Shown here: positions 1 through 64,000 of the stretch, in pieces
Layout: every line of letters starts with the position of its first letter
Position numbering within the stretch: position 1 is the first letter of the stretch
Virus record (IMG/VR): IMGVR_UViG_3300034061_006011
Strand: one strand, 5' to 3'
Source of the DNA: a virus
Lineage: Duplodnaviria > Caudoviricetes
Length of the DNA: 64,000 nt
Position numbers and translations under genes: made by a program
The notes under the pieces: generated by a model
Told to the model about the DNA's origin: nothing
Database searches by the model: none
What the model saw: the letters and a program-made list of their open reading frames with translations, nothing else

Positions 1-621
1 ATCAAAAGGCATCCAATTTTTCTGCCTTGAATTCATATGAGCAGGACTTATTCTAAAAGATGTATCTTCAATAAATTTACCAGAAGATCTGTTATCCATT
101 ATAACAGTTCCTCTCATGTATTCTGTTTCATACTTGTCGTTTTCAATATAAGAATAAATCATCAACAACTGATTATCTTTAGTCCAAATTAATCTTGGAT
201 CAGCACATTTGTTTATATTAAATTTATGATAAGACTTTTCAACCACCTTGTAATTTTTGTCTAATATACAACCGACAAACTTTAGTTCATTTGGGCGGTA
301 TACACAAACATAATGATCATCATCTAATTCGACTAAACCAGCATTGAATGAACCTTTTTCTGGGATATCAATCTTGATAAATTTTGCATTTACAGTTGTT
401 AAAAAGTCTTTATCTGGTCTAGGTTTCTCAGGAACAATATTATTTTTATTTCTTCCACCAATAGATTTTACAATTTTTTGTCCACTGCCTAAAGAAGAAG
501 AAGCTAGTAAATTATTTTTGATTCTACTAGCCATGTCTCCCTCATTTATTATTTTGTTTAAACTGTTAAGATTAATTACAGCAGCTCTTCTTCTTGATGC
601 TACATCTTTTTTTTTGTCCAT
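1..621 (-). CDS. Glycosidase-like five-bladed beta-propeller protein (GH130/GH43 clan-like), truncated by window start
   Basis: Not in ORF track. Open frame from ATG at 621 to position 1 (MDKKKDVASRRR...); motifs SFNAGL, ADPRL and QKNWMPF are typical of this propeller family. Confidence 0.6.
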   Translation of the reverse strand, partial: MDKKKDVASRRRAAVINLNSLNKIINEGDMASRIKNNLLASSSLGSGQKIVKSIGGRNKNNIVPEKPRPDKDFLTTVNAKFIKIDIPEKGSFNAGLVELDDDHYVCVYRPNELKFVGCILDKNYKVVEKSYHKFNINKCADPRLIWTKDNQLLMIYSYIENDKYETEYMRGTVIMDNRSSGKFIEDTSFRISPAHMNSRQKNWMPFD

Positions 622-718
622 ATAAACCTATCCTTATACTATAATAGTTATTATATTCAATAGTAATTTTTAGGTTTAACCAATAAACATCATAAATTAA
701 AGACGAGCTTTTATAATT

Positions 719-1534
719 TTAATCCTCTATTACTTTTCCTCGACAATATTCCAATGATTTTTTTATTTCTTTTTCTATTTTGGTAAAAGCAATATTAACT
801 GTTTTCTCAACAATATTTTCAGTATGGTTAATAGGAGAATTTTCATTACAAAACTTAGTCAATTTTTTGAAATCAGGACGTTTTAATTTACCACCACCAT
901 ATAAATAAGATACAAAAATTTCATATGCCAATTCGTCGGCATCTTGTACAGTTTTATTTTCCACAGTTGATTTTGCAGATGCAAAATTAAACAATAAAGG
1001 CAATATTTTGTTTGGTTTAAATTCTACTGAAGGAAATTCATTGTTGTCATAGAATTTATTCACTGTTGTAAAAGGTATTTTGCCAAATGTCAGATGTGTA
1101 ACTAAATTGAAAACAGCCATCTTAATTGTATCTTTAGAAGACGAATTTCCCATTTCAAACACTGCATGACCCATATTGTGCAAAATCATCCAAGGAGTTA
1201 GTAAATCTCCTTGTGATGATTTCTTAAGAAAAACTATATCCTCTTTTGGAATTTTATCAAAAAAGTATTTTTGAATATCTATGTCATCTCTGTTATATTC
1301 ACCAAAGTATATATGAAAATTAAAGCCTTTGACTCTTGCCAATACTGTGTCTAAAACAGATATTATGCCACCACGAAGCTTGCTACGACTACTAATAACA
1401 AGCGGTCTTTTATACATGCCAGAAATATATTCAGTATCTTTTTCATTAAGAGATGGCTTAAATTCATCTCCATGTGGCATCGTAAAGCCACCATGACTCG
1501 ATAAAGCTTCCAAAAATTGATAAAAACTTTTCAT
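719..1534 (-). CDS. Zincin-like protein with capsid-targeting-like N-terminus
   Basis: MKSFYQFLE start; LTPWMILHNMGHA and ELAYEIF motifs; paralog of 12736..13899. Confidence 0.55.
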   Translation of the reverse strand: MKSFYQFLEALSSHGGFTMPHGDEFKPSLNEKDTEYISGMYKRPLVISSRSKLRGGIISVLDTVLARVKGFNFHIYFGEYNRDDIDIQKYFFDKIPKEDIVFLKKSSQGDLLTPWMILHNMGHAVFEMGNSSSKDTIKMAVFNLVTHLTFGKIPFTTVNKFYDNNEFPSVEFKPNKILPLLFNFASAKSTVENKTVQDADELAYEIFVSYLYGGGKLKRPDFKKLTKFCNENSPINHTENIVEKTVNIAFTKIEKEIKKSLEYCRGKVIED

Positions 1535-1616
1535 TGTACCTATATAGAAAAACCCCGGCGAAATATTTTAACTTCTCTACTAGCAATTTATTTAAAATTA
1601 TCACTAAATATACACT

Positions 1617-2183
1617 ATGAATACTTTCAAACAATTTCTAGAATCTAGAAACGATGAACTAAGAAAAGCATTAGAAGACATTACAGCCAATTTCGCTAAA
1701 TATGGATCGCCAGTTCCTCCACAACCAATCGATACAGATCCAGATCTCCTAAAATGGGAACCAGAACTATTAGAATTTAACCCAGAATTAGTTAAATGGA
1801 CTCACGAACTACTCCATAAACGCAAAGATCAAAACCAAACAGCAAAAGAATTTAAAAAATGGATCGAAATGAGAACCAGAGCTGAAATGAGAACCAAAGC
1901 ATCAGCACCACCTCCTCAACCAAAACCACCATTGCCACCAATAGAAGACTTTATCAAAGAATATAAGCCAAAAAGACATCCCGAAAAAGACTACGGAGGA
2001 TATAACGATGGAATGAAATACACTGTAGTATCTACATCAAAATCTGTACCACATGAATTAAGACAACTAATAGCAAGATCACTAGGAGAAGAATGGTCAT
2101 ACCGTCAAGAAGTTGATAGAAAACCTTCAGATAACAAAAGAAGACACTATTACCTCGTTTATTGCCCAAGCCTAAGCTTGTAA
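1617..2183 (+). CDS. Hypothetical Pro-rich protein, putative internal head protein
   Basis: MNTFKQFLE start; CTAAATA box 6 nt upstream. Confidence 0.6.
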   Translation: MNTFKQFLESRNDELRKALEDITANFAKYGSPVPPQPIDTDPDLLKWEPELLEFNPELVKWTHELLHKRKDQNQTAKEFKKWIEMRTRAEMRTKASAPPPQPKPPLPPIEDFIKEYKPKRHPEKDYGGYNDGMKYTVVSTSKSVPHELRQLIARSLGEEWSYRQEVDRKPSDNKRRHYYLVYCPSLSL

Positions 2184-2236
2184 AATAAATTGACATAAAT
2201 ACTAATTTATAATATAAAAATAGAGGCAACTATGTC

Positions 2237-2737
2237 ATGATCGAAATCCCTATCACAAAAATCATGCTAGATTATGCAAACCACAAAGCATACCAACTCG
2301 GAAAATTAAAAAACTCAATAACAAAAGGCGAAGGTAATATCGCCGGATTCCTTGGCGAAATAGCAACAAAAATGTATCTAAACATACCATATAACAAAGA
2401 AGAAAACTCTATACACTACGATATAATACACAACAACATAAGAATAGATGTTAAAACAAAAAGAACCACAACTACTATAAAACCATACTACGAAACCAGT
2501 ATCGCCAACCTCAATACACTACAAGATTGTGACGATTATCTCTTTACAAGAGTGTATCAACCTACATATTCAAATATGCCAATATCAGTATTCCTGCTAG
2601 GTATCTACCCAAAAGACCTATACTTCGAAAAAGCTAGATTTCTATCCAAAGGAGATATTGACGGAGATAATAACTATATCGTAAAAAGCGACTGCTGGAA
2701 TATGACTATTGATGAATTATACAATATTAACTACTAA
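2237..2737 (+). CDS. PD-(D/E)XK-family nuclease-like protein
   Basis: GFLGE...YDII...IDVKTK motif order. Confidence 0.6.
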   Translation: MIEIPITKIMLDYANHKAYQLGKLKNSITKGEGNIAGFLGEIATKMYLNIPYNKEENSIHYDIIHNNIRIDVKTKRTTTTIKPYYETSIANLNTLQDCDDYLFTRVYQPTYSNMPISVFLLGIYPKDLYFEKARFLSKGDIDGDNNYIVKSDCWNMTIDELYNINY

Positions 2738-2973
2738 TCATCACACAAATCTTCATTAAAAATTCATCCCATTATGCCCCAAACTTCCATAAATATTATA
2801 TGGAAGAAATTAATCATATAGTGAATCATATCACAACCATGAACCCAGCACTACCTAATTCTCAACAAGAATTAATTAGCACCCTGTCATTCATTGCTAT
2901 CGTACCAGCAACCACCATGTTCATCCTCTACGCAATCTATGAAGAATATTTTCACTGCTAATCTAAATATACC

Positions 2974-3456
2974 ATGATCACCTTCAAACAATTTTTAGAA
3001 AATAAAGAAGACTTAGAACTACCACCAGAAATGGGAACCGCTCCAATACCAGATGGATGCGTAAGACTCTATCATCAAACAAATCCAGAAAATGTTCCAT
3101 CAATTAAACAAAATGGCATAACTAAATCTTTGTCAACAGGAAAATCGCACCACGAACCATCTGTAATCTGGGCTGCAAGAAAACCATTCTATAACATCAA
3201 ATCAGACCTAGCTACTATCGAATTCTTCATCCCAGAAGAACAATTCTCACCACCAAGCTACGTCTTGGTAGACGTAATACCACCAGAACAAATTATAGGC
3301 ATACACGAAAGATGGACCGACCTCGCAAGACACCTAATAAAAGATTACCCAGAACCAAATCAATCAAAAATAGACTTCTGGATGTCTATCGACGATAATT
3401 ACAAAAAAGCTACCCAATTTTATGTCAACTATATGAAATCAATAGATAAATTGTAA
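2974..3456 (+). CDS. ART-fold (ADP-ribosyltransferase-like) protein
   Basis: RLYHQT...SIKQNGI strand-1 motif; MITFKQFLE start. Confidence 0.5.
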   Translation: MITFKQFLENKEDLELPPEMGTAPIPDGCVRLYHQTNPENVPSIKQNGITKSLSTGKSHHEPSVIWAARKPFYNIKSDLATIEFFIPEEQFSPPSYVLVDVIPPEQIIGIHERWTDLARHLIKDYPEPNQSKIDFWMSIDDNYKKATQFYVNYMKSIDKL

Positions 3457-3475
3457 ATATTATCATAAATACAAC

Positions 3476-4789
3476 ATGACCACTTTCAAACAATGGCTGT
3501 TAACCGAAGCAATAATTGACAAAGAAGAATTTATTAAAGAAATTAATTCTACAGAACATTCTTATTTACACTTACAACTGTCCCCTAATGGAAAAATATT
3601 AATTACAAGCCCTCATATTGAAACCAATATAATAAAAATTGGGAAAAAATATAAGTCAATCGAAGCAACAGGATCATTACAACCATTATCTAAAAATTTT
3701 GCTAATGTAATTAACACAATTAAAAAAATATATCCTGAAATATTAAACTATGTCGTTTCCGAGACAGGAGTTGCAGGATTTAGAAATCCTTCAACAAAAC
3801 ATAGAACAGTACAATATTGGCTTGACCAACAAAGAACAGAACCAAAAGTAAATCTACCAAAATATTTTTATCACGGCACCTCTACAAACTTATATAATAT
3901 GTTCATCAAAGAACAAGGATTGGTCCCAAGACAAATATCTGGAAGTTCTGGATCTTATGGTGCATCATCAGTCAGAGCCTTATCAAGAGGAATGTTTAAT
4001 TATCTTACAATTCATCCTGATTATGCTACAAGAGAAGCAGCTACACAAGCAGCAAAAAATCATGGCGGTCTTCCACTCATATTAAAAATAAATTCATATG
4101 CAATAGATCCAACAAGACTTTTTCCCGATGAAGACGCAAGAGCAGAAACTTGGGAAGAATCCATGCACAAGATAGGAACAGTTGCCTATAAAGGCATTAT
4201 CCAAAACTCAAGCATCATGCCATATGAAATTAGCAAAGATATCAATAGATTAAAATGGTTGCCTTATGAAGAAACACCAACAATGAATCATCCCACATAC
4301 GAAAAATTAATTACAACAAAAGAACATAGAAACAAAGATTCCGTATTCTTTGCACTTTATGATAAAGAAATAATTGATAGAAAAGGTAGCTTACTCAAAC
4401 CAATAACCAGCGAAGAATTTAACGAAATAATAAAGAATGCAAAATGGGCAACTAATGCATGGTTAATTTGTGAATCAATAAACGAAGGTATATTGGAAAA
4501 GACAAGAAATTCTGTTATCAGCAGAAGTAATTTCGATAAAGAAGCACAAAAAATTGTACTTGATTTGTATAAGCATGATATTTTTGATGAATATCTGCAA
4601 ATGAAAAGCGAATACATTAGAATATATGATTACGCAATACAAGTAATAATAAAATATGCTAAATACCTTGGCAAAAATTCATGGAAAGAAATAGATCAAA
4701 AATTAAGAACTGTTTACTCAAGAAACAATAGAGATCAAAATGACCACTTATATTCCACTGAAGCTAAAGAAATATTAGGAATTAAATAG
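3476..4789 (+). CDS. ART/Tpt1(KptA)-like domain protein
   Basis: YFYHGTS...IKEQGLVP, YLT..P..A, ILKI, VAYKG motifs; MTTFKQWLLTE start. Confidence 0.6.
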   Translation: MTTFKQWLLTEAIIDKEEFIKEINSTEHSYLHLQLSPNGKILITSPHIETNIIKIGKKYKSIEATGSLQPLSKNFANVINTIKKIYPEILNYVVSETGVAGFRNPSTKHRTVQYWLDQQRTEPKVNLPKYFYHGTSTNLYNMFIKEQGLVPRQISGSSGSYGASSVRALSRGMFNYLTIHPDYATREAATQAAKNHGGLPLILKINSYAIDPTRLFPDEDARAETWEESMHKIGTVAYKGIIQNSSIMPYEISKDINRLKWLPYEETPTMNHPTYEKLITTKEHRNKDSVFFALYDKEIIDRKGSLLKPITSEEFNEIIKNAKWATNAWLICESINEGILEKTRNSVISRSNFDKEAQKIVLDLYKHDIFDEYLQMKSEYIRIYDYAIQVIIKYAKYLGKNSWKEIDQKLRTVYSRNNRDQNDHLYSTEAKEILGIK

Positions 4790-4901
4790 AAAGATTACCC
4801 GCAACTCCCGAAGAAGCAAGTATGTGGAAACTCAAAACTCTTAACCACCCATTCCATTTCAAATTCATTTCAGAAAATCCACAAGTAATCATAAATAATA
4901 C

Positions 4902-6053
4902 ATGACTAATTTTAAACAATGGCTACTTACAGAAGAAATTGACCGTAATGGCAAAACGGCAATAGTTTATCATAGAACCGACGAAATTGAAAATGCACTT
5001 TCAATACTCCAATATGGATCTAAATCCGATTTTGATAAAGACCATCCTATGTTATCCGATTTTGATAAAGACAATCAACCGGGGCAGATGTTCTTCGTCT
5101 TTGATCTTGAAAGCACTATGGGAAAGGCAGAAACTTACGGAAATGCTATAATAAAATTCAAAGTCACTGATCTTGATAAATATCTTGTATTCCATACAAA
5201 TATGGCTAAAAGAATTCATGGAGAGAATTACAAATTAAGTGATCAACTTAGAGAATTCAAAATTTCACAAAAATTCACACAAAATTATCTTGATGATATA
5301 GACGAAAAACTAGTCACAAATCAATATAACCACATCACTGACGTTTATTCTTTTTTAATTGAAAACGAATGGATAAAAAGTAAAATAAAAGGCGTTATTT
5401 ATTGGGGATATGATGATGGATATTGCTTGCTTAAATTCCGTCCAGTAAATGACGGAACAATTACTATGATCGGATATGCAACCGACCCACACAAAAATTA
5501 TGAAAAAGATGGGATAATAAAAAGCAAAAATAGAATGAAAGATTTAGAAAAATCTCAAAATTGGACAACATCAACAGATATAGCCAAATTAAAATCTATT
5601 GATAAAACCCCATACGGACAAAGAGAAAAATATATTAAAATAAAAGAAAAAAATCCAACTGTCTTGGAAATAATCAAAAAACTAAAACTAGAGAAAAATA
5701 TTGAAAAAGATGAATTATTAAAAATAATGAATTCTGTTAAAAATAAAAACGCATTTGCAAAAATAATTATACAAAATAAAAAAGAATTAACAGTTGATGA
5801 TATTTCATTGTTAATGAAATATTCAACAGACTCATGGGAAATTTGTTCATTTATACTTAAGAATAGACCAGAATTGTCTGATTTTATTTCTAGAGCTATG
5901 TTTCCTAAAACCTACAGACCAATGGACACTCAAACCAGCAAGGTATGGTCTGATTATACATCAGATCCAGACAGAAGACCAATAGACACTAAAACCGGCG
6001 AAAGACCAGAATTGTCTGATTTTATTTCTAGAGCTATGCGTTCCCGTAAATAA
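4902..6053 (+). CDS. ART-fold protein, paralog of 8824..9906
   Basis: IVYHRT, FKVTDLDKYLVFH and KGVIYWGYDDGYCL shared with 8824. Confidence 0.55.
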   Translation: MTNFKQWLLTEEIDRNGKTAIVYHRTDEIENALSILQYGSKSDFDKDHPMLSDFDKDNQPGQMFFVFDLESTMGKAETYGNAIIKFKVTDLDKYLVFHTNMAKRIHGENYKLSDQLREFKISQKFTQNYLDDIDEKLVTNQYNHITDVYSFLIENEWIKSKIKGVIYWGYDDGYCLLKFRPVNDGTITMIGYATDPHKNYEKDGIIKSKNRMKDLEKSQNWTTSTDIAKLKSIDKTPYGQREKYIKIKEKNPTVLEIIKKLKLEKNIEKDELLKIMNSVKNKNAFAKIIIQNKKELTVDDISLLMKYSTDSWEICSFILKNRPELSDFISRAMFPKTYRPMDTQTSKVWSDYTSDPDRRPIDTKTGERPELSDFISRAMRSRK

Positions 6054-6096
6054 AATTTATTTAACAATTAATTAAATATACACCAATAAATACAAC

Positions 6097-6747
6097 ATGA
6101 TCAACTTTTATCAATTCCTTGAATTTGCTAGAGAAATCATCCCAATAGGTACTGTTACTGACCCAAATGTCAGAAAATCGCTGGCAGGAAGAAGAATTAA
6201 TTCCGCTGATGCGAAAAAATATTTGGATCAAGGTTTCGTTTATGTCTATAGATTTGAAGGATTCGCACCACGTCTCAGGAAGTATTCAAGAGGAGTTTGG
6301 TATTTTATAGGAGATGAAAATGATACTAAACTTGATCTGGGCAAATGCTTATTAGCATGGAATAAAGTACATGCACTTCACCTATTAGGATTTCCCAACA
6401 ATTATATATTGTTTTATATTAATCCTGCAAATTTTTTACGACTTGCTGCTGACCAAAATTTAAACAATAGATATATAAATCAAGTAATAAAATCACACTT
6501 TAATGAAAATGGACCTACCAAAGATTTCAATTCTTATGATAAATTAGATTTTCCCATGACTGGTATCGCAAAAAGTCAGGGATATGATACTATCATGTTA
6601 GTTGCAGAAGGTGATTCCAAATCAGCAGAATTAATCGATCTTAGAACAGAAGTAACTCCTAAATCATTAGAAGATTATTTAAAAGAAATAGATGTAGATG
6701 AAGTTATGAAAGATTTAAAGAAAAAAAAGGGGAAAAAATCTACATGA
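6097..6747 (+). CDS. Hypothetical protein, possibly ART-like
   Basis: MINFYQFLE start; YVYRFEG and GVWYF; late box upstream. Confidence 0.45.
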   Translation: MINFYQFLEFAREIIPIGTVTDPNVRKSLAGRRINSADAKKYLDQGFVYVYRFEGFAPRLRKYSRGVWYFIGDENDTKLDLGKCLLAWNKVHALHLLGFPNNYILFYINPANFLRLAADQNLNNRYINQVIKSHFNENGPTKDFNSYDKLDFPMTGIAKSQGYDTIMLVAEGDSKSAELIDLRTEVTPKSLEDYLKEIDVDEVMKDLKKKKGKKST

Positions 6748-6761
6748 TCACTTTCAAATAA
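6744..6761 (+). pseudogene. Relic of a CTS-type gene start (MITFK*)
   Basis: tacATGATCACTTTCAAAtaa matches the start of 7568 (tacATGATCACTTTCAAAcaa). Confidence 0.4.
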
Positions 6762-6803
6762 TCACCGTAACAACTCCAGTTAATTCTAATAAAATTAATA
6801 TAA

Positions 6804-7487
6804 TTATTCTGAATCTGAGGAATAAGTGCCTATACCATAGTACTCTTTAATCTTATCAATCGCATCATTGTAAAGAATTGTTGCATAAGAAGGACGAATA
6901 TTCAATTCTGCCGCAATATCTTTATTCATTACATCCTCAGACCTGCGAGTCAAAATAATCTTCTGCCTTGGACTCAAATTGGGAACCCTTAACAAATCCT
7001 CTAATCCCATCTTTTCAGACGATGGATCATCAGCAAATGAACTAGGCTCATGAATAGTACCAACTGTGTTAAAACTCACATTTCCTTTCTCACTCTTCCA
7101 ATTATTACGCCTTATAATGTCCACAACAGATGCTCTAATCATGTTTGTAATCAAACCACCAATTAAATTGTAATTCAATTTTCTATTTCTTATTTTTTTT
7201 TCAACCGTATTGTGAACCCTCAGCAAAGTCCTGTTGATAATGTCCTCTTCATCAACAATGTTTCTTATAACCATTCTACGCTGATAAGGCAAAAGACTAT
7301 TCCTAAAACAATTTCTTATATTATTGTCCAATCTATCATAAAACTTTTCCTTCTTACCCAAATTATCAGAATACCATAAAAATAAATTCTCCAAATTCCT
7401 CTTACACTTAAAAATTATCTCGGCTGCTTCTGGATCTACAGATTCATGAAAATCTCTATTAATAACATATTCAAAAAATGTTTTCAT
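6804..7487 (-). CDS. Sigma-70/ECF-like RNA polymerase sigma factor
   Basis: Region 2-like EEDIINRTLLRV...MIRASVVDIIRR; region 4 LSPRQKIILT...NKDIAAELNI. Confidence 0.75.
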   Translation of the reverse strand: MKTFFEYVINRDFHESVDPEAAEIIFKCKRNLENLFLWYSDNLGKKEKFYDRLDNNIRNCFRNSLLPYQRRMVIRNIVDEEDIINRTLLRVHNTVEKKIRNRKLNYNLIGGLITNMIRASVVDIIRRNNWKSEKGNVSFNTVGTIHEPSSFADDPSSEKMGLEDLLRVPNLSPRQKIILTRRSEDVMNKDIAAELNIRPSYATILYNDAIDKIKEYYGIGTYSSDSE

Positions 7488-7567
7488 AATAAACTATATA
7501 TTCCACTAAACAAAAAAATCACACCACATCTCTATAAATTAAATCCACAAATAAGCATAAATACTAC

Positions 7568-7948
7568 ATGATCACTTTCAAACAATTCCTAGAATCCTAC
7601 AGAATGGAAGACCAAACCTTCTCCGATAACAACGGCACCTACTCCGTACCACAAATAGTCAACTACGCAACAGAAAACAAAACAATAAAAGAAATGCCAT
7701 TAGAACCCCTACTACATAACCTAGAACCATCCCCACACGAAGAAGGTGATGAACTACCCGGTCATCCAGAATTTATCAAAAGAACTGAACTAACTGACCT
7801 CAAATACCCAATCATTATCGTCAAATACCCAGACGGTCTCTTTATCGCTGACGGTGTCCATAGACTAGCAAAAGCTCACTCCCTAAACCAACAAACTATC
7901 AAAGCTTATGTCCTAGACCAAAATGAATTAGAACAATTCAAAATGTAA
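7568..7948 (+). CDS. ParB/Sulfiredoxin N-terminal domain protein
   Basis: YPIIIV...IADGVHRLAKA motif. Confidence 0.7.
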   Translation: MITFKQFLESYRMEDQTFSDNNGTYSVPQIVNYATENKTIKEMPLEPLLHNLEPSPHEEGDELPGHPEFIKRTELTDLKYPIIIVKYPDGLFIADGVHRLAKAHSLNQQTIKAYVLDQNELEQFKM

Positions 7949-7954
7949 CATTCT

Positions 7955-8749
7955 TCAAGACTCAATCCAATCCTGTCCATTATGAACTAAAATTTTAGTC
8001 ACAGGTAAAGAACTTTCTCCTGTGTACTTCAAAGCCATAGGATTCTTTCCATAATTATTCTGGAAAAACCAAGATTCCAGTTTTTTATGCAATTCTGGAT
8101 TCCGATCCTGATGTCCATAATAAAAAGGAGCTATATTAGATGCTGCTCCTGCACTGTAATAAGGGTTATCATTCAACAAAGGATCACGAACACTTCCTAT
8201 TCTACCGGGAAATTTACCATACAAACTTCTGGCTACAGGATTCTTCTTGATAGTCGAAAATGGAATTGGCTCGGCATCAATACCAGTCAACTTTTCTCCA
8301 ACTTCATCCTTTGACAAATATTCTTTTGTCTTGTCTGTTAAATTAACATCTCCCAACTTGTTCAGCTTTCCAACTCTTTTAGAAGCATAAGTAAGAATGT
8401 CCTTCGCATGATTCTCAATGTCCAAATCCCATTCACCAAAATCAATATTTGGAACATCTATTACAACAACTATAGGATTACCCTCTAAAGAACCCTTCAA
8501 ACCATACAATTCTCTGTTCATACGAGCCAAAGCATGAGTTTTTGCGCTTTCATCCGATGTCCAAAGAAATAAACCACCTCCCTGACCATGACCGTATCCC
8601 GAAGACCTAGCACCATCCCTCTTAAATGAATTCAATACCTCATCGTTCTTTCCAGAACTAGTTCCATGATAAAACCTGAAAGGACCATTAATAACAATAT
8701 CATGTGAATAACCTTCATCATGTCGAAGCCACTCTTTGAAATTATCCAT
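7955..8749 (-). CDS. ART/PARP-like protein
   Basis: FYHGTS followed by GHGQGGGLFLWT...AKTHA. Confidence 0.6.
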   Translation of the reverse strand: MDNFKEWLRHDEGYSHDIVINGPFRFYHGTSSGKNDEVLNSFKRDGARSSGYGHGQGGGLFLWTSDESAKTHALARMNRELYGLKGSLEGNPIVVVIDVPNIDFGEWDLDIENHAKDILTYASKRVGKLNKLGDVNLTDKTKEYLSKDEVGEKLTGIDAEPIPFSTIKKNPVARSLYGKFPGRIGSVRDPLLNDNPYYSAGAASNIAPFYYGHQDRNPELHKKLESWFFQNNYGKNPMALKYTGESSLPVTKILVHNGQDWIES

Positions 8750-8823
8750 AATGTTTATATATAAAAAATCCAGAAAAATATCAACCCTCTACACAAATTA
8801 AATCAACATACATAAATATAACC

Positions 8824-9906
8824 ATGAACTTTAAACAATGGCTCATCAACGAAGAAATTTATCCCAATAACACCGCTACGGTTTATCATAGGACTGAACA
8901 CGCTAGCAATATTGAAAGAATTCTACAATCTGGATACAAAACCGGTGGTGGTCAAATGTATGGTAATGGTCTTTACACTACCATCTCACTAGAAAGCCAA
9001 TTTAAAAGTTATATGAGCATATATGGTAATTATGTTATCAAGTTTCATGTCACCGATCTTGATAAATATCTTGTATTCCACCCCAATATGGCTAAAAAAA
9101 TTCATGGTCAAAATTACAAAATCAGTGATCAATTGAAAAATTTTAATTTAGCAGGAAGCTTTACAGAAGATAAACTTAGACAATACGATGAAGCACAAGA
9201 AAAAACCGGAACTGTTAATGGTAATAATGCAGTTAAATTTTGTAGAGAAAATATTGGGATACTGCATACAATAAAAGGCATTATTTATTATGGAACAAAT
9301 GATGGCTATTGTTTAGTAAAATATAAACCAGTGAACGATAATACAATAAAAATGCTTGGTTACGCAGAAGCACAAGTTGAAGATATCAATAAAATGAACG
9401 AACTGTACGCAAATAAAGGATGGAATACATCAACAGATAAAGCTAACATCAAAGATATACAAGATTTAGAACCAGATCAAAGAGAAAAATACGCAACAAT
9501 TACTCCAAATAATTTGAAATCTGTATCAGAAATTGTAACCCTTATAAAGGATGAAAAATCTAATTTTGAAGAAATATTCGAATACATAAAGAGAAATAAA
9601 TTAATAGATCAAAAATACAAAAATACTATTGTAAGACTTATATTAAAATATAAAAAAGAAATATCCGTGGAACAATTGCTAGAACTAGTAAAATACAAAA
9701 AAGAAATCTCCATAGAAGAATTAATTGAACTAATAAATTACAAAAAAGAAATCTCCATTAAACAATTACTAGAACTAATGAAATATACAAACATGTCCAC
9801 ATCAGAAAGAGAAAAATTTATTGCAACTTACTTACCAGAAAAAGTAAATTCAATTAAACAATATGTTAACGATCCATCAAACTTTACTTCAACACATGAT
9901 GATTAA
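8824..9906 (+). CDS. ART/PARP-like protein with C-terminal 15-aa repeats
   Basis: VYHRT...GGGQMYGNGLYTT; three KYKKEIS(V/I) repeats. Confidence 0.6.
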   Translation: MNFKQWLINEEIYPNNTATVYHRTEHASNIERILQSGYKTGGGQMYGNGLYTTISLESQFKSYMSIYGNYVIKFHVTDLDKYLVFHPNMAKKIHGQNYKISDQLKNFNLAGSFTEDKLRQYDEAQEKTGTVNGNNAVKFCRENIGILHTIKGIIYYGTNDGYCLVKYKPVNDNTIKMLGYAEAQVEDINKMNELYANKGWNTSTDKANIKDIQDLEPDQREKYATITPNNLKSVSEIVTLIKDEKSNFEEIFEYIKRNKLIDQKYKNTIVRLILKYKKEISVEQLLELVKYKKEISIEELIELINYKKEISIKQLLELMKYTNMSTSEREKFIATYLPEKVNSIKQYVNDPSNFTSTHDD

Positions 9907-9952
9907 TATCAACCCTCTACACAAATTAAATCAACATACATAAATACACATC

Positions 9953-10234
9953 ATGAAACTTAAAGATAAAGCTACCATCAAAACAAATTTTCCAGAAGCT
10001 GACTTTTGGATCGTTCGCAGAGGATCAGAATCAGACGTTGGTAAACCTACCAAAAAATTTAGCGAATATCACATAGGAATTAAAGTTACATCTGATGACC
10101 TATTACCAGATTATCTCTACTACGCAATGACATATCTCTACAACCAAGGATACTATAAACCATTAGCCACAGGAATGTCAAGCTTGGTAAACATACAAGT
10201 TAAAGATGTTAAAAATATTAAAATGGGCGAATAA
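9953..10234 (+). CDS. Small protein resembling part of a type I R-M specificity (HsdS TRD) domain
   Basis: LLPDYLYY...ATG...NIQVKDVKNI pattern. Confidence 0.45.
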   Translation: MKLKDKATIKTNFPEADFWIVRRGSESDVGKPTKKFSEYHIGIKVTSDDLLPDYLYYAMTYLYNQGYYKPLATGMSSLVNIQVKDVKNIKMGE

Positions 10235-10285
10235 TAAAACCACACTACCTCTACACAAATTAAATCAACATACATAAATATAACC

Positions 10286-10879
10286 ATGAACTTTAAAGAA
10301 TTTATTTATAATGAAACATCAACAGCTAGCCTAGACCTCGTTGGCTATAACTGCCGTCAAATAGAACCAGACACAGATCCACACTTCGGTCAAGTACATG
10401 TCTCTGGTCCCAGCGAAGAAGACATGAGTGCTGAAGTATTCGTCAAAAGATATATCGAAAATATCATAGAAGAAAAGGACTACTACGAATTCATAAAAGA
10501 ATATGGAGACGATCCATATGAGAAAAATCAATCACTCACAACAGAACGCCAACAATGGATGGTAAAAGCTGCCAATTTTCTTAACAAAAAAGGATACAGA
10601 ATGCTATTCTGCGGCGATAAACCAGAAAAAATCTATGGAGAAAATTGCTACGCAGTCTATATCGATAAAACAAAAATTATTAATATCACACGTCGTGACT
10701 ATTACCCAATGACAGACGAAATAGACGAAATCACAGAAGAAACTATCATCACTTGGAAAATACCATACAACCCAATCCTCGTAAATATCAAAACATTACC
10801 AACAAAATTACCAAAACCAATTCCACTCATCAGACCAAGAAGACGATCAGATCGAAATGGAGATCACGAATTCCTATAA
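10286..10879 (+). CDS. Hypothetical protein with CTS-like start
   Basis: MNFKEFIYNE; late box upstream. Confidence 0.6.
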   Translation: MNFKEFIYNETSTASLDLVGYNCRQIEPDTDPHFGQVHVSGPSEEDMSAEVFVKRYIENIIEEKDYYEFIKEYGDDPYEKNQSLTTERQQWMVKAANFLNKKGYRMLFCGDKPEKIYGENCYAVYIDKTKIINITRRDYYPMTDEIDEITEETIITWKIPYNPILVNIKTLPTKLPKPIPLIRPRRRSDRNGDHEFL

Positions 10880-10959
10880 CCCAATACCAGAAATATTACA
10901 CACCACTTCTACACAAATTAAATCAACATACATAAATACACCTGAGCAAATCATAACAC

Positions 10960-11868
10960 CTAATAAATCCGTTCTCCTCTGACGGACTCACTCGTCCTCT
11001 GCTTCCATTGGTCCCTTAAAACATCTCTTCGCATCATAGCTGCCTTGGAAAACGGCTCAACAGCCAAATGTGCAGCCGGAAGGTCAAATGCCTGCTGCGG
11101 CGTTTCTCCCACCAATAAGTCCTTCACAGTCATAGTTGTTACTGATTTCCCACCCTTATCAAATGTATTTACAAAAATAGTTGTATTCATAGTAGCAGGC
11201 TGATACAGGAGAGCTTCATCATCACTAGTTGACCTGACACGCTGATTCTTGGCACAAATAGCCTTAAGGCAATTTATCAATTTCTCCTTGTCATACGAAT
11301 ACATGTCGAAATTGTTGGCACCCCTCACAAGTATCATACCAGCATCCTTCATCGCCTCTACTTCAAGCTGCTCTTCTCCATGACCCATAGCTATCTTCTG
11401 CAAAATTGATGAAGCCGATCCCAAAGCCTCATCCAACCCTTTAGCCATTATTTGCTCAATATAATTTTCACATTCTTTATCATTATTATACACATCAGAG
11501 GATATCATGTCGCTAATTACCGAATACATCAAACCAAAATTTTCATGATTGATGTATGTCTTATCGGAAGGAGGAAAAAAGAAACCGGAAGAATGAACAT
11601 GACCACGCCTGACATCTCTCTCTTCTCTCTCAAGCTTTTCCTTGTTAACACAAGGATTGTTCCTAAAATTAGTATAAAAATCAAATAAAGCTTTTTTGTA
11701 TTTCGTGACATAATATTGCGATATTAAATCTGTATGTCCTCTGGATCTGTCAGATCTTATGGCATTCTGCAACTTACCATTTGGATAATATATCCATTCG
11801 CCCTTGATGCAGGACTCTCCTTCACTCTCATTTTCTCTCATCAAAACCCAATCCATAAAACGAATCAT
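10960..11868 (-). CDS. Hypothetical protein with CTS-like start
   Basis: MIRFMDWVLMRENE; 302 aa ORF. Confidence 0.65.
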   Translation of the reverse strand: MIRFMDWVLMRENESEGESCIKGEWIYYPNGKLQNAIRSDRSRGHTDLISQYYVTKYKKALFDFYTNFRNNPCVNKEKLEREERDVRRGHVHSSGFFFPPSDKTYINHENFGLMYSVISDMISSDVYNNDKECENYIEQIMAKGLDEALGSASSILQKIAMGHGEEQLEVEAMKDAGMILVRGANNFDMYSYDKEKLINCLKAICAKNQRVRSTSDDEALLYQPATMNTTIFVNTFDKGGKSVTTMTVKDLLVGETPQQAFDLPAAHLAVEPFSKAAMMRRDVLRDQWKQRTSESVRGERIY

Positions 11869-11917
11869 ATAATCTCCAATATTTAATTACCCATGTATAT
11901 TTATTCCAAATAATTAA

Positions 11918-12127
11918 AAACCTCACCCAATAGAACAACTAAAAGCCAAAAGAATTAAAATAACCATCAACCCCGGAGATTGGGTCTGCCTCACAAGAAA
12001 TTATGCAAAAGAACACGGAGAAGGAAGCCTGAATAACGTATTCAAAATAATATCCAAAACAGTACCAGCTAAACACCTATTCACTAACGGTGACATGCTA
12101 CAAGAATTCGGTTACGACCCTTCTTAA
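11918..12127 (+). pseudogene. C-terminal fragment of a phage ART-like gene without start codon
   Basis: Open frame after TAA at 11915 reading INPGDWVCLTRNYAKEHG...LFTNGDMLQEFGYDPS*; no usable ATG. Confidence 0.55.
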
Positions 12128-12134
12128 TACACAT

Positions 12135-12731
12135 TTATACCGCACGAATATTTTGTAAAAATTTCTTCTTTTCCAAAGGACTCGACTCCATTGTCAAATT
12201 CTCTGGAATAGATGGATAACCCTTCGGAACATATTCCCTTTCATATATATCTCTCCTCATCCATTGATTTATTTTTACCGAAACATATGAAGGAAATAAA
12301 CCCTTGATGGCAAAAATATCATACGCATCTCTGCGACCTTCAGGATTCGTTATTATTCCAGTAACAGGATTGGCAGTTTTTGTTTTTGACGGACTCCATA
12401 TCAGATAATCAGGATTATTATTTTTGATAAACTCACCAATTGCATAAAAAACAGCACCAATCACCTTAATACCAACTCCACGCCTCTCATCCTTAGAATT
12501 GTTACTTCCCCTTTTAAACTCAACTTCATAACTATTCGATTTCAACTCCTCAAACCAGACCAAATAACACCACTTGGGACTACAATCATCACCCTCAACA
12601 TCGAAGTAAAACAAATCATTGCGACTCCACTCCGAATGCTTCGGCTTACCTCCATCAGTTCCCACAATAGTCATCTCGCTTAACCACAAATAATCATCTG
12701 TTCGGTCCAAATATTCAAAAAATGTTTTCAT
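12135..12731 (-). CDS. Hypothetical protein with CTS-like start
   Basis: Start moved to MKTFFEYL at 12731. Confidence 0.65.
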   Translation of the reverse strand: MKTFFEYLDRTDDYLWLSEMTIVGTDGGKPKHSEWSRNDLFYFDVEGDDCSPKWCYLVWFEELKSNSYEVEFKRGSNNSKDERRGVGIKVIGAVFYAIGEFIKNNNPDYLIWSPSKTKTANPVTGIITNPEGRRDAYDIFAIKGLFPSYVSVKINQWMRRDIYEREYVPKGYPSIPENLTMESSPLEKKKFLQNIRAV

Positions 12732-12735
12732 AATA

Positions 12736-13899
12736 TCAACTGCCCCTTCTATCCATAATAACTTCACCCCTGCAACCATCTATAATTGAATGGTAAGAGG
12801 CTGCAATTTCATTAAATCTACTGTCCAAACCATCTAGCAAACTATCAAAATTTTCCGGTTCCCTACCTGCAAATAATTTTTGCAACTTTACTTTGTAATT
12901 AGGATCAACTATCGGCAACCTTCCTCCTTGAGTTAACCAAAATACAAATATCTCCATTTGTAACTCCCCAGAATTTAAAGCCTGTTGTAAATCCATTTTC
13001 GATTTTATAAATTGACCCGATCTGGCTCCAGATATTATCTTAAACGCTTCCTTTATACTCCAAATACTAGGAAACAAAATTGTTAGAAAATCTATAGTTA
13101 TATTCCCTATTCTTTTTTGTATTTCTTCATCAGTATACAAAGCTTCTTTATTACCATCTTTCAACACATCAATCCAACCTTGATAAAACTGTGGATACAT
13201 CGGACTAACCAAAAAGTCTTTCAAAAGTTCCTTAACTAAATTTTCAGCTCTAACACAATCCTCCTGAATTTTATTCATGTATGTGTTGCCATAATCTGCT
13301 GTACGAGCAAGTGACCCTCTATCAAAAATACCATGTGCAAATGTGTGAAGAATCAACCAAGGAGTCAAAGGATCAGCAGCAGTACTCGTCTTCATGTAAA
13401 CAATATCATTCTCACTTATGTTCATTCCGTCACGACCATAAAAATAATTTTTTAATTGATTGTAGTTGTCTTTAGTTAACTCTTTACTTATGGTAAATCC
13501 TGACTTAATATCATCTTTAGGATAACCAAAATAGAAATGTATGTTCACAATACCAAGCTTCTCTAACTTCTTTTCAAGACCAGACATTATCAATTTAAAA
13601 TTTCTAGGATTCTCTATAATTTTCTTGTCACCACCTTTAAAATTGTGATCCCAACCAGAACTACCATATCGACTACCAACATCATCAGAATCAATATCCT
13701 TGTCTGGAAAATGCTTTTTATACTCATCACCATAATTTGAACCAAATTGAGAAGACCAACCATAATCATTAGACGGCGGCTGATTTTGCAAACCCTGTGA
13801 AAGATTATGCTGAACCGGATAACCTCCAACTGACCCTAAAACTTCATCAATTGTAAATTTATTGTCATTAATCAAAAACCACTCTTTAAATCTTTTCAT
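12736..13899 (-). CDS. Zincin-like protein, paralog of 719..1534
   Basis: LTPWLILHTFAHG and ELQMEIF; MKRFKEWFL start. Confidence 0.55.
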   Translation of the reverse strand: MKRFKEWFLINDNKFTIDEVLGSVGGYPVQHNLSQGLQNQPPSNDYGWSSQFGSNYGDEYKKHFPDKDIDSDDVGSRYGSSGWDHNFKGGDKKIIENPRNFKLIMSGLEKKLEKLGIVNIHFYFGYPKDDIKSGFTISKELTKDNYNQLKNYFYGRDGMNISENDIVYMKTSTAADPLTPWLILHTFAHGIFDRGSLARTADYGNTYMNKIQEDCVRAENLVKELLKDFLVSPMYPQFYQGWIDVLKDGNKEALYTDEEIQKRIGNITIDFLTILFPSIWSIKEAFKIISGARSGQFIKSKMDLQQALNSGELQMEIFVFWLTQGGRLPIVDPNYKVKLQKLFAGREPENFDSLLDGLDSRFNEIAASYHSIIDGCRGEVIMDRRGS

Positions 13900-14037
13900 A
13901 ATACATATCTATCCCACAAAAACAAAAACCCTACCACCCCCAAAAAAATACCCCGGCGCATTTTTTTAAACCCCATACCTTCATATATTTTTAACCTATT
14001 ACCACATATACACAATACCATGTCACAACATTTCTGT

Positions 14038-14160
14038 AAAATGAAATAAAATTATTCCAGATTTTTAGAAAATGAAATAAAATTATTCCAGATTTTTAGA
14101 AAATGAAATAAAATTATTCCAAAATTTTAGAAAATGAAATAAAATTATTCCAAAATTTTT
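14038..14160. repeat. Four tandem copies of a 31 bp AT-rich unit
   Basis: AAAATGAAATAAAATTATTCCA(G/A)A(T/A)TTTTAG x4. Confidence 0.9.
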
Positions 14161-14342
14161 TAAATAAATCAAGATGAACAACAAAAGGGAGCCATGATGG
14201 CGGGGGGATACCCCCCTACCCCACTCTCTTTTGGGGAATGTCAAGTGCAATTATGTTATGGCAACTTTGTAACATAATTAAAAAACCCCTATAAAACAAG
14301 TGCGGCGCAATTGTGTTATCACGCCGCCTGCCTATTCTGTTA

Positions 14343-14522
14343 TCACCTTACCCACTTCATAGTTATGTTAGCCTGAACCTTTGGCTTATCCCCCTCCCAT
14401 TCAGTATTGATATTCACTTCTGTTATCTGCCTTGTCGGCTTGCGGTCATGGTGTTGAACGTGTTGGCAACCTACCGACAACACCACAACCAATAACATAA
14501 TTAACCTTACCATGGTCATCAT
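14343..14522 (-). CDS. Small putative lipoprotein
   Basis: Hydrophobic signal ending LSVGC; start at 14522 or 14513. Confidence 0.45.
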   Translation of the reverse strand: MMTMVRLIMLLVVVLSVGCQHVQHHDRKPTRQITEVNINTEWEGDKPKVQANITMKWVR

Positions 14523-14656
14523 CCTTGAATGCCGATTGATCCCCACACTACTATTATCGGCATTCAACCAACCAGACTTGAACCAACCTAAAGATTCTTC
14601 CTAACCACATTTTAGTATCCTAAGTTTGTCCGCATTGTCTCAATTGAAATAACAAT

Positions 14657-14689
14657 AAAAAAACCCCCTTCTCCGGGTGGAGAAGGGGG
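14657..14689 (-). terminator. Intrinsic terminator; identical copy at 19115..19147
   Basis: CCCCCTTCTCC/GGAGAAGGGGG stem with T-tract on the minus strand. Confidence 0.85.
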
Positions 14690-14710
14690 CTGTTGATTAT
14701 TGTTAGCCTA

Positions 14711-15376
14711 TCATTCAGATAACAGAATCATTTCTAATTCCCCCCCACGGATTCCCATTGAAGGGAATCCCTTGGCTGAATAAATTCTTTCGATTGCGTC
14801 TTCGGACGTTAGCCCGAAGACGTTTTGCAATTGTTGGAACAGGCACTTCAAATGGCGATCCAGTGCCAACTTTGTTATCACAATAACAAAGTTTTCAATG
14901 GTGCCGTTAACACGGCACGCCGTCCCAGTGGGACGGTTGATTTCAAAATTAACCGTCCCAAGACGGTTCACATCCCACTTATAACGCCCACTGGCGGATT
15001 GATCCGCCGGTGTTGGTAGTGGGTGTTGACAATTACAATAAGTATCCTGATCCGCATTGAAATAGTCCGCCCAATCAATGGGCGTTCCAATGCACGCCCA
15101 AAGATGCCCAAACGAATGGGCGATTTTACGGGACACCCGCAATTGTGCGGGTGTCATTTTTGAAGTCTCAAAACTGAATTCATCGGGATACCGAAGTGGC
15201 TCGCCACTCCAGTGGCGTGAACAGTCTCGCTTGCCCCGTAGGGCAAGCGATGCGATTTCAGCGGCATTGGGTGCCGCAGCGTTCTTCCTGATCCAGTGGT
15301 TGAGATACGCAACACGACCGGTTGCGGTTGCGGTTGCGGTTGCGGTTGCGGTGGCGGTGGCGGTTGAAATGGTCAT
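14711..15376 (-). CDS. Hypothetical protein with N-terminal Thr-Ala repeat
   Basis: Start moved to MTISTATAT, downstream of promoter and leader hairpins. Confidence 0.6.
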   Translation of the reverse strand: MTISTATATATATATATATGRVAYLNHWIRKNAAAPNAAEIASLALRGKRDCSRHWSGEPLRYPDEFSFETSKMTPAQLRVSRKIAHSFGHLWACIGTPIDWADYFNADQDTYCNCQHPLPTPADQSASGRYKWDVNRLGTVNFEINRPTGTACRVNGTIENFVIVITKLALDRHLKCLFQQLQNVFGLTSEDAIERIYSAKGFPSMGIRGGELEMILLSE

Positions 15377-15738
15377 GTTCGATACTCTCATGCCCGTTTC
15401 AGGTACGGGTGGACCTTGGCTAAGGTGAACCACAACATGCGGTTCACCTACGACTATCTTAACATCATCCCCAACTAGGTCAAGAGAAAATCCACCCAAG
15501 AGAAAAGATTCCTCCCATCCACATTTTAGTATCCTAGTGTTGTCTCAATTGTCCAGCAATAGGATTCCTCCCATCCACATTTTAGTATCCTAGTGTTGTC
15601 CACATTGTCCAGCAATAGGATTCCTCCCATCCACATTTTAGTATCCTAGTGTTGTCTCAATTGTATCAATTCAGATAACAATAAAAAAACCCCCTTGACT
15701 TGTCTGTCAAGGGGGTGGTTGATTAAGTTAGCCGATTG

Positions 15739-15945
15739 TTATTTAATTTTGTCGAGCCACATATCGATGATTCCAGAAACCAGTTTCCTTTCCTTTGGTT
15801 TCATTCTTAGAAACATTTTTAGATGTTCAACGATTTTCTCGAATCGTTCCAGCTCATTTTTGATTCTTTTAAGTTGTTTGTCTACCCTCTTTGGGCGAGA
15901 AACCTTTCCATCAACAATGCGGCTTGATTCGTTTTCAGTTCTCAT
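15739..15945 (-). CDS. Hypothetical basic helical protein
   Basis: Own promoter, leader and terminator. Confidence 0.6.
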   Translation of the reverse strand: MRTENESSRIVDGKVSRPKRVDKQLKRIKNELERFEKIVEHLKMFLRMKPKERKLVSGIIDMWLDKIK

Positions 15946-16192
15946 GGTATTCGATCCATACGGTTTTCAGGGGAACCGGGAACCTAGAAGCGGCACACTA
16001 TGCGCCGCCTCATGCATTCATTCTACCATCATCCCCAACTAGGTCAAGGGAAAAGAAAAGATTCCTCCCATACACATTTTAGTATCCTAGTGTTGTCTCA
16101 ATTGTCCAGCACAATATCAAAATTGAAATAACAATAAAAAAACCCCCTTGACTTGTCTGTCAAGGGGGCTGTAGTTTTGTTATCTGATATTG

Positions 16193-16459
16193 TTATTTTG
16201 TGAACGCCTCCAGTATTGCCTTCATGGCAACGTCTCTTATTTCACTCTTAGGCAAACGCATGATTGCCCGCATACAAGAGATTTTATTCTTGTAGCTTTT
16301 GAGTAGGTCATCCAATGGCGTTTTCTCCCTTGCGTGGGGTATTTCCGGCAGATTAAACCGCTGTGGCTTATCGCACTTAATGTATTCCTTGTATTCCTTT
16401 TCCCGCTTGTCGGCGGTTGGAGAAACGGTTGCGGCAACGGCGTTACGCTCAATTTTCAT
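16193..16459 (-). CDS. Hypothetical protein
   Basis: Own promoter, leader and terminator. Confidence 0.6.
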   Translation of the reverse strand: MKIERNAVAATVSPTADKREKEYKEYIKCDKPQRFNLPEIPHAREKTPLDDLLKSYKNKISCMRAIMRLPKSEIRDVAMKAILEAFTK

Positions 16460-16769
16460 AGCAGTCGATCCAACCGGTTTTCAGGGGAACCGGGAACCTA
16501 GAAACGGCACACTATGCGCCGCCTCATGAAGTCATTCTAACAACGTCCCCAACTAGGTCAAGAGAAAATCCACCCAAGAGAAAAGATTCCTCCCATCCAC
16601 ATTTTAGTATCCTAAAGTTGTCCGTATTGTATCTTAAGAGGAATTCCTCCCATCCACATTTTAGTATCCTAAAGTTGTCCGTATTGTATCGTAATAGGAA
16701 TTCCTTCCATCCACATTTTAGTATCCTAAAGTTGTCTTAATTATCTAGAACGATATCAAAAAAGGGTGT

Positions 16770-16890
16770 AATAGTGTTAGCCGATAACGAAATAGCGGAG
16801 ATAACGAAATGGCGGGAATAGTGTTAGCCGATAACGAAATAGCGAAGATAACGAAATGAAGGTAATAGTGTTAGCAGATAACGAAATTAA
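16770..16890. repeat. 47 bp-period array of AATAGTGTTAGCnGATAACGAAAT
   Basis: Units start at 16770, 16817 and 16864; five GATAACG cores. Confidence 0.85.
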
Positions 16891-16956
16891 AGATATGAAA
16901 ACAAAAAAACCCCGCAAGCCTTTCGACTTGCGGGGCAGATTGACCGGCAGGGGTTG

Positions 16957-17475
16957 TCATGTTGTCGTGTGTGATGTAATCTTGATCACATTATTGGAAA
17001 CACCTTGATAAACCGGAGACATCTTACCCGCATGAGTGAACTCAATTCCGTAATTGGCACCGACACGGAATTCGGTTTCCGTTCCGGGTTCATAAGCCAC
17101 GAAACCGATATTCGTTGCCTCATGAACAAAGTTCACGATGCGAGTTGGTTTCCCATATCCCCAGCGTACTGGTGAAACCCCTACGCATATCACTTCAATA
17201 TTGTAATTACCCGGCTCAATCGCTTGAGTGATTGGCGTTGGCAATTTAATAGCTGCAATTGGTGCAAGTGGTGCAATTGGTGCAATTGGTGCCACTGGTG
17301 GCACTTGCGCCACTGGTGCCACTGGTGGCACTTGCGCCACTTGCGCCAACGCTGCCCTAAGCGTTGCCAATTGTTCGGGGTTGAAACCCCGAACAAGATC
17401 AAGCATCGACTGGCTTGCATCGATTGCCACTGGTGCGGAAACGGACTTGGCGTTCTTGCGGGGTGCCATGGTCAT
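16957..17475 (-). CDS. Hypothetical protein with Pro/Ala/Val/Ile low-complexity linker
   Basis: Start moved to GGAG-led MTMAPRK at 17475. Confidence 0.65.
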   Translation of the reverse strand: MTMAPRKNAKSVSAPVAIDASQSMLDLVRGFNPEQLATLRAALAQVAQVPPVAPVAQVPPVAPIAPIAPLAPIAAIKLPTPITQAIEPGNYNIEVICVGVSPVRWGYGKPTRIVNFVHEATNIGFVAYEPGTETEFRVGANYGIEFTHAGKMSPVYQGVSNNVIKITSHTTT

Positions 17476-17791
17476 AAACTCCATGCCAGTTTCAGGATAC
17501 TGGCGGAACCGGTTAAGGTGAACCACAACATGCGGTTCACCTACAAGCATCATAGGGAAACCGTTTCACTAGGTCAAGCGAATTCCCAAGAAAGTTTCCT
17601 TACAAATTCTTAAGATCCGCGGACCCCCCCCCCTCCCATCCACATTTTAGTATCCTAAAGTTGTCTCAATTGTCCAGTCTGGTAACAAAAAAGGAATTCC
17701 TCCCATCCACATTTTAGTATCCTAAAGTTGTCTCAATTGTTTCTAAAAAAAACAAAATTAAATTATAATATTTAATTTCATAATTAAAATA

Positions 17792-17955
17792 GTTATCAGA
17801 TAACGAAAGTGGCAATAATGTTAGCCGATAACGGAATAGGGGAGATAACGGAAACGGTAATAGTGTTAGCGGATAACGTAAGTGGGAATAGTGTTAGCGG
17901 ATAACGGAAGTGGGAATAGTGTTAGCGAATAACGGAATAGGGGAGATAACGAAAT
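17792..17955. repeat. Second GTTA(G/T)CnGATAAC palindrome array
   Basis: Perfect GTTATCAGATAAC at 17792-17804, then about six imperfect copies; followed by the same terminator as the first array. Confidence 0.85.
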
Positions 17956-18027
17956 TACCGATATGAAAACAAAAAAACCCCGCAAGCCTTTCGACTTGCG
18001 GGGCAGGATTGCCGATATGTTATTCGA

Positions 18028-18285
18028 TTATGCACCAAGCCAGATGATCTTGGTGTTCTTATTGGCAAGATGACGGGTGAGCAGGAAGACGAGATCAGTG
18101 TCTTCCTTTTTTGAAATCATCTTGATTACGTCACCGTTTCGATCAACGGTCAATTGAACCGAAGTTCCTTCAATCTGGTTCATTCCAAGGCTTGTCACCT
18201 TGGAAGTGGACAACGCTTCAACAATTGCGTTATCTACTTTTGCGTCGATGAGAACAGCAATCGAAACCTGAATATTGTTATTCAC
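18028..18285 (-). CDS. Hypothetical protein
   Basis: GTG start; promoter at about 18360-18390; terminator downstream. Confidence 0.55.
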   Translation of the reverse strand: MNNNIQVSIAVLIDAKVDNAIVEALSTSKVTSLGMNQIEGTSVQLTVDRNGDVIKMISKKEDTDLVFLLTRHLANKNTKIIWLGA

Positions 18286-18545
18286 GGTAAGAATCTCAAT
18301 CCGGTCTTAAGGTGAACCGGTGACCTAGGCTTGTTGAACCATTCACCAAGCCATGAACGTATTAGACCACAAACGCCAAACCACGTCAAGAGAAAATTCC
18401 AGCAGGAGAAAATTCCTTCCATCCACATTTTAGTATCCTAAAGTTGTCTCAATTGTCCAGTCTGATAACAAAATTGAAATAACAATAAAAAAACCCCCTT
18501 GTCCGGGGGGACAAGGGGGCTGTCAATTTTGTTCTGTTATGAGAT

Positions 18546-18779
18546 TCACCACCAAGCGGTAGCGTTCTCCTTGCTCACTTCTGAAATCTTGATCAATATC
18601 GAAACGAGACTATCACGAAGCTCGTCATTCGATTGATCATTTCTGAATTCTTCAACGAGTACCTTGTACTTGGCTACAAGCTTTTCAATCTTTGAAATAA
18701 CATTGAGAAGCTGTTTGCTTGGAACCTTGGAAGCTTGGGCTTCCTCTTCTGCCGTCATGATTCTGTTATCGTTGTTCAT
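18546..18779 (-). CDS. Hypothetical coiled-coil protein
   Basis: Start moved to GGAG-led MNNDNR. Confidence 0.6.
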   Translation of the reverse strand: MNNDNRIMTAEEEAQASKVPSKQLLNVISKIEKLVAKYKVLVEEFRNDQSNDELRDSLVSILIKISEVSKENATAWW

Positions 18780-19169
18780 TTTGTTTTCTCCAGTGCTTTG
18801 CGACACCATGCCGCATTGAGCAAACACAATTTACCACAACCAACCGCAGCTTGTCAACAACACTATTTGCCCCTATTACGGTAGGAGATATACAGCCGTG
18901 TATATGTAGGGATTAGTATGCAAGATATGCAACGCCGATGGTGAACCGTCGATAAGCCGAACGGATTAGATAAGCATAAGACGGAACCGTCCCATCCACA
19001 TTTTAGTATCCTAAAGTTGTCTCAATTGTCCACGCAGATATCAAAACGACGATATGCCCCATCCACATTTTAGTATCGTAAAGCTAGTGGAATAGTAGCT
19101 TATTAAATAACAATAAAAAAACCCCCTTCTCCGGGTGGAGAAGGGGGCGGTTGATTATGTTAGCCTAAC

Positions 19170-20270
19170 TTATTTGGCTTCTTGATTTACCTTTTCAAGA
19201 GACTTCAGAATCATTGCAAGCTCATGGCGGCTTGCACAATTCTTAGCACCTTCAATATGTCCTGCAAAATCTGAAATGAACTTCCGTGCTTCAGATTTTG
19301 CATCACATTGTTTTTCAAGGAATAACAAAAGTCCATCGATTTCCTCCCTAGACAATCCCTTTTGCCGCTTTTCGGCGGTTGGGGAAACAGTTGGTTGGTT
19401 CAATGGTGGCAGTGGTTGACGTGATGGAGGAAGGACAGAAGAAGGAGTCTTCGGGTCCACTTTAGGTGGCATTGCTGCACCTGAAAGATTGATAGGTGGA
19501 AGATCTTTCTTCTTCTCTTCGATCTTAGCTACGGCTTTGGCTTCTGCTTTTGTGGCAGCAGAAGGAGCAATACCAGAATTGATTCCTTTATCGGCAAGCT
19601 TCTTGTCGATAACGTCAATAATTTTATCGTTGAGCTTCTTCTTCTCTTCCTTGCTCTTGTCCATTTCTGAAATCACTTCGGTTGCTGCGGCAATGTCCGC
19701 CATGACTTCAGGAGGAACAGCCTTTCCATTCTTCCTTTCTAACAAACGAAAAGCGGAAGACTTCGTATATTCTCCTTCATGGATAGACAATTGAATTGCT
19801 TCGGGCAACTTGAGCAATTTCAAAAAGTTTGATACTTCAGAATCTGAAATATTAAAATGCGCTGCTATGGTCTTTTGTGTCCAATTGAATTCCTCCTTAG
19901 CCCGTAGCATATCCTTAGCCCGATCAATGAATGAAGGATTGTGATATGAATTCTCAACAATCTGAATTACGAAATGATCTTCTCTGGTCCTTGCCTTGTA
20001 AACAAGAGCTGGAATCTCCTTTAATCCAGCTTCTTTAGCTGCCATGGTACGGCGAATGCCGCCCATGACTTCAAAAGTGCCGTCTTCCTTTTCATTCAGA
20101 ATGATATTCTGAAGAACTCCATGAATCTTAATGTTATTTGCCAATTCTGTGATTGACGCTGGGTCCATTCCAGCCTTCCGATTCCTTGACAAATCATAAT
20201 TGATTTTGTCAAGAGCAACGATCATCCGAACAGAAGCAGGTGAAGAAGAAACCTTAGATGCCTTAGCCAT
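19170..20270 (-). CDS. parB: ParB/Spo0J-family partition protein
   Basis: ELANNIKIHGVLQNI, GGIRRTMAA, IVENS, HTH WTQKTIAAHFNISDSEVSNFLKLLKLP; SD-led start at 20270. Confidence 0.85.
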   Translation of the reverse strand: MAKASKVSSSPASVRMIVALDKINYDLSRNRKAGMDPASITELANNIKIHGVLQNIILNEKEDGTFEVMGGIRRTMAAKEAGLKEIPALVYKARTREDHFVIQIVENSYHNPSFIDRAKDMLRAKEEFNWTQKTIAAHFNISDSEVSNFLKLLKLPEAIQLSIHEGEYTKSSAFRLLERKNGKAVPPEVMADIAAATEVISEMDKSKEEKKKLNDKIIDVIDKKLADKGINSGIAPSAATKAEAKAVAKIEEKKKDLPPINLSGAAMPPKVDPKTPSSVLPPSRQPLPPLNQPTVSPTAEKRQKGLSREEIDGLLLFLEKQCDAKSEARKFISDFAGHIEGAKNCASRHELAMILKSLEKVNQEAK

Positions 20271-20901
20271 TTCAAAATCTCCTATTTTGTTTTCTTTCAG
20301 GATCAAACTGTTCTCACCTGAAAGAAACCGTTCCGCCCTTTAGCGGTGAACCCATTAAACCACAACCGGCTTAACGTGTCAAGTGTTTTTTTTCCTCGGC
20401 AAAACAAGCGTTTTTAACACTTGCAACTTCAGAATTGAACACGGTTGGCGTTGTGTTTTCACAAATCCACCCAAACCACACCACCATCAAGGACACCCTT
20501 AGTATACGAAAAACACCGAGGAAAATCAAGTACCTCTTATATATTGATATCATAGGCGCGCGCCCCCTTCCATCCACATTTTAGTATCCTAAACCCATCT
20601 TTAATTGATACTAAAATGTGAATGGGGATGGGCGGTTTTATACAAGTATAAAATCATATCAATCGTTTGATTCGATTCCTTCCATCCACATTTTAGTATC
20701 CTAAAGTTGTCTCAATTAGTTTTGCTCAAGTATCAACTAAGTCTCAATTGCGTTTTTTCAACTATCTGTAAAGGGGAAATTACATTTCATAATCATTCCT
20801 CCATCCACATTTTAGTCTCAATTAAAGATGTGCTTAGGATACTAAAATGTGGATGGAACCGGACAGTCTTATACTAATACAAAATCAATTCATTCGTTTC
20901 A

Positions 20902-20949
20902 TTTGATTCATTCATTTGATTCATTCGTTTGATTCATTCGTTTGATTCG
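20902..20949. repeat. Tandem 13-mers TTTGATTCATTC(A/G)
   Basis: Three full copies and one partial. Confidence 0.85.
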
Positions 20950-21068
20950 TTTCTTTCCCATCCACATTTTAGTCTACAAGAAGTGTAGCTTATTAAATAA
21001 CAATAAAAAAACCCACCTGAGATGTCTCAGGTGGGTGATGAATTTTAGATTGTTAGAGTCTTATTTGA

Positions 21069-21407
21069 TTACGATCCAACAAGGCTCTCATTCAATTCAA
21101 GATGCATTTCTAATGTGTCACCGGGACGCATACCACCCCGATAATCCAACTCTTTGAACTTCTGACAAATGATACCGAACAACTCATTCTTGATTCTGTC
21201 ATGCTCTTCAGGATCTTCTGAGAAAGGAATGGGAACATTCCAACTCTTAATACTACAAGGATCACCCTTGAGAAATAATTTAGATGCATTAAGGATTTCC
21301 CATCCACATGATGCAAGTGGCAATCCAAAGAAAATTTGCCTGTTATTTGTGTGCATTGTATAGACGTTACCGGATGGTGACCTATGGAAGTAGAATACTG
21401 TATTCAT
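21069..21407 (-). CDS. Hypothetical protein
   Basis: AGGAG-led start MNTVFY. Confidence 0.6.
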   Translation of the reverse strand: MNTVFYFHRSPSGNVYTMHTNNRQIFFGLPLASCGWEILNASKLFLKGDPCSIKSWNVPIPFSEDPEEHDRIKNELFGIICQKFKELDYRGGMRPGDTLEMHLELNESLVGS

Positions 21408-21475
21408 CTCATTCTCCTTATCGAGTACCCGACTTCCCACTGTGTTCCATCAGGTACTCAAATTGTATCAAACTA

Positions 21476-21805
21476 TCAACCACCTGTCAAGTACAAACCA
21501 ATTTCACTAACCAAACTCTCCTTAAGCGTTTTATATTCATCATCAATTTTGTCACAAAAGGCATTTTTCAATCTTGCATGTATCTGATTTATGTTTTCTA
21601 AAATGTTTTTCTTAGCGGAGCTGTCTTCTCTTTGAATAAAGTATTGAAACTTTGTCCAAAGATACTTTAATTCATCAACCATCCTCCTGTAATCCTTTAG
21701 ACTAAGATAAACTGAAGCCACTTCAGGCATCTTTAGTCTTTTACCATTCGGCAACACCAACCAACTACCATCTTGGTCATCTACAATTTCAATTTCACAA
21801 TCCAT
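21476..21805 (-). CDS. Hypothetical protein
   Basis: SD-led; promoter at about 21850-21880. Confidence 0.6.
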   Translation of the reverse strand: MDCEIEIVDDQDGSWLVLPNGKRLKMPEVASVYLSLKDYRRMVDELKYLWTKFQYFIQREDSSAKKNILENINQIHARLKNAFCDKIDDEYKTLKESLVSEIGLYLTGG

Positions 21806-21994
21806 TTTGTCGGTTCCTTTAATGTTATGACTCTCTGTTGGTCATAACACCATTATACCACACATTTTGTCTCTTGTCAAGCCCCTCATGTGCGTGTACA
21901 CGATATGTGCGTGCGGTATATGTGCGCCCGGTATATGCTAAACCACCGATAACAAAAAAACCCACCAAGTTTACCTTGGTGGGTCTGAGTTTAT

Positions 21995-22240
21995 TCAACT
22001 TACACGACATAAACGATACACAAATGGCTTGGTTCGACCCCTTTTGTCCTTGTATAAGTCCCTTTTCTTCGTGATCACAAGCGTTTCTTCGCCTACGTCG
22101 ATCTCTTGAGCATGTTTTCCACGCCCATAAGGGATTAGAATAGAGAAAATGTCGTCATTACCATTGATTTCATCGGTTATGACTTGTCGATTAACGCATT
22201 GGATGATATGGAACACCCGATTAGCGAATTCATTCATCAC
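21995..22240 (-). CDS. Hypothetical protein
   Basis: Overlaps the stop of the upstream gene (coupled). Confidence 0.55.
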   Translation of the reverse strand: MMNEFANRVFHIIQCVNRQVITDEINGNDDIFSILIPYGRGKHAQEIDVGEETLVITKKRDLYKDKRGRTKPFVYRLCRVS

Positions 22241-22479
22241 TTTTCTCCCTTATCTGTGAATTTTGTGTTCTCACAAGGGATGCAATTGTGAATTGTACCA
22301 TCTTCCATAACGAAATCTTGCACTTCTACAAGATCCTTCACATACGTTCTAACAGACGCACGGAACGTCTGCTTGTCTTTGTATAGTCCAAACCCTTTTC
22401 GGACAACAAAAGTAAACAGCTTCATCGTTTCCATCTTCAATTCCTCCATTGCAGGTGCGATTTGCTCCTGTTTACACAT
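22237..22479 (-). CDS. Hypothetical protein
   Basis: ORF track; promoter immediately upstream. Confidence 0.5.
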   Translation of the reverse strand: MCKQEQIAPAMEELKMETMKLFTFVVRKGFGLYKDKQTFRASVRTYVKDLVEVQDFVMEDGTIHNCIPCENTKFTDKGEK

Positions 22480-22860
22480 TGTAACAAAAATATTTTGTTA
22501 TGTCAAGAAAAATTTTCAACTAGGCGCATACATATTATTTCATACAACGTGCATATTGCACCTATTAGACACAAAGAGAGTATGAATATGTAATAGCGGG
22601 CGTTTGACCCGCTTCCTTTCCTATCCTTCACTTGGATAGGTTTTTTTATTTGTATAATGCTTCGCTCCATTATTTTCCACAAATCCCCATTTCATCCCAC
22701 CTTATAAAACCTGCCTTACATTATATCTACTTTTCTCAATCCTGATATGTGACTACTTTCCATATCATTTATGTAATTGGTTTGAAATAGTTTTAATTAT
22801 TCCATAAAAAAACCCCTTGGGGATTAGCCAAGGGGTTGATATGGATAGTGTTGATATGTG

Positions 22861-23190
22861 TTATTCTTCTTTAAATGGTAATTCTTTGTGGTGCCGAATA
22901 CGAAGGAGTTTAGATTCTGAATCGGTTAAAGAGTTATTGCAGACTACTCTAACTTCATTAAGTTGGAGTTTTTCCATCAACTCCTTTAATTGGATCTCTT
23001 CCGTTATTGGTTGTACCATTGCAAATGGTACATAGGGAAGATCATCTACTTCTCCTATCTGTGTCCCATTTGGTGTTTCATACTCCACCTGATCACCTGC
23101 AACGAACTCCTGAGACACGAACTTGTTGTCTTCAAATCTTTGGATAACAAAACCGTGCGTAATCTTATAAACCATCTCTTGATACTCCAT
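22861..23190 (-). CDS. Hypothetical protein whose C-terminus is a DUF932-derived patch
   Basis: SDSESKLLRIRHHK-like segment shared with 25755 gene. Confidence 0.6.
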   Translation of the reverse strand: MEYQEMVYKITHGFVIQRFEDNKFVSQEFVAGDQVEYETPNGTQIGEVDDLPYVPFAMVQPITEEIQLKELMEKLQLNEVRVVCNNSLTDSESKLLRIRHHKELPFKEE

Positions 23191-23353
23191 TTTGTTTTAG
23201 GTGAGTGACGACATGTCTTTCACCTACGACAATTGTAGCAGATATTTGGCTTGGTGTCAAGTAATTTTTTGTTTATGTTTTGTTTGTATTTACATAAAAA
23301 AAACCCCTTGGGGATTAGCCAAGGGGTTGATATGGATAGTGTTGATATGGTGG

Positions 23354-23968
23354 TTATGAGTATTGTGGACGATAGTTGCCGGTATGTGATTCGCCGGGGA
23401 ATCGTTCATTTGTGATACCATATTCTGTTGGACCATCTGGTTCCGGCAGATAGTCAGCATCTAATCCTCTTGCTTCTAACCAGTCAAGAGATTCCGATAG
23501 GTGTTTATCGTGTTGTCGTTTGCTTGCTTCATTCAGTTCTTCTGCAAAATCCTGCATTTCCTGTCTAATCTGATCGGCTTGTTCGCCATTTAGACATTCA
23601 TAAGACTCTTGAAGGAAGCTTTGATGATACCACCAACCACCTTCTTCTGCTCCTCCGTAGGACTGGTAGTGTTCATATAAAGATATGAACTTTGATGGTT
23701 GTTGAATTCTGTTTTGTGAATCACATTCGCATGTGTTCTTCTTGCCTTCGCATCGTTCACCACCGCCTTCATATTTAATACAAATTCCATCTTCATTAAG
23801 CTCAGGAGATTCGCATTCACATGTTTGCCAGTAAATTTCCTTATTACAATTTTGGCAAACATGTGGTGGTCGTTTGATTTCTTCTTCTCTGTTTTCTTCA
23901 CCGAATACTTTCTTCAGATTATACTTAGCGATGATTTTGCTGAATGATTCTGCTTTATACTTAGGCAT
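23354..23968 (-). CDS. Hypothetical Cys-cluster (Zn-binding) protein
   Basis: CQNC...CEC and further Cys pairs; start moved to GGAG-led MPKYK. Confidence 0.65.
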   Translation of the reverse strand: MPKYKAESFSKIIAKYNLKKVFGEENREEEIKRPPHVCQNCNKEIYWQTCECESPELNEDGICIKYEGGGERCEGKKNTCECDSQNRIQQPSKFISLYEHYQSYGGAEEGGWWYHQSFLQESYECLNGEQADQIRQEMQDFAEELNEASKRQHDKHLSESLDWLEARGLDADYLPEPDGPTEYGITNERFPGESHTGNYRPQYS

Positions 23969-24129
23969 CTTGATACTCCATTGGTTTGAAAGCAAGCCAT
24001 TTGCTTTCGTGGATGTATTGTATCAGGTATTTGGTTTAGTGTCAATGTTTTTTTTTGGTATTATGTTTGCATAAAAAAACCCCCTTGGGTGTTATCCAAG
24101 GGGGTTGATATGGTTGGTGTTGATATGTG

Positions 24130-24831
24130 TTATTCTTGTTCTTGTTTAAGTTGTTGTGAGTTATATTGTGCCCAGAGGAGTGGGCAATTGGTTTTAATCC
24201 AATTTTGTACTCTTGCGATTTCATCAAGACGATTGTGCCAATGTGATTTCATATAATCATTATCTTGATCGAAGGTATGTCTTCCTCTGGCATATCTTTC
24301 TGCACGTTGTTCTCCTGAGTCATGGTTCTCCATTTCGGAGTATGCATTATTGATCTGATCTTCGAGGTACTTGATGAAGTTTAGATTAACTTCAATCTCT
24401 CCGCACTTCCTTAGAAGTCTGAGTGTGGCATCTTCGAGCAACTTCCTTTCCTTTTCATTCTTAAGAAGAACGAAGTCAACCATTTGCATTAGTACAGCAC
24501 GTCCGTCAATTTCGTGGTCGTTAGCCTCATCGAACTTTTCCTTCAGACTTTCAAAGTCTGTAATTTCTTGAAGATAAGCAATAATCTCAGGGACTTCGTT
24601 GCTGTTGTGGAAACGGAGTCCTCGGCTGAGACTTTTGATGACATCTTCGATGTTTGCTTCTTTTGTAATTGTTCTACAAGAGAAGTTCCCACTTTCTGGA
24701 TCACCGTAATCATAATCTTCTACGATGAAGATTTGATGTTGAAATTTATCCTTAATCCTTTGAATTTCCTTGTTGATTGTCTCTTGATGGATATTGCGCT
24801 CTTCGATAGTCATTTCAGGCATATTAGGCAT
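24130..24831 (-). CDS. Hypothetical protein
   Basis: 233 aa; own promoter, hairpin, SD and terminator. Confidence 0.7.
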   Translation of the reverse strand: MPNMPEMTIEERNIHQETINKEIQRIKDKFQHQIFIVEDYDYGDPESGNFSCRTITKEANIEDVIKSLSRGLRFHNSNEVPEIIAYLQEITDFESLKEKFDEANDHEIDGRAVLMQMVDFVLLKNEKERKLLEDATLRLLRKCGEIEVNLNFIKYLEDQINNAYSEMENHDSGEQRAERYARGRHTFDQDNDYMKSHWHNRLDEIARVQNWIKTNCPLLWAQYNSQQLKQEQE

Positions 24832-25004
24832 CTTGATACTCCTTTGGGTTACGAGAGCAAGCTGTTTGCTTTCGTGAGTGCATTGTAACAGGTATTTGGT
24901 TTGGTGTCAATGTTTTTTTTTGTTTTTTTTGGTGTTTGTATTTGCATAAAAAAACCCCCTTGGGTGTTATCCAAGGGGGTTGATATGGTTGGTGTTGATA
25001 TGTG

Positions 25005-25232
25005 TTATTCTTGTTTGAATAGGTCTTTGAAATGATCTTTGAATTTATCAAAGTCTTCCTGAGAGAGACTTGATTCCCAATATTGTCTATTGGGATTTTC
25101 CATTGTTTCTTCTACTTCTTCGACAAAATTTATGTCTTTTAGAAGTTTGCTTATAGCAAAGTTTTCTTTATCGAGATCAGTGATTTTGTTTTCATTCATG
25201 TATTGAATGAATTCTTCTTTCGTCCATTCCAT
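25005..25232 (-). CDS. Hypothetical acidic protein
   Basis: Start moved to MEWTKEE. Confidence 0.65.
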   Translation of the reverse strand: MEWTKEEFIQYMNENKITDLDKENFAISKLLKDINFVEEVEETMENPNRQYWESSLSQEDFDKFKDHFKDLFKQE

Positions 25233-25754
25233 CTTGATACTCCATTGGTATGAAAGCAATCCATTTGCTTTCGTGGATGTATTGTATCAGGTATTTGGTT
25301 TAGTGTCAATGTTTGTTTTTCATTTCGTTAAACTTTTGGTTTATAGAATTAGTTAGTTCTCTTTTGATTGCCATAATTTCCGTATGTGTTGCATTCTTAA
25401 GATGCTCTTTGAGCATGATAAGCAGCTTGTCGATGTGGCTTTGTATTTGGATAAGTTTAATATCCTGTTCAAGTGAATAAGGCATGGGCGATCCTCCTGA
25501 TATGAAAGAGTTGATTAGAAAAGTTTCTGTTCATACTTTCCATTCTATATTCTAACCTATTTTCTCTTGTTGTGTCAATACCTCTTATTTTGGCTTATAG
25601 CTCATTTATTTCTTTCCTTGGGACTTCGGGTGATTATTAGAAGATAATCGTTTCTAGGTGGCGTTATGTAAAACTGTGAATGGGTTTATGTGATTGCATA
25701 AAAAAAACCCACACTGGTTTTTGCCAGTGTGGGCTTATGGTTTATTAAATTCGA

Positions 25755-26735
25755 TTAGTTAGCGACTTGGACGGCTAGGTCTAACGCCCGTTTGTTCATA
25801 TTAGCTGATTGACCGAACCAGAGGGAGGTGTATCGGTTATCAGGGTTTCGTCCGGCGTTGTGAGAGAGGTGTTCGGTGACTGCGTTGTAAGCAGACCACC
25901 AAGTACCTTCAGCGAGGTCAGATCCTACGCCGACATAGGCGAGGTCGGTGATTTCTTTGACACGGTTGAAGGAGCGGGTTGACATTTCGCCATCGGTATT
26001 GACATCAACGTCAAGGACTTTGATGACATATTCGACGAGATCCTTGTGGTTAACGATTCTGCTTTTGGCGAGGAATCGGTATTGTTCCATGGTGGCTTGG
26101 AACTCAGAGTTTGCGAGAACCATAATTTCTCGAACTTTGTCGAGAACTTCGGTTTGTCGTTTGTGGTGCCGAATACGGAGGAGTTTAGATTCCGAATCGG
26201 ATTTAGCTTGAGCTAATGTATTAGCACAAACTACACGGACTGGGGTGAAACCTGCACGGGTGGATTGAGTCCCGTCGAATGAAGTGGAAAGAAGGATATA
26301 GCGTTTAATCGCATCACCTTTAACGACTTCGGATTCTTCTTCATTAACTTTGCACATAGCAAAGATAACCCTACCTCCTTTGAGGACACCGGCGGTTTCA
26401 AAAGTAGCTAGACCTGAGTCAACAACAGGTTGAAACCATTGAAGAGCTTCACTTGGTTGAATTGGTTCCCATTGTGGACCAACTGTGCCGAGGTAAGCTT
26501 GATCGACATCACGGAGAACGCCGAATGAATCTTCGGTTGGTGTAAATTCTCCGTTTTCGTCTTTGCGGTAGAGAGGGGATTTGTAAACTCCCCAATCCAT
26601 GTTTGCGGCTTTGAGGAAGGACAGATAATTCTTAGTATCATCTCCTTCTACTTTCTGACCGAGTGAGTGCCAACCGGGTTGACCGGCGAAGGCGAAAGAA
26701 GCGACATTATTCCTGTTTTCGATATCGTGTGCCAC
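25755..26735 (-). CDS. DUF932/TIGR03299-family phage-plasmid protein
   Basis: PGWHSLG, FETAGVLKGG, STSFDG..STR..FTPVRVVCANTL, TWWSAYNAVTE, SLWFG; GTG start after GGAG. Confidence 0.8.
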   Translation of the reverse strand: MAHDIENRNNVASFAFAGQPGWHSLGQKVEGDDTKNYLSFLKAANMDWGVYKSPLYRKDENGEFTPTEDSFGVLRDVDQAYLGTVGPQWEPIQPSEALQWFQPVVDSGLATFETAGVLKGGRVIFAMCKVNEEESEVVKGDAIKRYILLSTSFDGTQSTRAGFTPVRVVCANTLAQAKSDSESKLLRIRHHKRQTEVLDKVREIMVLANSEFQATMEQYRFLAKSRIVNHKDLVEYVIKVLDVDVNTDGEMSTRSFNRVKEITDLAYVGVGSDLAEGTWWSAYNAVTEHLSHNAGRNPDNRYTSLWFGQSANMNKRALDLAVQVAN

Positions 26736-26857
26736 TGTCTGAATCTCCTTATAACTGTCGTTTCTGGGCGAAGTTGCCGTTGACGACAGGTGTATTGTAG
26801 CGTGTTTCGGTCGTGGTGTCAAGTGTTTTTTTTTATTTTTTTGGGGTTTGTGGTTGT

Positions 26858-27100
26858 TTAATTTTTTGGGAATTTTGGGGTAATTTCTGGTGAAACGTGG
26901 ATATCGTCCTTATCGTTGATGATATAGAACGATGCTGATATGGTCATTTTGTCTATGAAACCTTCTTCTTTTGTATAAACATTAACACGGAATCTGTTAT
27001 CGAATATATTGATTACATTTACATGGGAGAAGTTTGGTGGAGTTCCCAGTTGATCTAATACAAAGTCAGCGATTTCATTATTTTCTTCCTTGACCTTCAT
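26858..27100 (-). CDS. Hypothetical protein
   Basis: Start moved to MKVKEE; NIFDNRFRVNVY. Confidence 0.6.
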   Translation of the reverse strand: MKVKEENNEIADFVLDQLGTPPNFSHVNVINIFDNRFRVNVYTKEEGFIDKMTISASFYIINDKDDIHVSPEITPKFPKN

Positions 27101-27189
27101 GCTAATCTCCTTTTGATATGGCGAAGTTGCCATGGTGTAATTGTATCTTGTTAGGTGTTAATTGTCAATAGATAAAATCTGAAATAAAA

Positions 27190-27522
27190 TTATTTTAGAT
27201 TTGGGAAAATTCCATATTTTCTATCGCTGTGGATGGTAGCGGTGCCGTCATTTATAGCTTTCTGCATAATTTCTAGGCATTTATCTTTATCAAATTGTGG
27301 GTAATGGTGATATGGGTCAACTAGAATAGATTCTAGTGTAGTTTTCATTTCTATAAGTTCTTCGTAGCGGATATAGTCATCTTGGGACTGGAAAGCTTCC
27401 ATGAGAGCAATTCTTCTGATTGCTAGGGTATTTTCATGGAATGTGAAGTCAGTGTATCCCCAACCGTTTTTAGGAATCCAAGTTCTTAGACCTGTGGGGA
27501 TGCTTTTATACTTTGTGGTCAT
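27190..27522 (-). CDS. Hypothetical protein
   Basis: Start moved to MTTKYK. Confidence 0.6.
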   Translation of the reverse strand: MTTKYKSIPTGLRTWIPKNGWGYTDFTFHENTLAIRRIALMEAFQSQDDYIRYEELIEMKTTLESILVDPYHHYPQFDKDKCLEIMQKAINDGTATIHSDRKYGIFPNLK

Positions 27523-27778
27523 TCTATAACTCCTTTTATATGGCGAAGTTGCCATGTGTTTATTGTATCGTGTTTATTTTTGTTTGTCAATAGGAAAAAA
27601 AACCCCAGTGATTTTGGTCACTGGGGTTTTGGGTTTTATTGTTCTTTTATAATTTTGGCGAGTTTAGCTGATCTGGTATTTTGTCGTTTTGTTTTTTTGT
27701 TATTATGGATACCTGCACCTGAGAGGTGTGGTTTATGTCCTGTTGATATGTTGAGGGTATCAATTTTACCTATGATCT

Positions 27779-28108
27779 TCATATAACTCCTTTCAATTTA
27801 TATTCTTCTAGTGTTAGAAGACTTTGTTCATCCCAATTTTTTGGGAAGTTATCTTCTACTTTATTTACGAATTCTTGATGATTTTCGTCATTATCATCAT
27901 ATACTAGGCGTACAGAGTAATAGTAACCGAAATCATGTGGGTTACTTTTGATTGTGTAATATACGCCTTCTGGTTTTGGGAATTGTCTTTCTAGTTGTTT
28001 AATTAGAGTTTTTGCTTCTAATTTTGCCATAATTGAGTCATAGTTTGGTCCTAATTGTTGGCAATTTTCTTCATATGGGGTTGTTTCAAATTCGTAATAG
28101 TCAGACAT
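27779..28108 (-). CDS. Conserved phage hypothetical protein
   Basis: TPYEENCQQLG...KSNPHDFGYY motif; SD-led. Confidence 0.65.
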   Translation of the reverse strand: MSDYYEFETTPYEENCQQLGPNYDSIMAKLEAKTLIKQLERQFPKPEGVYYTIKSNPHDFGYYYSVRLVYDDNDENHQEFVNKVEDNFPKNWDEQSLLTLEEYKLKGVI

Positions 28109-28187
28109 TGTGATACTCCTAATTGGTTATCAGCAATCCGTTTGCTGATAAGGGTATTGTAGCGCAGATTAGAGAGTTTGTCAATGT

Positions 28188-28412
28188 TTAATTCATTTTA
28201 TTTACGAATCTTTTCCATCGTTTTCTGTAATTTTTATCAGATTCTGTCTCTTTTGAGACATTTTGCTTGCAGTTTGGGCAAGCTGAGTAATTGCTTGTTT
28301 GGTTTAATGGATTATAGGAGCCGTTGAATGGATTATGGGAGCCGATGAGATTTTCCCGGCAGAGGGAGCATTCTTGATAGATCGTTTGATAAATACTAAG
28401 TCTTAATTGCAT
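28188..28412 (-). CDS. Zn-ribbon-like protein, paralog of 29636
   Basis: CSLC...CPNC; shared SDKNYRKRWKRFVNK tail. Confidence 0.6.
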   Translation of the reverse strand: MQLRLSIYQTIYQECSLCRENLIGSHNPFNGSYNPLNQTSNYSACPNCKQNVSKETESDKNYRKRWKRFVNKMN

Positions 28413-28468
28413 TGTGTGATACTCCTAATTGTGGAAATGGAAAAGGGGGAGGGCGTGTCTCTTCAGGT

Positions 28469-28783
28469 CTAATCAACAATTGGTTGCTGATCGATAATCC
28501 TGTGAATCTCTGTGGAATCATATGAACATATCCTAGATATGAAACCTTGCAGTTCTACCAAAGAATATATCTTTGGTTCTTCTTCTTTAGTTGATAATTC
28601 ATTCCATGTGTGTACTCGGAATTGATAACAATCACCATCATTGGCAATTCTTTCTATCTTCTCGATAGAATAATTTTGACTGTCCCCAATATCAGCATTG
28701 GGGTTGTTTTCAATATTCTGCTTGAGAATATCCAGTTTGCTTTCCAACAAAGCAATTGCCAACTTGTGTGCAAAGTTATACAT
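28469..28783 (-). CDS. Hypothetical protein
   Basis: SD-led, own promoter. Confidence 0.6.
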   Translation of the reverse strand: MYNFAHKLAIALLESKLDILKQNIENNPNADIGDSQNYSIEKIERIANDGDCYQFRVHTWNELSTKEEEPKIYSLVELQGFISRICSYDSTEIHRIIDQQPIVD

Positions 28784-28971
28784 CTCACATACTCCTTCTT
28801 ATCGGCAGCCATTGCTGACAATGTATCATAGGTAGTTGAACGTAGATAAGTCAACTTTTGTGTTTACCTAATTTTGTTTATTTCTTTAATAATTTCTTGG
28901 ATAAGAAGGGGGGGAGAATGTGTCTTGAAGCACTCTCCCCCCCCTATTAGCACCTTGTTGGTGCTAATATA

Positions 28972-29325
28972 TCAAATTTCTTCTGCTGGTAGCTTGTCGA
29001 TGCATTCTTGGACAAAAGTTTCTCGTACACCGATTTCTCGGCAGACTTCTTTGATTGTTTGTTCGAGGTTTGGATTATCAACCAAAACTCCTGCCCTGTG
29101 ATTCTTTTCGCCTTGCCATTTGGTATCATGTCCAGCGGAAACTAAAAAGGTGTTTGTTCCCTTCTTCTTACGGATGCGAAGCCACCAGTCACGGGATGCT
29201 TGGCATTCGTACTCTCCTTCCCAACCTTTGTGGAACAGGATTACATCCCATTCGTTTTTATTGATTTTGACAGGTCTTCTGCCTGTCATGGTAACTGTGA
29301 GGCTATTGTCGTTCTTGGTAGTCAT
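28972..29325 (-). CDS. Hypothetical protein, paralog of 29949
   Basis: SLTVTMT...EYECQA...LPAEEI. Confidence 0.7.
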   Translation of the reverse strand: MTTKNDNSLTVTMTGRRPVKINKNEWDVILFHKGWEGEYECQASRDWWLRIRKKKGTNTFLVSAGHDTKWQGEKNHRAGVLVDNPNLEQTIKEVCREIGVRETFVQECIDKLPAEEI

Positions 29326-29426
29326 TTTAAGAATTCCTAACGTGAGTGATATTGGTCACTCGTCCATATCCCGGCGGGGCACACCGCTTGGGGAGAGTTT
29401 TAACCTGTGCCGGTGGTTTGGGTGGC

Positions 29427-29575
29427 TTAGACTGCGTTAAGCATCATCTTTGCCATTGTGGACAATTTGTGTTTGGCTTGGACTAAGGAATTCTCTAAGA
29501 ATTCCTTATTGTTTTGCAAGTCTTTAATATCCGTTTTCAGTTTATGTTCTTCCTTTTTGAGTTGTATAATTAGCT
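29427..29575 (-). pseudogene. 5'-truncated copy of the 30418..30744 gene fused to a promoter/leader
   Basis: Near-identical 3' half (IQLKKEEHKLK...KMMLNAV) joined at a broken leader hairpin. Confidence 0.6.
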
Positions 29576-29635
29576 TGAAAGCAATCCGTTTACTGATAAG
29601 GGTATTGTAGCGCAGATTAGAGAGTTTGTCAATGT

Positions 29636-29848
29636 TTAATTTGTTTTGTTTACGAATCTTTTCCATCGTTTTCTGTAATTTTTATCAGATTGTGTCTCTT
29701 TTGAGACTTCTTGTCTGCAATTGGGGCACATATTGTATTTGTTTGCTATTCCGTGGAATATTACATCGAAGCTTTTTGCTTCTGGTGAATTGATATCATT
29801 GTCTCTGCAAAGACTGCATTCTAGATCTAGGCTCATTTCTAAATACAT
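29636..29848 (-). CDS. Zn-ribbon-like protein
   Basis: CSLC...CPNC; start moved to GGAG-led MYLEM. Confidence 0.6.
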   Translation of the reverse strand: MYLEMSLDLECSLCRDNDINSPEAKSFDVIFHGIANKYNMCPNCRQEVSKETQSDKNYRKRWKRFVNKTN

Positions 29849-29948
29849 TTGTGTACTCCTAATTGTGTAAATGCAAAAAAAGGGGGAGAGTGTGTCTTGA
29901 AGCACTCTCCCCCTATTAGCACCAACGAGGTGCTAATATATCGTTGTA

Positions 29949-30347
29949 TCAGATTTCTTCAGCAGGTAGATCTGCGATACAGGATTGAGCTAATGAATCG
30001 CTTCCGTTGATCTGTTCAACGATATCTTTTATAGCTTGGGGTGCATCATTGATATTGTCAATAATGACACCAGCAGAGATGGTATCTTCTCCACTCCAAC
30101 CGGAGTAGAAAGATCCGTATACGACACATCGATCATCGCCATCCCTTTGACATTGGCGAACAGACACTTTCCATGTTCTGTTTGCCTGACATTCATACTC
30201 ATTGTCCCAATCTTTGGCTTGGGCAACTAATGTCCAAACCTTTTTGCTTACTTTGACAGGTGGACGGTCTGTCATTGTGATAGTAAGACTATCGTTCTTT
30301 ACTTCTGTCATTGTCGTTCTCGCATGGTTTGGTGATAGAATCGTCAC
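29949..30347 (-). CDS. Hypothetical protein, paralog of 28972
   Basis: SLTITMT...EYECQA...LPAEEI; start uncertain. Confidence 0.7.
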   Translation of the reverse strand: MTILSPNHARTTMTEVKNDSLTITMTDRPPVKVSKKVWTLVAQAKDWDNEYECQANRTWKVSVRQCQRDGDDRCVVYGSFYSGWSGEDTISAGVIIDNINDAPQAIKDIVEQINGSDSLAQSCIADLPAEEI

Positions 30348-30417
30348 CTGTCGATTGTCCGTCAGGGCACACTGATTGGGACTGGATTTAACCTGTGCCG
30401 GTGAATTGGTTGGCTTA

Positions 30418-30744
30418 TCAGACTGCGTTAAGCATCATCTTTGCCATTGTGGACAATTTCTGTTTGGCTTGGATCAAAGAATTCTCTAGGAATTCTTTGT
30501 TGTTTTGCAAGTCTTTAATATCATTTTTAAGTTTATGTTCTTCCTTTTTAAGTTGTATAATTTCTTTATTTAGGTCCATTTTGGACTGCATCATTTCCCA
30601 AAATGGGATTATGCACATATCATTTTGGATAGCGTTGACGATCATTGGCAATACATCTTTGAAGATATCTTGCAGATAACCGTCTGGAAGATTGCCACAA
30701 AAATTTGTAATCTTGTTAATTTCGTTTGACTTCTCAATATTCAT
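30418..30744 (-). CDS. Coiled-coil hypothetical protein
   Basis: SD-led, own promoter. Confidence 0.65.
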   Translation of the reverse strand: MNIEKSNEINKITNFCGNLPDGYLQDIFKDVLPMIVNAIQNDMCIIPFWEMMQSKMDLNKEIIQLKKEEHKLKNDIKDLQNNKEFLENSLIQAKQKLSTMAKMMLNAV

Positions 30745-30829
30745 CTTGATACTCCTTTGGGATTACGAGAGCAATCCATTTGCTTTCGTGAGTGTATTGT
30801 AACAGATCTTTTATGATTTGTCAAGGGAA

Positions 30830-31009
30830 TTATCCGTTGATATTGTTTTTGTTATGATCTAAGACATACCAATCGTGACGATTGGGGTAATCGTCGTTGA
30901 TTAGTTCTTCTGCAAAGGTCATAGCGTCTTTGTCATTATATGTTTCAAATTCGTCTACGATATCCCATTCCCCTGATTCCCGAACGAAGGCAACATGATA
31001 CTTTTTCAT
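30830..31009 (-). CDS. Hypothetical protein
   Basis: Start moved to MKKYHV. Confidence 0.5.
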   Translation of the reverse strand: MKKYHVAFVRESGEWDIVDEFETYNDKDAMTFAEELINDDYPNRHDWYVLDHNKNNING

Positions 31010-31010
31010 A

Positions 31011-31211
31011 TTATACTTTCTCAACAATGAACTTATTTTGGGCGAAATTATAGTGAAAGTATACTTTTTGGTTATGAAATAAGCCGATACCTGAAGTACC
31101 ATTAGTGGTACTGGAGAGAATTTTGAATTTAGGAATGTTTTGATACTTTGTATGAGGAACTGGTTCTTTTGTGTGATTGATACTTAGCAATTCTTCTAAC
31201 TGTGTGAGCAT
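31011..31211 (-). CDS. Hypothetical protein
   Basis: AGGAG-led. Confidence 0.55.
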   Translation of the reverse strand: MLTQLEELLSINHTKEPVPHTKYQNIPKFKILSSTTNGTSGIGLFHNQKVYFHYNFAQNKFIVEKV

Positions 31212-31265
31212 CTTATTCTCCTTAGTGCTTGCCAGCAGTTGTTGCTGGCAAGCGTGTTATAGGGA

Positions 31266-31472
31266 TTAGTTCCTTAGAAGCGGGAATGAAATGCCTCGGA
31301 TTACGAGTTTTCCGTCTTTTCTTCGGACAACTTTGGTTTGATTGTCCACTCGGAAAATTTCTGTTGCTTCGCCCAAGCGAGCGATAGCTGCTGGGAGTTG
31401 GGAATCTAATACTTTCTCCCACTCACCGGTTTGTGGGTTTACTGCGATGATTGGCTGATTGGGATTGTCCAC
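31266..31472 (-). CDS. Hypothetical protein
   Basis: GTG start after GGAG; runs into a downstream leader hairpin region. Confidence 0.45.
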   Translation of the reverse strand: MDNPNQPIIAVNPQTGEWEKVLDSQLPAAIARLGEATEIFRVDNQTKVVRRKDGKLVIRGISFPLLRN

Positions 31473-31599
31473 TTTTCTCTCCTTGTGTTTATCAGCAACA
31501 GTTGCTGATAAGTGTATTGTAACAGGGGTTAGGGGTTATTGTCAATAGTAAAAACCTAATACTCATGTTTTTTGTGCATAGGTATTAGGAAAGTATAAA

Positions 31600-31791
31600 T
31601 TATACTTGGTCAAGTCCTGCCGAGGAGCTTAATCGTTCCCTTAATTCAATAACCTCATTTTCGTGAATCGAACTATCCTCAAACACATACTCATCATCCT
31701 CACCATACAAATAATCATCAACATTAGAACTCAAGACGCTTAAGGCGAATTGAATAATCCTGTACTCTTTATCACTCAGAGTAATATTCAT
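31600..31791 (-). CDS. Hypothetical acidic protein
   Basis: Start moved to MNITLS. Confidence 0.6.
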   Translation of the reverse strand: MNITLSDKEYRIIQFALSVLSSNVDDYLYGEDDEYVFEDSSIHENEVIELRERLSSSAGLDQV

Positions 31792-31871
31792 GACACACTC
31801 CTTAGTGCTTGCCAGCAGTTGTTGCTGGCAAGCGTATTGTAACATATCGACGTTGATATGTCAAGTTTTGG

Positions 31872-32180
31872 TTAATCAGGTGTTATTACACTTCCGATAT
31901 CTGTTCGCACCTTTTCTTTTCTTCCATTTATTATAATAGTTTTATGTGGCATATTGTCACTGTCACAAGGTACGTTTTGATATAGACCTTTCTTAGCAAG
32001 GCTACCTAATATTCCTGCGAATGAATTAGGTGTAATGTTATGTTGTTTACATTCCTTTAATGTTTCTGGCAGACCAGTTTGACCATCAGACCCGTCAGGC
32101 TCGATACCAGAAGCGAAGATATTGGCAACAAGTGCCTTGTAGACGATCTCTTCTAACACTGTCAATTGTACATCTGCCAT
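31872..32180 (-). CDS. Possible winged-helix protein
   Basis: SFAGILGSLAKKGLY; SD-led. Confidence 0.5.
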   Translation of the reverse strand: MADVQLTVLEEIVYKALVANIFASGIEPDGSDGQTGLPETLKECKQHNITPNSFAGILGSLAKKGLYQNVPCDSDNMPHKTIIINGRKEKVRTDIGSVITPD

Positions 32181-32320
32181 GTCTGATTCTCCTTATTGTT
32201 TATCAGCAACTGTTGCTGATAAGTGTATTGTAACAGGGGTTAGGGGTTATTGTCAATAGTAAAAGCCTAATACCCATGTTTTTTGTGCATGGGTATTAGG
32301 AAAGTATAAATGGATATGTT

Positions 32321-32632
32321 TTAGACTGGTATAAGATATGTGAACACTTCGATGTGTGCCTGATTTTTTTCTATTGCTTCTTCTACTATTTGCAGTGCTT
32401 TTTGTTCATCGAACGATGGGAATTTAGTATTATCCATTCGGATTTTTTTATTTTTCACGTTAGTAATGGTGATATGTTGTCCGATTATTTTGTGATATTT
32501 TTCATTCATGATTATTCTTTCTGACTCTCTGTGGCAGATGAGTTTTTCGGAAGCATCATGATGAAAATAGTGGTAATTCCATCCATCTTTAATGATGCAG
32601 CAAGTGGTTGACGTTGGTGAAATAGTAACCAT
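32321..32632 (-). CDS. Hypothetical protein
   Basis: SD-led, own promoter. Confidence 0.6.
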   Translation of the reverse strand: MVTISPTSTTCCIIKDGWNYHYFHHDASEKLICHRESERIIMNEKYHKIIGQHITITNVKNKKIRMDNTKFPSFDEQKALQIVEEAIEKNQAHIEVFTYLIPV

Positions 32633-32715
32633 GTCTGATTCTCCTTATTGTTTATCAGCAATCCATTTGCTGACGGATGTATTGTAACAGGGGTTAGGGG
32701 TTATTGTCAAGGGGA

Positions 32716-32946
32716 TTACTGAATGCTATGTTTGTTATTCATTCTTATCTCCTTGATTATCTCTTGGAGAATAGGAATAAGTGCCATATTCCTGCATAGC
32801 ACTTGATTGTCTTCATCAAGTGCAGATTGTTTTTCAATTATTTCTTCTAAAAGTTTAATATCTTCCTTTCCTCCTAATACGGAAAGTGTAAGTACACTTT
32901 GAAGAATTTGCTGAATAGCAAATGTTGTTGATCTCATTAAGTTCAT
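32716..32946 (-). CDS. Hypothetical protein
   Basis: Start moved to MNLMRS. Confidence 0.55.
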   Translation of the reverse strand: MNLMRSTTFAIQQILQSVLTLSVLGGKEDIKLLEEIIEKQSALDEDNQVLCRNMALIPILQEIIKEIRMNNKHSIQ

Positions 32947-33082
32947 TTCATTACTCTCCTTGTTGTTTGTCAGCAAGCCATTTGCTGACGAATGTATTGT
33001 ATCATATCGCTGTTGATATGTCAAGTGATAAAAACCTAATACCCATGTTTTTTAGGCATGGGTATTAGGAAAGTATAATACT

Positions 33083-33517
33083 TCAGGCATCGCTGTCATA
33101 GTGTCCATTATCATCGGGATAAACATAATAATCAAAATCTGGTAATTCTCTCTCCTTTATTCTCTTTTCATAATGGTCAAATATTTTTTGTCCTATTTCA
33201 TTGGGGACCGGAATTTCATAATCGTCCTTAAACCTAATTACTACATTCTTGAGATACCTTTCGTCGTCACTGCATTCGGGGTTGCAGTCTTCTGGTTCTC
33301 CATAGATCCGTGCAGGTTCATAATATCCACTGCACATATATTCTATTGTTAAATCAAACTCTAAATTACCAACTAATGGTTTTAGATATTTATTTAACCA
33401 AATTGGTAAAAGTTCTCGTTCTATTTCTACAATATCTCCTCCGTGTGGGTCTGATCCACATTGTAATACCAGAAAATCTGGTATTTTATTCCAACTGACA
33501 GTTCTGGATCTGTTCAT
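33083..33517 (-). CDS. Hypothetical acidic protein
   Basis: Start moved to MNRSRT. Confidence 0.6.
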   Translation of the reverse strand: MNRSRTVSWNKIPDFLVLQCGSDPHGGDIVEIERELLPIWLNKYLKPLVGNLEFDLTIEYMCSGYYEPARIYGEPEDCNPECSDDERYLKNVVIRFKDDYEIPVPNEIGQKIFDHYEKRIKERELPDFDYYVYPDDNGHYDSDA

Positions 33518-33518
33518 T

Positions 33519-34037
33519 TCACACACTCCTTTTGATTTTGGCACCAGTCAAGTTGGCACCAGTCAAGTCAATGTCACTGTTGACACCAGTTAAGTCCAAG
33601 TTTGCATTAGTCAAATTTGCACCATTTAAGTTAGTAAACCTAAAGTAGGCACCAGTCAATTCGGCACCTCTTAGGTTGCAATTTGACAAGTCGGCTTTAC
33701 CTAAAACAGTGTCACTCAAGTCTGCATTAGTCAAATTTGCACCATTTAAATTAGCAAAACTCAAGTTTGCATTAGTCAAATTGGCACTTCTTAGGTTGCA
33801 ATTTGACAAGTTGGCACCAGTTAAGTTGGCACCAACCAAATCAGCATAACTCAAATTAGCGTTACTCAAATCAGCATCAAACAAATTGGCACCAGTCAAT
33901 TTGGTAAAACTCAAGTTAGCATTACGCAAATCAGCAAACTTCAAATTTTCATATGTCAGGTCAGACCTGTCTAAACTTTCATAATGTGTCTGGTTGACGT
34001 AGATGACATCACCATTAATGTTCTTAATCTCGATCAT
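33519..34037 (-). CDS. Pentapeptide repeat protein
   Basis: More than 25 A(D/N)LxX pentapeptides. Confidence 0.9.
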   Translation of the reverse strand: MIEIKNINGDVIYVNQTHYESLDRSDLTYENLKFADLRNANLSFTKLTGANLFDADLSNANLSYADLVGANLTGANLSNCNLRSANLTNANLSFANLNGANLTNADLSDTVLGKADLSNCNLRGAELTGAYFRFTNLNGANLTNANLDLTGVNSDIDLTGANLTGAKIKRSV

Positions 34038-34152
34038 TTCACACTCTCCTTTGGGTAAAACATGAAAAAAAGTATCTGGATTAGGGGAAGAAACCTAATA
34101 CCCATGTTTTTTATGCATGGGTATTAGGAATTCCTAAATGGATATGTGGATA

Positions 34153-34440
34153 TTAATCCCAACCATGGTCGTCACTTTCTTTAAGCTTGCGCTTACAAAC
34201 GGCACAAATGTAGTCATCGTCCTCATATGGGGGATGAACAACATCACCACCCCAACCATCGATTCCAAGCGGATCGCCGTTATAAGGTTTAAGTTCTTCG
34301 TCATAGAAGTGAGGATCGGACTTCAAATGTTTGTAACAGCGCATACAGACATCATATGTGCTGCTTCCACTCCCATATTTGTTATCAGGACTTTCGCACC
34401 ATTCATGGACATTTGAACCTGAATTATCAACGCGAGGCAT
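34153..34440 (-). CDS. Zn-binding hypothetical protein, copy 3 of a tandem triplet
   Basis: DVCMRCY...CAVC; GGAG-led MPRVDN. Confidence 0.7.
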   Translation of the reverse strand: MPRVDNSGSNVHEWCESPDNKYGSGSSTYDVCMRCYKHLKSDPHFYDEELKPYNGDPLGIDGWGGDVVHPPYEDDDYICAVCKRKLKESDDHGWD

Positions 34441-34498
34441 AAACTTACTCCTTTGTGTTTGCCAACAAACCATTTGCTGACTCATGTATTGTAGGGGG

Positions 34499-34828
34499 TT
34501 AGGGGTTATTGCCAAAAATATTGTAACCTAATACCCATGTTTTTTGTGCATGGTTGTCACTTCTTGTAAGCTTGCGCTTACAAACGGCACAAGTGTAGTC
34601 ATGGTCCTCATATGCAGGATGATGCTCATCACCACCCCAACCATCGATTCCAAGCGGATCACCGTTATAAGGTTTAAGTTCTTCGTCATAGAAGTGAGGA
34701 TCGGACTTCAAATGTTTGTAACACATCCTACAGACATCATTTGTGCTGGGTCCACTCCCATGTGGGTTATCATCAGGACTTTTGTACCATTCATCCACAT
34801 TTGAACCCATATTATAAATGCGAGGCAT
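34499..34828 (-). CDS. Copy 2 of the triplet, stop codon lost by deletion
   Basis: Near-identical core; reads into the terminator and next promoter. Confidence 0.65.
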   Translation of the reverse strand: MPRIYNMGSNVDEWYKSPDDNPHGSGPSTNDVCRMCYKHLKSDPHFYDEELKPYNGDPLGIDGWGGDEHHPAYEDHDYTCAVCKRKLTRSDNHAQKTWVLGYNIFGNNP

Positions 34829-34970
34829 AAACTTACTCCTTTGTGTTTGCCAACAAACCATTTGCTGACTCATGTATTGTAGGGGGTTAGGGGTTATTGT
34901 CAAGAGGGAAACCTAATACCCATGTTTTTTGTGCATGGGTATTAGGAATTCCTAAATGGATATGTGGATA

Positions 34971-35261
34971 TTACTCCCAACCATGATTGTCACTTCTTGT
35001 AAGCTTGCGCTTACAAACGGCACAAGTGAAGTCATCGTCCTCATATGCAGGATGATGCTCATCACCACCCCAACCATCGATTCCAAGCGGATCGCCGTTG
35101 TAAGGTTTAAGTTCTTCGTCATAGAAGTGAGGATCGGACTTCAAATGTTTGTAACAGCGCATACAGACATCATATGTGCTGGGTCCACTCCCATGTGGGT
35201 TATCATCAGGACTTTCGTACCATTCATCGACATTTGAACCTAAATTATAAATGCAAGGCAT
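34971..35261 (-). CDS. Copy 1 of the triplet
   Basis: Near-identical core; ends DNHGWE. Confidence 0.7.
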   Translation of the reverse strand: MPCIYNLGSNVDEWYESPDDNPHGSGPSTYDVCMRCYKHLKSDPHFYDEELKPYNGDPLGIDGWGGDEHHPAYEDDDFTCAVCKRKLTRSDNHGWE

Positions 35262-35265
35262 ATCA

Positions 35266-35448
35266 TTACTCCTTTATTGTGTGCAAAATTGGGTATAATG
35301 TAATTTCATCTTCTGTTGCTACGGGAGTTTCACCAGCAGCATTTACCAACCAGTACGCACCGGGACCATTTTCTGGTTGCCATTCAATTACCCAATGTGG
35401 TACTGCTGATCCCCAAAAAACCATGTCACCATGCTCATAACGTCTCAT
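35266..35448 (-). CDS. Hypothetical protein
   Basis: GGAG-led. Confidence 0.55.
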   Translation of the reverse strand: MRRYEHGDMVFWGSAVPHWVIEWQPENGPGAYWLVNAAGETPVATEDEITLYPILHTIKE

Positions 35449-35603
35449 ATCAAATACTCCTTAATAATAAAGCTTTAGTGCCCAATCGATTGCCAGCAAA
35501 CCATTTGCTGACAAATGTATTATAGGGGGTTAGGGGTCGTGGTGTCAAGTGATAAAAACCTAATAATCATGTTTTTTGTGCATGGGTATTAGGAAATCCT
35601 AAA

Positions 35604-36236
35604 TCACACTTGTTGTTGTGTAAGTCTTTCGATCATAATGTCGGTAATTTCTTTTACTAATATTTTTACAAATTCTTTTGATCTCATTATATCTTCTGCA
35701 ACAGCAAAAGTTGGTATTTCTGCTGCAATATCTTTAGAAGACAATCCTGCTACGATATCTTCTATAGAGATCTCTGCTGCGATATCAGCAAAAGATAATC
35801 CTTCTACAATGTCTTCTGTAGAGAATTCTGCTGCAATATCAGAAACACAGAATTTATCTGCGATATCTGAAGCAGAGAATTGTCCTGCTATTTTTTCTAC
35901 CATATCATCATTTTCGCTGATATCAGATGCAAGTTCAGCTAAAAAATCTGAGTTAGATAATTTTTCTGCAATTTTTTCAGCGATATCATCTTCGCTGAAA
36001 TTAGATGCAATTTCCGATGTGTCAATATGATTTGCCAACTTTTTAATATTAACATATGGAGCGACATCAGCCGCAGAGAATTTTTCTGCTATTTTTTCTG
36101 CTATTACCTCTTCTGAAATGACAATTTGATTAGCTAAATTATTGATATTCAATGCTTCTGCCAATTTGGCATAATCAATTTCTGGTGTTGTTACTGTTAC
36201 ATAAGAAGCAATTTTCTTAAAAATCCAATTAAACAT
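35604..36236 (-). CDS. Highly acidic short-repeat protein
   Basis: Repeated (F/I)Sx(S/A)DIA(A/E)E units. Confidence 0.7.
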   Translation of the reverse strand: MFNWIFKKIASYVTVTTPEIDYAKLAEALNINNLANQIVISEEVIAEKIAEKFSAADVAPYVNIKKLANHIDTSEIASNFSEDDIAEKIAEKLSNSDFLAELASDISENDDMVEKIAGQFSASDIADKFCVSDIAAEFSTEDIVEGLSFADIAAEISIEDIVAGLSSKDIAAEIPTFAVAEDIMRSKEFVKILVKEITDIMIERLTQQQV

Positions 36237-36314
36237 TATAATTCTCCTTAATCTGTCGCTGTTGGCGAAGTTGCTTAGGCGACAGGTGTATTATAAATTG
36301 ATCTGATCGCTGTG

Positions 36315-36545
36315 TCAATCAATTTCTTTGCACAATTCCAAGATTTTCACTTCTTCAGGGAGTAGATCCCATGTTGTTTCGATATAACCGTCTTCGGTTT
36401 TCTTGTTAAAAGTAACACGATAAGGTCTTGCCTTACCATCTACTCCGATATGATTGGGTCTTACAGTTGCCCAAGCATCTACTGGAATTGGATTACCATT
36501 CATGAAATTAACAACTGTAAATCTAACAGCAATTCTATTATTCAT
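36315..36545 (-). CDS. Hypothetical protein
   Basis: SD-led, own promoter. Confidence 0.6.
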   Translation of the reverse strand: MNNRIAVRFTVVNFMNGNPIPVDAWATVRPNHIGVDGKARPYRVTFNKKTEDGYIETTWDLLPEEVKILELCKEID

Positions 36546-36677
36546 AACATTCTCCTTAATGTTCGGCGAAGTTGCCGAGAGTGCATTGTAACAGGTATTG
36601 GTTGGTATGTCAATAGAAAAACCCTGCCAAATCGGCAGGGTTTATGGTTTGCTAATTATACTTTAGCAAGAATGGAA

Positions 36678-36866
36678 TTATTTTTTCTTTGGAAATAATT
36701 CCTCAAAATCATCTTTACTTATTTTATACTCATCTGACATATCATCATATGTGATGTCTACGCCTAGTAACTTGAAAAAATCAACGGGAAAATCTGGATC
36801 TTCCATGTTGTTTTTCACTAACTTATTGATAAGTCTTTCCATGTCTGACGCATTGATATTCTTCAT
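36678..36866 (-). CDS. Hypothetical protein
   Basis: Coupled to the upstream stop. Confidence 0.55.
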   Translation of the reverse strand: MKNINASDMERLINKLVKNNMEDPDFPVDFFKLLGVDITYDDMSDEYKISKDDFEELFPKKK

Positions 36867-37189
36867 TATACTTCCTCCTCTACAGATTCTTGGTTAAAGA
36901 CAGTACCATTCTCTTGAACATATCCTTCAGCCAATTCTTGCCAATTAACTTCCGACAGGGTAGCGTTGATAAGGTCATTGAGGAAACAATTGGTTATATC
37001 TTTACCATTTTCATCTTTGATCATGTTTTCTTCGACAAAATTTTTGATATCTTTTGCCAATTCGTACTGATTCCTTGCATTATTAGCAAGATTTTGTACT
37101 TCACGTTCATAATGTTGTTCATTATCAATATGAAGAGAGACAAGCCAAGTCTCGTAGTTGTAATGACCGTTATATTCCTTATTGTTCAT
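36866..37189 (-). CDS. Conserved phage hypothetical protein (YNG..NYETW family)
   Basis: YNGHYNYETWLVSLHIDNE...VNWQELAE. Confidence 0.65.
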   Translation of the reverse strand: MNNKEYNGHYNYETWLVSLHIDNEQHYEREVQNLANNARNQYELAKDIKNFVEENMIKDENGKDITNCFLNDLINATLSEVNWQELAEGYVQENGTVFNQESVEEEV

Positions 37190-37216
37190 TTCAATTCTCC
37201 TTATTGTGATTGAAGA

Positions 37217-37450
37217 TCAAGAAAATTGCCTTGCCAGTACAGGTTTTTTGCTGGAAGGCATAAAAAGACGTTTTTTGTGTCCATTGCCTACGTTAATGGC
37301 ACGATAGTACATTACTGCGGAAATGAATTTGCCTTTAAATTTACTTATTGTTTTGTAACTACTTTTTCCATGTCCAATTTGGATAAGGAATTCTGTTTCG
37401 TTAGTATATGCGATGTTTTTACCATCAATTTCCGAGATATACGTTTCCAT
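37217..37450 (-). CDS. Conserved phage hypothetical protein
   Basis: YRAINVGNGHKKRL. Confidence 0.6.
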   Translation of the reverse strand: METYISEIDGKNIAYTNETEFLIQIGHGKSSYKTISKFKGKFISAVMYYRAINVGNGHKKRLFMPSSKKPVLARQFS

Positions 37451-37556
37451 GTCATTCTCCTTAATGTTCGGCGAAGTTGCCGAGAGTGTATTGTAACGGG
37501 TATTGGTTTTTGTGTCAATAGGAAACCCTAATTTTTTAGGGTTTATGGTTTGTCAA

Positions 37557-37835
37557 TTATTCTTCGACTGGTGCGAAGAATTGTGCTAGTTGTTTTTCTA
37601 ATGCCCTAACATCACCATTTTCTCCGAATGTCTTTCGGATTAGGTATGTTCGGCAGTCGTGAAATCGTTTTCTTTCCTTAGTGGATACACCTTGTCCGCT
37701 TATGGTGTATTGATCGAATGATTCTTGTAGAGATTGCATTTCTACTACAAGTTCTTCGTGTGTCATCTCTTCTGGTCTATATGGGACCAGCGAGTAGAAG
37801 AAATTTGGAATTGTATCTGGTTGTAATCGTACCAT
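37557..37835 (-). CDS. Hypothetical protein
   Basis: SD-led. Confidence 0.55.
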   Translation of the reverse strand: MVRLQPDTIPNFFYSLVPYRPEEMTHEELVVEMQSLQESFDQYTISGQGVSTKERKRFHDCRTYLIRKTFGENGDVRALEKQLAQFFAPVEE

Positions 37836-37991
37836 TAGTAGCTCCCTACTTCTGTTAAATTACCTTTAGCCAGAGCAATGGCTGTTTTACAAAGTAGTTC
37901 TAATTGGTCTGTATCAAAGTAATTATTTGTGTCTGGATTTACAATGAGCCTATTCATTTCTTCTAGTATTTGAATAAGAGTCTTGTTCACT

Positions 37992-38189
37992 TCACGATCT
38001 AACATGTCCATATTTAGACTCCTGACATTCTGAGCATTTGAAACGATCTTTGTACGCCGAAATGATAACTTTACCTGAGATATCTCTGATATCTTCTTGT
38101 GGTTGATTTTCCCAATCTTTAAAATCTACGATATTAGTTCTTATGCATTTGCAAGCGTATTTTACTCTTATAATTCTCATGTCATTCAT
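37992..38189 (-). CDS. Small Zn-ribbon-like protein
   Basis: CKC...CSEC. Confidence 0.5.
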   Translation of the reverse strand: MNDMRIIRVKYACKCIRTNIVDFKDWENQPQEDIRDISGKVIISAYKDRFKCSECQESKYGHVRS

Positions 38190-38370
38190 TTTCCATCTCC
38201 TTTCCTTGGATAGACCAGTTGCCTATTTTGTTTCCATTAGCATCGAGTATGCCGTTGGACAGGGAGTTGTTTACTTGGCTAGCGATTTTTCGTAAAATCC
38301 TAGCTGTTTCCTGTTGTGGATCATCTGTGAAGGCATCGTTGTCCATATCAAAAGTACAAGTAAAACGCAT
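38182..38370 (-). CDS. Conserved phage hypothetical protein
   Basis: DMDNDAF...ARILRKIA...DANGNKIG. Confidence 0.65.
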   Translation of the reverse strand: MRFTCTFDMDNDAFTDDPQQETARILRKIASQVNNSLSNGILDANGNKIGNWSIQGKEMENE

Positions 38371-38419
38371 TCCATTGCTCCTTGTGGTTAAGTTACTGTA
38401 ACATATCGTTGTTGATATG

Positions 38420-38668
38420 TCAAGTTTCTTCTATTTCACCGATACAATCGTCTGAGAAGAAGTCAATTTTTTCTAAGTTTTTGTAATCATATTCTGGAAT
38501 TATAACAACCATATCGACGCTGACGACATCTTTATATGGTCCGCTTAGTGGTTTATTGTTATGGTCAATAAATTGATCATTAACAATAAATTTATGTTCG
38601 ATTAGTTGTTTTACAACATAGTTAAATGATTCTCTCTTGTTGTAATGAATCATACCTTTGTATGCCAT
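38420..38668 (-). CDS. Hypothetical protein
   Basis: Start moved to MAYKGM. Confidence 0.45.
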   Translation of the reverse strand: MAYKGMIHYNKRESFNYVVKQLIEHKFIVNDQFIDHNNKPLSGPYKDVVSVDMVVIIPEYDYKNLEKIDFFSDDCIGEIEET

Positions 38669-38672
38669 TTTG

Positions 38673-38909
38673 TTAATCCCTATAAGCGTTGATGATGTAA
38701 TATGACCTTGTTTGATCTTTCTTAGGGAAAGAAGAAGCAGAAATAGTTTGACTAAATGAACCGCCAAAGATAGCGGAATGGGAATAATCTACTAATTTAC
38801 TTTGAAGTTCGTTTGGAATATCTTTATCTGTTGATACAAGGTCTTGAGTTGTATCGTTATTAGAATTAAGTCTTTCTTCAAATCGTGGGTCGAAATCTTT
38901 GATATCCAT
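38673..38909 (-). CDS. Hypothetical protein
   Basis: SD-led, own promoter. Confidence 0.5.
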   Translation of the reverse strand: MDIKDFDPRFEERLNSNNDTTQDLVSTDKDIPNELQSKLVDYSHSAIFGGSFSQTISASSFPKKDQTRSYYIINAYRD

Positions 38910-39055
38910 TGTTATACTCCATTGGTTAGGTGGTATACATTACCGCCATGGGTTTATTGTATATGGTTTTTGGTTCTATGTCAAGGTTTTTTTGTTGATG
39001 TGTAAAATTCCCCTATGTTTTGGCATAGGGGAATTATGTTTTTGCAAGAATGTTT

Positions 39056-39226
39056 TTATATTTTTGCTTGAAATTGTTGGAATGTTAAGTGAGTTAATCC
39101 GCTTCCTAGTATTCCGAGTATTAGTGCTAGGAAGATGCTATTAAATTCTGTGTAGACTATAACAGCTAACAGTGTAAAGACTGTTAGTTTTGTTAATTCT
39201 GTTATTATGTTTAAGTTATTTAGCAT
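39056..39226 (-). CDS. Small two-helix membrane protein
   Basis: Two hydrophobic segments. Confidence 0.5.
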   Translation of the reverse strand: MLNNLNIITELTKLTVFTLLAVIVYTEFNSIFLALILGILGSGLTHLTFQQFQAKI

Positions 39227-39473
39227 TTTGTTTGCTCTTGTATACTGAATAAGACTGATCAACGAGTTGGTTAAGTTTTTTTGAATCTAATTTTTTGTTA
39301 GGTCTCATTAGTGGTGGTAATTTCTTACCAGTTTTATCTGATATGCTTTTCTTCTTATTCATAATGCTTGCATATGTCAATTTCAATCTTTTTGACAGTT
39401 GCAATATAGTCAATCTTTTATCGATTGCTTGGATATAGGCTTTAATAAACTTCACGTCATCGATCATCGTCAA
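39216..39473 (-). CDS. Basic HTH-like protein
   Basis: LTILQLSKRLKLTYASI. Confidence 0.5.
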   Translation of the reverse strand: MTMIDDVKFIKAYIQAIDKRLTILQLSKRLKLTYASIMNKKKSISDKTGKKLPPLMRPNKKLDSKKLNQLVDQSYSVYKSKQNAK

Positions 39474-39596
39474 ACTCCTTTTTTATTACAGCTAAGTGCT
39501 GTACAAGGATTATATGCGATTTTTATGTTTATGTCAAGGTTTTTTGTATTGTGTTAATATATATGTCAACATAATAATTCACTTTTAAGGAGCATT

Positions 39597-39944
39597 ATGA
39601 AAAGTTTTGAAGAATATGTGATTTTAAGGGAAAGCGAAAGTCCAGAATATCCAAACTTTAAAAAGCGTATAGACTTTGGTGGAGGAGATACAGAAAACGC
39701 TTTTTTTAGTTTAGGCTTGCCAAATTTAGAGGAAATTGCTGCTGATTCCCAGATACCTAAAGTAAAAGAGTTTGCAAGAAAATTAGCATTTCAAATCCGT
39801 GATGCTGGTCTTATGACAATAAAAGATATAACAAAGATAACACCAGAACAAAGCTCTATTGCTGAGAATATTAAGCGTCAATGGAAAGGTTTTGTTTCAC
39901 AATATCCTAATCTTGTTAGTGGTTTTCAAGGTCATATTTCTTAA
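39597..39944 (+). CDS. Hypothetical protein with CTS-like start
   Basis: MKSFEEYVILRESE; upstream region near-identical to that of 40066. Confidence 0.65.
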   Translation: MKSFEEYVILRESESPEYPNFKKRIDFGGGDTENAFFSLGLPNLEEIAADSQIPKVKEFARKLAFQIRDAGLMTIKDITKITPEQSSIAENIKRQWKGFVSQYPNLVSGFQGHIS

Positions 39945-39960
39945 TTTAATCTTTATAACA

Positions 39961-40832
39961 AAAAGAACCACCGGCAGAAATGCCGGTGGTTCTTTTTACA
40001 ATTTTGTTTTATTAATATTGTGTTAATATATATGTCAACATAATAATTCAATTTTAAGGAGCATTATGACGAGTTTTAACGAATGGCTAAAGCAGAGAGA
40101 CGAAAGGTTTCATGAATATTTTGATACTCCTTATGATTCCAACATTGTTGGTCAAAATAGTGAAAGAGGTTATTCTAGCTCTAGCGGAAATCCTGTTTTA
40201 GACAGTGGAAAAGAATTGCCTGCTAGGTTCAACAAAATGTCAACGATGTATAGATCTTTAGCACAAAAAAGCCCTGACAAGAGTCAATTTTCCGGTTCAT
40301 TGAAAGTGCGTTTTTATCAGGGAAATAAATCACAAATGCGTGATCCAAGAGGTGATCAAAAACTTATGGCAATTGAATTGACTGATTTGGGAAAAATGAA
40401 TTTAGATAAGCTTGTCAAAGGTGAAGGGCAAGCTACTCATATTGCTGGAGAAACCATTTATAAAAAAGGTGACTCTAGACCAATGCAAATGACAGCAAAA
40501 GATATTCTTAACAACGTATTTGGAGAATGTAAAGCTCTTCTGCAATATCATTTAATTGATGAAAAAGCAACTAAATTCGCAAAATTGAATTTTGTAAAGG
40601 AAATAAAAGATATAATAAGCAGATTTGGAAACAATCATATGACAATATTAGATGCATCATTAAAATCAATTATAAGAGATTTGGAATTAGAAAATGGTGT
40701 TCAGCTTAAATATGAAACTATTGGACCATCAATTTCATTAGTAAGTGATGATTATTTTAACATAAAATAACAAGATAAAATTATTTATAAAAACACAGAA
40801 CCACCGGCAGAAATGCCGGTGGTTCTTTTTTT
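39961..40832. terminator. Two identical terminators AACCACCGGC-AGAAAT-GCCGGTGGTT
   Basis: At 39961-39997 and 40798-40832. Confidence 0.85.
40066..40770 (+). CDS. Hypothetical protein with CTS-like start
   Basis: MTSFNEWLKQRDE. Confidence 0.65.
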   Translation: MTSFNEWLKQRDERFHEYFDTPYDSNIVGQNSERGYSSSSGNPVLDSGKELPARFNKMSTMYRSLAQKSPDKSQFSGSLKVRFYQGNKSQMRDPRGDQKLMAIELTDLGKMNLDKLVKGEGQATHIAGETIYKKGDSRPMQMTAKDILNNVFGECKALLQYHLIDEKATKFAKLNFVKEIKDIISRFGNNHMTILDASLKSIIRDLELENGVQLKYETIGPSISLVSDDYFNIK

Positions 40833-40847
40833 ATACTTTCCTAATTA

Positions 40848-41120
40848 TCAACGATAACGAACACAAGCGAACCAACCGTTGCGTCCTCTTGACACAGCGA
40901 TTTCTACAGGTGTACGCTTGCCCCAGAAGCAACAATTATGTATTGCGTCCTGTGCTGACCTAGTGCTGAATCCAACACCTTCATAGGCGAAGCTACCGCC
41001 TCTATGTGCCATTCTGCCAGTTGAAGCAGAAGCATTTGCAGATGCTTGAGCGGAAAGACCGCCAGCAGCAAACGATTGAGTAGCGAACAGAACAGCAACA
41101 ATCAAAACCTTCCATGACAT
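40848..41120 (-). CDS. Small secreted CAP/SCP-like protein of planctomycete type
   Basis: Signal peptide; AHRGG..EGVG...CC..G...GWFAC motif. Confidence 0.55.
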   Translation of the reverse strand: MSWKVLIVAVLFATQSFAAGGLSAQASANASASTGRMAHRGGSFAYEGVGFSTRSAQDAIHNCCFWGKRTPVEIAVSRGRNGWFACVRYR

Positions 41121-41188
41121 AACTATAACCTCCATGTGGAAACAAAACACCAAAAAGAAACATTTTCCTTTTATTTTCTCTGACTAAG

Positions 41189-41743
41189 TTATACCGAAAG
41201 ATCCCTAAAGACTGCTATTAGTTTTAACAAGGATTCACTTTCTAATTGAATCCTCATATCATTACTGTTGGGTCCATTATACTCAAGTTCCTTGTCATAG
41301 TCAAGGAACATTTTTTTGGATTCTGGCAAATAGATTCTTTCTTGCAGAGATAATTTACTTAATGCTTCCCGAAATGTTTCAATTTCCCGATCATTTCTCT
41401 TTTTATCTACTATAAACTGTTCAGGAGATTGGTCATCTTCAACTACAATAGTTGTTTCAAAGTCAAGAACATTTCTATGATATCGTTTCTTATGCATCCA
41501 TAAAGATCGGGCACCTTTCATTTGCCAAGCAGCATGACCGGAGAAAGATCCTTTAGTTGGATCATAAGTGGATGCAGCAACGACCAAGCTCATCATAAGC
41601 TCTTGCCGATATCCTTCTTCATCACGAAAATAAACACCTTTTGGAGTTCTTTTAAGGAACCATTCTACCAATGCAATATTATCTTCTACCAACTTCCTTT
41701 GAGTATTAGTCAAAGGAGAAACTTCTTTTTTTTGTTTAGCCAT
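41189..41743 (-). CDS. Sigma-70-like factor (clear region 2, degenerate region 4)
   Basis: LVEDNIALV...QELMMSLVVAASTYDPTKGSFSGHA; perfect TTGACA-17-TATAAT upstream. Confidence 0.7.
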   Translation of the reverse strand: MAKQKKEVSPLTNTQRKLVEDNIALVEWFLKRTPKGVYFRDEEGYRQELMMSLVVAASTYDPTKGSFSGHAAWQMKGARSLWMHKKRYHRNVLDFETTIVVEDDQSPEQFIVDKKRNDREIETFREALSKLSLQERIYLPESKKMFLDYDKELEYNGPNSNDMRIQLESESLLKLIAVFRDLSV

Positions 41744-41913
41744 AACTACCTCCTATGGACCTTCATTATACGGTTGTTGATATGGTTTGTCAATGTCGAA
41801 CCATGTTCATGATTAACTTTTCGTCTCTGAGTGCAATTTGGTATTTAATTTCTCCAATTATGATTGGATAAGTGAAGTAACTTATAATTATACCAATTAA
41901 AAACCAAAATAAA

Positions 41914-42570
41914 TTATTCTTCAAATTGGTCCCTTAGCCTTTCTACGCATTTTTTTGTTATCTGTTGAATGCGTTGTCGTGTAACTCCAAGTTCATCAGC
42001 AATACTTTGAAAACTTTTTTCATTAAAATAATGGTCTATGACTATTTGTCTGTGATGAATAGGAAGAACATTTAGGTTAATATAAAACACAACTTTCTCT
42101 TCTTGTGGTTGCCTTAAAGTTGAATGTTTTGATTTGCTAATTACTTTATCGTTAATTGTAATTAGTTGATAATTATCTTTCCTTCTTCTATTTTTTACAA
42201 AATAGATTTCATAAATCCTTCTAAAGAAAGATGTATAGAAGTATGTCATGAACAAGACTTCACCGGGGATGAAGTATTTCTGGCAGCTACAATAGACATA
42301 TAAAGCAATATTTTTAGCTTCCTCTAAATCTAATTTAATTTTATATTTTTCTTTGAATTTGCTGGCTAATTTTCTGGAGAAGTATGTTGTCATTTTGATA
42401 ATATCTTCTTTAGGAAATTCAATATTTTTAATATCATTGTCTATATTTCTGCGATTTGCTTCATTTTGAGCAATACGCAGAGAATACTTTTTATTTTCTC
42501 TTCCTATCTTTATGTCTACACAATCATTTGTTGTATAGACATATCCATCCTTGGTTTTAGTGTACCACAT
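41914..42570 (-). CDS. Sigma-70-like factor (clear region 4)
   Basis: LPIHHRQIVIDHYFNEKSFQSIADELGVTRQRIQQI. Confidence 0.75.
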   Translation of the reverse strand: MWYTKTKDGYVYTTNDCVDIKIGRENKKYSLRIAQNEANRRNIDNDIKNIEFPKEDIIKMTTYFSRKLASKFKEKYKIKLDLEEAKNIALYVYCSCQKYFIPGEVLFMTYFYTSFFRRIYEIYFVKNRRRKDNYQLITINDKVISKSKHSTLRQPQEEKVVFYINLNVLPIHHRQIVIDHYFNEKSFQSIADELGVTRQRIQQITKKCVERLRDQFEE

Positions 42571-42791
42571 TATTGATCCAATGCTGCAAAAAAGGAAGTC
42601 TTGTGTGACCAGTTCTGATTTTTACTGAACAAAGTGCTACGACGATAGATATTTTTCCAACATGTGGAAATGTATGTCCAGTTTATTGCTATGTTAAAAA
42701 CAGTTGACTGGTTTAATGAACCGAAATCATAAGAACAACCTGATGTAAGCCAAGCTGTATCTTTTGGAATATTTTGATACTTGTTAATCAT
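42570..42791 (-). CDS. Ser/Trp-rich microprotein
   Basis: Coupled to both neighbours. Confidence 0.5.
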   Translation of the reverse strand: MINKYQNIPKDTAWLTSGCSYDFGSLNQSTVFNIAINWTYISTCWKNIYRRSTLFSKNQNWSHKTSFFAALDQ

Positions 42792-43375
42792 GTTTCTTGC
42801 TCCGGTTGATATTCTTGTTCTTCTAATCTAAAAGTCCATGCTACTGCTTGCTGGCATGTTTTAGCAGTTGGTGGAACACAAAGATAATAATCTTTGTATG
42901 TACCATCTGGTTCTTGGGTAGAATTGACTACTTTGACATAAGATACTGGTTCATCAAATATACCTTTTATTTGAAAAAGGATTTGATTTTTTTGTTTATC
43001 TTTGTGGATGATAGTTGTGTTGTTACTTTCTAACACTCTATCCATTCCAACAATTTTAATGCCGACATATCTAACTTCTGTATTAGGATGAGCTAATACT
43101 TCTGTTATTGTCAAGCTATCTGGTTTGGTGTAGAAATGTGGTGGAATTCTTACACCTTCGTAATAATAGCTGATGCTTCCCCATTTATCGGCATCTAGCC
43201 CATGTTTTTTACCATTCCTGTACCAAGTGATACGGGTTGGTGTAATATAAGCGGGACCATCGTCTTTGTGAAGGTTGCCTTCTTCGTTGGTAAATCTTGT
43301 GATAGGTCCAAATGGATATTCTGTTAAGAAGAAATCCAATCGTGCTTTCCACGCATCAAATCCGTTATTCTTCAT
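42788..43375 (-). CDS. Conserved phage protein (DUF6745-like)
   Basis: LHKDDGPA; VKVVNST.EPDG...YYLCVPP....QQAVAWTF. Confidence 0.65.
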   Translation of the reverse strand: MKNNGFDAWKARLDFFLTEYPFGPITRFTNEEGNLHKDDGPAYITPTRITWYRNGKKHGLDADKWGSISYYYEGVRIPPHFYTKPDSLTITEVLAHPNTEVRYVGIKIVGMDRVLESNNTTIIHKDKQKNQILFQIKGIFDEPVSYVKVVNSTQEPDGTYKDYYLCVPPTAKTCQQAVAWTFRLEEQEYQPEQET

Positions 43376-43570
43376 TGCTTTCCTCCTTAGTCATCCAGCT
43401 ATCTTGATTCATCTTCCACATAGTGTAGATGAAAGCAAATGCTAGAAATACAACAGTTGTTAGCCAAATGTAATACACGATCATGGTTGTTCCTCCATGT
43501 GTGTATTGTATATGGTTTTTCTTGATGTGTCAAGTGGTTAATTTTGTTTAGTGTTGTATAAATAGGTATT

Positions 43571-45001
43571 ATGAAAAACTTTTATGATTTTTACAAGTTG
43601 TTATCAGAGTCATTTCAACAAAACGATGAGTTTTTGAGTTTTATATTGAATGCTGTTGAAAAAAAGAAGGAAGAATTAGGTAATAACAGTTACATGGATG
43701 CGATAACTAAGCTTAATAGAGAAATTAGAGAGCCGCTAACAAACTTTACAGTAAATGATTATGGGGATTTGATTAGGTTTTTGTATTTCGTTTATGGAGA
43801 CATGGTAAAAGGTGAAGATGATAGCAGTTTTAGACGACAAGTAACATGCATTGGTTATTTTTTCTCACTTGCTGTTACAGATGATGTTCTTCAAAAAAGT
43901 GATATTGTAAGAGTTATAGTAATAAACAACTGCGCTAATCCTAGTATGCCAGATTTTATAAAAGATTTTAAACAATTTGCCTCAAGTCATGGATATAATT
44001 TTGGTTCTAATTGGATTAATCTTTATCGATCTTTAGCGAGCAGATCTGAAATAATTTTTGATGGTTTTACAAATTTATTAACTGACAATAATATGGAACA
44101 ATATGCAAGGTTTTTAATCGACCAAGCAAGTGCATCAGTAGAGCTTCCTGATAATCACAGAATCTTACATAGGGTGACAAGAGAAAACCCAAAAAGAAAA
44201 CATTGGACTAAAAAAGTAAGTCGTTATATGAACCCAGAATTTGTCAAATTAATTGTACCATTAATTCCAGAAAACTTATTTTCTTTACAGCAGGTACAGA
44301 TGGCTGGAAGTGGAATTGCACTTGGACCACATGGTCCAGCGTATGATAACGATGATTTTAGTGAAGAACAGCATGGAAGCATTAAACAACAAATGTTAAA
44401 ATATGACAATGTAAAATTCGGGGAAAATCCTGTTCGTGATGAAATGGTAATACTAGATTTGGCAGCACACATTCTTGATGAGACAGACAACACGGAATTG
44501 TTTGATGGAGGAGAAAACTCAATTGGTGTTAGTTCAATCATCAAAAAGCTTTTTTTTGAAATTACTGACGATCAGGAAGAAGAAGCTATAAGAACGCAAA
44601 AATTACCTCTTTCAAGAACAGAAATAGCTGTGCTTAACTTTTTCTTTAAAGGTCTTAGAAATGCAGTAGTTGAAAAAGTTTTTCCACTCAGTTTGGCACT
44701 TACTCTGTATTTAATTGATGTAAAAGCTGGTTCACGAAAAAAACTTAGTCGAATGGAATTTGAACTTGCTCAAGCAATAAAAGCAAGAAAAGAAAGACTA
44801 GGTATAGATGATTCAGAAGATCATGATTTAGATTTTGAATTCTATCAACACATGGCAGCATTAATGCTTGAAAGTAAAACTTTCCCTTATTTTACTGTCA
44901 GAGGTGTTATTGAACAAATAAGACATCATGAGATGATGACAAAATTTCTTAAAAAATTAGTCAATGAATTAAAAAAAGAATATGGATTAAGTGGATTTTA
45001 A
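43571..45001 (+). CDS. Hypothetical protein with CTS-like start
   Basis: TATAAATA 6 nt upstream; MKNFYDFYKLLSE. Confidence 0.7.
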   Translation: MKNFYDFYKLLSESFQQNDEFLSFILNAVEKKKEELGNNSYMDAITKLNREIREPLTNFTVNDYGDLIRFLYFVYGDMVKGEDDSSFRRQVTCIGYFFSLAVTDDVLQKSDIVRVIVINNCANPSMPDFIKDFKQFASSHGYNFGSNWINLYRSLASRSEIIFDGFTNLLTDNNMEQYARFLIDQASASVELPDNHRILHRVTRENPKRKHWTKKVSRYMNPEFVKLIVPLIPENLFSLQQVQMAGSGIALGPHGPAYDNDDFSEEQHGSIKQQMLKYDNVKFGENPVRDEMVILDLAAHILDETDNTELFDGGENSIGVSSIIKKLFFEITDDQEEEAIRTQKLPLSRTEIAVLNFFFKGLRNAVVEKVFPLSLALTLYLIDVKAGSRKKLSRMEFELAQAIKARKERLGIDDSEDHDLDFEFYQHMAALMLESKTFPYFTVRGVIEQIRHHEMMTKFLKKLVNELKKEYGLSGF

Positions 45002-45015
45002 AAAAGGAAAAAATT

Positions 45016-45348
45016 ATGAAAAACTTTTATGAATGGTTAGAAGAGCGTGATGCTGAAATGCTTAATGAGGCTAAGAAGCCTTATAAGGGATATAATGCAA
45101 AGAAGAACCATCCAGAAGGTGGATTAAAACCATCTTATGCTAAGAAACTTGGTATTCATGCTGGGATTGAAACCAAACGTGAAGCTGAACGTAAGGGTGG
45201 CGTTAAGAAGATGTCAAAGAAGACTCAAGCAAGAAGAAAGTCATTCTGTGCAAGGATGAAGGGCATGAAGAAGAAACTTACAAGCAAAAAAGTTGCAAAT
45301 GATCCAAAGAGCAAAATCAATGCTGCTTTAAGAGTATGGAAGTGCTAA
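45016..45348 (+). CDS. Basic conserved phage protein (DUF6321-like)
   Basis: RRKSFCARMKGMKK...SKINAALRVWKC. Confidence 0.65.
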   Translation: MKNFYEWLEERDAEMLNEAKKPYKGYNAKKNHPEGGLKPSYAKKLGIHAGIETKREAERKGGVKKMSKKTQARRKSFCARMKGMKKKLTSKKVANDPKSKINAALRVWKC

Positions 45349-46324
45349 ACTTGAGTAATCCAAAAACTATAAAAGTTATAATCTTTCCAGCAGAAGGAAA
45401 GATTCAGTTGTGAATTAGTTCTTGCGTATGAAATATGACTATTTTTTGTAAAAATCTTACAATAAAGAATGCCTCTGTTTGTGTAAGAGCTATCAAGTTT
45501 CCAAGAACGTGATGAAGCTTGGGATCTAAACATTTTATTATTTACCTTTCAAATAGTAGAATACTTCTGAGCTAGATTGGTGTAACAACCACATTTGACA
45601 AGCACAATTTTTCCATGTGTATCTTGAAAATGGTGGATAATATCTTGGTTTAGAGTAATGCTGATTACCCCAAAGGGAAGAGGATTGTCTAGCAATCCAC
45701 AGTGATCTAAAAAAATTAGGATTGTTAATAAACATGGCTTTAAATATTTTTACCCCAACATCTTGACGGAGATTGATAGCCAATTGAAAAAGGAGATCTA
45801 GTTCTTGACCAAGGCAAATCATTTTTTGTTTGCCAAGACCAACACTTTTCCGTAGACCAATGTCTTGAAAAGCACATTAGATTAGTAAAAGATCTAAAGT
45901 TAAGAGTTTTAAGAAGTCTCATGTTGTTTGTTCGCTCCTATTCCAATGCATAGAAAAGGCATGTCTCTTAGTCCAATGAAAAGAACAAGGTTTGAACATA
46001 GACCAAGAACAAAACCAACTCATTGACCATAAATCGGATGTAGTTATCTGTCTTCTGAAATAAACAGAACTTGACCTACCAGAAGACCAGCAGTAATTAT
46101 CTGATACACTTTTAATACACACGTTCATTTTCTTTCCTCAACAAACAACTACTTCTAACACTATTGTTCCAATGAACAGATCTGTTTCTACCATGTACAT
46201 GTGCATCATGAAATTGTAAACGACCATGATCAGATCTGCACAATACATCAAAACTAAATGTGTTAAAGGAATAAAATCCTTTAAAAGGGACACATGACAT
46301 TACATTGTTTCTTTTAAAGATCAT
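45345..46324 (-). CDS. Chain of five Ser/Trp/Cys-rich microproteins
   Basis: 46324-46112, 46128-45919, 45922-45740, 45735-45538, 45533-45345; overlapping or abutting. Confidence 0.55.
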
Positions 46325-46557
46325 TATTCAAAGCTCCTCTGCCAGACTTTTGAATCTGGTGCTTGCTCATAAGTCCATTCACACCCATTTGCTTCGATCA
46401 TCACTATATGAGCAATGCTTTCCAATTCAGTCTGGTACTGATTAGCCTCAGCATGTTTTAAAGTTTCCTCGGCTTTTTCGAGAGCCTCATGTCGATCATT
46501 TGCAATCACATCGATTGTGTGTTTTTGCGTCGATGTAATCTTTACAGTGTACTTCAT
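46324..46557 (-). CDS. Hypothetical protein
   Basis: GTG start after AGGAG; TIDVIANDRHEALEKAE. Confidence 0.6.
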   Translation of the reverse strand: MKYTVKITSTQKHTIDVIANDRHEALEKAEETLKHAEANQYQTELESIAHIVMIEANGCEWTYEQAPDSKVWQRSFE

Positions 46558-46571
46558 CGTGCTAACTCCTT

Positions 46572-47428
<857 letters not shown>

Positions 47429-47439
47429 ATATCACCTTA

Positions 47440-47652
47440 TCAGCCTTCTGATACCCATCCAGCTTCGCCTTCCTCTGTATCATATACATTCTGGTTAATA
47501 TAGGAGGTAGCCTCTTCTGCTGTCAAGAACAATTTACAATTGTTAGATGTAGCAAAATCTTCAGCCTGATTGAGATTTGGGAAAACATAATCCAACAATC
47601 GAAAGTCATTAAAGTTCTGACCCGATAAGAAGTAATATCTATTCATTTGCAT
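47440..47652 (-). CDS. Hypothetical protein
   Basis: Coupled to the upstream stop. Confidence 0.55.
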   Translation of the reverse strand: MQMNRYYFLSGQNFNDFRLLDYVFPNLNQAEDFATSNNCKLFLTAEEATSYINQNVYDTEEGEAGWVSEG

Positions 47653-48038
47653 CACCACCAGCTACTATAAAAAACATAAAGTCCATCACCTATTGCTCGT
47701 TTAGCCTGATAAATAAAATCAATATCATTTTCAATTGATTTACTGTCAGGAGGATTATCACCGAAGAAAAACCCTTTTGTATTAGGAAGATTACCTTCTC
47801 TAACATTCTTCTCCAAATTTTCTAAATCTTCTAACGTAAGCATAACATAATCACAATTGAATTCTCCTATTCCACCTTTTTTATAAAACAAATCACTCAT
47901 CCATCCATGAAGATCATGATGTTTGCGCCAGTAAAACAATTGATTCTTATCCAATCCTTCCACAAAAACTGGATTGATGTCTTTCAATTCTATAACATCT
48001 TCTTTTTTAATTGAATAAACAAACATATCAAGTCCCAT
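47652..48038 (-). CDS. Conserved phage protein (MGLDM...YWRK family)
   Basis: MGLDMFVY, FYWRKHHDLHGWM, YSSWW. Confidence 0.75.
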   Translation of the reverse strand: MGLDMFVYSIKKEDVIELKDINPVFVEGLDKNQLFYWRKHHDLHGWMSDLFYKKGGIGEFNCDYVMLTLEDLENLEKNVREGNLPNTKGFFFGDNPPDSKSIENDIDFIYQAKRAIGDGLYVFYSSWW

Positions 48039-48047
48039 GAGATACTC

Positions 48048-48606
48048 CTATATTAAGCCATCACCATCCCAATACATAGACCAACGCCACGGAAGAGACC
48101 TAGTTATTTTTTTTCCAAAAATCGACCATGTAGAACGAACATGACGAAAAGAATCAATATCTCTCCAGTTTGACATCATTCTCGATCCAGACCATTCTCT
48201 GGATCTAATAAATATATTTGATCTCATGATCATGTCATCACCTCTGCCACCATTATATCATAAAACTGATGAAAATCAATGTGATCATTCATTAAATGAC
48301 CAAGACGCAGAACAAATATGCTCATTGTGAACAGAGAAAATTGTAAATCCAGAATAAGAATAATGATTGTTCCATGATCTAGAAATTGATATATCTCTAG
48401 ACCAACACCAATTATTATGATTGCAAGAATTCGATCTAAGAATCATTGTAAGACCAACACCACCCAGAACAGATTTGACCACGATGGTGTTCAGAAAAAA
48501 TGGTAAAACCAGAGAAAGAATAATCATCATTCCATGATCTAGAAATTGATATATTTTTAAACCAAAAATGATACATGTAATTGTTAGAATTTATTCTAGT
48601 AATCAT
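48048..48606 (-). CDS. Three Ser/Trp-rich microproteins, two of them close paralogs
   Basis: 48606-48436, 48446-48285, 48233-48048; shared ISISRSWN..YS.SGFTIFS. Confidence 0.6.
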
Positions 48607-49069
48607 GGTTAGATTCCATTTCTTCATTTTCATTCTGAGAATATGCCTGTTGGTAATTGCTCGTTTTTGAGTTCAAGAGTTTTAGCAAGACTTCGTGATT
48701 ACCTGTTTGGACAACATCACTATCCTTTGTCATTGCTAAACATTTTGCTTTATCGCCAGATAGCCATGCCGCAGTTCCCAAGTAATATTTTGCTTCGCCC
48801 GGACTTTCTTGCCGAGCCTGCTGTGCAGCCTTTTTCATCATACTTACTGCTAATTTTATGTCGCCAGAAAAAGCATGTCTTTGCGCTTCATGCCAAGTAT
48901 CAACCCAATCATTGCTCATCGGGTTGCTGTCACCTTGATACTGTTCATCGCTCTCATTCAACCATTCTGCAAAAGAAAATTTATTTTCTTTAACACAATT
49001 TGGAACTGTTCTATTACCTTTCTTTTTCATGCCTACTTGCTTATAGCCTTTCCAACAAGATTCATTCAT
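48596..49069 (-). CDS. Phage protein with CWKGY...VPNCV motif and TPR-like C-terminus
   Basis: CWKGYKQVGMKKKGNRTVPNCV is a recurrent motif in T4-like phage proteins. Confidence 0.7.
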   Translation of the reverse strand: MNESCWKGYKQVGMKKKGNRTVPNCVKENKFSFAEWLNESDEQYQGDSNPMSNDWVDTWHEAQRHAFSGDIKLAVSMMKKAAQQARQESPGEAKYYLGTAAWLSGDKAKCLAMTKDSDVVQTGNHEVLLKLLNSKTSNYQQAYSQNENEEMESNHDY

Positions 49070-49097
49070 AATTTTACCTCACTAAATTATATATTCA

Positions 49098-49430
49098 TTA
49101 TTCAAACTTTGTAACATATCCGCATTCAAGCTTTTCGTATAAATTCCGACACCATTTAATTATTTCTTCAGGTTCCAAATCTTTACTCATAGTGACTGTG
49201 AAGTGTTGATCGTCTTTGTCTCGAAAGTATGCCACAAAATCATATCCATCAGGAATGATTCTTTCTGGTGTGCTATACCTACTAGTTTGCCAAAACCTAA
49301 GAATAACGGAAAATCTTCTGCCAACACTATCTTTTTGTGAATAACCCCAACATTTATTGTGTTTATCGTTCAGATGATCATATATTTTCTGAGGTTTGAA
49401 TCCAGCAGAAATTATATCTTGTTCTGTCAT
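49098..49430 (-). CDS. Hypothetical protein
   Basis: ORF track; SD-like sequence upstream. Confidence 0.6.
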   Translation of the reverse strand: MTEQDIISAGFKPQKIYDHLNDKHNKCWGYSQKDSVGRRFSVILRFWQTSRYSTPERIIPDGYDFVAYFRDKDDQHFTVTMSKDLEPEEIIKWCRNLYEKLECGYVTKFE

Positions 49431-49504
49431 TTAACATTCCTAAAAAATACCGCTCACATTTTATTGTGAGCGGTGTGTGATTGTTTACCAGCATATTTAA
49501 GACA

Positions 49505-49819
49505 TCAATTATCTAAATTGTGGTAAACCCAGTTTGGTTGGTAGATCAGTTCTACAGCGTTCAAAGAAATGATAACACTCGACCCGATAGGATCTTCCGA
49601 GTTAGGCTTTTCGGAACTAGAAGCCCCAGAAGACTCTACAGCACGGGCTTGGGCAAGAACGCAGCAATCGTCAGTGACCTTGCTTAAGATGCCTCTGTAG
49701 TTAAATCTGGCGCACAGAATGGCAACTGGTTGTCCAATATACTCATTCATAATAGTAGCCATGTTACTACCAGTTGATTTCTCTGGTGATACCCGTGAAA
49801 AAGTCCTTTTAACAGCCAT
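49505..49819 (-). CDS. Sm/LSm-like beta-barrel protein
   Basis: YIGQPVAILCARFNYRGILSKV..CCVL..A...VIISLNAVELI; GGAG-led. Confidence 0.55.
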   Translation of the reverse strand: MAVKRTFSRVSPEKSTGSNMATIMNEYIGQPVAILCARFNYRGILSKVTDDCCVLAQARAVESSGASSSEKPNSEDPIGSSVIISLNAVELIYQPNWVYHNLDN

Positions 49820-49850
49820 CTTGATACTCCTTTGTGTTAATAAAACCTAA

Positions 49851-50171
49851 TTAGTCAGCAACCTTACGTTCTTTTTCAACTGCAAGTGGATCATACTCAC
49901 GTTGACGGGAAACGCAAATCCATTCATTTTTTGGTAATGTGATCACATCATGTTCGTCATGACCGATCTTAATATCTTCATGTTCGGATAGAACATAAAT
50001 ATCTCCATTTTCATCTACGAAAGATTGCATTTCGGAGATGGAAGGACTCATGATCTTATGAGAGTGTCCTGTGACTTCTCCATAAGCAAGGATGTTGTCT
50101 GTCTTCTTCTTCAAGTTGTTAGGAATATTCTTAACAGTCTTGAAGAATATATCTCCTTGTCGTGCTTGCAT
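49851..50171 (-). CDS. Conserved phage protein (RQGD...GEVTGH.H family)
   Basis: ARQGDIFF, LAYGEVTGHSH, HDEH, RQREYDP. Confidence 0.75.
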   Translation of the reverse strand: MQARQGDIFFKTVKNIPNNLKKKTDNILAYGEVTGHSHKIMSPSISEMQSFVDENGDIYVLSEHEDIKIGHDEHDVITLPKNEWICVSRQREYDPLAVEKERKVAD

Positions 50172-50207
50172 TATAAACTCCTTTAAAAACACCAGAACAA
50201 TGGACAG

Positions 50208-50281
50208 TACCCCCAGTTGGATTCAAACCAACGACCTACGGTTTAGAAAACCGTTGCTCTGTTCAACTGAGCTATGAGGGC
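50208..50281 (-). tRNA. trnR: tRNA-Arg(TCT), no encoded CCA
   Basis: Acceptor GCCCTCA/TGGGGGT; anticodon arm ACGGT-TTTCTAA-ACCGT; T-loop TTTGAAT (variant). Confidence 0.88.
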
Positions 50282-50345
50282 ATATTGTGTGGACAATTTG
50301 TTTCACTTGTCCACACAAGTATTATAGCAAGTCTGAACCAATTTG

Positions 50346-51269
50346 TCAAGCTTCGTCTTCGTCTTCAGATTCTTTTTCCCAACTCCAGTCTTCTTGTTGT
50401 TCTTCTTCTTCGTTCACATTATCGTCTAAATTTCGTGTTTCTCCTAATGTTTCTATAATTTCTTCTGGAACTGAATTAGGATTCTCTTTAATCATATTAA
50501 GAACCATGCAATACTTTTGTAAATGACTAATTGTAGCCATCAAGGTTTTTTCGACATTTTCATAACCAGACATAATGGTCCTGATTTCTTTGTTATTACT
50601 TGCATATTCTCCGAGCATACTGGTCATAAGTTCAATCAGATACTTAATTACTTTCACATCAATCTTCAAGACTTCCTGAATTTCAGGACTAATAGACTCA
50701 TCTTGTGAATGCTGATTCATTGCATTCTCATCTTGAGTCCGCATAAATTCATAATATCCTTCACAGAAATCTTTAATTGAATTAACGCTATTCTTCCCGA
50801 ATACTTTTACAAATTCTTTCATGTTATGTTTGATAGTACATTTCATTTCAGGTGGAAATATCTTATCAATTTTGCTTCTTTCACAGAATTCGCATTCTGG
50901 ATTATTGAACTTACAAAACTTGCATCCATATTCAGCGAATGCAAATATAACAGAACTAGCCAAGATTGCAGTTGTTCCATGCTGCAATGAATCTTTTTGT
51001 CCAATGTAAGAACATTTAAATTGTTCTCCTTTTTCGTTTTCAAAAGTTAAAATATAAGTTTTATGATTTTTAAGTTTTGGGTTATTATATTTTTCTACTT
51101 TGATCAAGCTAATATTTTTCTTATTCATGAAATCATCAAGTAAACCAGACATTACATTTTCAAATACAGAACTGTTTGTATTATTGTTTTCCATTTTGTA
51201 TATGGAATTTTTCAATGTATTTGGAACAATCTTGCCTTCATAAAAGAAATCTACATTCTCATTGCTCAT
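50346..51269 (-). CDS. Hypothetical protein with CKFC...CEFC cluster and acidic tail
   Basis: Start moved to MSNENV after its own promoter and SD. Confidence 0.65.
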   Translation of the reverse strand: MSNENVDFFYEGKIVPNTLKNSIYKMENNNTNSSVFENVMSGLLDDFMNKKNISLIKVEKYNNPKLKNHKTYILTFENEKGEQFKCSYIGQKDSLQHGTTAILASSVIFAFAEYGCKFCKFNNPECEFCERSKIDKIFPPEMKCTIKHNMKEFVKVFGKNSVNSIKDFCEGYYEFMRTQDENAMNQHSQDESISPEIQEVLKIDVKVIKYLIELMTSMLGEYASNNKEIRTIMSGYENVEKTLMATISHLQKYCMVLNMIKENPNSVPEEIIETLGETRNLDDNVNEEEEQQEDWSWEKESEDEDEA

Positions 51270-51322
51270 AACACACACCTCCTTATGGTGAACACCCATT
51301 GTAACGCATTGCGACAGCGATG

Positions 51323-53560
51323 TCAAGTCATCTTGCCTTCTGCATAGTATTCGACAATTTTCTTTGTCCTGTTTGCTTCGTCCATAAATATTGTTGGGTA
51401 AGACTCAATCATGTTTTTGAAATTATTATAAAATTCTTTTAATTCTCCTGAGAATTGTTCGATGATTGCAAGGAATTTTTGTTGATTACAATTTGCCATG
51501 GTTGATCTAAAATGATTTATTGTAAATATACAGTCAAACGCAACGCTTGAAGATAAAAAATTAGATTCAATAAAATCAATTATTGGATTTAATTTTGGCA
51601 AACTTTTAGCAAAAATTTCAAAAGACTTAAAATTATTAATTATATAATTAAAACATATATTTAGTTTTAGTCCTCTTATTAAATCATCACAATATTTATT
51701 TAAAAAATAATCATTTTCTGAATTTAGTTTATCTAATTTCCATTCTTCGGCAATAGTCTTAAGACACAAATAATTGATTCTTTTGCTGATTGATTCTGGA
51801 TAATCTTCCATGTATTTTTCTGTTGTATTAATCATTAATGTTTGGAATGAAATAAATTTAACATGATTTTCTTTTGTGTACTTCCTCATGAAGTCTCTGC
51901 TTTTCTTAGTGTTTTTAATTAAGAGAATTTTAGATGGAAGTTCATACTTTTTTGTTACGTCTTCATCCATGCGTATAAATGATGTTCTGATCAGTAGATC
52001 TGACAGATTAATTCTGGAATGATCGTTATCACGAAGATATATTCCTTGTGGTGATGAGAAAACCATACTGTCATATGGAATAAAATAAATGTAATGGTCT
52101 TGATGCAAACACTGTTCAAAAGCATCTGTTTCTTCTTTATCATCAACTTCCATGACATATTTTAATTTATAATCATAAAAATATGTGCTGAATTCTTTAA
52201 CAGACTTTTTAATTGTTTTGATAGATTTCTTTTGAAGACCTACTTGGGAGCATCTAATTACATTAGATCCATCAATCTTATTATTATCTGTTAAAATGAA
52301 TTCACATTCTGATTTTATAACTAATGCGGTGAATGAATATAAATTATTGTTTTTCTGATGACGACTTACCCAAGATCTCAATGCTTCCTGTGATGCTTTA
52401 GTATCATTAATCATAAAAACCAAAGCATCTTCACTTACATCTGCGCCGATGTTATAAGGAGTTTTTGTATGTAACTTTTCTTTTACATTTGCACTATATC
52501 TGGAAGCTTTAAAATATGTTCCAATCTCAATTGAGACTGGATAATCAATTATAAGTTTGATGTCTCTAGTGGAAGACAAAGGTTCACCACGCCAGTAAAA
52601 ATTACTTGCGTTAGCATTCATATCATCAAAAATATTTTCTTCACTAAATTTATTTTTAAATTTAATAAATTCAATTTGCGCTTTCATTTTGCTTTCATAT
52701 TTGTTGATAGTTTTCTGCATATCATCAGTAAATTTCTGATTAACTTTTGCAATAAATTTACTGATAAAGTTTATAGTTTGTTCTGTGTAAGCTAATTCTT
52801 CTCTTGATGGTGTAACATCAACAGATCTTGGTGGCACATGATAACAAATGCCTCTGGATCTGTTTTGTGTTTGCTTAATTCCAACCTTGTTTGTGTCAAG
52901 TCTGTATCTGACATTACTCATTACGATCCATACACCGGGTGAATCTGTATTTTCCCAATTGTCATCAATTTTATGTTCTGGAGATTCACTAAAATAAGAT
53001 AATTTTGTATTAAGGTTTGGTCTGACATGGAAAAATTCATAAATATTTTTTGCTTTATTTTCCCAATCTTTTTGGATAAAGCTTTTTAATTGTACAATTA
53101 TTTCAAGTCCGCTTCTTTCTGTAGTTTCTTCTTTCTTTAAAAATATGATGCTAGGGATTCCTTCTTTCTTATAGCATTGAAATGAATATTTCAATCCATC
53201 AATATATGAATTGACAAAAAATTCATCTGAGATAGCGAATGGTGATTTGCATCCGAGACCGAAGGCTCCGGTGTATGCTTTGCTTGTTGTTTTGGTAGAT
53301 GAAAAGAAGACTGTGAACACATCTTCTATTTGTTCTAATTTTAGACCTAATCCGAAGTCCCTGATACGGAATTGTTTGTTTGTATTATTAGGAAGGTCTA
53401 CGTCGAATGGTATGTTTGCAACACCTGCTTCAACATGTGCATCAGCAGCGTTGCATGATAGTTCTCTAATTACTGCTGAAATCTTATCAGAATATAAGTT
53501 ACTGGCGAGGATCTCAAATGCTTTTGCACTTGATTCAATGCGAAAGTTAAGTTCTGACAT
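51323..53560 (-). CDS. rIIA: rIIA-like protein (Hsp90/GHKL ATPase N-terminus)
   Basis: LASNLYSDKISAVIRELSCNAADAH, RDFGLGL, STK...GAFGLGCKSPFA, DVTPSREEL. Confidence 0.85.
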   Translation of the reverse strand: MSELNFRIESSAKAFEILASNLYSDKISAVIRELSCNAADAHVEAGVANIPFDVDLPNNTNKQFRIRDFGLGLKLEQIEDVFTVFFSSTKTTSKAYTGAFGLGCKSPFAISDEFFVNSYIDGLKYSFQCYKKEGIPSIIFLKKEETTERSGLEIIVQLKSFIQKDWENKAKNIYEFFHVRPNLNTKLSYFSESPEHKIDDNWENTDSPGVWIVMSNVRYRLDTNKVGIKQTQNRSRGICYHVPPRSVDVTPSREELAYTEQTINFISKFIAKVNQKFTDDMQKTINKYESKMKAQIEFIKFKNKFSEENIFDDMNANASNFYWRGEPLSSTRDIKLIIDYPVSIEIGTYFKASRYSANVKEKLHTKTPYNIGADVSEDALVFMINDTKASQEALRSWVSRHQKNNNLYSFTALVIKSECEFILTDNNKIDGSNVIRCSQVGLQKKSIKTIKKSVKEFSTYFYDYKLKYVMEVDDKEETDAFEQCLHQDHYIYFIPYDSMVFSSPQGIYLRDNDHSRINLSDLLIRTSFIRMDEDVTKKYELPSKILLIKNTKKSRDFMRKYTKENHVKFISFQTLMINTTEKYMEDYPESISKRINYLCLKTIAEEWKLDKLNSENDYFLNKYCDDLIRGLKLNICFNYIINNFKSFEIFAKSLPKLNPIIDFIESNFLSSSVAFDCIFTINHFRSTMANCNQQKFLAIIEQFSGELKEFYNNFKNMIESYPTIFMDEANRTKKIVEYYAEGKMT

Positions 53561-53591
53561 CCTTGTCTCCTTGTATGGTTACTTGTTAAAT

Positions 53592-53664
53592 TAGGCGTGA
53601 CTGGATTCGAACCAGCACTGTAGACATTTTAAGTGTCTTGTCTCTGCCGTTGGACTACACGCCC
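53592..53664 (-). tRNA. trnL: tRNA-Leu(TAA) with short variable arm
   Basis: Acceptor GGGCGTG/CACGCCT, A73; AGACA-CTTAAAA-TGTCT; GGTTCGAATCC. Confidence 0.9.
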
Positions 53665-53705
53665 TGTACCACTACACTAAGTTAGCATTAATGTCAAAAT
53701 CTTTA

Positions 53706-53951
53706 TCAAACATTTGTTGATATTTTTGTATCAGAATTCAATTCAAGGAAATCTAAAATCTGTTGCATTTTTAGATTCTCAGGAAGTTTGTTTTTGAGAT
53801 CTAATTTTTCGCCAAGAAAGTATTGCAATTCAAGTTGATCTATACTATCAATACCAATTTGGGCTAATGTTTTATCAAGATTTTCATCAATAGAAAAATC
53901 ATCAATATAATCTTGCATCGTTGATACAACTATATCAGTAACAGTTTTCAT
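53706..53951 (-). CDS. Acyl carrier protein-like
   Basis: LAQIGIDSIDQLEL phosphopantetheine motif; 81 aa, acidic. Confidence 0.7.
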   Translation of the reverse strand: MKTVTDIVVSTMQDYIDDFSIDENLDKTLAQIGIDSIDQLELQYFLGEKLDLKNKLPENLKMQQILDFLELNSDTKISTNV

Positions 53952-54090
53952 ATCACACTCCTTTGTGGAAAACTAAAGATCTTATTCAAAAATGGTGGTG
54001 AGGTCTTTGGCAAGGTGCTGCGTTTCCCTCAAAGATTCCTCACCACCATGTACCAATTATGTCACAAAATACACATCTTGTCAAGCTTTT

Positions 54091-54294
54091 TCAATCAGTC
54101 ATGATTGGACATTGACTAAGAATTTTGTTTAACGAATCAAATTTATCTGTAATAAAGTCTTCGCCAAATTTTTCTTTATATTTGCACAAAGCATCTTCAT
54201 AGTTCAAATTTTCAGTCTTCAATCTAAAGCATACAGAAGAATACGTTTCTCTTAAGTCCTGCATCAGTTCTGAGATATCACTATAATGCTTCAT
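54091..54294 (-). CDS. Hypothetical protein
   Basis: GGAG-led. Confidence 0.55.
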   Translation of the reverse strand: MKHYSDISELMQDLRETYSSVCFRLKTENLNYEDALCKYKEKFGEDFITDKFDSLNKILSQCPIMTD

Positions 54295-54348
54295 GTTGTA
54301 CTCCTATGGAGATGTGGGAAGTTCGCTTCCCACATCTGTTAGTGAATA

Positions 54349-54741
54349 TCAATCCTTATTTTTCTGAAAACCAACAGCAGCAGTCTGAAGCTTCTTAGCA
54401 AAAGCAAACAGAGTGTTCACATAATGTGAATCTTTTGTAGCTTTTTTAAGACATGAAAAGATAGATTCACCTAAATCAAACGCATACCTTTTAGTCATGG
54501 TAATTTGATTTAGTTGATGGAATCTGAATACAGAGAAGTTGTCTGTATCATTGTAGAAATAAGCATCTTCTGATTGAACGCATTCTTTCATATCGTTCAG
54601 CAAGAGTTCATGTGATGATGCAATTAAAACATCTAGGTTGAGAACATTAGACAATTGATTAAAGAATTCTTCGCTTCCTTTAATAATTGTCACACCACGC
54701 CAGCCAGTAACATCAAAAACAACAGGTCCGTTAGTATTCAC
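54349..54741 (-). CDS. Hypothetical protein
   Basis: Coupled to the upstream gene. Confidence 0.55.
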   Translation of the reverse strand: MNTNGPVVFDVTGWRGVTIIKGSEEFFNQLSNVLNLDVLIASSHELLLNDMKECVQSEDAYFYNDTDNFSVFRFHQLNQITMTKRYAFDLGESIFSCLKKATKDSHYVNTLFAFAKKLQTAAVGFQKNKD

Positions 54742-54947
54742 GATTCAATCCTTTCACAAAGAACATAGCTAATTCCATAGCCAGTAATAGTTTTCATTTT
54801 GTGCTTGGTAGTTTCTTCGTTTGGGACCAAGCGAAAATATGGATGATATTGATTGCCGAATATCTGGATGTTTATGATTTTACATTTAACACCCAGATAT
54901 TCGACAAACATTCCTTCTCTGATCGAATGACTTTCAACTTGTGTCAT
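54738..54947 (-). CDS. Hypothetical SH3-like small protein
   Basis: IREGMFVEYLGVKCKIINI. Confidence 0.5.
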   Translation of the reverse strand: MTQVESHSIREGMFVEYLGVKCKIINIQIFGNQYHPYFRLVPNEETTKHKMKTITGYGISYVLCERIES

Positions 54948-54971
54948 TGTAATTACTCATTTAGCTTTTCC

Positions 54972-56429
54972 TTACTTGCCGAAGTCTTTAAATACTGTCT
55001 TAGCAATCACCTTGATCAAGTAGTTCTGGAAGTCTCTTGACCCATCATTAGCCTTTGTAATGTGGTGAGTAAGCTCCTCGATCACAGTATGGAGAAGCAT
55101 TTCGTTAAGACCCTTATCCATCATGTTGTTATAGGCAACCGTATCCTTGTCCCAGAAGCCAAACAGGATTGTGTTGTCTGTCTGATTGACATCAAATCCT
55201 TTCACAATTGGAGCTTGACGATCATTTGTCAGACCAAGAGATGCAAGCTTATCCCAGACAAGACTTGTAGCTGTAACAAAGTCTTCTGAAGGATCAGTAA
55301 TCTTCTTGCCATTCATTTCATCGGTTGTCAAGACATCAGTATCAGTCTTGATTCCCATGCTGCGGATGAATTCAAGATAACAATCAGGTGCAAGGACCGT
55401 CTTGTATCCTTTATCTTGGCAGAACCTAGCGGTCAGTTCGCCAGCTACGACTGTGTTTTCTCCGTAAAACTTGACCCAAGTATTCGTCCAAGTCTTCTTC
55501 CTTTCCTCAGTTTGATAACTGGAGAAGTAATAATTTGGGAAAGTGTGTTCCCAATACTTTTTGTTAACTGAGAAGGATGAAATGAGCTTCATCAGGCATC
55601 GTTCGTTTGCATATTCTGTAATATAACTAGCTGCCTTGCTCATTGCAGTCCATGTATCAACACTACGAGATTCATTCATGTTGATATCGTCAACATTGTA
55701 ATCAAACAATGCTTCTTCTTTGCCATTACTTTCACAGATAAGAACTCCACGACGATAGATCATTGATCCATTTTCAGTGGAAATATTCTTATAACGACGA
55801 GGAAACACAGAGTTTTCAAGCAGTTCAGGACTAGAAAAGTGCAAGAACCAACTATTGATGTTGTTGTAGAACTTTTGAACAGCATCAGTAAGAGGAATGA
55901 ATACTCTGACAGTTCCTGACTTGGCACGAACTTGATTCTCTTGCACGATTTCAATCACTACATCAGTGTGACTGAGATCTTGAATATAGCAAGCATCAAT
56001 TGCATTGCTAATGAATTCACGCATTGAGAATGAAATGTCGCTCCAATCCATTGAGCCGAAGGACAATGTGTGGTTAAGAATCTCCTTCTTCTTAACTGCT
56101 TTGCCATTATTGTCCTTGCCAGAGTGAGCAACGCCAACCTGATGTTGTGTATCAGTACCTGTTAAGCTATTCAAGTGAATAGGTTGGGTAAAGAATTCCA
56201 ACTTCTGGTTTTCGTTATAGATGATTGGATTGATATTTTGCCTAAGACAGAGAGCGATGGCATGATTACCACCAGAACCAAACTGTCCAATGATTCGCTT
56301 ATCTTCATTCTTATGTTCACGTTTGGTACTTGTTCCCCAAATTGTCCAAAATTCAGAGCTAATTGAGTTCTTAACTGGATTTTCAATTTTCAAATACAAC
56401 ATATCAATCTCCTTATTTGCAGTCGTCAT
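54972..56429 (-). CDS. GHKL-type ATPase with permuted motif order and C-terminal zincin-like segment
   Basis: GTSTK...IGQFGSG precedes MREFISNAIDA; HTVIEELTHH near the C-terminus. Confidence 0.7.
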   Translation of the reverse strand: MTTANKEIDMLYLKIENPVKNSISSEFWTIWGTSTKREHKNEDKRIIGQFGSGGNHAIALCLRQNINPIIYNENQKLEFFTQPIHLNSLTGTDTQHQVGVAHSGKDNNGKAVKKKEILNHTLSFGSMDWSDISFSMREFISNAIDACYIQDLSHTDVVIEIVQENQVRAKSGTVRVFIPLTDAVQKFYNNINSWFLHFSSPELLENSVFPRRYKNISTENGSMIYRRGVLICESNGKEEALFDYNVDDINMNESRSVDTWTAMSKAASYITEYANERCLMKLISSFSVNKKYWEHTFPNYYFSSYQTEERKKTWTNTWVKFYGENTVVAGELTARFCQDKGYKTVLAPDCYLEFIRSMGIKTDTDVLTTDEMNGKKITDPSEDFVTATSLVWDKLASLGLTNDRQAPIVKGFDVNQTDNTILFGFWDKDTVAYNNMMDKGLNEMLLHTVIEELTHHITKANDGSRDFQNYLIKVIAKTVFKDFGK

Positions 56430-56494
56430 TAGTAAACTGTCGTGAGTGACTGCCCTTCACGACAGGAGCATTGTAGCACAGATGGCAAAGCGTG

Positions 56495-57214
56495 TCAATG
56501 GTCGTTGTCAAGTTGTTTGGTCGTAACCCTTTTGATGCGAAAACCGGGAATGCTGTCGTCTTCAGTTTCTACTTGCACAAGATTTGGTTTATTTTTTGGC
56601 AAGTTTTGGTTTATTTTTGTTGACTCAGAAGTTTCTGGAAGAAATCTTGGTTTAGTATGAATAGGAATACATCCAGCACCTGATTGCTGAAGACATCTTC
56701 CTGCTACTTGTGTAGGTTTAACGGTTGCTTTGGTATTTTGAATTTTATTAGATTGAAAATACAATCTCCATAATTTTACTGAATCATCCTTTTGATTAGA
56801 TTCAGAATTTGGATAAGGTCCAAAATCTATTCCTGCGCTTCTATTTCTAGTTGTCGCAACATAAACTAATGATTCTCTTGCTGCTTGGCAGACAATTGGT
56901 TCTACATCTGTTGCAAGCAAATATACTACTTCATCTGGATTTCCTTTCATTCCGCAAGCAAAAGCTGCTGCTACTCTGTGTGTAGGATCTGAAGAAGTTG
57001 CTGCTGCTGTTAATATTTCTGTATTTGTCATGAGTGCTTTAGCCATATTTGTGGCATGAAGTCTCATCCCGATAATACTTTCTTGAGAATTTAGATAACT
57101 ATTTCTACTTGGCGAACAATGTCTACCATTGTCGCATCCAGCAGCTTGACACATATGTATCAAACCATTTTGAGAGAAAACAAGACACACGCTAACAAAA
57201 ACTAAACTGTTCAT
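56495..57214 (-). CDS. Exported HEAT-like protein of planctomycete type
   Basis: Signal-like N-terminus; RVAAAFACG...VCQAARESL...IDFGP. Confidence 0.5.
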   Translation of the reverse strand: MNSLVFVSVCLVFSQNGLIHMCQAAGCDNGRHCSPSRNSYLNSQESIIGMRLHATNMAKALMTNTEILTAAATSSDPTHRVAAAFACGMKGNPDEVVYLLATDVEPIVCQAARESLVYVATTRNRSAGIDFGPYPNSESNQKDDSVKLWRLYFQSNKIQNTKATVKPTQVAGRCLQQSGAGCIPIHTKPRFLPETSESTKINQNLPKNKPNLVQVETEDDSIPGFRIKRVTTKQLDNDH

Positions 57215-57265
57215 AATAATCCTCCTGAATGCATGTTATCATACATTCAGGAAAATGCAACATTT

Positions 57266-57481
57266 TTATGTTGTTGGATTTTCAACATTAAACAAACAAT
57301 TGTTCTTCAAATAAACTTCTTCACGATAAATTTTAACATTTCTAGATGCACAAATTCTAATTTTAGAACGTCCTTTGCATGATTCATCAAGATTGACAAT
57401 AATTTTTTCATTACCAATTTCAAGAATAAGACTTTCGCCTTCTTTGCGAGACAAAAGCAAACTGTTCCTGATACTCTTCAT
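57266..57481 (-). CDS. csrA: CsrA/RsmA-like translational regulator
   Basis: LLLSRKEGESL...KIRICASRNVKIYREEVY aligns with MLILTRRVGETL...VRIGVNAPKEVSVHREEIY. Confidence 0.75.
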   Translation of the reverse strand: MKSIRNSLLLSRKEGESLILEIGNEKIIVNLDESCKGRSKIRICASRNVKIYREEVYLKNNCLFNVENPTT

Positions 57482-57554
57482 GTGTAACTCCTTGTTAAGA
57501 ACCTTTGTGCCACGACATGTGACACAAGTATGGTATCAAATTCCTGTGACGATG

Positions 57555-57848
57555 TCAACCCAGAACAAGCGAATAGTTCTTATTTGTTTGAGCAAATTCT
57601 CTAGCTTCTTTTTCTGACTTGAATTTTGGAGAATCATTTTCATGTATTGGTAAGTTTGTACGACTTTTAATTAATAAATAATATTGATAACCTTCCTTGA
57701 TGTTTAGAGTCCAATTACATGGAAAAAATCTATAATTACTTACTTGAAAATATTTTTTAAGCTCTTTGTCTTTAGACTTTTGCTTCTTAGGTTTCTTCCT
57801 GTTTTCATAATCTTTACATTGCATAATACACTCCTTTGGTAAAAACAA
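57555..57848 (-). CDS. Hypothetical basic protein
   Basis: ORF track. Confidence 0.55.
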   Translation of the reverse strand: MFLPKECIMQCKDYENRKKPKKQKSKDKELKKYFQVSNYRFFPCNWTLNIKEGYQYYLLIKSRTNLPIHENDSPKFKSEKEAREFAQTNKNYSLVLG

Positions 57849-57911
57849 TGATTGTTTCTATTAAACTGCATTCAAAATTCTATCACTATTTGTTGATGTT
57901 GTCAACTACAT

Positions 57912-58046
57912 ATGTCTATGGATATGAGCTTTAAAAATTATATTGAAACATATGCTAACATGGGAACTCATCTTGGTGAATATGATGTTTTAAATGTTAA
58001 AGATAAAATAGCTGCAATTATGCCAAAATCACAACTGCCACATTAA
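57912..58046 (+). CDS. Short ORF with CTS-like segment (MSFKNYIE)
   Basis: Not in ORF track; followed by a terminator hairpin; start at 57912, 57918 or 57924. Confidence 0.45.
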   Translation: MSMDMSFKNYIETYANMGTHLGEYDVLNVKDKIAAIMPKSQLPH

Positions 58047-58145
58047 AAAAATACGCCACCGGGTTTTCGGTGGCGTATGTCAAACTGATACAATCTATTT
58101 AGTGTCGAACCGAGACAATATTATATAGTGTTAAATTTCAAAAAA

Positions 58146-58439
58146 TTATTTTTTACATTTGCATCCCTTGCATTTGCAAGGTTTGCAAGAACAATTCTGG
58201 CATGAACCAGTCGCACAGCCTTTACATTTACATTCACATTTCATATGTTCTTTCCTTTCTAGAAAGTTAGAGAAAGAATATTCTTCTTTTAATTTGTGAG
58301 TTTTTCTTGCAAAATCTTTTGCATCTTCAAGAGAAATGCCTTTGGCTATTTTTTTTATGCTTTTTGAACATTCACCAGTTTCTTTGCAACGAACAACTGC
58401 ACCGAATAATTTTCTCTGTTTTTCTGATTTAGCTGGCAT
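58146..58439 (-). CDS. MPAKS-family phage protein with Cys-rich metallothionein-like tail
   Basis: MPAKSEKQRKLFG; CECKCKGC...CKCKGCKC. Confidence 0.65.
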   Translation of the reverse strand: MPAKSEKQRKLFGAVVRCKETGECSKSIKKIAKGISLEDAKDFARKTHKLKEEYSFSNFLERKEHMKCECKCKGCATGSCQNCSCKPCKCKGCKCKK

Positions 58440-58462
58440 TTTCCCTCCAATCTATTTACTGA

Positions 58463-58993
58463 TTAGATGAACATTTTTACCTTTTTAATATCTCCATTTA
58501 TCTTCCAGTGGTAGAAAGATTGGATAACGTATTCATCTTCGGCGCAGATTAGTGGATCTCGCCAGTGTAGCATTTTGGTTCCAAGGATTAGTGCGCCGTC
58601 TCCGGGTTTAGTATCAAATGAAAGAACTTTACCTTTCTCTACTTGGACATGAAGTTCCCAAGGTTTTTTGAGATTGGAAAAGGTACAAAGAGAAAGTGTT
58701 AGATCTAGACCTTTGCGATCCACATGTTTTGCTAAAGTAGCCCCATTGTAGTAGATTCTAGTATATGAATTCTCTTCAACGATATTATGAATTCCTGTTC
58801 TTTCTTTAATAACAGGTGTTAATTCTTTTAATAATTTTTCAAAGTTTGCAATTCTGCCAGTTCCATATGAGTTGGCATAATGAGTTTTATCGGCTTCGTA
58901 ATTGAGTCGATTTTCTTTTTTTAATTTGAGTGCCACAGTGTTTAATTCTTGGCACCTTTCTGGTGTGATTAGCTTATCAAAAAATGTATACAT
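58463..58993 (-). CDS. 2OG-Fe(II) oxygenase
   Basis: YTRIY...KHVDR (HxD), GDG, HWRDPL. Confidence 0.85.
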   Translation of the reverse strand: MYTFFDKLITPERCQELNTVALKLKKENRLNYEADKTHYANSYGTGRIANFEKLLKELTPVIKERTGIHNIVEENSYTRIYYNGATLAKHVDRKGLDLTLSLCTFSNLKKPWELHVQVEKGKVLSFDTKPGDGALILGTKMLHWRDPLICAEDEYVIQSFYHWKINGDIKKVKMFI

Positions 58994-59033
58994 ATTATAT
59001 TTTAGTTATTTTAATTAAATATGAAATTTTTAT

Positions 59034-60740
59034 TTATTGGTTAAGCAAGGAAATTACTTTTGGATCTTTTCCTGTGTAATACTTTCTTAAGATTTGTTTC
59101 ATTTCTTCTCTGTCAGATGCATAATGAAGCATATTATAAATATTTTCATTATTTAATTTATTAATATTGTCTCGACCTAATATTCTTGCCATTTTATCTT
59201 TGTTACGCACACTAACAAGCAAAGTATGAACATAATCACCAGATAATTTATTAATATTATCTTGACGTAATATTTCTGCCATTTTCTCAAGATCAGATCC
59301 TCTACTAAGCAAAACATAAACACTTTCACCAGTTAATTTATTAATATTTTCTTGCCCTAATATTCTTCCCATTTCATCTATGTCAGAAGCAACTGAATTA
59401 CGAAGCAAAATATGAACATTTTCACCAGTTAATTTATTAATATTGTCTGGACCTAATATTTCTGCCATTTTCTCTTTGTCAGGTGTGCTATAAAGCAACA
59501 GTTTAACATGAACACCAATTAATTTATTAATATTTTCTTGACGTAATATTCTTCCCATTTCATCTATGTCAGATGTTCTACTGAGCAAACTATAAACACG
59601 TCCACTAGTTAATTTATTAATATTTTCTGAACCTAATATTTCTGCCATTTTTTCTTTGTCAGGTGCATTATAAAGCAAATTAAAAACACCACTATCAGTT
59701 AATTTATCAATATTATTTTGACCTAATATTCCTGCCATTTTTTCCTTGTCATCTGCATAATGAATAAAATTATGAACATCTTCACCAGACAATTCTGTTT
59801 TATATTTAATTATTAAATTTATCATTTCCTGTCTGTCAGATGCGTCATCAAGCAAATTAGAAACATCATCATCATCTATATTATTAATATTGTCTGAACC
59901 CAATATTTCTGCTATTTTTTCCTTGTCAGATGCAACGTCAAGCAAATCAAAAACATTTTTACCAGTTAATTTATTTTTTCTCATATAAAATTTTAATTTT
60001 ACATATTCACTTTTGCGAACATCATCTAAAATTTGTGAAGGAATAATACGATTTAGATCTGAAAGTTGATATTGTTTTTCAACTGAAGTAGAACCAATTT
60101 TCTTTGGGAATTTAAGATCAGATACCGACCTAATACTTACATCTTTACTAGATTTAACCCAATTTTTCTCAACATAATCTACAGTCGTAGGTGTTGGTGC
60201 ATATGCATATGCCAAAAATTGAAGACCTTCATAAGGTGCGTACACACATATACATTTGCCATCATTACTTCCATTGTAAACAATACCTTTGCATTTATGT
60301 TGCCATAAAAAATGTTCATCATCTATTAATGCTCTTGATGCAGCAGCACTTCCAAATTGTCCACTTTCACTTATTTTTTGGTATTTTTGCCATTGTTCAT
60401 CAGTTAATTTTAATGTTAACTCAAGTATTCTTGCTTGATCTTTTAACTTATAGTTATCTCCATGTATTTGTTTGGCAACATCTGGTTCAAGAATAAAGTA
60501 TTCCTTTAAATTCTTTACTTTTAATTTAACAACAAAAGGTCCATAACCTAAATTTGTTGTGCCTTCTAATGTATAAGTAGCATACAGTCCGGGTCCATGG
60601 TGATCACCTCCACCTGCTGTAAATCCTCCGTTCATCATTCGTTGTATATATTCAAATGAAGGCGTTCTATGGAATATAGTAGCAGTGTTGTTCTGTAGGT
60701 ACAGTTCTTCAGATAAAATTAACCATTCTTTAAAGTTCAT
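59034..60740 (-). CDS. ART/PARP-like head plus 38-39 aa helical repeat tail
   Basis: IFHRT...GGGDHHGPGLYATY; repeats DKEKMAEILGxxNINKL. Confidence 0.7.
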   Translation of the reverse strand: MNFKEWLILSEELYLQNNTATIFHRTPSFEYIQRMMNGGFTAGGGDHHGPGLYATYTLEGTTNLGYGPFVVKLKVKNLKEYFILEPDVAKQIHGDNYKLKDQARILELTLKLTDEQWQKYQKISESGQFGSAAASRALIDDEHFLWQHKCKGIVYNGSNDGKCICVYAPYEGLQFLAYAYAPTPTTVDYVEKNWVKSSKDVSIRSVSDLKFPKKIGSTSVEKQYQLSDLNRIIPSQILDDVRKSEYVKLKFYMRKNKLTGKNVFDLLDVASDKEKIAEILGSDNINNIDDDDVSNLLDDASDRQEMINLIIKYKTELSGEDVHNFIHYADDKEKMAGILGQNNIDKLTDSGVFNLLYNAPDKEKMAEILGSENINKLTSGRVYSLLSRTSDIDEMGRILRQENINKLIGVHVKLLLYSTPDKEKMAEILGPDNINKLTGENVHILLRNSVASDIDEMGRILGQENINKLTGESVYVLLSRGSDLEKMAEILRQDNINKLSGDYVHTLLVSVRNKDKMARILGRDNINKLNNENIYNMLHYASDREEMKQILRKYYTGKDPKVISLLNQ

Positions 60741-60752
60741 AATGTTTATTTA

Positions 60753-62696
60753 TTATTCAAGTGAGGAAATTACTTCTGGATTTGTTCCCGTGTAATACTT
60801 TCTTAAAAATTGTCTCATTTTCTCTTTGTCATCTGCATGCATAAGCAAATTATAAATATCCATATCATTTAATTTATTAATATTGTCTGGACCTAATATT
60901 TCTGCAATTTTTTCTTTGTCATCTGCGGTATTAAGCAAAACATAAATACGATCACCAGATAATTTATTAATATTTTCTTGACGTAATATTCTTGCCATTT
61001 CAACTTTGTCAGATGCAAGACCGAGTAAAAGAGTAACATTATCATTAGTTAATTTATTAATATTGTCTGAACCTAATATTTCTGCTATTTTTTCTTTGTC
61101 AGATGCATAAGAAAGCAAAGCAAAAACATTGGCATCAGTTAATTCTTTTTTATGTTTAATTATAATACTTACCATTTGATCTTTGTCAGATGCATTCTTA
61201 AGCAAAATAGAAAGACGATCATCAGTTATTTTATTGATATTGTCTGAACCCAATATTTCTGCCATTTCAACTTTGTCAGATGCACCATGAAGCAAAATCT
61301 GAACATTTTTACCAGTTAATTTATTAATATTATCTGGACCCAATATTCTTGCTATTTTTTCTTTGTCAGATGCATAAAAAAGCAAAGCAAAAACATTGGC
61401 ATCAGTTGATTCTTTTTTATGTTTAATTATAATACTTACCATTTGATCTTTGTCAGATGCACAATAAAGCAAATTATTAACATTTTCATCATTTAATTTA
61501 TTAATATTTTCTGGACCTAATATTATTGCCATTTTATTTTTGTTAGGTGCATAATAAAGCAAATGATAAACATTATCATAATTCAGTTTATTAATATTGT
61601 CTGGACCTAATATTTCTGCCATTTTTTCTTTGTCAGATGTGGTTAAAAGCAAGTTATAAACATGATCACCAGATAATTTATTAATATTGTCTGGACCTAA
61701 GAATCTTGCCATTTCATCTTTGTCATCTGCGGTACTAAGCAAAAAACTAATATTTCTACTAGATAATTCTGTTACATGTTGAGCAATAAGTCTTGCCATT
61801 TCTTGTTTGTCAGATGCAACATCTAATAAATTACCAATAATATTATTAACAGATAATTCTTTTACATGTTGAACAATAAGTTTTGCCATTTCATCTTTGT
61901 CAGGGGCAAAAGCAAGCAAATAATGAAAATCATTATCAGATAAATTTCTGGTTTTTAATAAATTTTCAAGTTGATTCAAAGGAATTCTATTTAGATCAGG
62001 TAATGGTTTTCTTACTGGCATGCTTTCGCCTTGTTTAGTAAACAATCTTTGAGGAATTACAAGTATTCTTTTAAGTGAATTAGCTGTAAAAACAACACCT
62101 TGAGTTGGTTCATTTGTGTGAATTGTTCCAGTACCATGATCTAGAAATCCATCAATCCCACATTTTCTCAAATTAGTATTCCATAAAACAGCCTCATTTG
62201 TTTTTTCTTCTACACCATAGTAAACATCAATAGCTCTTTTTCCTGCTATTTGTTTAGTTACAAGCCATAATTTAGAATAATCGCTACGAAATATATATTT
62301 ATTGCTAATATTTTGCATGGCAGCATCAACTTCTTCTTGTGGAAATATATTTAGCAATTCCAACCCTTTTTGATTATTTACATCATCAGTCATGTGTAAT
62401 ATTTTGTCTGGTCTTGTAAACTCGCAAACATTAATATAAGGTTGATCTCCAGCAAATGGAACATTTATTTTTTTTTCAATAACATAATCTAATGGATAAA
62501 AGTAAATGCCAAAAGGTGTACTGTATGTACTTTTTGGATTGATGCCAACTTTATCAATTGCTGTAAATGTAACAACAAGATTTTCTGGATTTGGATGAGT
62601 TGCTTGTATGTGCTTTAGCGCATTCAATGGGTCACGAAATTCTTCGTCCTTGACCGTTATTGTTTCAGATAAAATTAACCATTGCTTAAAGTTCAT
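60753..62696 (-). CDS. Different ART-like head plus 38-39 aa repeat tail
   Basis: STPFGIYFYP, PFAGDQPY, DHGTGTIHTNEPTQGVVF; about 10 repeats. Confidence 0.7.
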   Translation of the reverse strand: MNFKQWLILSETITVKDEEFRDPLNALKHIQATHPNPENLVVTFTAIDKVGINPKSTYSTPFGIYFYPLDYVIEKKINVPFAGDQPYINVCEFTRPDKILHMTDDVNNQKGLELLNIFPQEEVDAAMQNISNKYIFRSDYSKLWLVTKQIAGKRAIDVYYGVEEKTNEAVLWNTNLRKCGIDGFLDHGTGTIHTNEPTQGVVFTANSLKRILVIPQRLFTKQGESMPVRKPLPDLNRIPLNQLENLLKTRNLSDNDFHYLLAFAPDKDEMAKLIVQHVKELSVNNIIGNLLDVASDKQEMARLIAQHVTELSSRNISFLLSTADDKDEMARFLGPDNINKLSGDHVYNLLLTTSDKEKMAEILGPDNINKLNYDNVYHLLYYAPNKNKMAIILGPENINKLNDENVNNLLYCASDKDQMVSIIIKHKKESTDANVFALLFYASDKEKIARILGPDNINKLTGKNVQILLHGASDKVEMAEILGSDNINKITDDRLSILLKNASDKDQMVSIIIKHKKELTDANVFALLSYASDKEKIAEILGSDNINKLTNDNVTLLLGLASDKVEMARILRQENINKLSGDRIYVLLNTADDKEKIAEILGPDNINKLNDMDIYNLLMHADDKEKMRQFLRKYYTGTNPEVISSLE

Positions 62697-62708
62697 GATG
62701 TTTATTTA

Positions 62709-64000
62709 TTATTCAAGTGAGGAAATTACTTCTGGATTTGTTCCCGTGTAATACTTTCTTAAAAATTGTCTCATTTTATTTTTGTTAGGTGCATAATAAA
62801 GCAAATTAAAAACATTATCATAATTTATTTTATTAATATTATCTGGACCTAATATTCTTGCCATTTGATCTTTATCAAATGCTCTTGAAAGCAAATCTGC
62901 AACATGAGCACCAGATAATTTATTAATATTTTCTTGACGTAATATTCTTGCCATTTGATCTTTGTCAGATACAGTGTTGTGAATAAGTAAAAATGAAACA
63001 ATGTCGCCAGTTAATTTATTAATATTGTCTGGACCTAATATTTTTAACATTTCCTCTTTGTCAGGGGCATGACGAACTAAATCACAAACATTATCATTAG
63101 TTAATTTATTAATATTGTCTGGACCTAATATTCTTGCCATTTGATCTCTGTCATCTGTGGTTAAAAGCAAGCTACCAGCATGAAAACTGTTTAATTTATT
63201 AATATTTTTTTTCCCTAATATTCTTGCCATTTGATCTTTGTCAGATGTATAATTAAGCAAATTATAAACATTTCCACCATTTAATTTGTTAATATTGTCT
63301 GGACCTAATATTTCTGCCATTTTTTCTTTATCAGATGCAAGATTAATGAAATGATAAATATCAAGATAAGACAATTCTGTTTTATATTTAATTATAAAAT
63401 TTATCATTTCATCTTTGTCAGGTGCATCAAGAAGCAAAACATGAATGTTAATACTAGTTAATTTATTAATATTGTCTGGACCCAATATTCTTGCTATTTT
63501 TTCTTTGTCAGATGCGTTCGTAAGCAAATCAAAAACATTGGAACCAGACAATTCTGTTTTATATTTAATTATAAAATTTATCATTTGATTTTTGTTAGGT
63601 GCCACCTCAATAAAATTATGAATATCTTCATCAGATAATTTATTTCTACTTAAATAAAATTTTAATTTTACATATTTACCAATTTTAAAATCATCATAAA
63701 TTTGCTTTAAAATTTCTGAAGTAACTCTTTCTGAATTTTCAATTTCATATGGTTTTTCAACTGAAGTAGAACCAATTTTCTTTGGGAATTTAAGATCAGA
63801 TATTGACCTAATACTTACATCTTTACTAGATTTGACCCAATTCTTCTCAATATAATCTACAGTCGTAGGTGTTGGCGCATATGCATATGCCAAAAATTGA
63901 AGATCTTCATAAGGTGCATACACACATATACATTTGCCGTCTTGCGCTCCATTGTAAATAATGCCTTTGCATCCATGTTCCCATAAAAAATGTCCATCAT
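62709..64000 (-). CDS. Paralog of 59034..60740, 5' end beyond the window
   Basis: Frame is open to the window edge (DGHFLWEHGCKGIIYNG...); same repeat tail. Confidence 0.8.
   Translation of the reverse strand, partial: DGHFLWEHGCKGIIYNGAQDGKCICVYAPYEDLQFLAYAYAPTPTTVDYIEKNWVKSSKDVSIRSISDLKFPKKIGSTSVEKPYEIENSERVTSEILKQIYDDFKIGKYVKLKFYLSRNKLSDEDIHNFIEVAPNKNQMINFIIKYKTELSGSNVFDLLTNASDKEKIARILGPDNINKLTSINIHVLLLDAPDKDEMINFIIKYKTELSYLDIYHFINLASDKEKMAEILGPDNINKLNGGNVYNLLNYTSDKDQMARILGKKNINKLNSFHAGSLLLTTDDRDQMARILGPDNINKLTNDNVCDLVRHAPDKEEMLKILGPDNINKLTGDIVSFLLIHNTVSDKDQMARILRQENINKLSGAHVADLLSRAFDKDQMARILGPDNINKINYDNVFNLLYYAPNKNKMRQFLRKYYTGTNPEVISSLE

Follow-up and report, generated by a model that had tools for sequence, protein, structure and literature searches.

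The two-hairpin 5′ leader that precedes small early genes in a parB-adjacent island of an uncultured lake phage is, judged from sequence comparison, a real and undescribed RNA element. We judge it real because its stems differ while its loops are kept across six genes. Its first hairpin is the island version of a 5′-terminal hairpin common to the early region of the phage in the window (the whole 64,000-nucleotide (nt) stretch of DNA analysed here), and the leader as a whole is part of a portable promoter–UTR cassette, the pieces of which recombine between genes and between phages. The sequences quoted in an initial annotation of the window were all found, on the minus strand, where it had placed them.

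Cassette architecture of the parB-adjacent island

The island holds six small early-gene cassettes, A–F, at 14.7–18.9 kb (minus strand), each with its own sigma70-type promoter, a leader, a small open reading frame (ORF) and a terminator, and further contains parB, repeat arrays and an OB-fold gene. A consensus of the form TTGACN-N16–18-TAnnAT lies upstream of all cassettes and is near-identical across cassettes and phages, and the island promoters bear one to three copies of a 40-nt upstream repeat. Searches of the cassette ORFs against Pfam and PHROG returned zero matches.

15456–15483, minus strand: promoter A, TTGACC-N16-TAAGAT (promoter scan)
16020–16047, minus strand: promoter B, TTGACC-N16-TAGAAT (promoter scan)
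16534–16561, minus strand: promoter C (promoter scan)
17549–17577, minus strand: promoter D, TTGACC-N17-TATGAT (promoter scan)
18361–18389, minus strand: promoter E, TTGACG with a TG-extended TCTAAT (assigned by eye, missing from the scan list)
18828–18857, minus strand: promoter F, TTGACA-N18-TAAATT with TG (promoter scan)
14711–15376, minus strand: ORF A, 221 residues, no family match, weak SD GAGAG 8 nt 5′ of the AUG
15739–15945, minus strand: ORF B, 68 residues, basic (pI 10.3), no family match
16193–16459, minus strand: ORF C, 88 residues, no family match
16957–17469, minus strand: ORF D, 170 residues, C-terminal 90 residues modelled as an OB fold
18028–18285, minus strand: ORF E, 85 residues, GUG start
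18546–18779, minus strand: ORF F, 77 residues
19170–20270, minus strand: parB, ParB_N and HTH_ParB domains
14662–19148, minus strand: seven intrinsic terminators, one per ORF (terminator scan), at 19148–19121, 18521–18492, 18004–17977, 16936–16909, 16170–16141, 15716–15689 and 14691–14662

Structure and covariation of the leader hairpins

Hairpin 1 consists of a 10-base pair (bp) stem capped by an A-Y-R-K-U pentaloop, and hairpin 2 occurs with four unrelated stems around a loop of the form N(N)CCNNAA, with CC and AA at fixed places. RNAalifold recovers both hairpins unaided.

15423–15449, minus strand: hairpin 1 of A, stem class S1 (GGUGAACC), closing G·U and C–G pairs, pentaloop AUGUU
15987–16011, minus strand: hairpin 1 of B, stem class S3 (GAGGCGGC), pentaloop AUAGU
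16501–16525, minus strand: hairpin 1 of C, class S3 with two G·U pairs, pentaloop AUAGU
17516–17542, minus strand: hairpin 1 of D, class S1, pentaloop AUGUU
18328–18352, minus strand: hairpin 1 of E, class S6 (GGCUUGGUGA) with one G·A mismatch, pentaloop AUGGU
18799–18815, minus strand: hairpin 1 of F, class S5 (UGCG), pentaloop AUGGU
15393–15409, minus strand: hairpin 2 of A, type a, CCCGU/ACGGG, loop ACCUGAA (model E value 1.4e-5)
15961–15978, minus strand: hairpin 2 of B, type b, CGGUU/AACCG, loop CCCCUGAA
16474–16493, minus strand: hairpin 2 of C, type b, CCGGUU/AACCGG, loop CCCCUGAA
17485–17504, minus strand: hairpin 2 of D, type c, GCCAGU/ACUGGC, loop AUCCUGAA
18301–18320, minus strand: hairpin 2 of E, type e, CCGGUU/GACCGG, loop CACCUUAA (model E value 8.6e-5)

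The position of both hairpins is fixed relative to the promoter and the start codon. Hairpin 1 begins at the 7th to 9th nucleotide past the −10 element (the 7th in A), leaving 0–2 unpaired nucleotides from the predicted +1 if transcription starts at the usual distance from the −10; its description as 5′-terminal likewise follows from where promoter prediction puts the start. Hairpin 2 ends 11–16 nt 5′ of the start codon and 2–4 nt 5′ of a weak SD (GGA, GAG or GGG), the predicted accessibility of which shows no consistent pattern. Cassette F lacks hairpin 2 and has GGAG as its SD.

The initial annotation had assigned hairpin 1 a conserved 9-nt loop. The conservation holds, but the ends of that segment pair as G·U and then C–G, leaving the pentaloop; the closing pairs are G–C and A–U in E, and in one relative G–C replaces the closing G·U. 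Three different hairpin-1 stems had also been named, and among the copies listed there the window alone has just these three as independent stems, since A and D share one stem and the B and C leaders are 88% identical over 120 nt. Across the window and its relatives, one loop type is carried on six unrelated hairpin-1 stems, with the loop hexamers CATAGT, CATGTT, CATGGT, CACAGT and AATGGT, and between classes the loops have changed less than the stems and linkers. Cassette E, omitted from the initial annotation, carries both hairpins, and a model built from B/C-type leaders, with seeds taken from both the window and its relatives, matches it with 46.7 bits and an E value of 3e-11; the whole leader of D matches with an E value of 5.9e-5.

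With relatives included, 91.8% of hairpin-1 cells are paired, as compared with 30.6–54.1% in controls with the partner slid, and 93.8% of hairpin-2 cells, as compared with 17.5–56.3% in controls; the cells are not independent events, since every copy derives from a single narrow lake-phage clade and the paralogous stem classes recombine with one another. The covariation in homologues on which the initial annotation had staked the motif is thus far above controls for both hairpins. Both sides have changed at 8 of the 10 hairpin-1 pairs, and the hairpin-1 score was reached by none of 500 shuffles. Perfect pairing is not invariably enforced, since five natural recombinant hairpin-1 types carry one to three mismatched pairs. 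When type d is included, hairpin 2 shows 100% pairing across its five inner pairs. A hairpin-2 model built from types a, b, c and e matched only the five island copies in the 64-kb window and misses type d (loops ACCGUAA and ACCUAAA).

Hairpin 1 contains 29 G·U cells and 0 A·C cells; the fold is therefore that of the sense strand, in agreement with the G–U substitutions previously noted on the transcribed strand. Comparison of the window with Rfam 15 at gathering thresholds yielded two tRNAs only, and the leader, put forward earlier as undescribed, has no family at threshold. At E values up to 5, the island gave only sub-threshold matches, namely terminator-like leader-family matches and scattered weak miRNA or sRNA matches, including a Mu-gpT-DE match (18.1 bits against a threshold of 49) that overlaps hairpin 1 of A.

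The parB leader is built differently, as had been recognized.

20289–20329, minus strand: parB leader hairpin, CCUGAAA paired with UUUCAGG
20334–20347, minus strand: short 5′ hairpin of the parB leader, CCGC/GCGG, of a type other than the pentaloop hairpins

In relatives, the longer parB hairpin reads CUUCAGG/CCUGAAG, which amounts to one compensated pair.

Early promoters outside the island

The initial annotation had regarded the leader as a cis-regulatory RNA motif of the island genes. A structured leader on the transcribed strand, common to otherwise unrelated island genes, is borne out, but hairpin 1 also has counterparts outside the island: a hairpin directly follows most early promoters of the window. 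The first 37 nt after 29 early promoters at 21–40 kb have a mean folding energy of −9.0 kcal/mol, as compared with −3.9 in controls. The pentaloops at these promoters start with A-Y in 10 of 10 cases, the main early-region form being A-Y-N-N-N (for example, AUGGC and AUGGA). The 21–40 kb early genes lack hairpin 2, and their AAGGAG sites are strong.

Exchange of cassettes between related phages

In related lake phages the leaders precede ORFs of at least 11 unrelated families, with free reassortment of hairpin types, SD spacers and the ORFs themselves. In place of cassette A, relative L006 has two other cassettes and L023 has four; the L006 swap has one breakpoint in the upstream repeats (near 15563) and the other in the terminator (14670). 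Other crossovers lie within and between hairpins, those inside hairpin 1 producing mismatched hybrids. The regulatory DNA is more conserved than the genes it drives, the whole region being 93–97% identical between phages whose D genes are 66–70% identical. Recombinational homogenization of the entire region could thus account for some of the conservation of the loops, and because cassette pieces recombine, part of the leader similarity reflects shared descent or exchange rather than independent selection on each copy.

Possible functions of the leader

We tentatively favour, at a little under an even chance, a reading in which the leader is a cis-acting RNA module, carried along with a portable early promoter, that acts post-transcriptionally on message lifetime and translation. 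Hairpin 1 would form at the extreme 5′ end of the message, given the predicted start, and may stabilize it by blocking decay from a free 5′ end (by RppH and RNase E, or by RNase J); pairing at the 5′ terminus is well known to shield RNA from RNase E and RppH (PMC3997798). Hairpin 2, beside the weak SD, may affect translation as an operator or enhancer, and both loops, the pentaloop together with its C–G and G·U closing pairs, would be retained for reading by a putative factor of phage or host origin. A bound protein is plausible; that it would be a phage protein co-regulating the island genes is a supposition of the initial annotation. A more specific version, which we consider doubtful, treats the loops as address tags, one factor reading A-Y-R-K-N on the 5′-terminal hairpin of most early transcripts and a second factor or domain reading CCNNAA next to the ribosome-binding site of the island genes, in a phage-wide post-transcriptional regulon borne by portable promoter–UTR cassettes. 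The putative binder could be an early phage protein such as the island protein D, a candidate on the basis of its modelled OB fold. If so, a timed nuclease or repressor could silence whole gene sets together, and a newly captured ORF would join the regulon immediately.

The hairpins might instead act through structure only, hairpin 1 guarding the 5′ end and hairpin 2 insulating the ribosome-binding site from the ORF context, with no specific binder and with loops alike because they are young copies homogenized by recombination. The greater identity of regulatory than of coding DNA, the free reassortment of hairpin types, SD spacers and ORFs, and the mismatched hybrids from crossovers inside hairpin 1 all agree with this, as does the known shuffling of cassettes in T4-type phages (PMC2839356). 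Purely structural selection, however, predicts the fastest drift in the loops, whereas six hairpin-1 classes with fully diverged stems and linkers retain the pentaloop and closing pairs, and the A-Y start recurs on unrelated stems of the main early region; we hold this explanation to be somewhat unlikely. The upstream-ORF reading, in which an AUG at the foot of hairpin 1 opens a frame to a UAG just beyond in S3 and S4 leaders, is already contradicted by a substitution pattern that favours base pairs, and we give it almost no credence: the 9-codon frame exists in B, C and S4-type leaders, but all four S3-to-S4 differences are non-synonymous and yet restore base pairs, and the frame ends after three codons in E, is missing in S1 leaders and continues in type d leaders.

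Two further explanations place the signal outside message decay and translation. The nascent two-hairpin RNA could act on RNA polymerase for terminator read-through, in the style of HK022 put or lambda nut/boxB, or the loop could be a −10-like sigma70 pause of the form NAYRKT. Two stem-loops right after an early promoter and strong terminators behind each ORF would suit such a role, and the five loop hexamers keep the A at position 2 and the T at position 6 of a −10. Yet read-through is unneeded where each cassette has its own promoter; boxA, a GNRA-like boxB loop and an Rfam hit are absent; a sigma pause requires no hairpin although the stems covary; and the −10-like reading breaks down for the main early-region loops AUGGC and AUGGA. 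We regard a transcription-level signal as quite unlikely. We rate as less probable still, and as improbable overall, an element acting as DNA, either as inverted repeats for cassette exchange or as single-stranded hairpins in an origin- or partition-like island. Cassettes are indeed swapped between relatives with crossovers within and between hairpins, the island contains parB, repeat arrays and an OB-fold gene, and DNA hairpins also tolerate G·T pairs. Against this, every copy has a fixed place with respect to the −10, SD and start codon and always lies in the sense strand, the L006 breakpoints fall away from the hairpins, and no recombinase gene was found in the island.

Large uncultured phages carry many small, function-unassigned early genes in fast-changing islands. 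Here, a promoter, two RNA hairpins, a weak SD and a terminator make up a standard regulatory part that recurs with at least 11 unrelated ORFs. Should a factor read the loops, it would constitute a compact, transferable post-transcriptional control system and offer a way to recognize early gene sets in metagenomes; if the hairpins merely stabilize or insulate the message, it would still be a natural context-independent expression cassette. The motif is short, its compensatory variants are clear and its promoters are of the sigma70 type, so reporter tests in a laboratory host are feasible.

Comparison with known systems

The promoter-early stem-loops (PeSLs) of T4-type phages are mobile regulatory cassettes (Arbiol et al. 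2010, PMC2839356; Comeau et al. 2014, PMC4122927), and in one subclass the stem-loop lies immediately downstream of the −10 (PMC2839356). Both systems couple repeated strong sigma70-like early promoters to a stem-loop, precede ORFans in variable regions and swap genes between related phages by recombination of copies. PeSL stem-loops, however, have been interpreted as terminators or attenuators and lack a conserved loop, whereas the island has separate U-tailed terminators, two hairpins inside the 5′ UTR with conserved loops over covarying stems, and promoters with one to three copies of the upstream repeat. In a sequence-level test for terminator or attenuator action, no U tract followed hairpin 1 or hairpin 2, and separate canonical terminators close each cassette.

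The lambda nut/boxB and HK022 put sites are antitermination RNAs. They too are RNA stem-loops just after early promoters with terminators downstream, but the island differs from them in its AYRKU and CCNNAA loops, its lack of boxA and of Rfam similarity, and its separate promoter for each gene.

The ompA 5′ UTR opens with a terminal stem-loop, hp1, and has a second, hp2, ahead of the ribosome-binding segment (work by Emory, Bouvet, Arnold and Belasco, listed in PMC3997798). In ompA mRNA the 5′-terminal stem-loop protects against decay. The predicted island layout resembles this one overall, with a hairpin that promoter prediction puts within a few nucleotides of the 5′ end and a second hairpin before the SD. 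The sequences are unrelated, and ompA is not known to have a conserved loop motif common to unrelated genes. The 5′ stem-loop of the T7 gene 10 leader is a further example of such a stabilizer.

The coat-protein operators of MS2 and PP7 are phage translational operator hairpins. An operator hairpin adjoins the ribosome-binding site of T4 gene 43 (PMC3014915), and RB69 gene 43 has such an operator too. Such operators resemble the island hairpins in having a short 5–7-bp stem with a sequence-dependent 7–8-nt loop beside or over the ribosome-binding site, and hairpin 2 adjoins the ribosome-binding site with a loop constrained in sequence over four unrelated stems. The gene 43, MS2 and PP7 operators each serve one gene with a known binder, whereas here a single hairpin type is used by at least 11 ORF families with no relation to one another.

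Organization of the cassette island

The island comprises parB and six small early genes, cassettes A to F, arranged in the order parB, F, E, D, C, B, A, all on the minus strand at 14.6–20.4 kb; parB (ParB_N and HTH_ParB) is the only gene in this interval with a family match. A consensus scan detected sigma70-type promoters for A, B, C, D and F, and each of the seven open reading frames (ORFs) is followed by an intrinsic terminator in the same scan. The promoters of E and parB have TG-extended −10 boxes (TCTAAT and TTTAAT), which the rule of the scan excludes, and were identified by eye. The G+C content of the window is low (29–35%), with a richer stretch at about 12–36 kb (12000–36000; 38–43%), and peaks at 43% in the cassette island, at 16–20 kb.

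The leaders of cassettes A to E have two hairpins each, and that of F has hairpin 1 only. According to the promoter predictions, hairpin 1 starts at the seventh to ninth nucleotide past the −10 box, 0–2 nucleotides (nt) off the usual start point, and hairpin 2 ends 11–16 nt 5′ of the start codon and 2–4 nt 5′ of a weak Shine–Dalgarno (SD)-like GGA, GAG or GGG. RNAalifold recovers both hairpins unprompted. All sequences quoted in the initial annotation are present, but its list omits cassette E, which has both hairpins.

We gathered 35 related loci (L001–L032 and L034–L036; L026 lies on the same contig as L014) from ParB homologues (61–89% identity), protein D homologues, their contigs and a metagenome scan with the upstream repeat described below. 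All come from lake metagenomes wherever a source is given, and L001 matches the window at 100% identity. The relatives contain 26 distinct canonical leaders, with further ones in L034–L036. Neither the exact 18-mer of the upstream repeat nor a ParB-based scan found a match in IMG/VR, and blastn of the island against the INPHARED/GenBank phage set returned no match. Because MAFFT, given whole leaders, misaligned the 3′ arms between classes, we used fixed windows instead, with a script for hairpin 2 of type d.

We also scanned the whole window, with filters off, using a covariance model seeded with B- and C-type leaders from the window and relatives. The model finds other island leaders, matching E (46.7 bits, E-value 3e-11), D (E-value 6e-5) and A (E-value 0.03). 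A weak match at 56179–56232 on the plus strand (E-value 0.0028), antisense to the ORF at 54972–56429, was taken as chance.

Covariation in hairpin 1

Hairpin 1 carries an A-Y-R-K-U pentaloop (AUGUU, AUAGU and AUGGU in the window, and additionally ACAGU in relatives) on six stem classes.

Hairpin-1 stem classes
S1, GGUGAACC
S2, GGUCAGGGC
S3, GAGGCGGC
S4, GACGUGGC
S5, UGCG
S6, GGCUUGGUGA

Across 17 distinct sequences, 91.8% of hairpin-1 cells (base-pair positions × sequences) are paired, as compared with 30.6–54.1% when the partner column is slid, and 8 of the 10 pairs have changed on both sides; all sequences belong to one clade, and the cells do not each represent an independent event. The covariation score was reached by none of 500 shuffles. 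Two doubly compensated pairs make up the whole difference between S3 and S4. G·U pairs account for 29 cells and, of the 14 cells that are unpaired, none is A·C, which places the fold on the sense strand, in agreement with the strand assigned earlier from G–U substitutions.

The claim that conserved loops sit on unrelated stems thus holds for hairpin 1, with two refinements. A and D have one common stem, and the leaders of B and C are nearly the same sequence (88% identical over 120 nt); the copies first listed are therefore partly redundant and provide three independent stems within the window. The sequences of the proposed 9-nt loop are present, but its ends pair as G·U and C–G, leaving the pentaloop. 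Cassette E also has the AUGGU pentaloop, but with G–C and A–U closing pairs; these loop ends therefore covary too. Five hairpin-1 types, about 6 of 43 copies, are S3/S4 recombinants with one to three mismatches, which indicates that crossovers happen within the conserved apex.

Hairpin 2 and the ribosome-binding region

Hairpin 2, with the loop consensus N(N)CCNNAA, likewise combines a conserved loop with four unrelated stems (types a–d).

Hairpin-2 stems and loops
Type a stem, CCCGU
Type b stem, CCGGUU
Type c stem, GCCAGU
Type d stem, CCCGAUG
Type e stem, as type b with a U·G pair
Loops, ACCUGAA, CCCCUGAA, AUCCUGAA, CACCUUAA, ACCGUAA and ACCUAAA

In types a, b, c and e, 93.8% of the cells are paired, as compared with 17.5–56.3% in the slid control. 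Type d is counted as hairpin 2 by its position and ACCNNAA loop alone, and a model of the other four types missed it. When it is included in register, pairing over the five inner pairs of all types is 100%, with four of the five changed on both sides. In the 64 kb, the hairpin-2 model finds only the five island copies, the next match having an E-value of 1.1.

RNAalifold and some minimum-energy folds add a basal extension of 3–4 base pairs over the SD (UCC or UUCC with GGA or GGAG; UCA with UGA in E). Type a lacks this extension, and calculated SD accessibility comes out at about 0.5 throughout. A 10-mer of cassette C, CGGUUGGAUC (16466–16476, minus strand), spans the hairpin-2 3′ arm into the SD region and is identical to the segment of Escherichia coli rrsH (L033) 16S rRNA just 5′ of the anti-SD (...CCUGCGGUUGGAUCACCUCCUUA). 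As only some type b leaders carry it, this identity is probably due to chance. The loop of hairpin 2 in E, UCACCUUAA, resembles the 16S 3′ tail.

The leader as a portable unit

At least 11 unrelated ORF families lie downstream of these leaders, and different ORFs are preceded by leaders identical right up to the start codon. Conversely, one ORF family can follow several combinations of hairpin-1 class and hairpin-2 type: S1+c, S1+a, S2+c and S2+a for the D family; S6+e, S6+b and S4+b for the E family; and S3+b and S3+d for another. Among D-family members, identity is 93–97% over the upstream 150 nt, as compared with 66–70% for the coding DNA. L006 has two other cassettes in place of A, the exchange having its breakpoints in the terminator and in the upstream repeats, and L023 has four other cassettes.

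Neighbouring repeats and encoded proteins

Several further features accompany the cassettes.

14599–20986, upstream repeat, 17 copies listed (for example, 15513–15543, 16591–16621 and 17634–17664); core on the minus strand, ATACTAAAATGTGGATGG
16768–16890 and 17784–17960, GTTAGCCGATAACGAAAT-like arrays
16957–17469, minus strand, protein D (170 residues)
25755–26822, minus strand, DUF932 protein (E-value 3e-44)

The upstream repeat, of about 40 nt, occurs as one to three tandem copies, 56–57 or 67 nt apart, about 30 nt 5′ of each island −35 box, and two inverted copies lie near 20.6–20.85 kb. Many copies include a promoter-like TGGACA-N16-GATACT, and the repeat could serve as a target for an activator or a repressor, or provide extra promoters. 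The GTTAGCCGATAACGAAAT-like arrays have a unit spacing of 28, 45 or 47 nt. They occupy the gaps separating the D and E terminators from the following cassette and might be ParB-binding (parS-like) sites.

The structural model of protein D starts with a helical part, continues through a Pro/Ala-rich linker and ends in a C-terminal OB fold, which is confidently predicted (pLDDT >90, residues 80–170). Its best structural matches are nucleic-acid-binding OB domains (an RPA domain, Z 9.1; a small SSB, 8.1; PriB, 7.9), Foldseek returned no match at E ≤ 0.001, and 43 homologues, with identity down to 47%, occur in lake metagenomes. For protein A, the Atlas look-up gave sub-threshold matches only (0.81). 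Its N terminus contains a variable, hexanucleotide-repeat-encoded Thr/Ala run, TATATATATATATAT (15310–15370, minus strand), which in relatives (L017, L018 and L022) is a run of 12 Thr or TTATATAKTTAKTTA. Protein C (TVSPTADKREKE; 16400–16440, minus strand) and the C-terminal part of ParB (TVSPTAEKRQKG; 19370–19400, minus strand) have a short segment in common, which recombination between cassettes may have left behind. The DUF932 gene belongs to the same early region as parB and is about 5 kb upstream of it. Conjugative plasmids, too, have DUF932, ParB-like and SSB-like genes that travel together, in their leading regions.

Hairpins of the early region

Hairpin 1 of the island is a local form of a general feature of the early transcripts of this phage, since promoters at 21–40 kb are also followed by hairpins with A-Y pentaloops. 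Folded RNA directly follows the 29 TTGACA-N17-TACAAT promoters at 21–40 kb, averaging −9.0 kcal/mol over 37 nt, as compared with −3.9 in controls, and most early promoters at 21400–39600 (minus strand) have a hairpin directly after them. Each of the ten clean pentaloops starts with A-Y (AUGGC, AUGGA, ACGGA, ACAGC and others); the A-Y-N-N-N pentaloops of the main early hairpins sit on ...CAGCAA/UUGCUG... stems, and a second class has an AACUUC hexaloop on GGC/GCC stems. AUGGA and ACGGA, among the main early loops, contain a CsrA-type GGA; the island loops contain none. Genes in this region have strong AAGGAG sites and lack hairpin 2. The distinguishing mark of the island is hairpin 2 together with a weak SD.

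Candidate roles of the two hairpins

Stem-loops at the extreme 5′ end are well established as protection against RppH and RNase E, or RNase J (PMC3997798), and, by analogy, the simplest role for hairpin 1 would be to protect the 5′ end from decay. In phage translational operators, that of T4 gene 43 for example (PMC3014915), a short stem with a constrained loop stands next to the ribosome-binding site, and hairpin 2 would correspond to such an operator.

Between classes, the stems and linkers have fully diverged, but two elements persist: the pentaloop plus its closing pairs in hairpin 1, and the CC..AA in the loop of hairpin 2. Since selection on structure alone would be expected to give the opposite pattern, we favour, tentatively and at somewhat less than even chances, the reading that some factor recognizes the loops. 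Selection on structure without loop recognition is opposed by the same pattern, but we regard it as unlikely rather than negligible because recombination homogenizes the cassettes. Action at the level of transcription, by antitermination or by a sigma pause at the −10-like NAYRKT, seems improbable, and readings at the level of DNA slightly more so. An upstream ORF over hairpin 1 was rejected, as the S3-to-S4 substitutions are all non-synonymous yet restore pairs. Recognition of the loops by a factor thus remains our preferred, provisional reading.

Comparison with known systems

In line with the initial view that the element is undescribed, the leader has no match in Rfam 15. The mobile behaviour of the island cassettes matches that of the PeSL cassettes of T4-type phages, one subclass of which has a stem-loop just past the −10 box (PMC2839356, PMC4122927). 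However, PeSL stem-loops have been interpreted as terminators and have no conserved loop (PMC2839356, PMC4122927), whereas in the island leader the stem-loop, judged by sequence, is not the terminator, and conserved loops and a second hairpin are added. By analogy with these systems, the element may work like an ompA-type stabilizer combined with an operator hairpin on a PeSL-like cassette.

Follow-up and report, generated by a model that had tools for sequence, protein, structure and literature searches.

A 5' RNA hairpin in a repeated early-promoter cassette of a giant T4-like phage, and a separate csrA homologue

Introduction

The early regions of T4-type phages such as RB49, phi1, PST and nt-1 contain promoter-early stem-loop cassettes (PeSLs; PMC2839356, PMC4122927). 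These are intergenic repeats of about 100 bp, set in ORFan-rich DNA, which combine a consensus sigma70 promoter, a stem-loop and a terminal SD/ATG and which lie at indel or replacement junctions between related phages. All of these properties recur in the window, the 64,000-nucleotide stretch analysed here. The source phage is a giant, uncultured, T4-like lake phage. The PeSL stem-loop, however, which precedes the promoter or overlaps it, serves as a terminator or attenuator, whereas the cassettes of the window, although they too have an upstream terminator, carry a conserved GCAA hairpin downstream of the -10 and without a U-tract. The window cassettes also have homologues common to three phage lineages of differing size and G+C content.

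A hairpin in this position recalls the ompA-type 5' stem-loops (Emory et al. 1992, cited in PMC7509114). As that review summarises from Emory et al. and others, 5' stem-loops stabilise bacterial mRNAs. The window elements share with the ompA type at most a few unpaired 5' nucleotides, a short spacer before the SD and conservation of structure over sequence. The window element differs in standing at about 29 promoters of one phage, in being a mobile cassette and in having a partly conserved loop; stabilisation would be ascribed to it by analogy.

The window also encodes a CsrA-family protein. With the CsrA/RsmE repressors that act at dual sites on glgC and hcnA (PMC7652899) it shares the family, the RNA-binding residues and a predicted dimer, and four window leaders present a looped A(U/C)GGA with the SD GGA about 19 nt downstream (25252-25272, 28128-28150, 30765-30789 and 32654-32674). 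Unlike CsrA/RsmE sites, the window loops mostly lack GGA and are A-U-closed pentaloops on long stems, while the phage protein is extended by 7-10 residues at its N terminus, conserves the motif EN(C)xF at its C terminus and carries IR(I/V)CAS in place of IG(I/V)(D/N)AP. Phage csrA alleles have been reported in 30 of 2517 phage genomes (PMC7366521), and PTXU04 gp28 is a phage CsrA described as ‘semi-fit’ (PMC11879866). The phage-borne family is listed as PHROG 9500. The window gene is likewise small, phage-borne and of the CsrA family, but no homologue outside its clade exceeds 48% identity to the clade, which has N- and C-terminal features of its own and resides in a giant T4-like lake phage.

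A precedent for early shut-off through ribosome-binding sites, a logic that the window may share, is provided by T4 itself, where RegB cleaves early SDs at GGAG and RegA represses at the ribosome-binding site (PMC3014915). Almost all early SDs of the window are GGAG. The window showed no homologue of RegA or RegB; here the candidate effector would instead be of the CsrA family, and the late genes are apparently leaderless.

Promoter cassettes and 5' hairpins

Near-consensus sigma70 promoters of the form TTGACA-N16-18-TA(C/T)AAT number 36 on the minus strand between 21462 and 57905; features below are on that strand unless marked. Between 21 and 40 kb, 26 promoter sites match 11-12 of the 12 consensus positions, and all 26 are on the minus strand. 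The promoters sit in repeated cassettes of about 90-115 nt that begin with an upstream terminator hairpin and run through a consensus sigma70 promoter, the 5' hairpin and a short unstructured A/C-rich spacer to a GGAG SD and the ATG, and the repeat families found in the window extend from terminator through promoter and hairpin to SD. There are 56 terminator-like sites, where shuffles give 13.9 +/- 3.3. Seven copies of a hairpin with a 13-bp stem and a T-run, each directly upstream of an early promoter, lie within 31549..35612 (31549-31608, 32260-32319, 33029-33088, 34088-34147, 34521-34580, 34906-34965 and 35553-35612), and two copies of a G+C-rich terminator precede promoters at 24046-24140 and 24921-25015.

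At 29 of the 36 promoters the first paired base of a hairpin lies 5-8 nt past the -10, at about +1 to +3 of the RNA if the transcription start is placed, as we infer, by its spacing to the -10. A small RNA hairpin in a repeated promoter cassette is what opens most early messages of this phage. Over their initial 32 nt the predicted transcripts had a mean MFE of -7.7 kcal/mol, against -2.9 kcal/mol for 32-mers drawn at random from that strand (Mann-Whitney p = 3e-15), and 75% of leaders but only 13% of random 32-mers had an MFE of -6 or below. The difference held for the 16 non-GCAA promoters alone (p = 1.3e-5).

The GCAA family has 21 hairpins in total, 20 promoter-linked and one, a GCCAGCA-ACAAC-UGCUGGC copy with an SD at 31227..31253, promoterless. 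Counting a borderline further copy at 22452-22470, this agrees with the figure of about 22 in the preliminary description, whose five covarying stem pairs (GAAA/TTTC, TTATCA/TGATAA, TTGCCA/TGGCAA, TCG/CGA and ATG/CAT) were all found. Stems are 8-10 bp and pentaloops are closed by A-U. The loop AUGGC occurs twice, at 23988..24008 on the stem GAAAGCAA/UUGCUUUC (promoter 24045-24017, gene 23354-23968) and at 32969..32989; AUGGU occurs three times, at 34461..34481 with two G.U pairs, in its duplicate at 34849..34869 and at 35491..35513 with one U.G pair. These make five copies rather than the six first counted. AUGGA is present three times, at 25252..25272, 30765..30789 and, with a terminal G.U pair, 32654..32674. 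ACGGA is present twice, on UAUCAGCAA/UUGCUGAUA at 28128..28150 and at 29577..29599 in a broken chimeric copy without a downstream SD, whose UAUCAG-type 5' arm is fused to a UUGCUUUC-type 3' arm. The five GGA loops originally described are there, but one is broken, leaving intact GGA in 4 of the 21 GCAA hairpins, in keeping with the original caveat that only some loops contain it. Single loops are ACAGC at 24851..24875, with one A.C mismatch (promoter 24910-24882, gene 24130-24831), CUG in UAUCAGCAA-CUG-UUGCUGAUA at 31490..31510, ACAAC in UGCCAGCA-ACAAC-UGCUGGCA at 31810..31830 and CAG in UAUCAGCAA-CAG-UUGCUGAUA at 32201..32221.

AACUUC is found in six loops. Four belong to family-2 hairpins, AUGGC-AACUUC-GCCAU at 27118..27133 and 27540..27555 and UCGGC-AACUUC-GCCGA at 36563..36578 and 37468..37483, and two to nested hairpins, with inner GC-AACUUC-GC at 36254..36284 and inner GGC-AACUUC-GCC at 26756..26788, which leads the DUF932 gene 25755-26735.

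Stem pairing in a 14-copy alignment extends to 89% of cells, a value reached by none of 500 shuffles (77.5%), and falls to 21-53% when the 3' partner is slid along; double changes are seen in 5 of the 10 stem pairs. The stems are maintained by compensatory change among both paralogues and orthologues. G.U exceed A.C pairs by 8 to 3 among distinct stem variants and by 5 to 4 among internal pairs within the window, but so modest an excess supports strand-specific RNA pairing rather than proving it.

Hairpins outside the family occupy the same place. Unrelated 5' hairpins are found in four early leaders (21426-21456, 21826-21846, 22452-22470 and 23198-23226), with two more non-GCAA examples at 38929-38947 and 39487-39503. 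A 9-12 bp hairpin (50288..50315), which shows a G-C to G.U change in relatives, starts the SD-less precursor of tRNA-Arg(TCT) (promoter 50349-50321, tRNA 50207-50281). Another at 56438..56464 leads a 239-aa gene; the corresponding leaders of three relatives (L005, L009 and L010) fold at the matching place with different sequences, that of L005 with two G.U pairs. Finally, the csrA leader has a hairpin at 57508..57524 with the loop AUGUC. Seven orthologous leaders fold at the matching place with five distinct stem sequences, and in some relatives this leader contains GG (AGG, AAGG, GGG).

Related phages and recombination

GCAA hairpins are retained in relatives at 89%, 74% and 65% protein identity, with loops that switch between orthologous leaders: AUGGA at 25252..25272 is ACAGA in L071, AUGGA at 30765..30789 is AUGGU in L073, and ACAGC also changes to AUGGU. 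Across four related genomes about 85% of family-1 loops keep AUGG, though the outer stems of the relatives differ, and the next base is about equally A, C or U (some 9, 8 and 12 instances). Cassettes of the form TACAAT-nnACTC-A-C(R)GCAA with hairpins also occur in a second (GC 0.43-0.49) and a third (GC 0.52) phage group. One of them precedes a DUF932 homologue, and the inner GGC-AACUUC-GCC hairpin is found before DUF932 homologues of 32-37% amino acid identity in the second group. In family 2 and the second group the loop begins AA and ends C, the inner bases varying freely in the latter (AAYNNC). The GC/AA stem-loop junction is nearly invariant in all three lineages, while flanking stem pairs covary.

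The preliminary description proposed testing hairpins and csrA for co-occurrence across related phages. No PF02599 match was found in the other-lineage genomes, estimated to be 100% (with terminal repeats), 86%, 84%, 76% and 72% complete, so that two lineages without csrA, one represented by a complete genome, have homologous GCAA cassettes. Comparison with related phages argues that csrA and the 5' hairpins are not a matched pair.

The cassettes coincide with gene-order breakpoints between strains. Between the window and L071, 11-12 of 14 colinearity breakpoints fall inside cassettes, which make up about 15% of the region, and in a public contig 31217 is joined to 31798, a 580-bp deletion between two cassette copies. 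The chimeric copy near 29577-29599 is a further trace of recombination.

The csrA gene and translation starts

The csrA homologue (57266..57481; 71 aa) matches PF02599 at 35.9 bits (cut-off 27) and is a separate, conserved early gene. It has its own early-type promoter, TTGACA-N17-TACCAT at 57530..57558, and an AAGGAG SD, and its position is conserved in each of the eight related contigs spanning the site. The protein retains equivalents of the key RNA-binding residues L2, L4, R6, R44, E45 and E46, and its predicted structure is a CsrA-like dimer. Both the REE arginine and the 7-residue N-terminal extension noted earlier are real, and the promoter, folding and Pfam analyses together confirm hairpin leaders and a CsrA homologue as observations.

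Of 79 early genes, 69 contain GGA in the 20 nt preceding the start, and ANGGA occurs in 49. Late genes lack an SD, and a TAAATA box precedes their ATG by 4-6 nt; ten such genes, presumed leaderless, lie on the plus strand within 1617..10879, with further starts at 43571(+), 60740(-) and 62696(-), and just 1 of 13 has GGA between -3 and +30. From the spacing, the late mRNAs look leaderless, and the early/late contrast drawn in the preliminary description is upheld to that extent.

Discussion

That description had a phage CsrA dimer bridging the loop GGA and the SD GGA and so silencing early mRNAs. The distance of about 19 nt in four leaders does fit the dual-site range of 10-63 nt (PMC7652899), the protein keeps its key residues and modelled dimer, and GG is frequent in family-1 loops and appears in the csrA leader of some relatives. 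However, an intact GGA loop is missing from 17 of 21 GCAA hairpins and from all non-GCAA ones, and the last base of GGA is free to vary, both inside a genome and from one genome to another. High-affinity CsrA sites differ from the 8-10 bp stems and pentaloops here, SELEX having yielded hexaloops with no more than 4 bp of stem (PMC7652899); an SD-less tRNA precursor bears a like hairpin, and phages without csrA have homologous cassettes. We regard this as the least probable of the readings, and highly improbable. Of the original interpretation the hairpins, the CsrA homologue and the SD contrast stand, and the hairpin loop as a second CsrA site does not. With GGAG SDs on early messages and apparently leaderless late ones, CsrA might still shut off early or host translation via the SD alone, in the manner of RegA and RegB, the late mRNAs escaping and the hairpins uninvolved. 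The SD frequencies, the T4-late-like box and the persistence of csrA with its early-type promoter all favour such a reduced switch. Against it, one SD site on its own usually makes a weak target for CsrA, the SD of csrA is itself AAGGAG, the leaderless starts are deduced from spacing only, and the phage csrA genes known so far are believed to target host processes (PMC11879866, PMC7366521). We consider it unlikely, though credible; if the phage CsrA does regulate phage messages, it most likely does so via A(N)GGA of early SDs and not via hairpin loops.

Partial conservation of the loop exceeds what a pure stabiliser would need, and hints at either a sequence-specific partner or gene conversion between cassettes. 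A host or phage RNA-binding protein or RNase might read the GC/AA junction, or the AUGG or AA..C loop, for processing, antitermination or translation enhancement; the near-invariant junction between covarying stem pairs, the persistence of AUGG and the 12-nt family-2 core, identical before DUF932 genes of such low protein identity, would suit such a factor. Yet none of 40 window proteins scanned was a candidate for reading the hairpin, the inner loop bases are free in the second phage group, ten early leaders bear unrelated hairpins and gene conversion could keep the cores alike without selection, so that we hold this reading to be decidedly doubtful. Another is that the inverted repeats act as DNA, as early-repressor operators or recombination signals. 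They extend from +1 to about +25 at strong promoters, a place where protein binding would obstruct transcription, and the cassettes are clearly recombination junctions. But outer half-sites that differ freely while staying complementary are the signature of pairing rather than of a protein consensus, G.U-type pairs outnumber A.C-type on the transcribed strand, and unrelated sequences occupy the equivalent position at other promoters. A role purely as DNA is therefore very unlikely.

We think it probable, if by no means secure, that these are 5'-terminal RNA stem-loops of early transcripts, carried in repeated cassettes and serving as both mRNA protectors and recombination sites, with CsrA separate. 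By analogy with ompA-type stem-loops, protection of the mRNA 5' end is the most likely role. The 5' end would be shielded because the stem-loop leaves 0-2 unpaired nucleotides there, most likely sparing early RNAs from 5'-end-dependent decay of the RppH/RNase E or RNase J type. The hairpin on the tRNA precursor, removable by RNase P, is not obviously explained by mRNA stabilisation. The repeated cassette would double as a site of recombination through which early ORFans are shuffled, the role that PeSLs play in T4-type phages.

Promoters and 5' hairpins of the early region

Thirty-six sites of the form TTGACA-N16-18-TA(C/T)AAT lie on the minus strand between 21.4 and 57.9 kb; within 21-40 kb there are 26 sites that agree with the consensus at 11 or 12 of its 12 positions, and every one of them is on this strand. 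When each predicted transcript was folded from the sixth base after the -10 element to the Shine-Dalgarno sequence (SD), the first paired base of a hairpin fell 5-8 nt after the -10 at 29 of the 36 promoters. The base 7 nt after the -10 is A at most of them and, assuming from spacing that transcription starts there, the stem would begin at +1 to +3, leaving 0-2 nt unpaired at the RNA 5' end. The first 32 nt have a mean minimum free energy of -7.7 kcal/mol, compared with -2.9 kcal/mol for random 32-mers of the same strand (p = 3e-15), and the 16 promoters outside the GCAA family described below give p = 1.3e-5 when tested alone.

The GCAA family, named for the sequence on the 5' side of its hairpins, comprises 20 promoter-linked copies and one lacking a promoter (31227-31253), with one further borderline case (22452-22470). 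Three sub-types can be distinguished: GCAA-AYGGN-UUGC (family-1, 11 copies), CAGCA-ACNNU-UGCUG (4 copies, the promoterless one included) and GGC-AACUUC-GCC (family-2, 6 copies, two of them nested within a longer stem). The preliminary description held that the stems covary, and this is borne out: 89% of stem cells are paired compared with 77.5% in shuffles, none of 500 shuffles scoring as high, double changes are found in 5 of the 10 stem pairs, and slid controls pair at 21-53%. Internal G.U and A.C pairs number 5 and 4 within the window; among distinct stems from all genomes, read on the transcribed strand, the G.U-type outnumbers the A.C-type by 8 to 3, an excess that is suggestive, though not decisive, of pairing in RNA.

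In three relatives, whose proteins are 89%, 74% and 65% identical to those of the window, GCAA hairpins stand at the same place in the early region. The tRNA-Arg gene, too, is preceded by a consensus promoter of its own, with a hairpin of 9-12 bp after it and no SD; in relatives this hairpin shows a G-C to G.U change. For the leaders of csrA (57266-57481, minus strand), RNAalifold placed two sequences out of register, so we relied on single-sequence folds; in these, all seven orthologous leaders have a hairpin at one position, built from five distinct stem sequences. The leader of the neighbouring 239-aa gene likewise folds at the same place in its orthologues, one relative having two G.U pairs. 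That the hairpins exist and are conserved in structure we regard as near certain.

Two further features of promoter regions were observed. The heptamer AACCCCT occurs twice in tandem in six minus-strand promoter spacers (31516-31545, 32227-32256, 32681-32710, 34488-34515, 34876-34903 and 35519-35548), and one public contig has an extra heptamer unit inserted at 31523, which would make that spacer 7 nt longer. In the parB island, two TAGAAT-type promoter-like sites in the 16025 and 16539 region (minus strand) have downstream of them a G+C-rich hairpin of 11 bp (GAGGCGGCGCA...), which bears no relation to the GCAA family.

Cassettes as probable recombination modules

The hairpins belong to a larger repeated unit. 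Repeat families of 45-137 nt cover it completely, from upstream of the -35 element through the ATG, and the repeated intergenic motif with a consensus sigma70 promoter, ending in SD and ATG, is present in families D5-D10, D14 and D15. Directly upstream of many promoters there is a terminator-like hairpin with a T-run (seven copies of repeat D3 and two of D16), and terminator-like sites number 56 in the region, compared with 13.9 +/- 3.3 expected. Every small early gene is thus flanked by a putative terminator, a promoter, a 5' hairpin and an SD.

Between the window and L071, a relative at about 89% identity that comes from a 304-kb contig, 11-12 of the 14 breakpoints in colinearity fall inside cassettes, which occupy about 15% of the compared region. 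Near 29577-29599 a chimeric cassette joins the 5' arm of one type to the 3' arm of another, one hairpin-plus-SD copy is found without its promoter, and a public contig joins 31217 to 31798, with deletion of the 580 bp between two cassette copies. Judged from these sequences, the cassettes mark recombination junctions. In this they are like the promoter-early stem-loop (PeSL) cassettes of T4-type phages, which lie at indel and replacement junctions between related phages (PMC2839356, PMC4122927). The stem-loop of PeSL is, however, the upstream terminator, whereas the window's cassettes have a second, conserved hairpin at the message 5' end. Their repeated context would make hairpin, promoter and terminator together into recombination modules that shuffle early ORFans.

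The phage, its relatives and the distribution of cassettes

Searches of 50,697 phage records by megablast with 8 kb and by tblastn with CsrA gave no match and hence no close relative, the rIIA-like protein (51323-53560, minus strand) found only distant matches in phage records, below 38% identity, and IMG/VR scans with the single proteins CsrA and rIIA yielded no match. Nineteen studies of lake-water metagenomes contain near-identical DNA. The IMG/VR relatives, 35-42 kb long, have completeness ratings of 7-10%, which indicates that the phage genome is very large. The remainder of IMG/VR record G003 stops short of the GCAA region. In a distant relative represented by a 24-kb fragment only (L015), there are few promoters of the early cassette type and no csrA. 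At the gathering threshold, Rfam matches the two tRNAs of the window and nothing else in it. No run was listed when RNA data were sought for a 9.9-kb stretch of the window; two metatranscriptome runs contain a small share of it, as contigs in which starts, ends and strand are not readable and DNA carry-over is possible.

The product of an early gene at 33519-34037 (minus strand) is a pentapeptide-repeat protein of 172 aa (E = 3e-40), with a fold familiar from DNA-mimic proteins. Around a dozen small ORFs (50-80 aa) run through 45345-48530 (minus strand); their Trp/Ser/Arg-rich peptides resemble one another at the N-terminus, MI(L/F)K..N, show SWS and WSKSW as recurring motifs and are 73-98% conserved in L009, a related contig.

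Beyond these relatives, we scanned IMG/VR for family-2 hairpins behind TACAAT and obtained 23 matches, about half of them chance or coding sequence. The corresponding family-1 pattern, TACAAT-N5-12-GCAAAYGGNTTGC, gave 25 matches that we set aside as chance background, none having a -35 element or cassette context. The family-2 matches include a second phage group (G+C 0.43-0.49), whose genomes each have several cassettes built as TACAAT-nnACTC-A-C(R)GC-AAYNNC-GC(Y)G. Covariation is seen in the stem (ACGGC/GCCGU with ACAGC/GCUGU), and the inner bases of the loop are free to vary. The leader core of the window's DUF932 gene (25755-26735, minus strand) occurs also at IMG/VR loci that include L017-L036 and L092: its 12-nt family-2 core is identical upstream of the second group's DUF932 homologue, the two phage groups being unrelated and the proteins themselves just 32-37% identical. 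A third group (G+C 0.52) has TACAAT-CCACTC-ACAGCAA hairpins. Five genomes of the second and third groups were searched for CsrA, one of them complete, with terminal repeats, at 51.5 kb and the others rated 86%, 84%, 76% and 72% complete, and none contains a CsrA-family match. Co-occurrence of hairpins and csrA across phages, put forward earlier as a check on a link between them, thus fails in the cassette-bearing second and third groups, as far as these five genomes go.

The CsrA homologue

The 71-aa csrA product passes the Pfam cut-off for PF02599 (35.9 bits; cut-off 27), its residues 8-59 aligning with profile positions 2-50, so that its identification as a CsrA homologue stands. It also matches PHROG 9500, 'CsrA-like regulator' (E = 8e-4), and direct matches to solved CsrA/RsmE chains are weak (E = 0.02-0.04). 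Escherichia coli L2, L4, R6, V40, V42, R44, E45/E46 and I47 align with L8, L10, R12, V49, I51, R53, E54/E55 and V56, and across 19 homologues L8, R12, A45, R53 and E55 never change. By alignment, therefore, the phage protein keeps residues known to contact RNA. A homodimer model, with the strands of the two chains interleaved (beta1 to beta4', beta2 to beta5'), has an ipSAE of 0.74, compared with 0.00 for the best control; the contacts of three runs agree to at least 90%, with partner pLDDT of at least 76. Among proteins solved as one-chain pairs, 20 of 30 reach this ipSAE mark, compared with 1 of 23 that were solved as single chains; these counts hold only roughly here since our own alignment was supplied. 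As CsrA dimers have already been solved, the model's success may reflect likeness to known structures.

Phage csrA alleles have been described before (PMC7366521, PMC11879866). In each of the eight related contigs that span this position, the present gene adjoins one of 485 aa, at 50-99% identity, and its clade is characterised by a conserved N-terminal extension, M(K/E)xI(K/R)(G/N)(S/T), by IR(I/V)CAS in place of IG(I/V)(D/N)AP and by a C-terminal EN(C)xF motif. The gene has an early-type promoter, with a hairpin at the start of the leader.

Early and late genes

A GGA lies within 20 nt upstream of the start in 69 of 79 early genes. In thirteen genes the ATG is instead preceded, at 4-6 nt, by TAAATA, and an SD is absent, including those at 1617-10879 (plus strand), 43571 (plus), 60740 (minus) and 62696 (minus), and just one of the 13 has a GGA between -3 and +30. 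The division between early and late genes that had been proposed is real at the sequence level; the late messages would be leaderless judging from spacing, which would put the late transcription start at or next to the AUG. The TAAATA box of these presumed late genes resembles the T4 late box. Their products begin M-x-(x)-F-K-Q. Two sigma-like genes are present, at 41189-41743 and 41914-42570 (both minus strand); one product matches Sigma70 region 4 (E = 4e-11) and the other, of 184 aa, region 2 weakly (E = 0.005), and they are candidate readers of the late boxes.

Function of the hairpins and of CsrA

The preliminary description saw in the loop GGA a CsrA site, with CsrA bridging it and the GGA of the SD. 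Its loop counts were right to within one, but an intact loop GGA occurs in only 4 of the 21 GCAA copies and is gained or lost between orthologous leaders: AUGGA in the window is ACAGA in L071 at 25252-25272 and AUGGU in L073, another related contig, at 30765-30789, and ACAGC at 24851-24875 is AUGGU in L071. Over four genomes, AUGG in family-1 loops is followed by A, C or U about equally (approximately 9, 8 and 12). Since this base varies and orthologous loops flip, the A that completes GGA is not under selection. AUGGU predominates in one relative and AUGGC in another, a uniformity that looks like homogenisation between the cassettes of a single genome. High-affinity CsrA sites are ANGGAN hexaloops on short stems of at most 4 bp (PMC7652899), and the window's hairpins are A-U-closed pentaloops on stems of 8-10 bp, unlike a SELEX-type site; as a set, they also lack the loop GGA of SELEX/RsmE-type sites, and the hairpin of csrA's own leader has no GG. 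In favour of bridging, the loop GGA of the four GGA leaders lies about 19 nt from that of the SD, within the 10-63 nt expected for a second GGA. On balance we find bridging very improbable. A reduced switch dispenses with the hairpins: GGA before the start is frequent in early genes and GGA near the start rare in late ones, so CsrA blocking A(N)GGA SDs would spare late messages. This parallels T4 RegA and RegB, the latter of which cuts GGAG in early SDs (PMC3014915). We consider the reduced switch unlikely, and somewhat more doubtful still the full proposal that the clade-specific, N-extended CsrA of giant T4-like lake phages would effect a global shut-off at A(N)GGA SDs of host and early mRNAs, AUGG-loop hairpins perhaps adding affinity on some leaders, and so move ribosomes to leaderless, GGA-free late mRNAs.

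For the hairpins themselves we favour, with modest confidence, a stabiliser function, in which 5'-terminal stem-loops would protect early RNAs from 5'-end-dependent decay. Several other readings were dropped: intrinsic terminator or attenuator (the GCAA hairpin lacks a U-tract after it), RNase III site (stems too short), lambda boxB/N-type nut site (loops not GNRA-like, and some 30 sites) and loop-to-leader pseudoknot (no loop complement in the leader). Among promoter-level readings, a T4 MotA box resembling UUGCUUUC has only 3-4 copies and no proper -10 following, and the NAD-capping promoter consensus is contradicted by pyrimidines at -2 and -1. Stabilisation does not account for a GC|AA junction that hardly varies in three lineages, for the retention of AUGG by family-1 loops, for a family-2 core whose 12 nt are identical before highly diverged DUF932 genes or for the 5' hairpin on a tRNA precursor, which leaves room for a sequence-specific partner or a role during transcription.

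If true, CsrA shut-off would be a RegA/RegB-like switch made by borrowing a bacterial regulator. With early genes led by SDs, late genes that look leaderless and a phage CsrA that is conserved, a simple translational-switch hypothesis can be tested directly in vitro. Around 30 early transcription units of this phage are organised by one modular cassette, and related cassettes are common to at least three phage lineages from lakes. The cassette appears self-contained, with its own putative terminator, promoter, 5'-end hairpin and ribosome-binding site, and so offers natural, compact 'insulated' expression parts. It extends the PeSL idea from terminator-promoter units to units that would also fix the 5' structure of the message.

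Follow-up and report, generated by a model that had tools for sequence, protein, structure and literature searches.

The hyperplastic regions of T4-type phages contain ORFan cassettes bounded by PeSLs, which combine a promoter with a terminator stem-loop (Arbiol et al. 2010, PMC2839356; Comeau et al. 2014, PMC4122927). We analysed a stretch of 64,000 nt (the window) from an uncultured T4-like freshwater (lake) phage, whose hypervariable accessory region hosts arrays of micro-ORFs that resemble these cassettes in several ways. In both systems the genes are small, dispensable and lineage-restricted, insertions, deletions and replacements distinguish close relatives in both, and a short repeated motif stands at the breakpoints. 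The repeated boundary between micro-ORFs, however, consists of a translational junction with a Shine-Dalgarno site, an ATGA and six N-terminal codons, and the micro-ORFs are one compositionally odd family, whereas PeSL ORFans are unrelated to each other. The PeSL cassette, with its strong sigma-70-like promoter, was rejected for the arrays: it does not fit at the junctions because these are overlaps or gaps of at most 14 nt, and the only promoter-like site in a junction, in the gap between the ORFs C2 and C3, has no stem-loop beside it.

Small early phage proteins of host takeover and counter-defence (review PMC11323111) are also shorter than 100 aa, tightly packed in operons and rapidly turned over, and are like the micro-ORFs in having a likely early promoter. 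Unlike those proteins, the micro-ORFs show an extreme Trp/Ser/Cys bias and tandem amplification, and we found no homology to any characterised small early phage protein. De novo genes, proto-genes and ORFans are likewise short, lineage-restricted and devoid of a predicted fold, score as non-protein-like and form a gradient from unconstrained to constrained. These arise from non-coding DNA or by overprinting, whereas the raw material here appears to be expanding in-frame hexanucleotide repeats and a duplicated start-stop junction. Finally, the precursors of darobactin and triceptides, and Trp/Arg-rich cationic antimicrobial peptides, have W-S-K-S-like motifs, abundant Trp and Lys/Arg, and positive charge. 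This likeness is compositional only; the micro-ORFs encode neither a leader nor a signal peptide, the searches described below revealed no modifying enzyme, and the micro-ORF products are much longer than indolicidin-type peptides.

Arrays of coupled micro-ORFs

The 14 ORFs of 45-73 aa reported in an earlier note on this DNA are all present on the minus strand at the positions it gave, in three chains, C (48048-48606), B (46572-47428) and A (45345-46324), and one singleton (42570-42791). We describe them in the order of transcription (C1, C2, C3; B1-B5; A1-A5; singleton), and all features are on the minus strand unless noted. The tight linkage claimed at the same time holds as well: starts mostly overlap or adjoin the stop of the previous ORF (ATGA, TAATG), and the other ORFs are separated by short overlaps or by gaps of at most 14 nt. 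Our tally of junctions gives four ATGA overlaps within the arrays and a fifth at the start of the singleton, two TAATG, overlaps of 7, 11, 11 and 17 nt, gaps of 4, 4, 9, 11 and 14 nt, and a single long gap of 51 nt (C2-C3), which contains the promoter-like site. Every ORF has a Shine-Dalgarno-like site (GGAG or GGTGA) within the final codons of the preceding ORF, and several have alternative longer upstream starts (45822, 46921, 48530 and 48633).

Chain C begins with C1 (48436-48606; 56 aa, MITRIN), whose start overlaps the stop of a 157-aa gene by 11 nt. C2 (48285-48446; 53 aa, MILRSN) overlaps C1 by 11 nt and is its paralogue, the two being joined by a 130-nt direct repeat (family D5) with 75% identity. 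Constraint on C1 is weak (pairwise dN/dS 0.4-0.9); C2 is intact in 13 of 13 distinct orthologues, with 8/13/24 variable columns at the three codon positions and dN/dS of 0.13-0.34. C3 (48048-48233; 61 aa, MIMRSN) encodes a product of net charge +6 and is preceded by a promoter-like site and by a Shine-Dalgarno site of its own (GAGGTGA); it has nine intact orthologues and 21/16/26 variable columns. Two candidate sigma-70-like promoters, both consensus matches only, lie in the C2-C3 gap (48252-48279; TTGATT, 16 nt, TG, TATAAT) and ahead of both the 157-aa gene and the chain (49086-49115), the latter downstream of a strong bidirectional terminator (49449-49474).

Chain B alone is repetitive, with repeats of period 6 and period 12 in up to 19 copies, whereas chains A and C are complex sequence. 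Its first ORF, B1 (47291-47428; 45 aa, 18% Trp, MFKTGECCC), keeps its N-terminal half in relatives (dN/dS 0.04-0.21). B2 (47118-47294; 58 aa, MILKHN), with ATGA overlaps at both ends and GSGSGSGS and WSWS repeats, shows no excess of third-position change (12/13/13; dN/dS 0.85) and is the place of deletion joints in lake metagenomes. B3 (46903-47121; 72 aa, MILKSN, 15% Trp) is made of 12-nt repeats reading WSKS and lacks codon-level constraint, since its variable columns are 8/7/4. They are 6/10/14 in B4 (46730-46906; 58 aa, MTLKAF), which has a GGAGGAG Shine-Dalgarno site, ATGA upstream and TAATG downstream. The final ORF, B5 (46572-46730; 52 aa, MIFRIN), has a lower Trp content, eight intact orthologues, variable columns of 5/3/14 and a dN/dS of 0.06 against the related contig L002. 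Within 46861-47349, a 101-nt unit (family D4) occurs three times, the copies lying 215 and 173 nt apart and matching the reference copy at 84% and 60% identity. Each copy comprises an ORF tail, then a Shine-Dalgarno site and an ATGA, and runs ~14 codons into the following ORF; the unit is a tandemly duplicated stop-start junction.

Chain A starts with A1 (46112-46324; 70 aa, MIFKRN), joined by a TAATG overlap to a 77-aa ordinary gene; against contig L004 its substitutions are 2/2/14 by codon position (dN/dS 0.07). A2 (45919-46128; 69 aa, Trp/Ser/Cys-rich), which overlaps A1 by 17 nt, has dN/dS of 0.12-0.31 and variable columns of 21/17/35, and a search of 5.8 billion proteins returned two matches only. 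A3 (45740-45922; 60 aa, net charge +8) has an ATGA overlap with A2 and a dN/dS of 0.29 against L002. A4 (45538-45735; 65 aa, MFINNP) begins 4 nt after A3 and differs from L002 by 11 synonymous and 3 non-synonymous changes (p=2e-6). The stop of the last ORF, A5 (45345-45533; 62 aa), overlaps the stop of a convergent plus-strand gene (45016-45348), and A5 has a weak PHROG match (phrog_23730, E=2.5e-4). No gene follows chain A, the last part of the operon. A capsid-targeting tag marks two plus-strand genes convergent with the chain (43571-45001 and 45016-45348). As a class for the micro-ORFs, T4-type capsid-targeting cargo, M-x(1-2)-F-x-[EQD]-[FWY]-[LVI] ending in Glu, was rejected: they start M-I-[LFTM]-[KR]-x-N instead.

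The singleton (42570-42791; 73 aa) has an ATGA overlap with a DUF6745 gene and a 1-nt overlap with a sigma-like gene. Its ORF is there as the earlier note said, but it fits the family loosely, with 5.5% Trp and the start MINKYQ. All three of its substitutions against contig L020 fall at codon position 3, and it is missing from the more distant L021.

Composition and predicted properties of the peptides

Seven ORFs begin M-I-[LFTM]-[KR]-x-N and an eighth begins MTLKAF, which agrees with the shared start noticed before. A stricter DNA pattern (ATGATHYTNARRNNNAAY) has five matches against 0.18 expected in the window, all of them minus-strand matches at 46.3-48.4 kb, and six of the seven matches to a pattern for the same motif in a 225-kb relative fall inside 5.4 kb. 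The motif varies at wobble positions: Ile is ATT, ATC or ATA, Leu is CTT, TTA, TTG or CTC, and Lys/Arg is AAA, AAG, AGA or AGG. It could serve translation initiation rather than the peptide.

The richness in Trp, Ser and Cys and the poverty in Asp and Glu, also claimed at the outset, are confirmed by comparison with 29 ordinary genes from the window: the share of Trp is 8.2% against 1.1%, of Cys 4.6% against 0.9%, of Ser 19.0% against 6.7%, of Glu 1.5% against 7.2% and of Asp 3.3% against 6.7%. Enrichment over the ordinary genes of the phage amounts to 7.5x for Trp, 5x for Cys and 2.8x for Ser. Most members are basic (pI 9-11.5, net charge +3 to +8), and 83-87% of Trp-Trp pairs have an even spacing, for which the maximum in shuffles is 0.65. 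This phasing and the family-wide composition persist in diverged members. Rather than a structural demand, the even spacing may reflect descent of the sequence from hexanucleotide repeats.

Neither of the two members modelled with AlphaFold2 gave a confident fold: C2 has four beta strands at pLDDT 56, and A1 has no fold at pLDDT 38. Peptides of the C type are predicted to form beta strands. Language-model recognition is ~1100, within the range of shuffled sequences and not protein-like. Basic charge, even Trp spacing and the absence of a predicted fold would fit a putative amphipathic beta-strand, sticker-and-spacer peptide. There are no family matches in Pfam, PHROGs or GenBank phages, the weak hit of A5 apart. 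The family is lineage-specific, and its predicted proteins have 45-80 aa and are mostly basic and Trp/Ser/Cys-rich.

Selection on the Trp/Ser frame and alternative readings

Purifying selection acts on the Trp/Ser frame, about half as strongly as in neighbouring genes. Pooled over the ORFs, with a single comparator for each, pN/pS against orthologues in related lake-phage contigs is 0.41 (binomial p=6e-12), compared with 0.20 in two ordinary neighbours. Each ORF has few orthologue comparisons, and these are not phylogenetically independent; across five related contigs, most comparisons give an NG86 dN/dS of 0.05-0.45, whereas both shifted frames give ~1 or above. Variable alignment columns are distributed 138/121/223 over the codon positions (p=8e-9; 24 loci), and 11 of the 17 best-supported variants within micro-ORFs in reads from four lake metagenomes fall at position 3. 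Start ATG and stop are kept in 74 of 78 distinct orthologues, and the probability that every ORF would stay open under random substitution is ~1e-6 (product of per-ORF values). The ORFs are therefore probably translated, as far as sequence evolution can tell; a search of RNA runs found none containing the stretch. Some may be translated yet unconstrained, because B2 and B3 have no third-position excess and C1 has little.

Could the signal reside in DNA or RNA? The non-coding alternative takes the AGACCA/TGGTCT repeats for protein-binding sites or structured RNA, with accidental ORFs. The hexamer occurs 49 times against 26 expected, and 21 of these copies, each on the minus strand, lie within the 3.3 kb of the chains; chain B has its period-6 and period-12 repeats in up to 19 copies, and 46891-47244 is open on the plus strand too. 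Against this, chains A and C are complex and vary at third positions, their ORFs are intact in all relatives, and all 21 TGGTCT hexamers within micro-ORFs are in frame as Trp-Ser, though the ORFs occupy different genomic frames. The stretch has no Rfam or tRNA matches. Substitutions, orthologues and hexamer frames largely refute this reading, to which we give almost no credence. Conservation at the codon level, and not merely at that of the DNA repeat, which the earlier note had named as a refuting outcome, is what we find, with B2 and B3 as exceptions; the pN/pS and the intact orthologues likewise uphold its view of real genes forming one diversifying family. The +1 frame of chain B, which would encode Gly-Leu-rich hydrophobic (GLxLGL), glycine-zipper-like membrane peptides alone or together with the Trp/Ser frame, is open across the TGGTCT repeats at 46884-47105, 47111-47263 and 47284-47415 and likewise in relatives, and B2 and B3 lack a third-position bias in the Trp/Ser frame. 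Yet an open +1 frame is expected, because GGTCTN repeats have no stop codon. Its starts are not conserved (ATG in one copy, ATA at the matching place in a paralogue), its boundaries vary among relatives and it has no Shine-Dalgarno sites, whereas the Trp/Ser frame always has such a site, an ATG and a coupled stop. A product in this frame is very improbable.

The ORFs might instead matter for being translated and not for their peptides, by holding ribosomes, through coupling, on a long early transcript and by shielding it from Rho-dependent termination or RNases. The tight coupling at all junctions, the freely variable copy number, the lack of a predicted fold, the non-protein-like language-model score, the absence of codon-level constraint in B2 and B3 and its faintness in C1, and the position of chains B and C ahead of ordinary genes would all follow. 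Functionless peptides are nevertheless hard to square with a pooled pN/pS of 0.41 and values of 0.05-0.3 in several ORFs, with N-terminal residues kept amid synonymous variation, or with composition and Trp phasing maintained in diverged members, and chain A is last in the operon with no gene after it. We consider this reading unlikely. Codon-level selection also argues against a trp-type leader-peptide attenuator, whose regulatory codons would be clustered ahead of alternative terminator and antiterminator hairpins; Trp codons are dispersed over 45-73 codons, terminator-like matches in the repeats are weak, and chain A has no gene after it. RiPP precursors, raised in the earlier note, would for example be darobactin- or triceptide-like, with Trp-x-Lys/Asn cores that a radical SAM enzyme cross-links. 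Short Ser/Cys-rich ORFs with many W-S-K, W-S-N and W-S-R triplets suit them, and WSKS resembles the darobactin core, WNWSKSF, which is a lead only. The enzyme search did not support the idea: neither radical SAM nor YcaO enzymes were found in the relatives' incomplete contigs of 225 (52% complete), 71 and 42 kb, and Pfam detected no RiPP-type domain in 20 larger ORFs of the window (10 of the 12 with at least 250 aa covered). Moreover, a leader/core layout is absent: only six N-terminal residues are shared, the bodies diverge and there is no common C-terminal core. The bodies are basic, of 45-80 aa, and vary freely in copy number. RiPP precursors are thus a most improbable explanation.

Turnover of the arrays and proposed role

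We put at roughly 70% the probability that the arrays encode a real, selected and coupled family of small proteins evolving by birth and death; our best guess is that these are early accessory peptides. The arrays would be read as polycistronic mRNAs from the candidate early promoters, and terminating ribosomes would re-initiate at every junction. Products may be amphipathic beta-strand peptides, with a face of Trp and Arg/Lys and a face of Ser, whose target in the host would probably be polyanionic or interfacial (a nucleic acid, the envelope or a protein) and which would act as dispensable host-takeover or counter-defence factors. This specific combination of beta strand and host target is tentative and, in our judgement, rather doubtful. 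The target is suggested by composition and the timing by consensus matches only: the evidence for early expression is the sigma-70-like sites on the minus strand, and a T4 late motif was not found upstream of the chains.

Growth of the arrays would proceed by duplication of units bearing their own junction and by slippage of the 6- and 12-nt repeats, and shrinkage by deletion. Selection would retain A1, A2, A4, B1, B5 and C2, while the newest, repeat-rich B2 and B3 drift. Because ORF number differs among strains, the arrays may show the birth, retention or loss of new phage genes. Between two fixed anchors, the 128-aa ordinary gene upstream (47652-48038) and the 77-aa gene that separates chains B and A downstream (46324-46557), 11 haplotypes have 1-8 micro-ORFs spanning 454-1927 nt. 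Indel breakpoints relative to relatives coincide with ORF junctions, and lake metagenomes contain both deletion and duplication joints inside chain B. Ordinary genes are exchanged as well: a 72-aa gene (47440-47658 with a GTG start at 47658, or 47440-47652 if the first ATG is taken) is swapped for a Mom-like 147-aa gene in some relatives.

Architecture of the micro-ORF arrays

All fourteen micro-ORFs (45-73 aa) described in the earlier note were recovered where it had placed them, and all lie on the minus strand. In transcription order they form chain C (C1-C3, 48606 to 48048), chain B (B1-B5, 47428 to 46572) and chain A (A1-A5, 46324 to 45345), followed by a singleton (42570-42791), and ordinary-looking genes of 157, 128, 72 and 77 aa are interspersed with the chains. 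Our junction table lists five ATGA overlaps, four within the arrays and one where the singleton starts; the other junctions are two TAATG, overlaps of 7, 11, 11 and 17 nt, gaps of 4-14 nt and a single 51-nt gap, where a sigma-70-like site carries an extended -10. At most starts a GGAG, GAGG or GGTGA is found 7-12 nt upstream, embedded in the final codons of the ORF before, and because these Shine-Dalgarno-like sites occupy those codons, the same C-terminal ends recur (...SWSK[NS]I, or ...NG[DE][IL] in relatives).

Seven micro-ORFs start with M-I-[LFTM]-[KR]-x-N. A stricter DNA pattern for this start gave five matches against 0.18 expected, all in the micro-ORF locus, and six of its seven matches in a 225-kb relative fall within 5.4 kb. 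Codons 2 and 3 of the motif vary freely in their wobble base, so the motif is conserved as residues, or at least as two bases in three. That it acts as an efficient translational start, instead of a peptide signal, is a live alternative. We rejected the idea of a pseudogene, a single long gene broken by frameshifts, because a Shine-Dalgarno site, an ATG and the N-terminal motif accompany every piece, and relatives are segmented in the same way. Reassignment of a stop codon, with TGA, TAG or TAA read through, neither merges the micro-ORFs nor opens longer frames.

The two tRNAs of the window lie at 50.2 and 53.6 kb; directly upstream of the first, a tRNA-Arg(TCT) (50207-50281, minus strand), there is a perfect sigma-70 consensus (TTGACA, 17 nt, TG, TATAAT; 50321-50349, minus strand). 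AGA is the main Arg codon in micro-ORFs and ordinary genes alike.

Coding frame and selection

We compared the window with 24 related loci from IMG/VR and JGI metagenomes, found with the 128-aa gene and the C-type (C1/C2-like) peptides as search baits. In the proposed reading frame, which we call the Trp/Ser frame, dN/dS is 0.05-0.45 in most pairwise comparisons, with 0.10-0.34 in neighbouring genes and values of about 1 or more in both shifted frames. When each micro-ORF is set against a single comparator, the pooled differences number 103 synonymous and 181 non-synonymous, where 19% would be expected to be synonymous; this corresponds to a pN/pS of 0.41 (p=6e-12), and two ordinary neighbours have 0.20. 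Variable alignment columns at codon positions 1/2/3 number 138/121/223 in micro-ORFs (p=8e-9) and 70/40/121 in ordinary genes. Among the population variants listed within micro-ORFs in four lake metagenomes, 11 of the 17 with the best support are, by our own count, also at codon position 3. Of 78 distinct orthologue sequences, 74 retain both ATG and stop, the chance of every ORF staying open under random substitution at the observed levels being about 1e-6 (product of per-ORF values). The TGGTCT hexamers (AGACCA on the other strand) read Trp-Ser in all 21 of their occurrences in micro-ORFs, despite the different genomic frames of successive ORFs. The earlier note had set conservation of this repeat against conservation of codons, and it is at the codon level that conservation was found, except in the most repetitive copies, B2 (6/2/6) and B3 (8/7/4), where the third-position excess is absent, and in C1, where there is little of it.

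Alternative readings of the locus did not hold up. Three further frames are open over the TGGTCT repeats (46891-47244 on the plus strand; 46884-47105, 47111-47263 and 47284-47415 on the minus strand), and the plus strand is open over the repeats only, giving a 117-aa ORF that is Arg/Pro-rich and then runs into Asp/Leu and Pro-Glu repeats. The minus-strand ORFs, in the +1 frame, are Gly-Leu-rich and hydrophobic. These extra frames are probably by-products of the stop-free hexamers. It is very unlikely that the hydrophobic +1 peptides are the real product, since this frame has neither a conserved start nor a ribosome-binding site, and we give still less credit to a non-coding repeat, as tRNA and Rfam scans of the micro-ORF region returned no match.

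Nature and distribution of the peptides

The composition of the micro-ORFs differs from that of 29 ordinary genes in Trp (8.2 vs 1.1%), Cys (4.6 vs 0.9%), Ser (19 vs 6.7%) and Glu (1.5 vs 7.2%), as well as in T at codon position 1 (42 vs 21%). Most members are basic, with a pI of 9-11.5 and a net charge of +3 to +8. The Trp-Trp spacing is an even number for 83-87% of the pairs (shuffled sequences reach 0.65 at most), and this extends to members that are not of low complexity. Such spacing fits either amphipathic beta strands, with Trp and Arg/Lys on one face and Ser on the other, or a relic of hexanucleotide repeats, two origins that are not separable here. The AlphaFold2 models are weak, with four beta strands for the C type (pLDDT 56) and no structure for A1 (pLDDT 38), and the language-model recognition score of about 1100 is within the range of shuffled sequences.

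The family is confined to a close lineage, because Trp/Ser micro-ORFs are absent around the 128-aa gene in more distant relatives (loci L010-L016, where this gene is 40-51% identical). This anchor gene also has a distant homologue in a Limnohabitans phage, a weak lead to the host. The profile search suggested in the earlier note did recover members, all from its own lineage: the C-type alignment profile had four own-lineage matches and two spurious repeat ORFs among 1.84 billion representatives. In a separate search, A2 had two matches among 5.8 billion proteins, both from its own lineage. There was no match to the family by tblastn of 50,697 GenBank phages, no usable neighbour in the ESM Atlas and no family in Pfam and PHROGs, where A5 alone matched phrog_23730, weakly. 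Twenty lake or freshwater metagenome runs, which belong to 18 studies (2016-2025), contain the micro-ORF stretch; among the runs matching it, no RNA run is listed.

The coding frame, the selection acting on it and the birth-and-death dynamics, together with the coupled architecture and the basic, Trp-phased composition, bear out one part of the reading in the earlier note, a real, diversifying peptide family; the specific functions that it listed are candidates. Its suggestion of RiPP precursors found no support: our search of the window and of 338 kb of relative contigs revealed no RiPP enzyme (the LanC control was uninformative), which makes this explanation highly improbable.

Turnover and the birth of new copies

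Chain B contains three copies (84% and 60% identity; repeat family D4) of a 101-nt unit that runs from the tail of one ORF, through a Shine-Dalgarno site and ATGA, to about codon 14 of the ORF that follows; the chain is underlain by 6- and 12-nt repeats in up to 19 copies. C1 and C2 form a 130-nt duplicate pair with 75% identity (repeat family D5). Between two anchors, the 128-aa gene (47652-48038) and the 77-aa gene (46324-46557), 11 distinct haplotypes hold 1, 1, 1, 2, 4, 5, 5, 5, 5, 6 and 8 micro-ORFs over 454-1927 nt. Chain B shows deletions and a back-step within metagenome contigs, and the window differs from its relatives by whole-gene insertions or replacements with breakpoints at ORF junctions, the exchanged cassettes including a hexapeptide-repeat transferase, a methyltransferase and a Mom-like protein.

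In the closely related lake-phage locus L002 (2021-3412, against window 48596-49069), the 157-aa gene upstream of chain C corresponds to a 463-aa ORF lacking any Pfam domain, whose different and longer C-terminal part comes from ~950 nt inserted just before the C1 start. L002 also has a further family member (1451-1663; 70 aa, start MIMKLN) between homologues of window 49505-49819 and 49098-49430, where nothing but a bidirectional terminator (49449-49474) is present in the window. Relatives carry, after the A2 orthologue, a conserved ORF of 60-64 aa with Cys and Trp (start MTRNIY; L002:6383-6565, L003:7818-8000, L004:4292-4483, L006:5460-5654) that is not in the window, and in L002 it is followed by a 192-aa methyltransferase gene. 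At window 47124-47351, a GSGSGS (TCTGGT) repeat, metagenome depth rises 10- to 100-fold, to a maximum of ~4150 in one run, most likely because low-complexity contigs of other organisms cross-map there. Contigs also break at this repeat.

One further reading, to which we give a probability of about one in three, is that the locus is a natural gene nursery, where repeat expansion in a phage would be giving rise to proteins de novo, with the process still under way. A self-contained junction (Shine-Dalgarno site, ATGA and an efficient M-I-[LF]-[KR]-x-N start) would duplicate together with slippage-prone in-frame hexanucleotide repeats, so that each new unit would immediately be translated as a Trp/Ser-rich peptide. 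Newborn copies such as B2 and B3 would drift without codon-level constraint, older ones (A1, A2, A4, B5, C2) would now be under purifying selection, and lake populations would contain all stages together, segregating with copy numbers from 1 to 8. In our main interpretation, transcription would be early and polycistronic, from sigma-70-like sites at 49115-49086 and 48279-48252 (minus strand), with ribosomes re-initiating at each micro-ORF junction, and the products might be amphipathic beta-strand peptides, dispensable accessory factors whose binding target in the host would be polyanionic or interfacial. That the micro-ORFs are filler ORFs seems to us rather unlikely.

The turnover resembles that of the hyperplastic regions of T4-type phages, where shuffling is mediated by promoter-terminator cassettes known as PeSLs (PMC2839356), whereas the repeated boundary in the window is a translational junction. 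We class the locus with the small ORFan arrays of T4-like plastic regions, among which its composition, its self-duplicating start-stop junction and the presence of constrained and unconstrained copies side by side are unusual. A family with no relatives beyond one lake-phage lineage, a composition far from normal, measurable purifying selection, a visible mechanism of growth (junction duplication and repeat slippage) and copy-number polymorphism in the lake metagenomes of at least 18 independent studies bears on the origin of phage ORFan genes and on what small phage proteins, of which there are millions, do. Should the peptides prove functional, they would be Trp-rich basic effectors of a new type; should many of them lack function, the arrays would offer a rare side-by-side comparison of expressed proto-genes with their matured descendants. 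For annotators, real genes may lie below the usual length cut-offs, even when their composition is not protein-like.

Sequence motifs at the genes convergent to chain A are consistent with the view that this uncultured freshwater phage is T4-like. A T4 late-promoter motif (TATAAATA, 43557-43564, plus strand) lies 7 nt upstream of the plus-strand gene 43571-45001, whose product begins with a capsid-targeting-like tag (MKNFYDFYKLLSE), and the next plus-strand gene (45016-45348) starts with MKNFYEWLEE, a T4 capsid-targeting-like tag. The stop of A5 (TAG, 45345-45347, minus strand) overlaps that of the convergent DUF6321 gene (TAA, 45346-45348, plus strand), so that probable early and late transcription units meet without an intergenic terminator.

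Repeats also occur elsewhere in the window. A 109-aa ORF (22861-23190) and a 355-aa ORF (25755-26822) have in common the peptide stretch SESKLLRIRHHK, which suggests a duplicated gene fragment, and the ORFs at 23995 and 25259 have near-identical starts (MLSNQWSIKM and MLSYQWSIKM). VGEPHVVVHL is found near the starts of both ORFs 14711-15499 and 16957-17553, and plus-strand frames near the two share a ...GFQGNREPR.GTLCAAS segment; together these segments point to a putative repeated DNA element in the parB-containing island at 14.6-21 kb.
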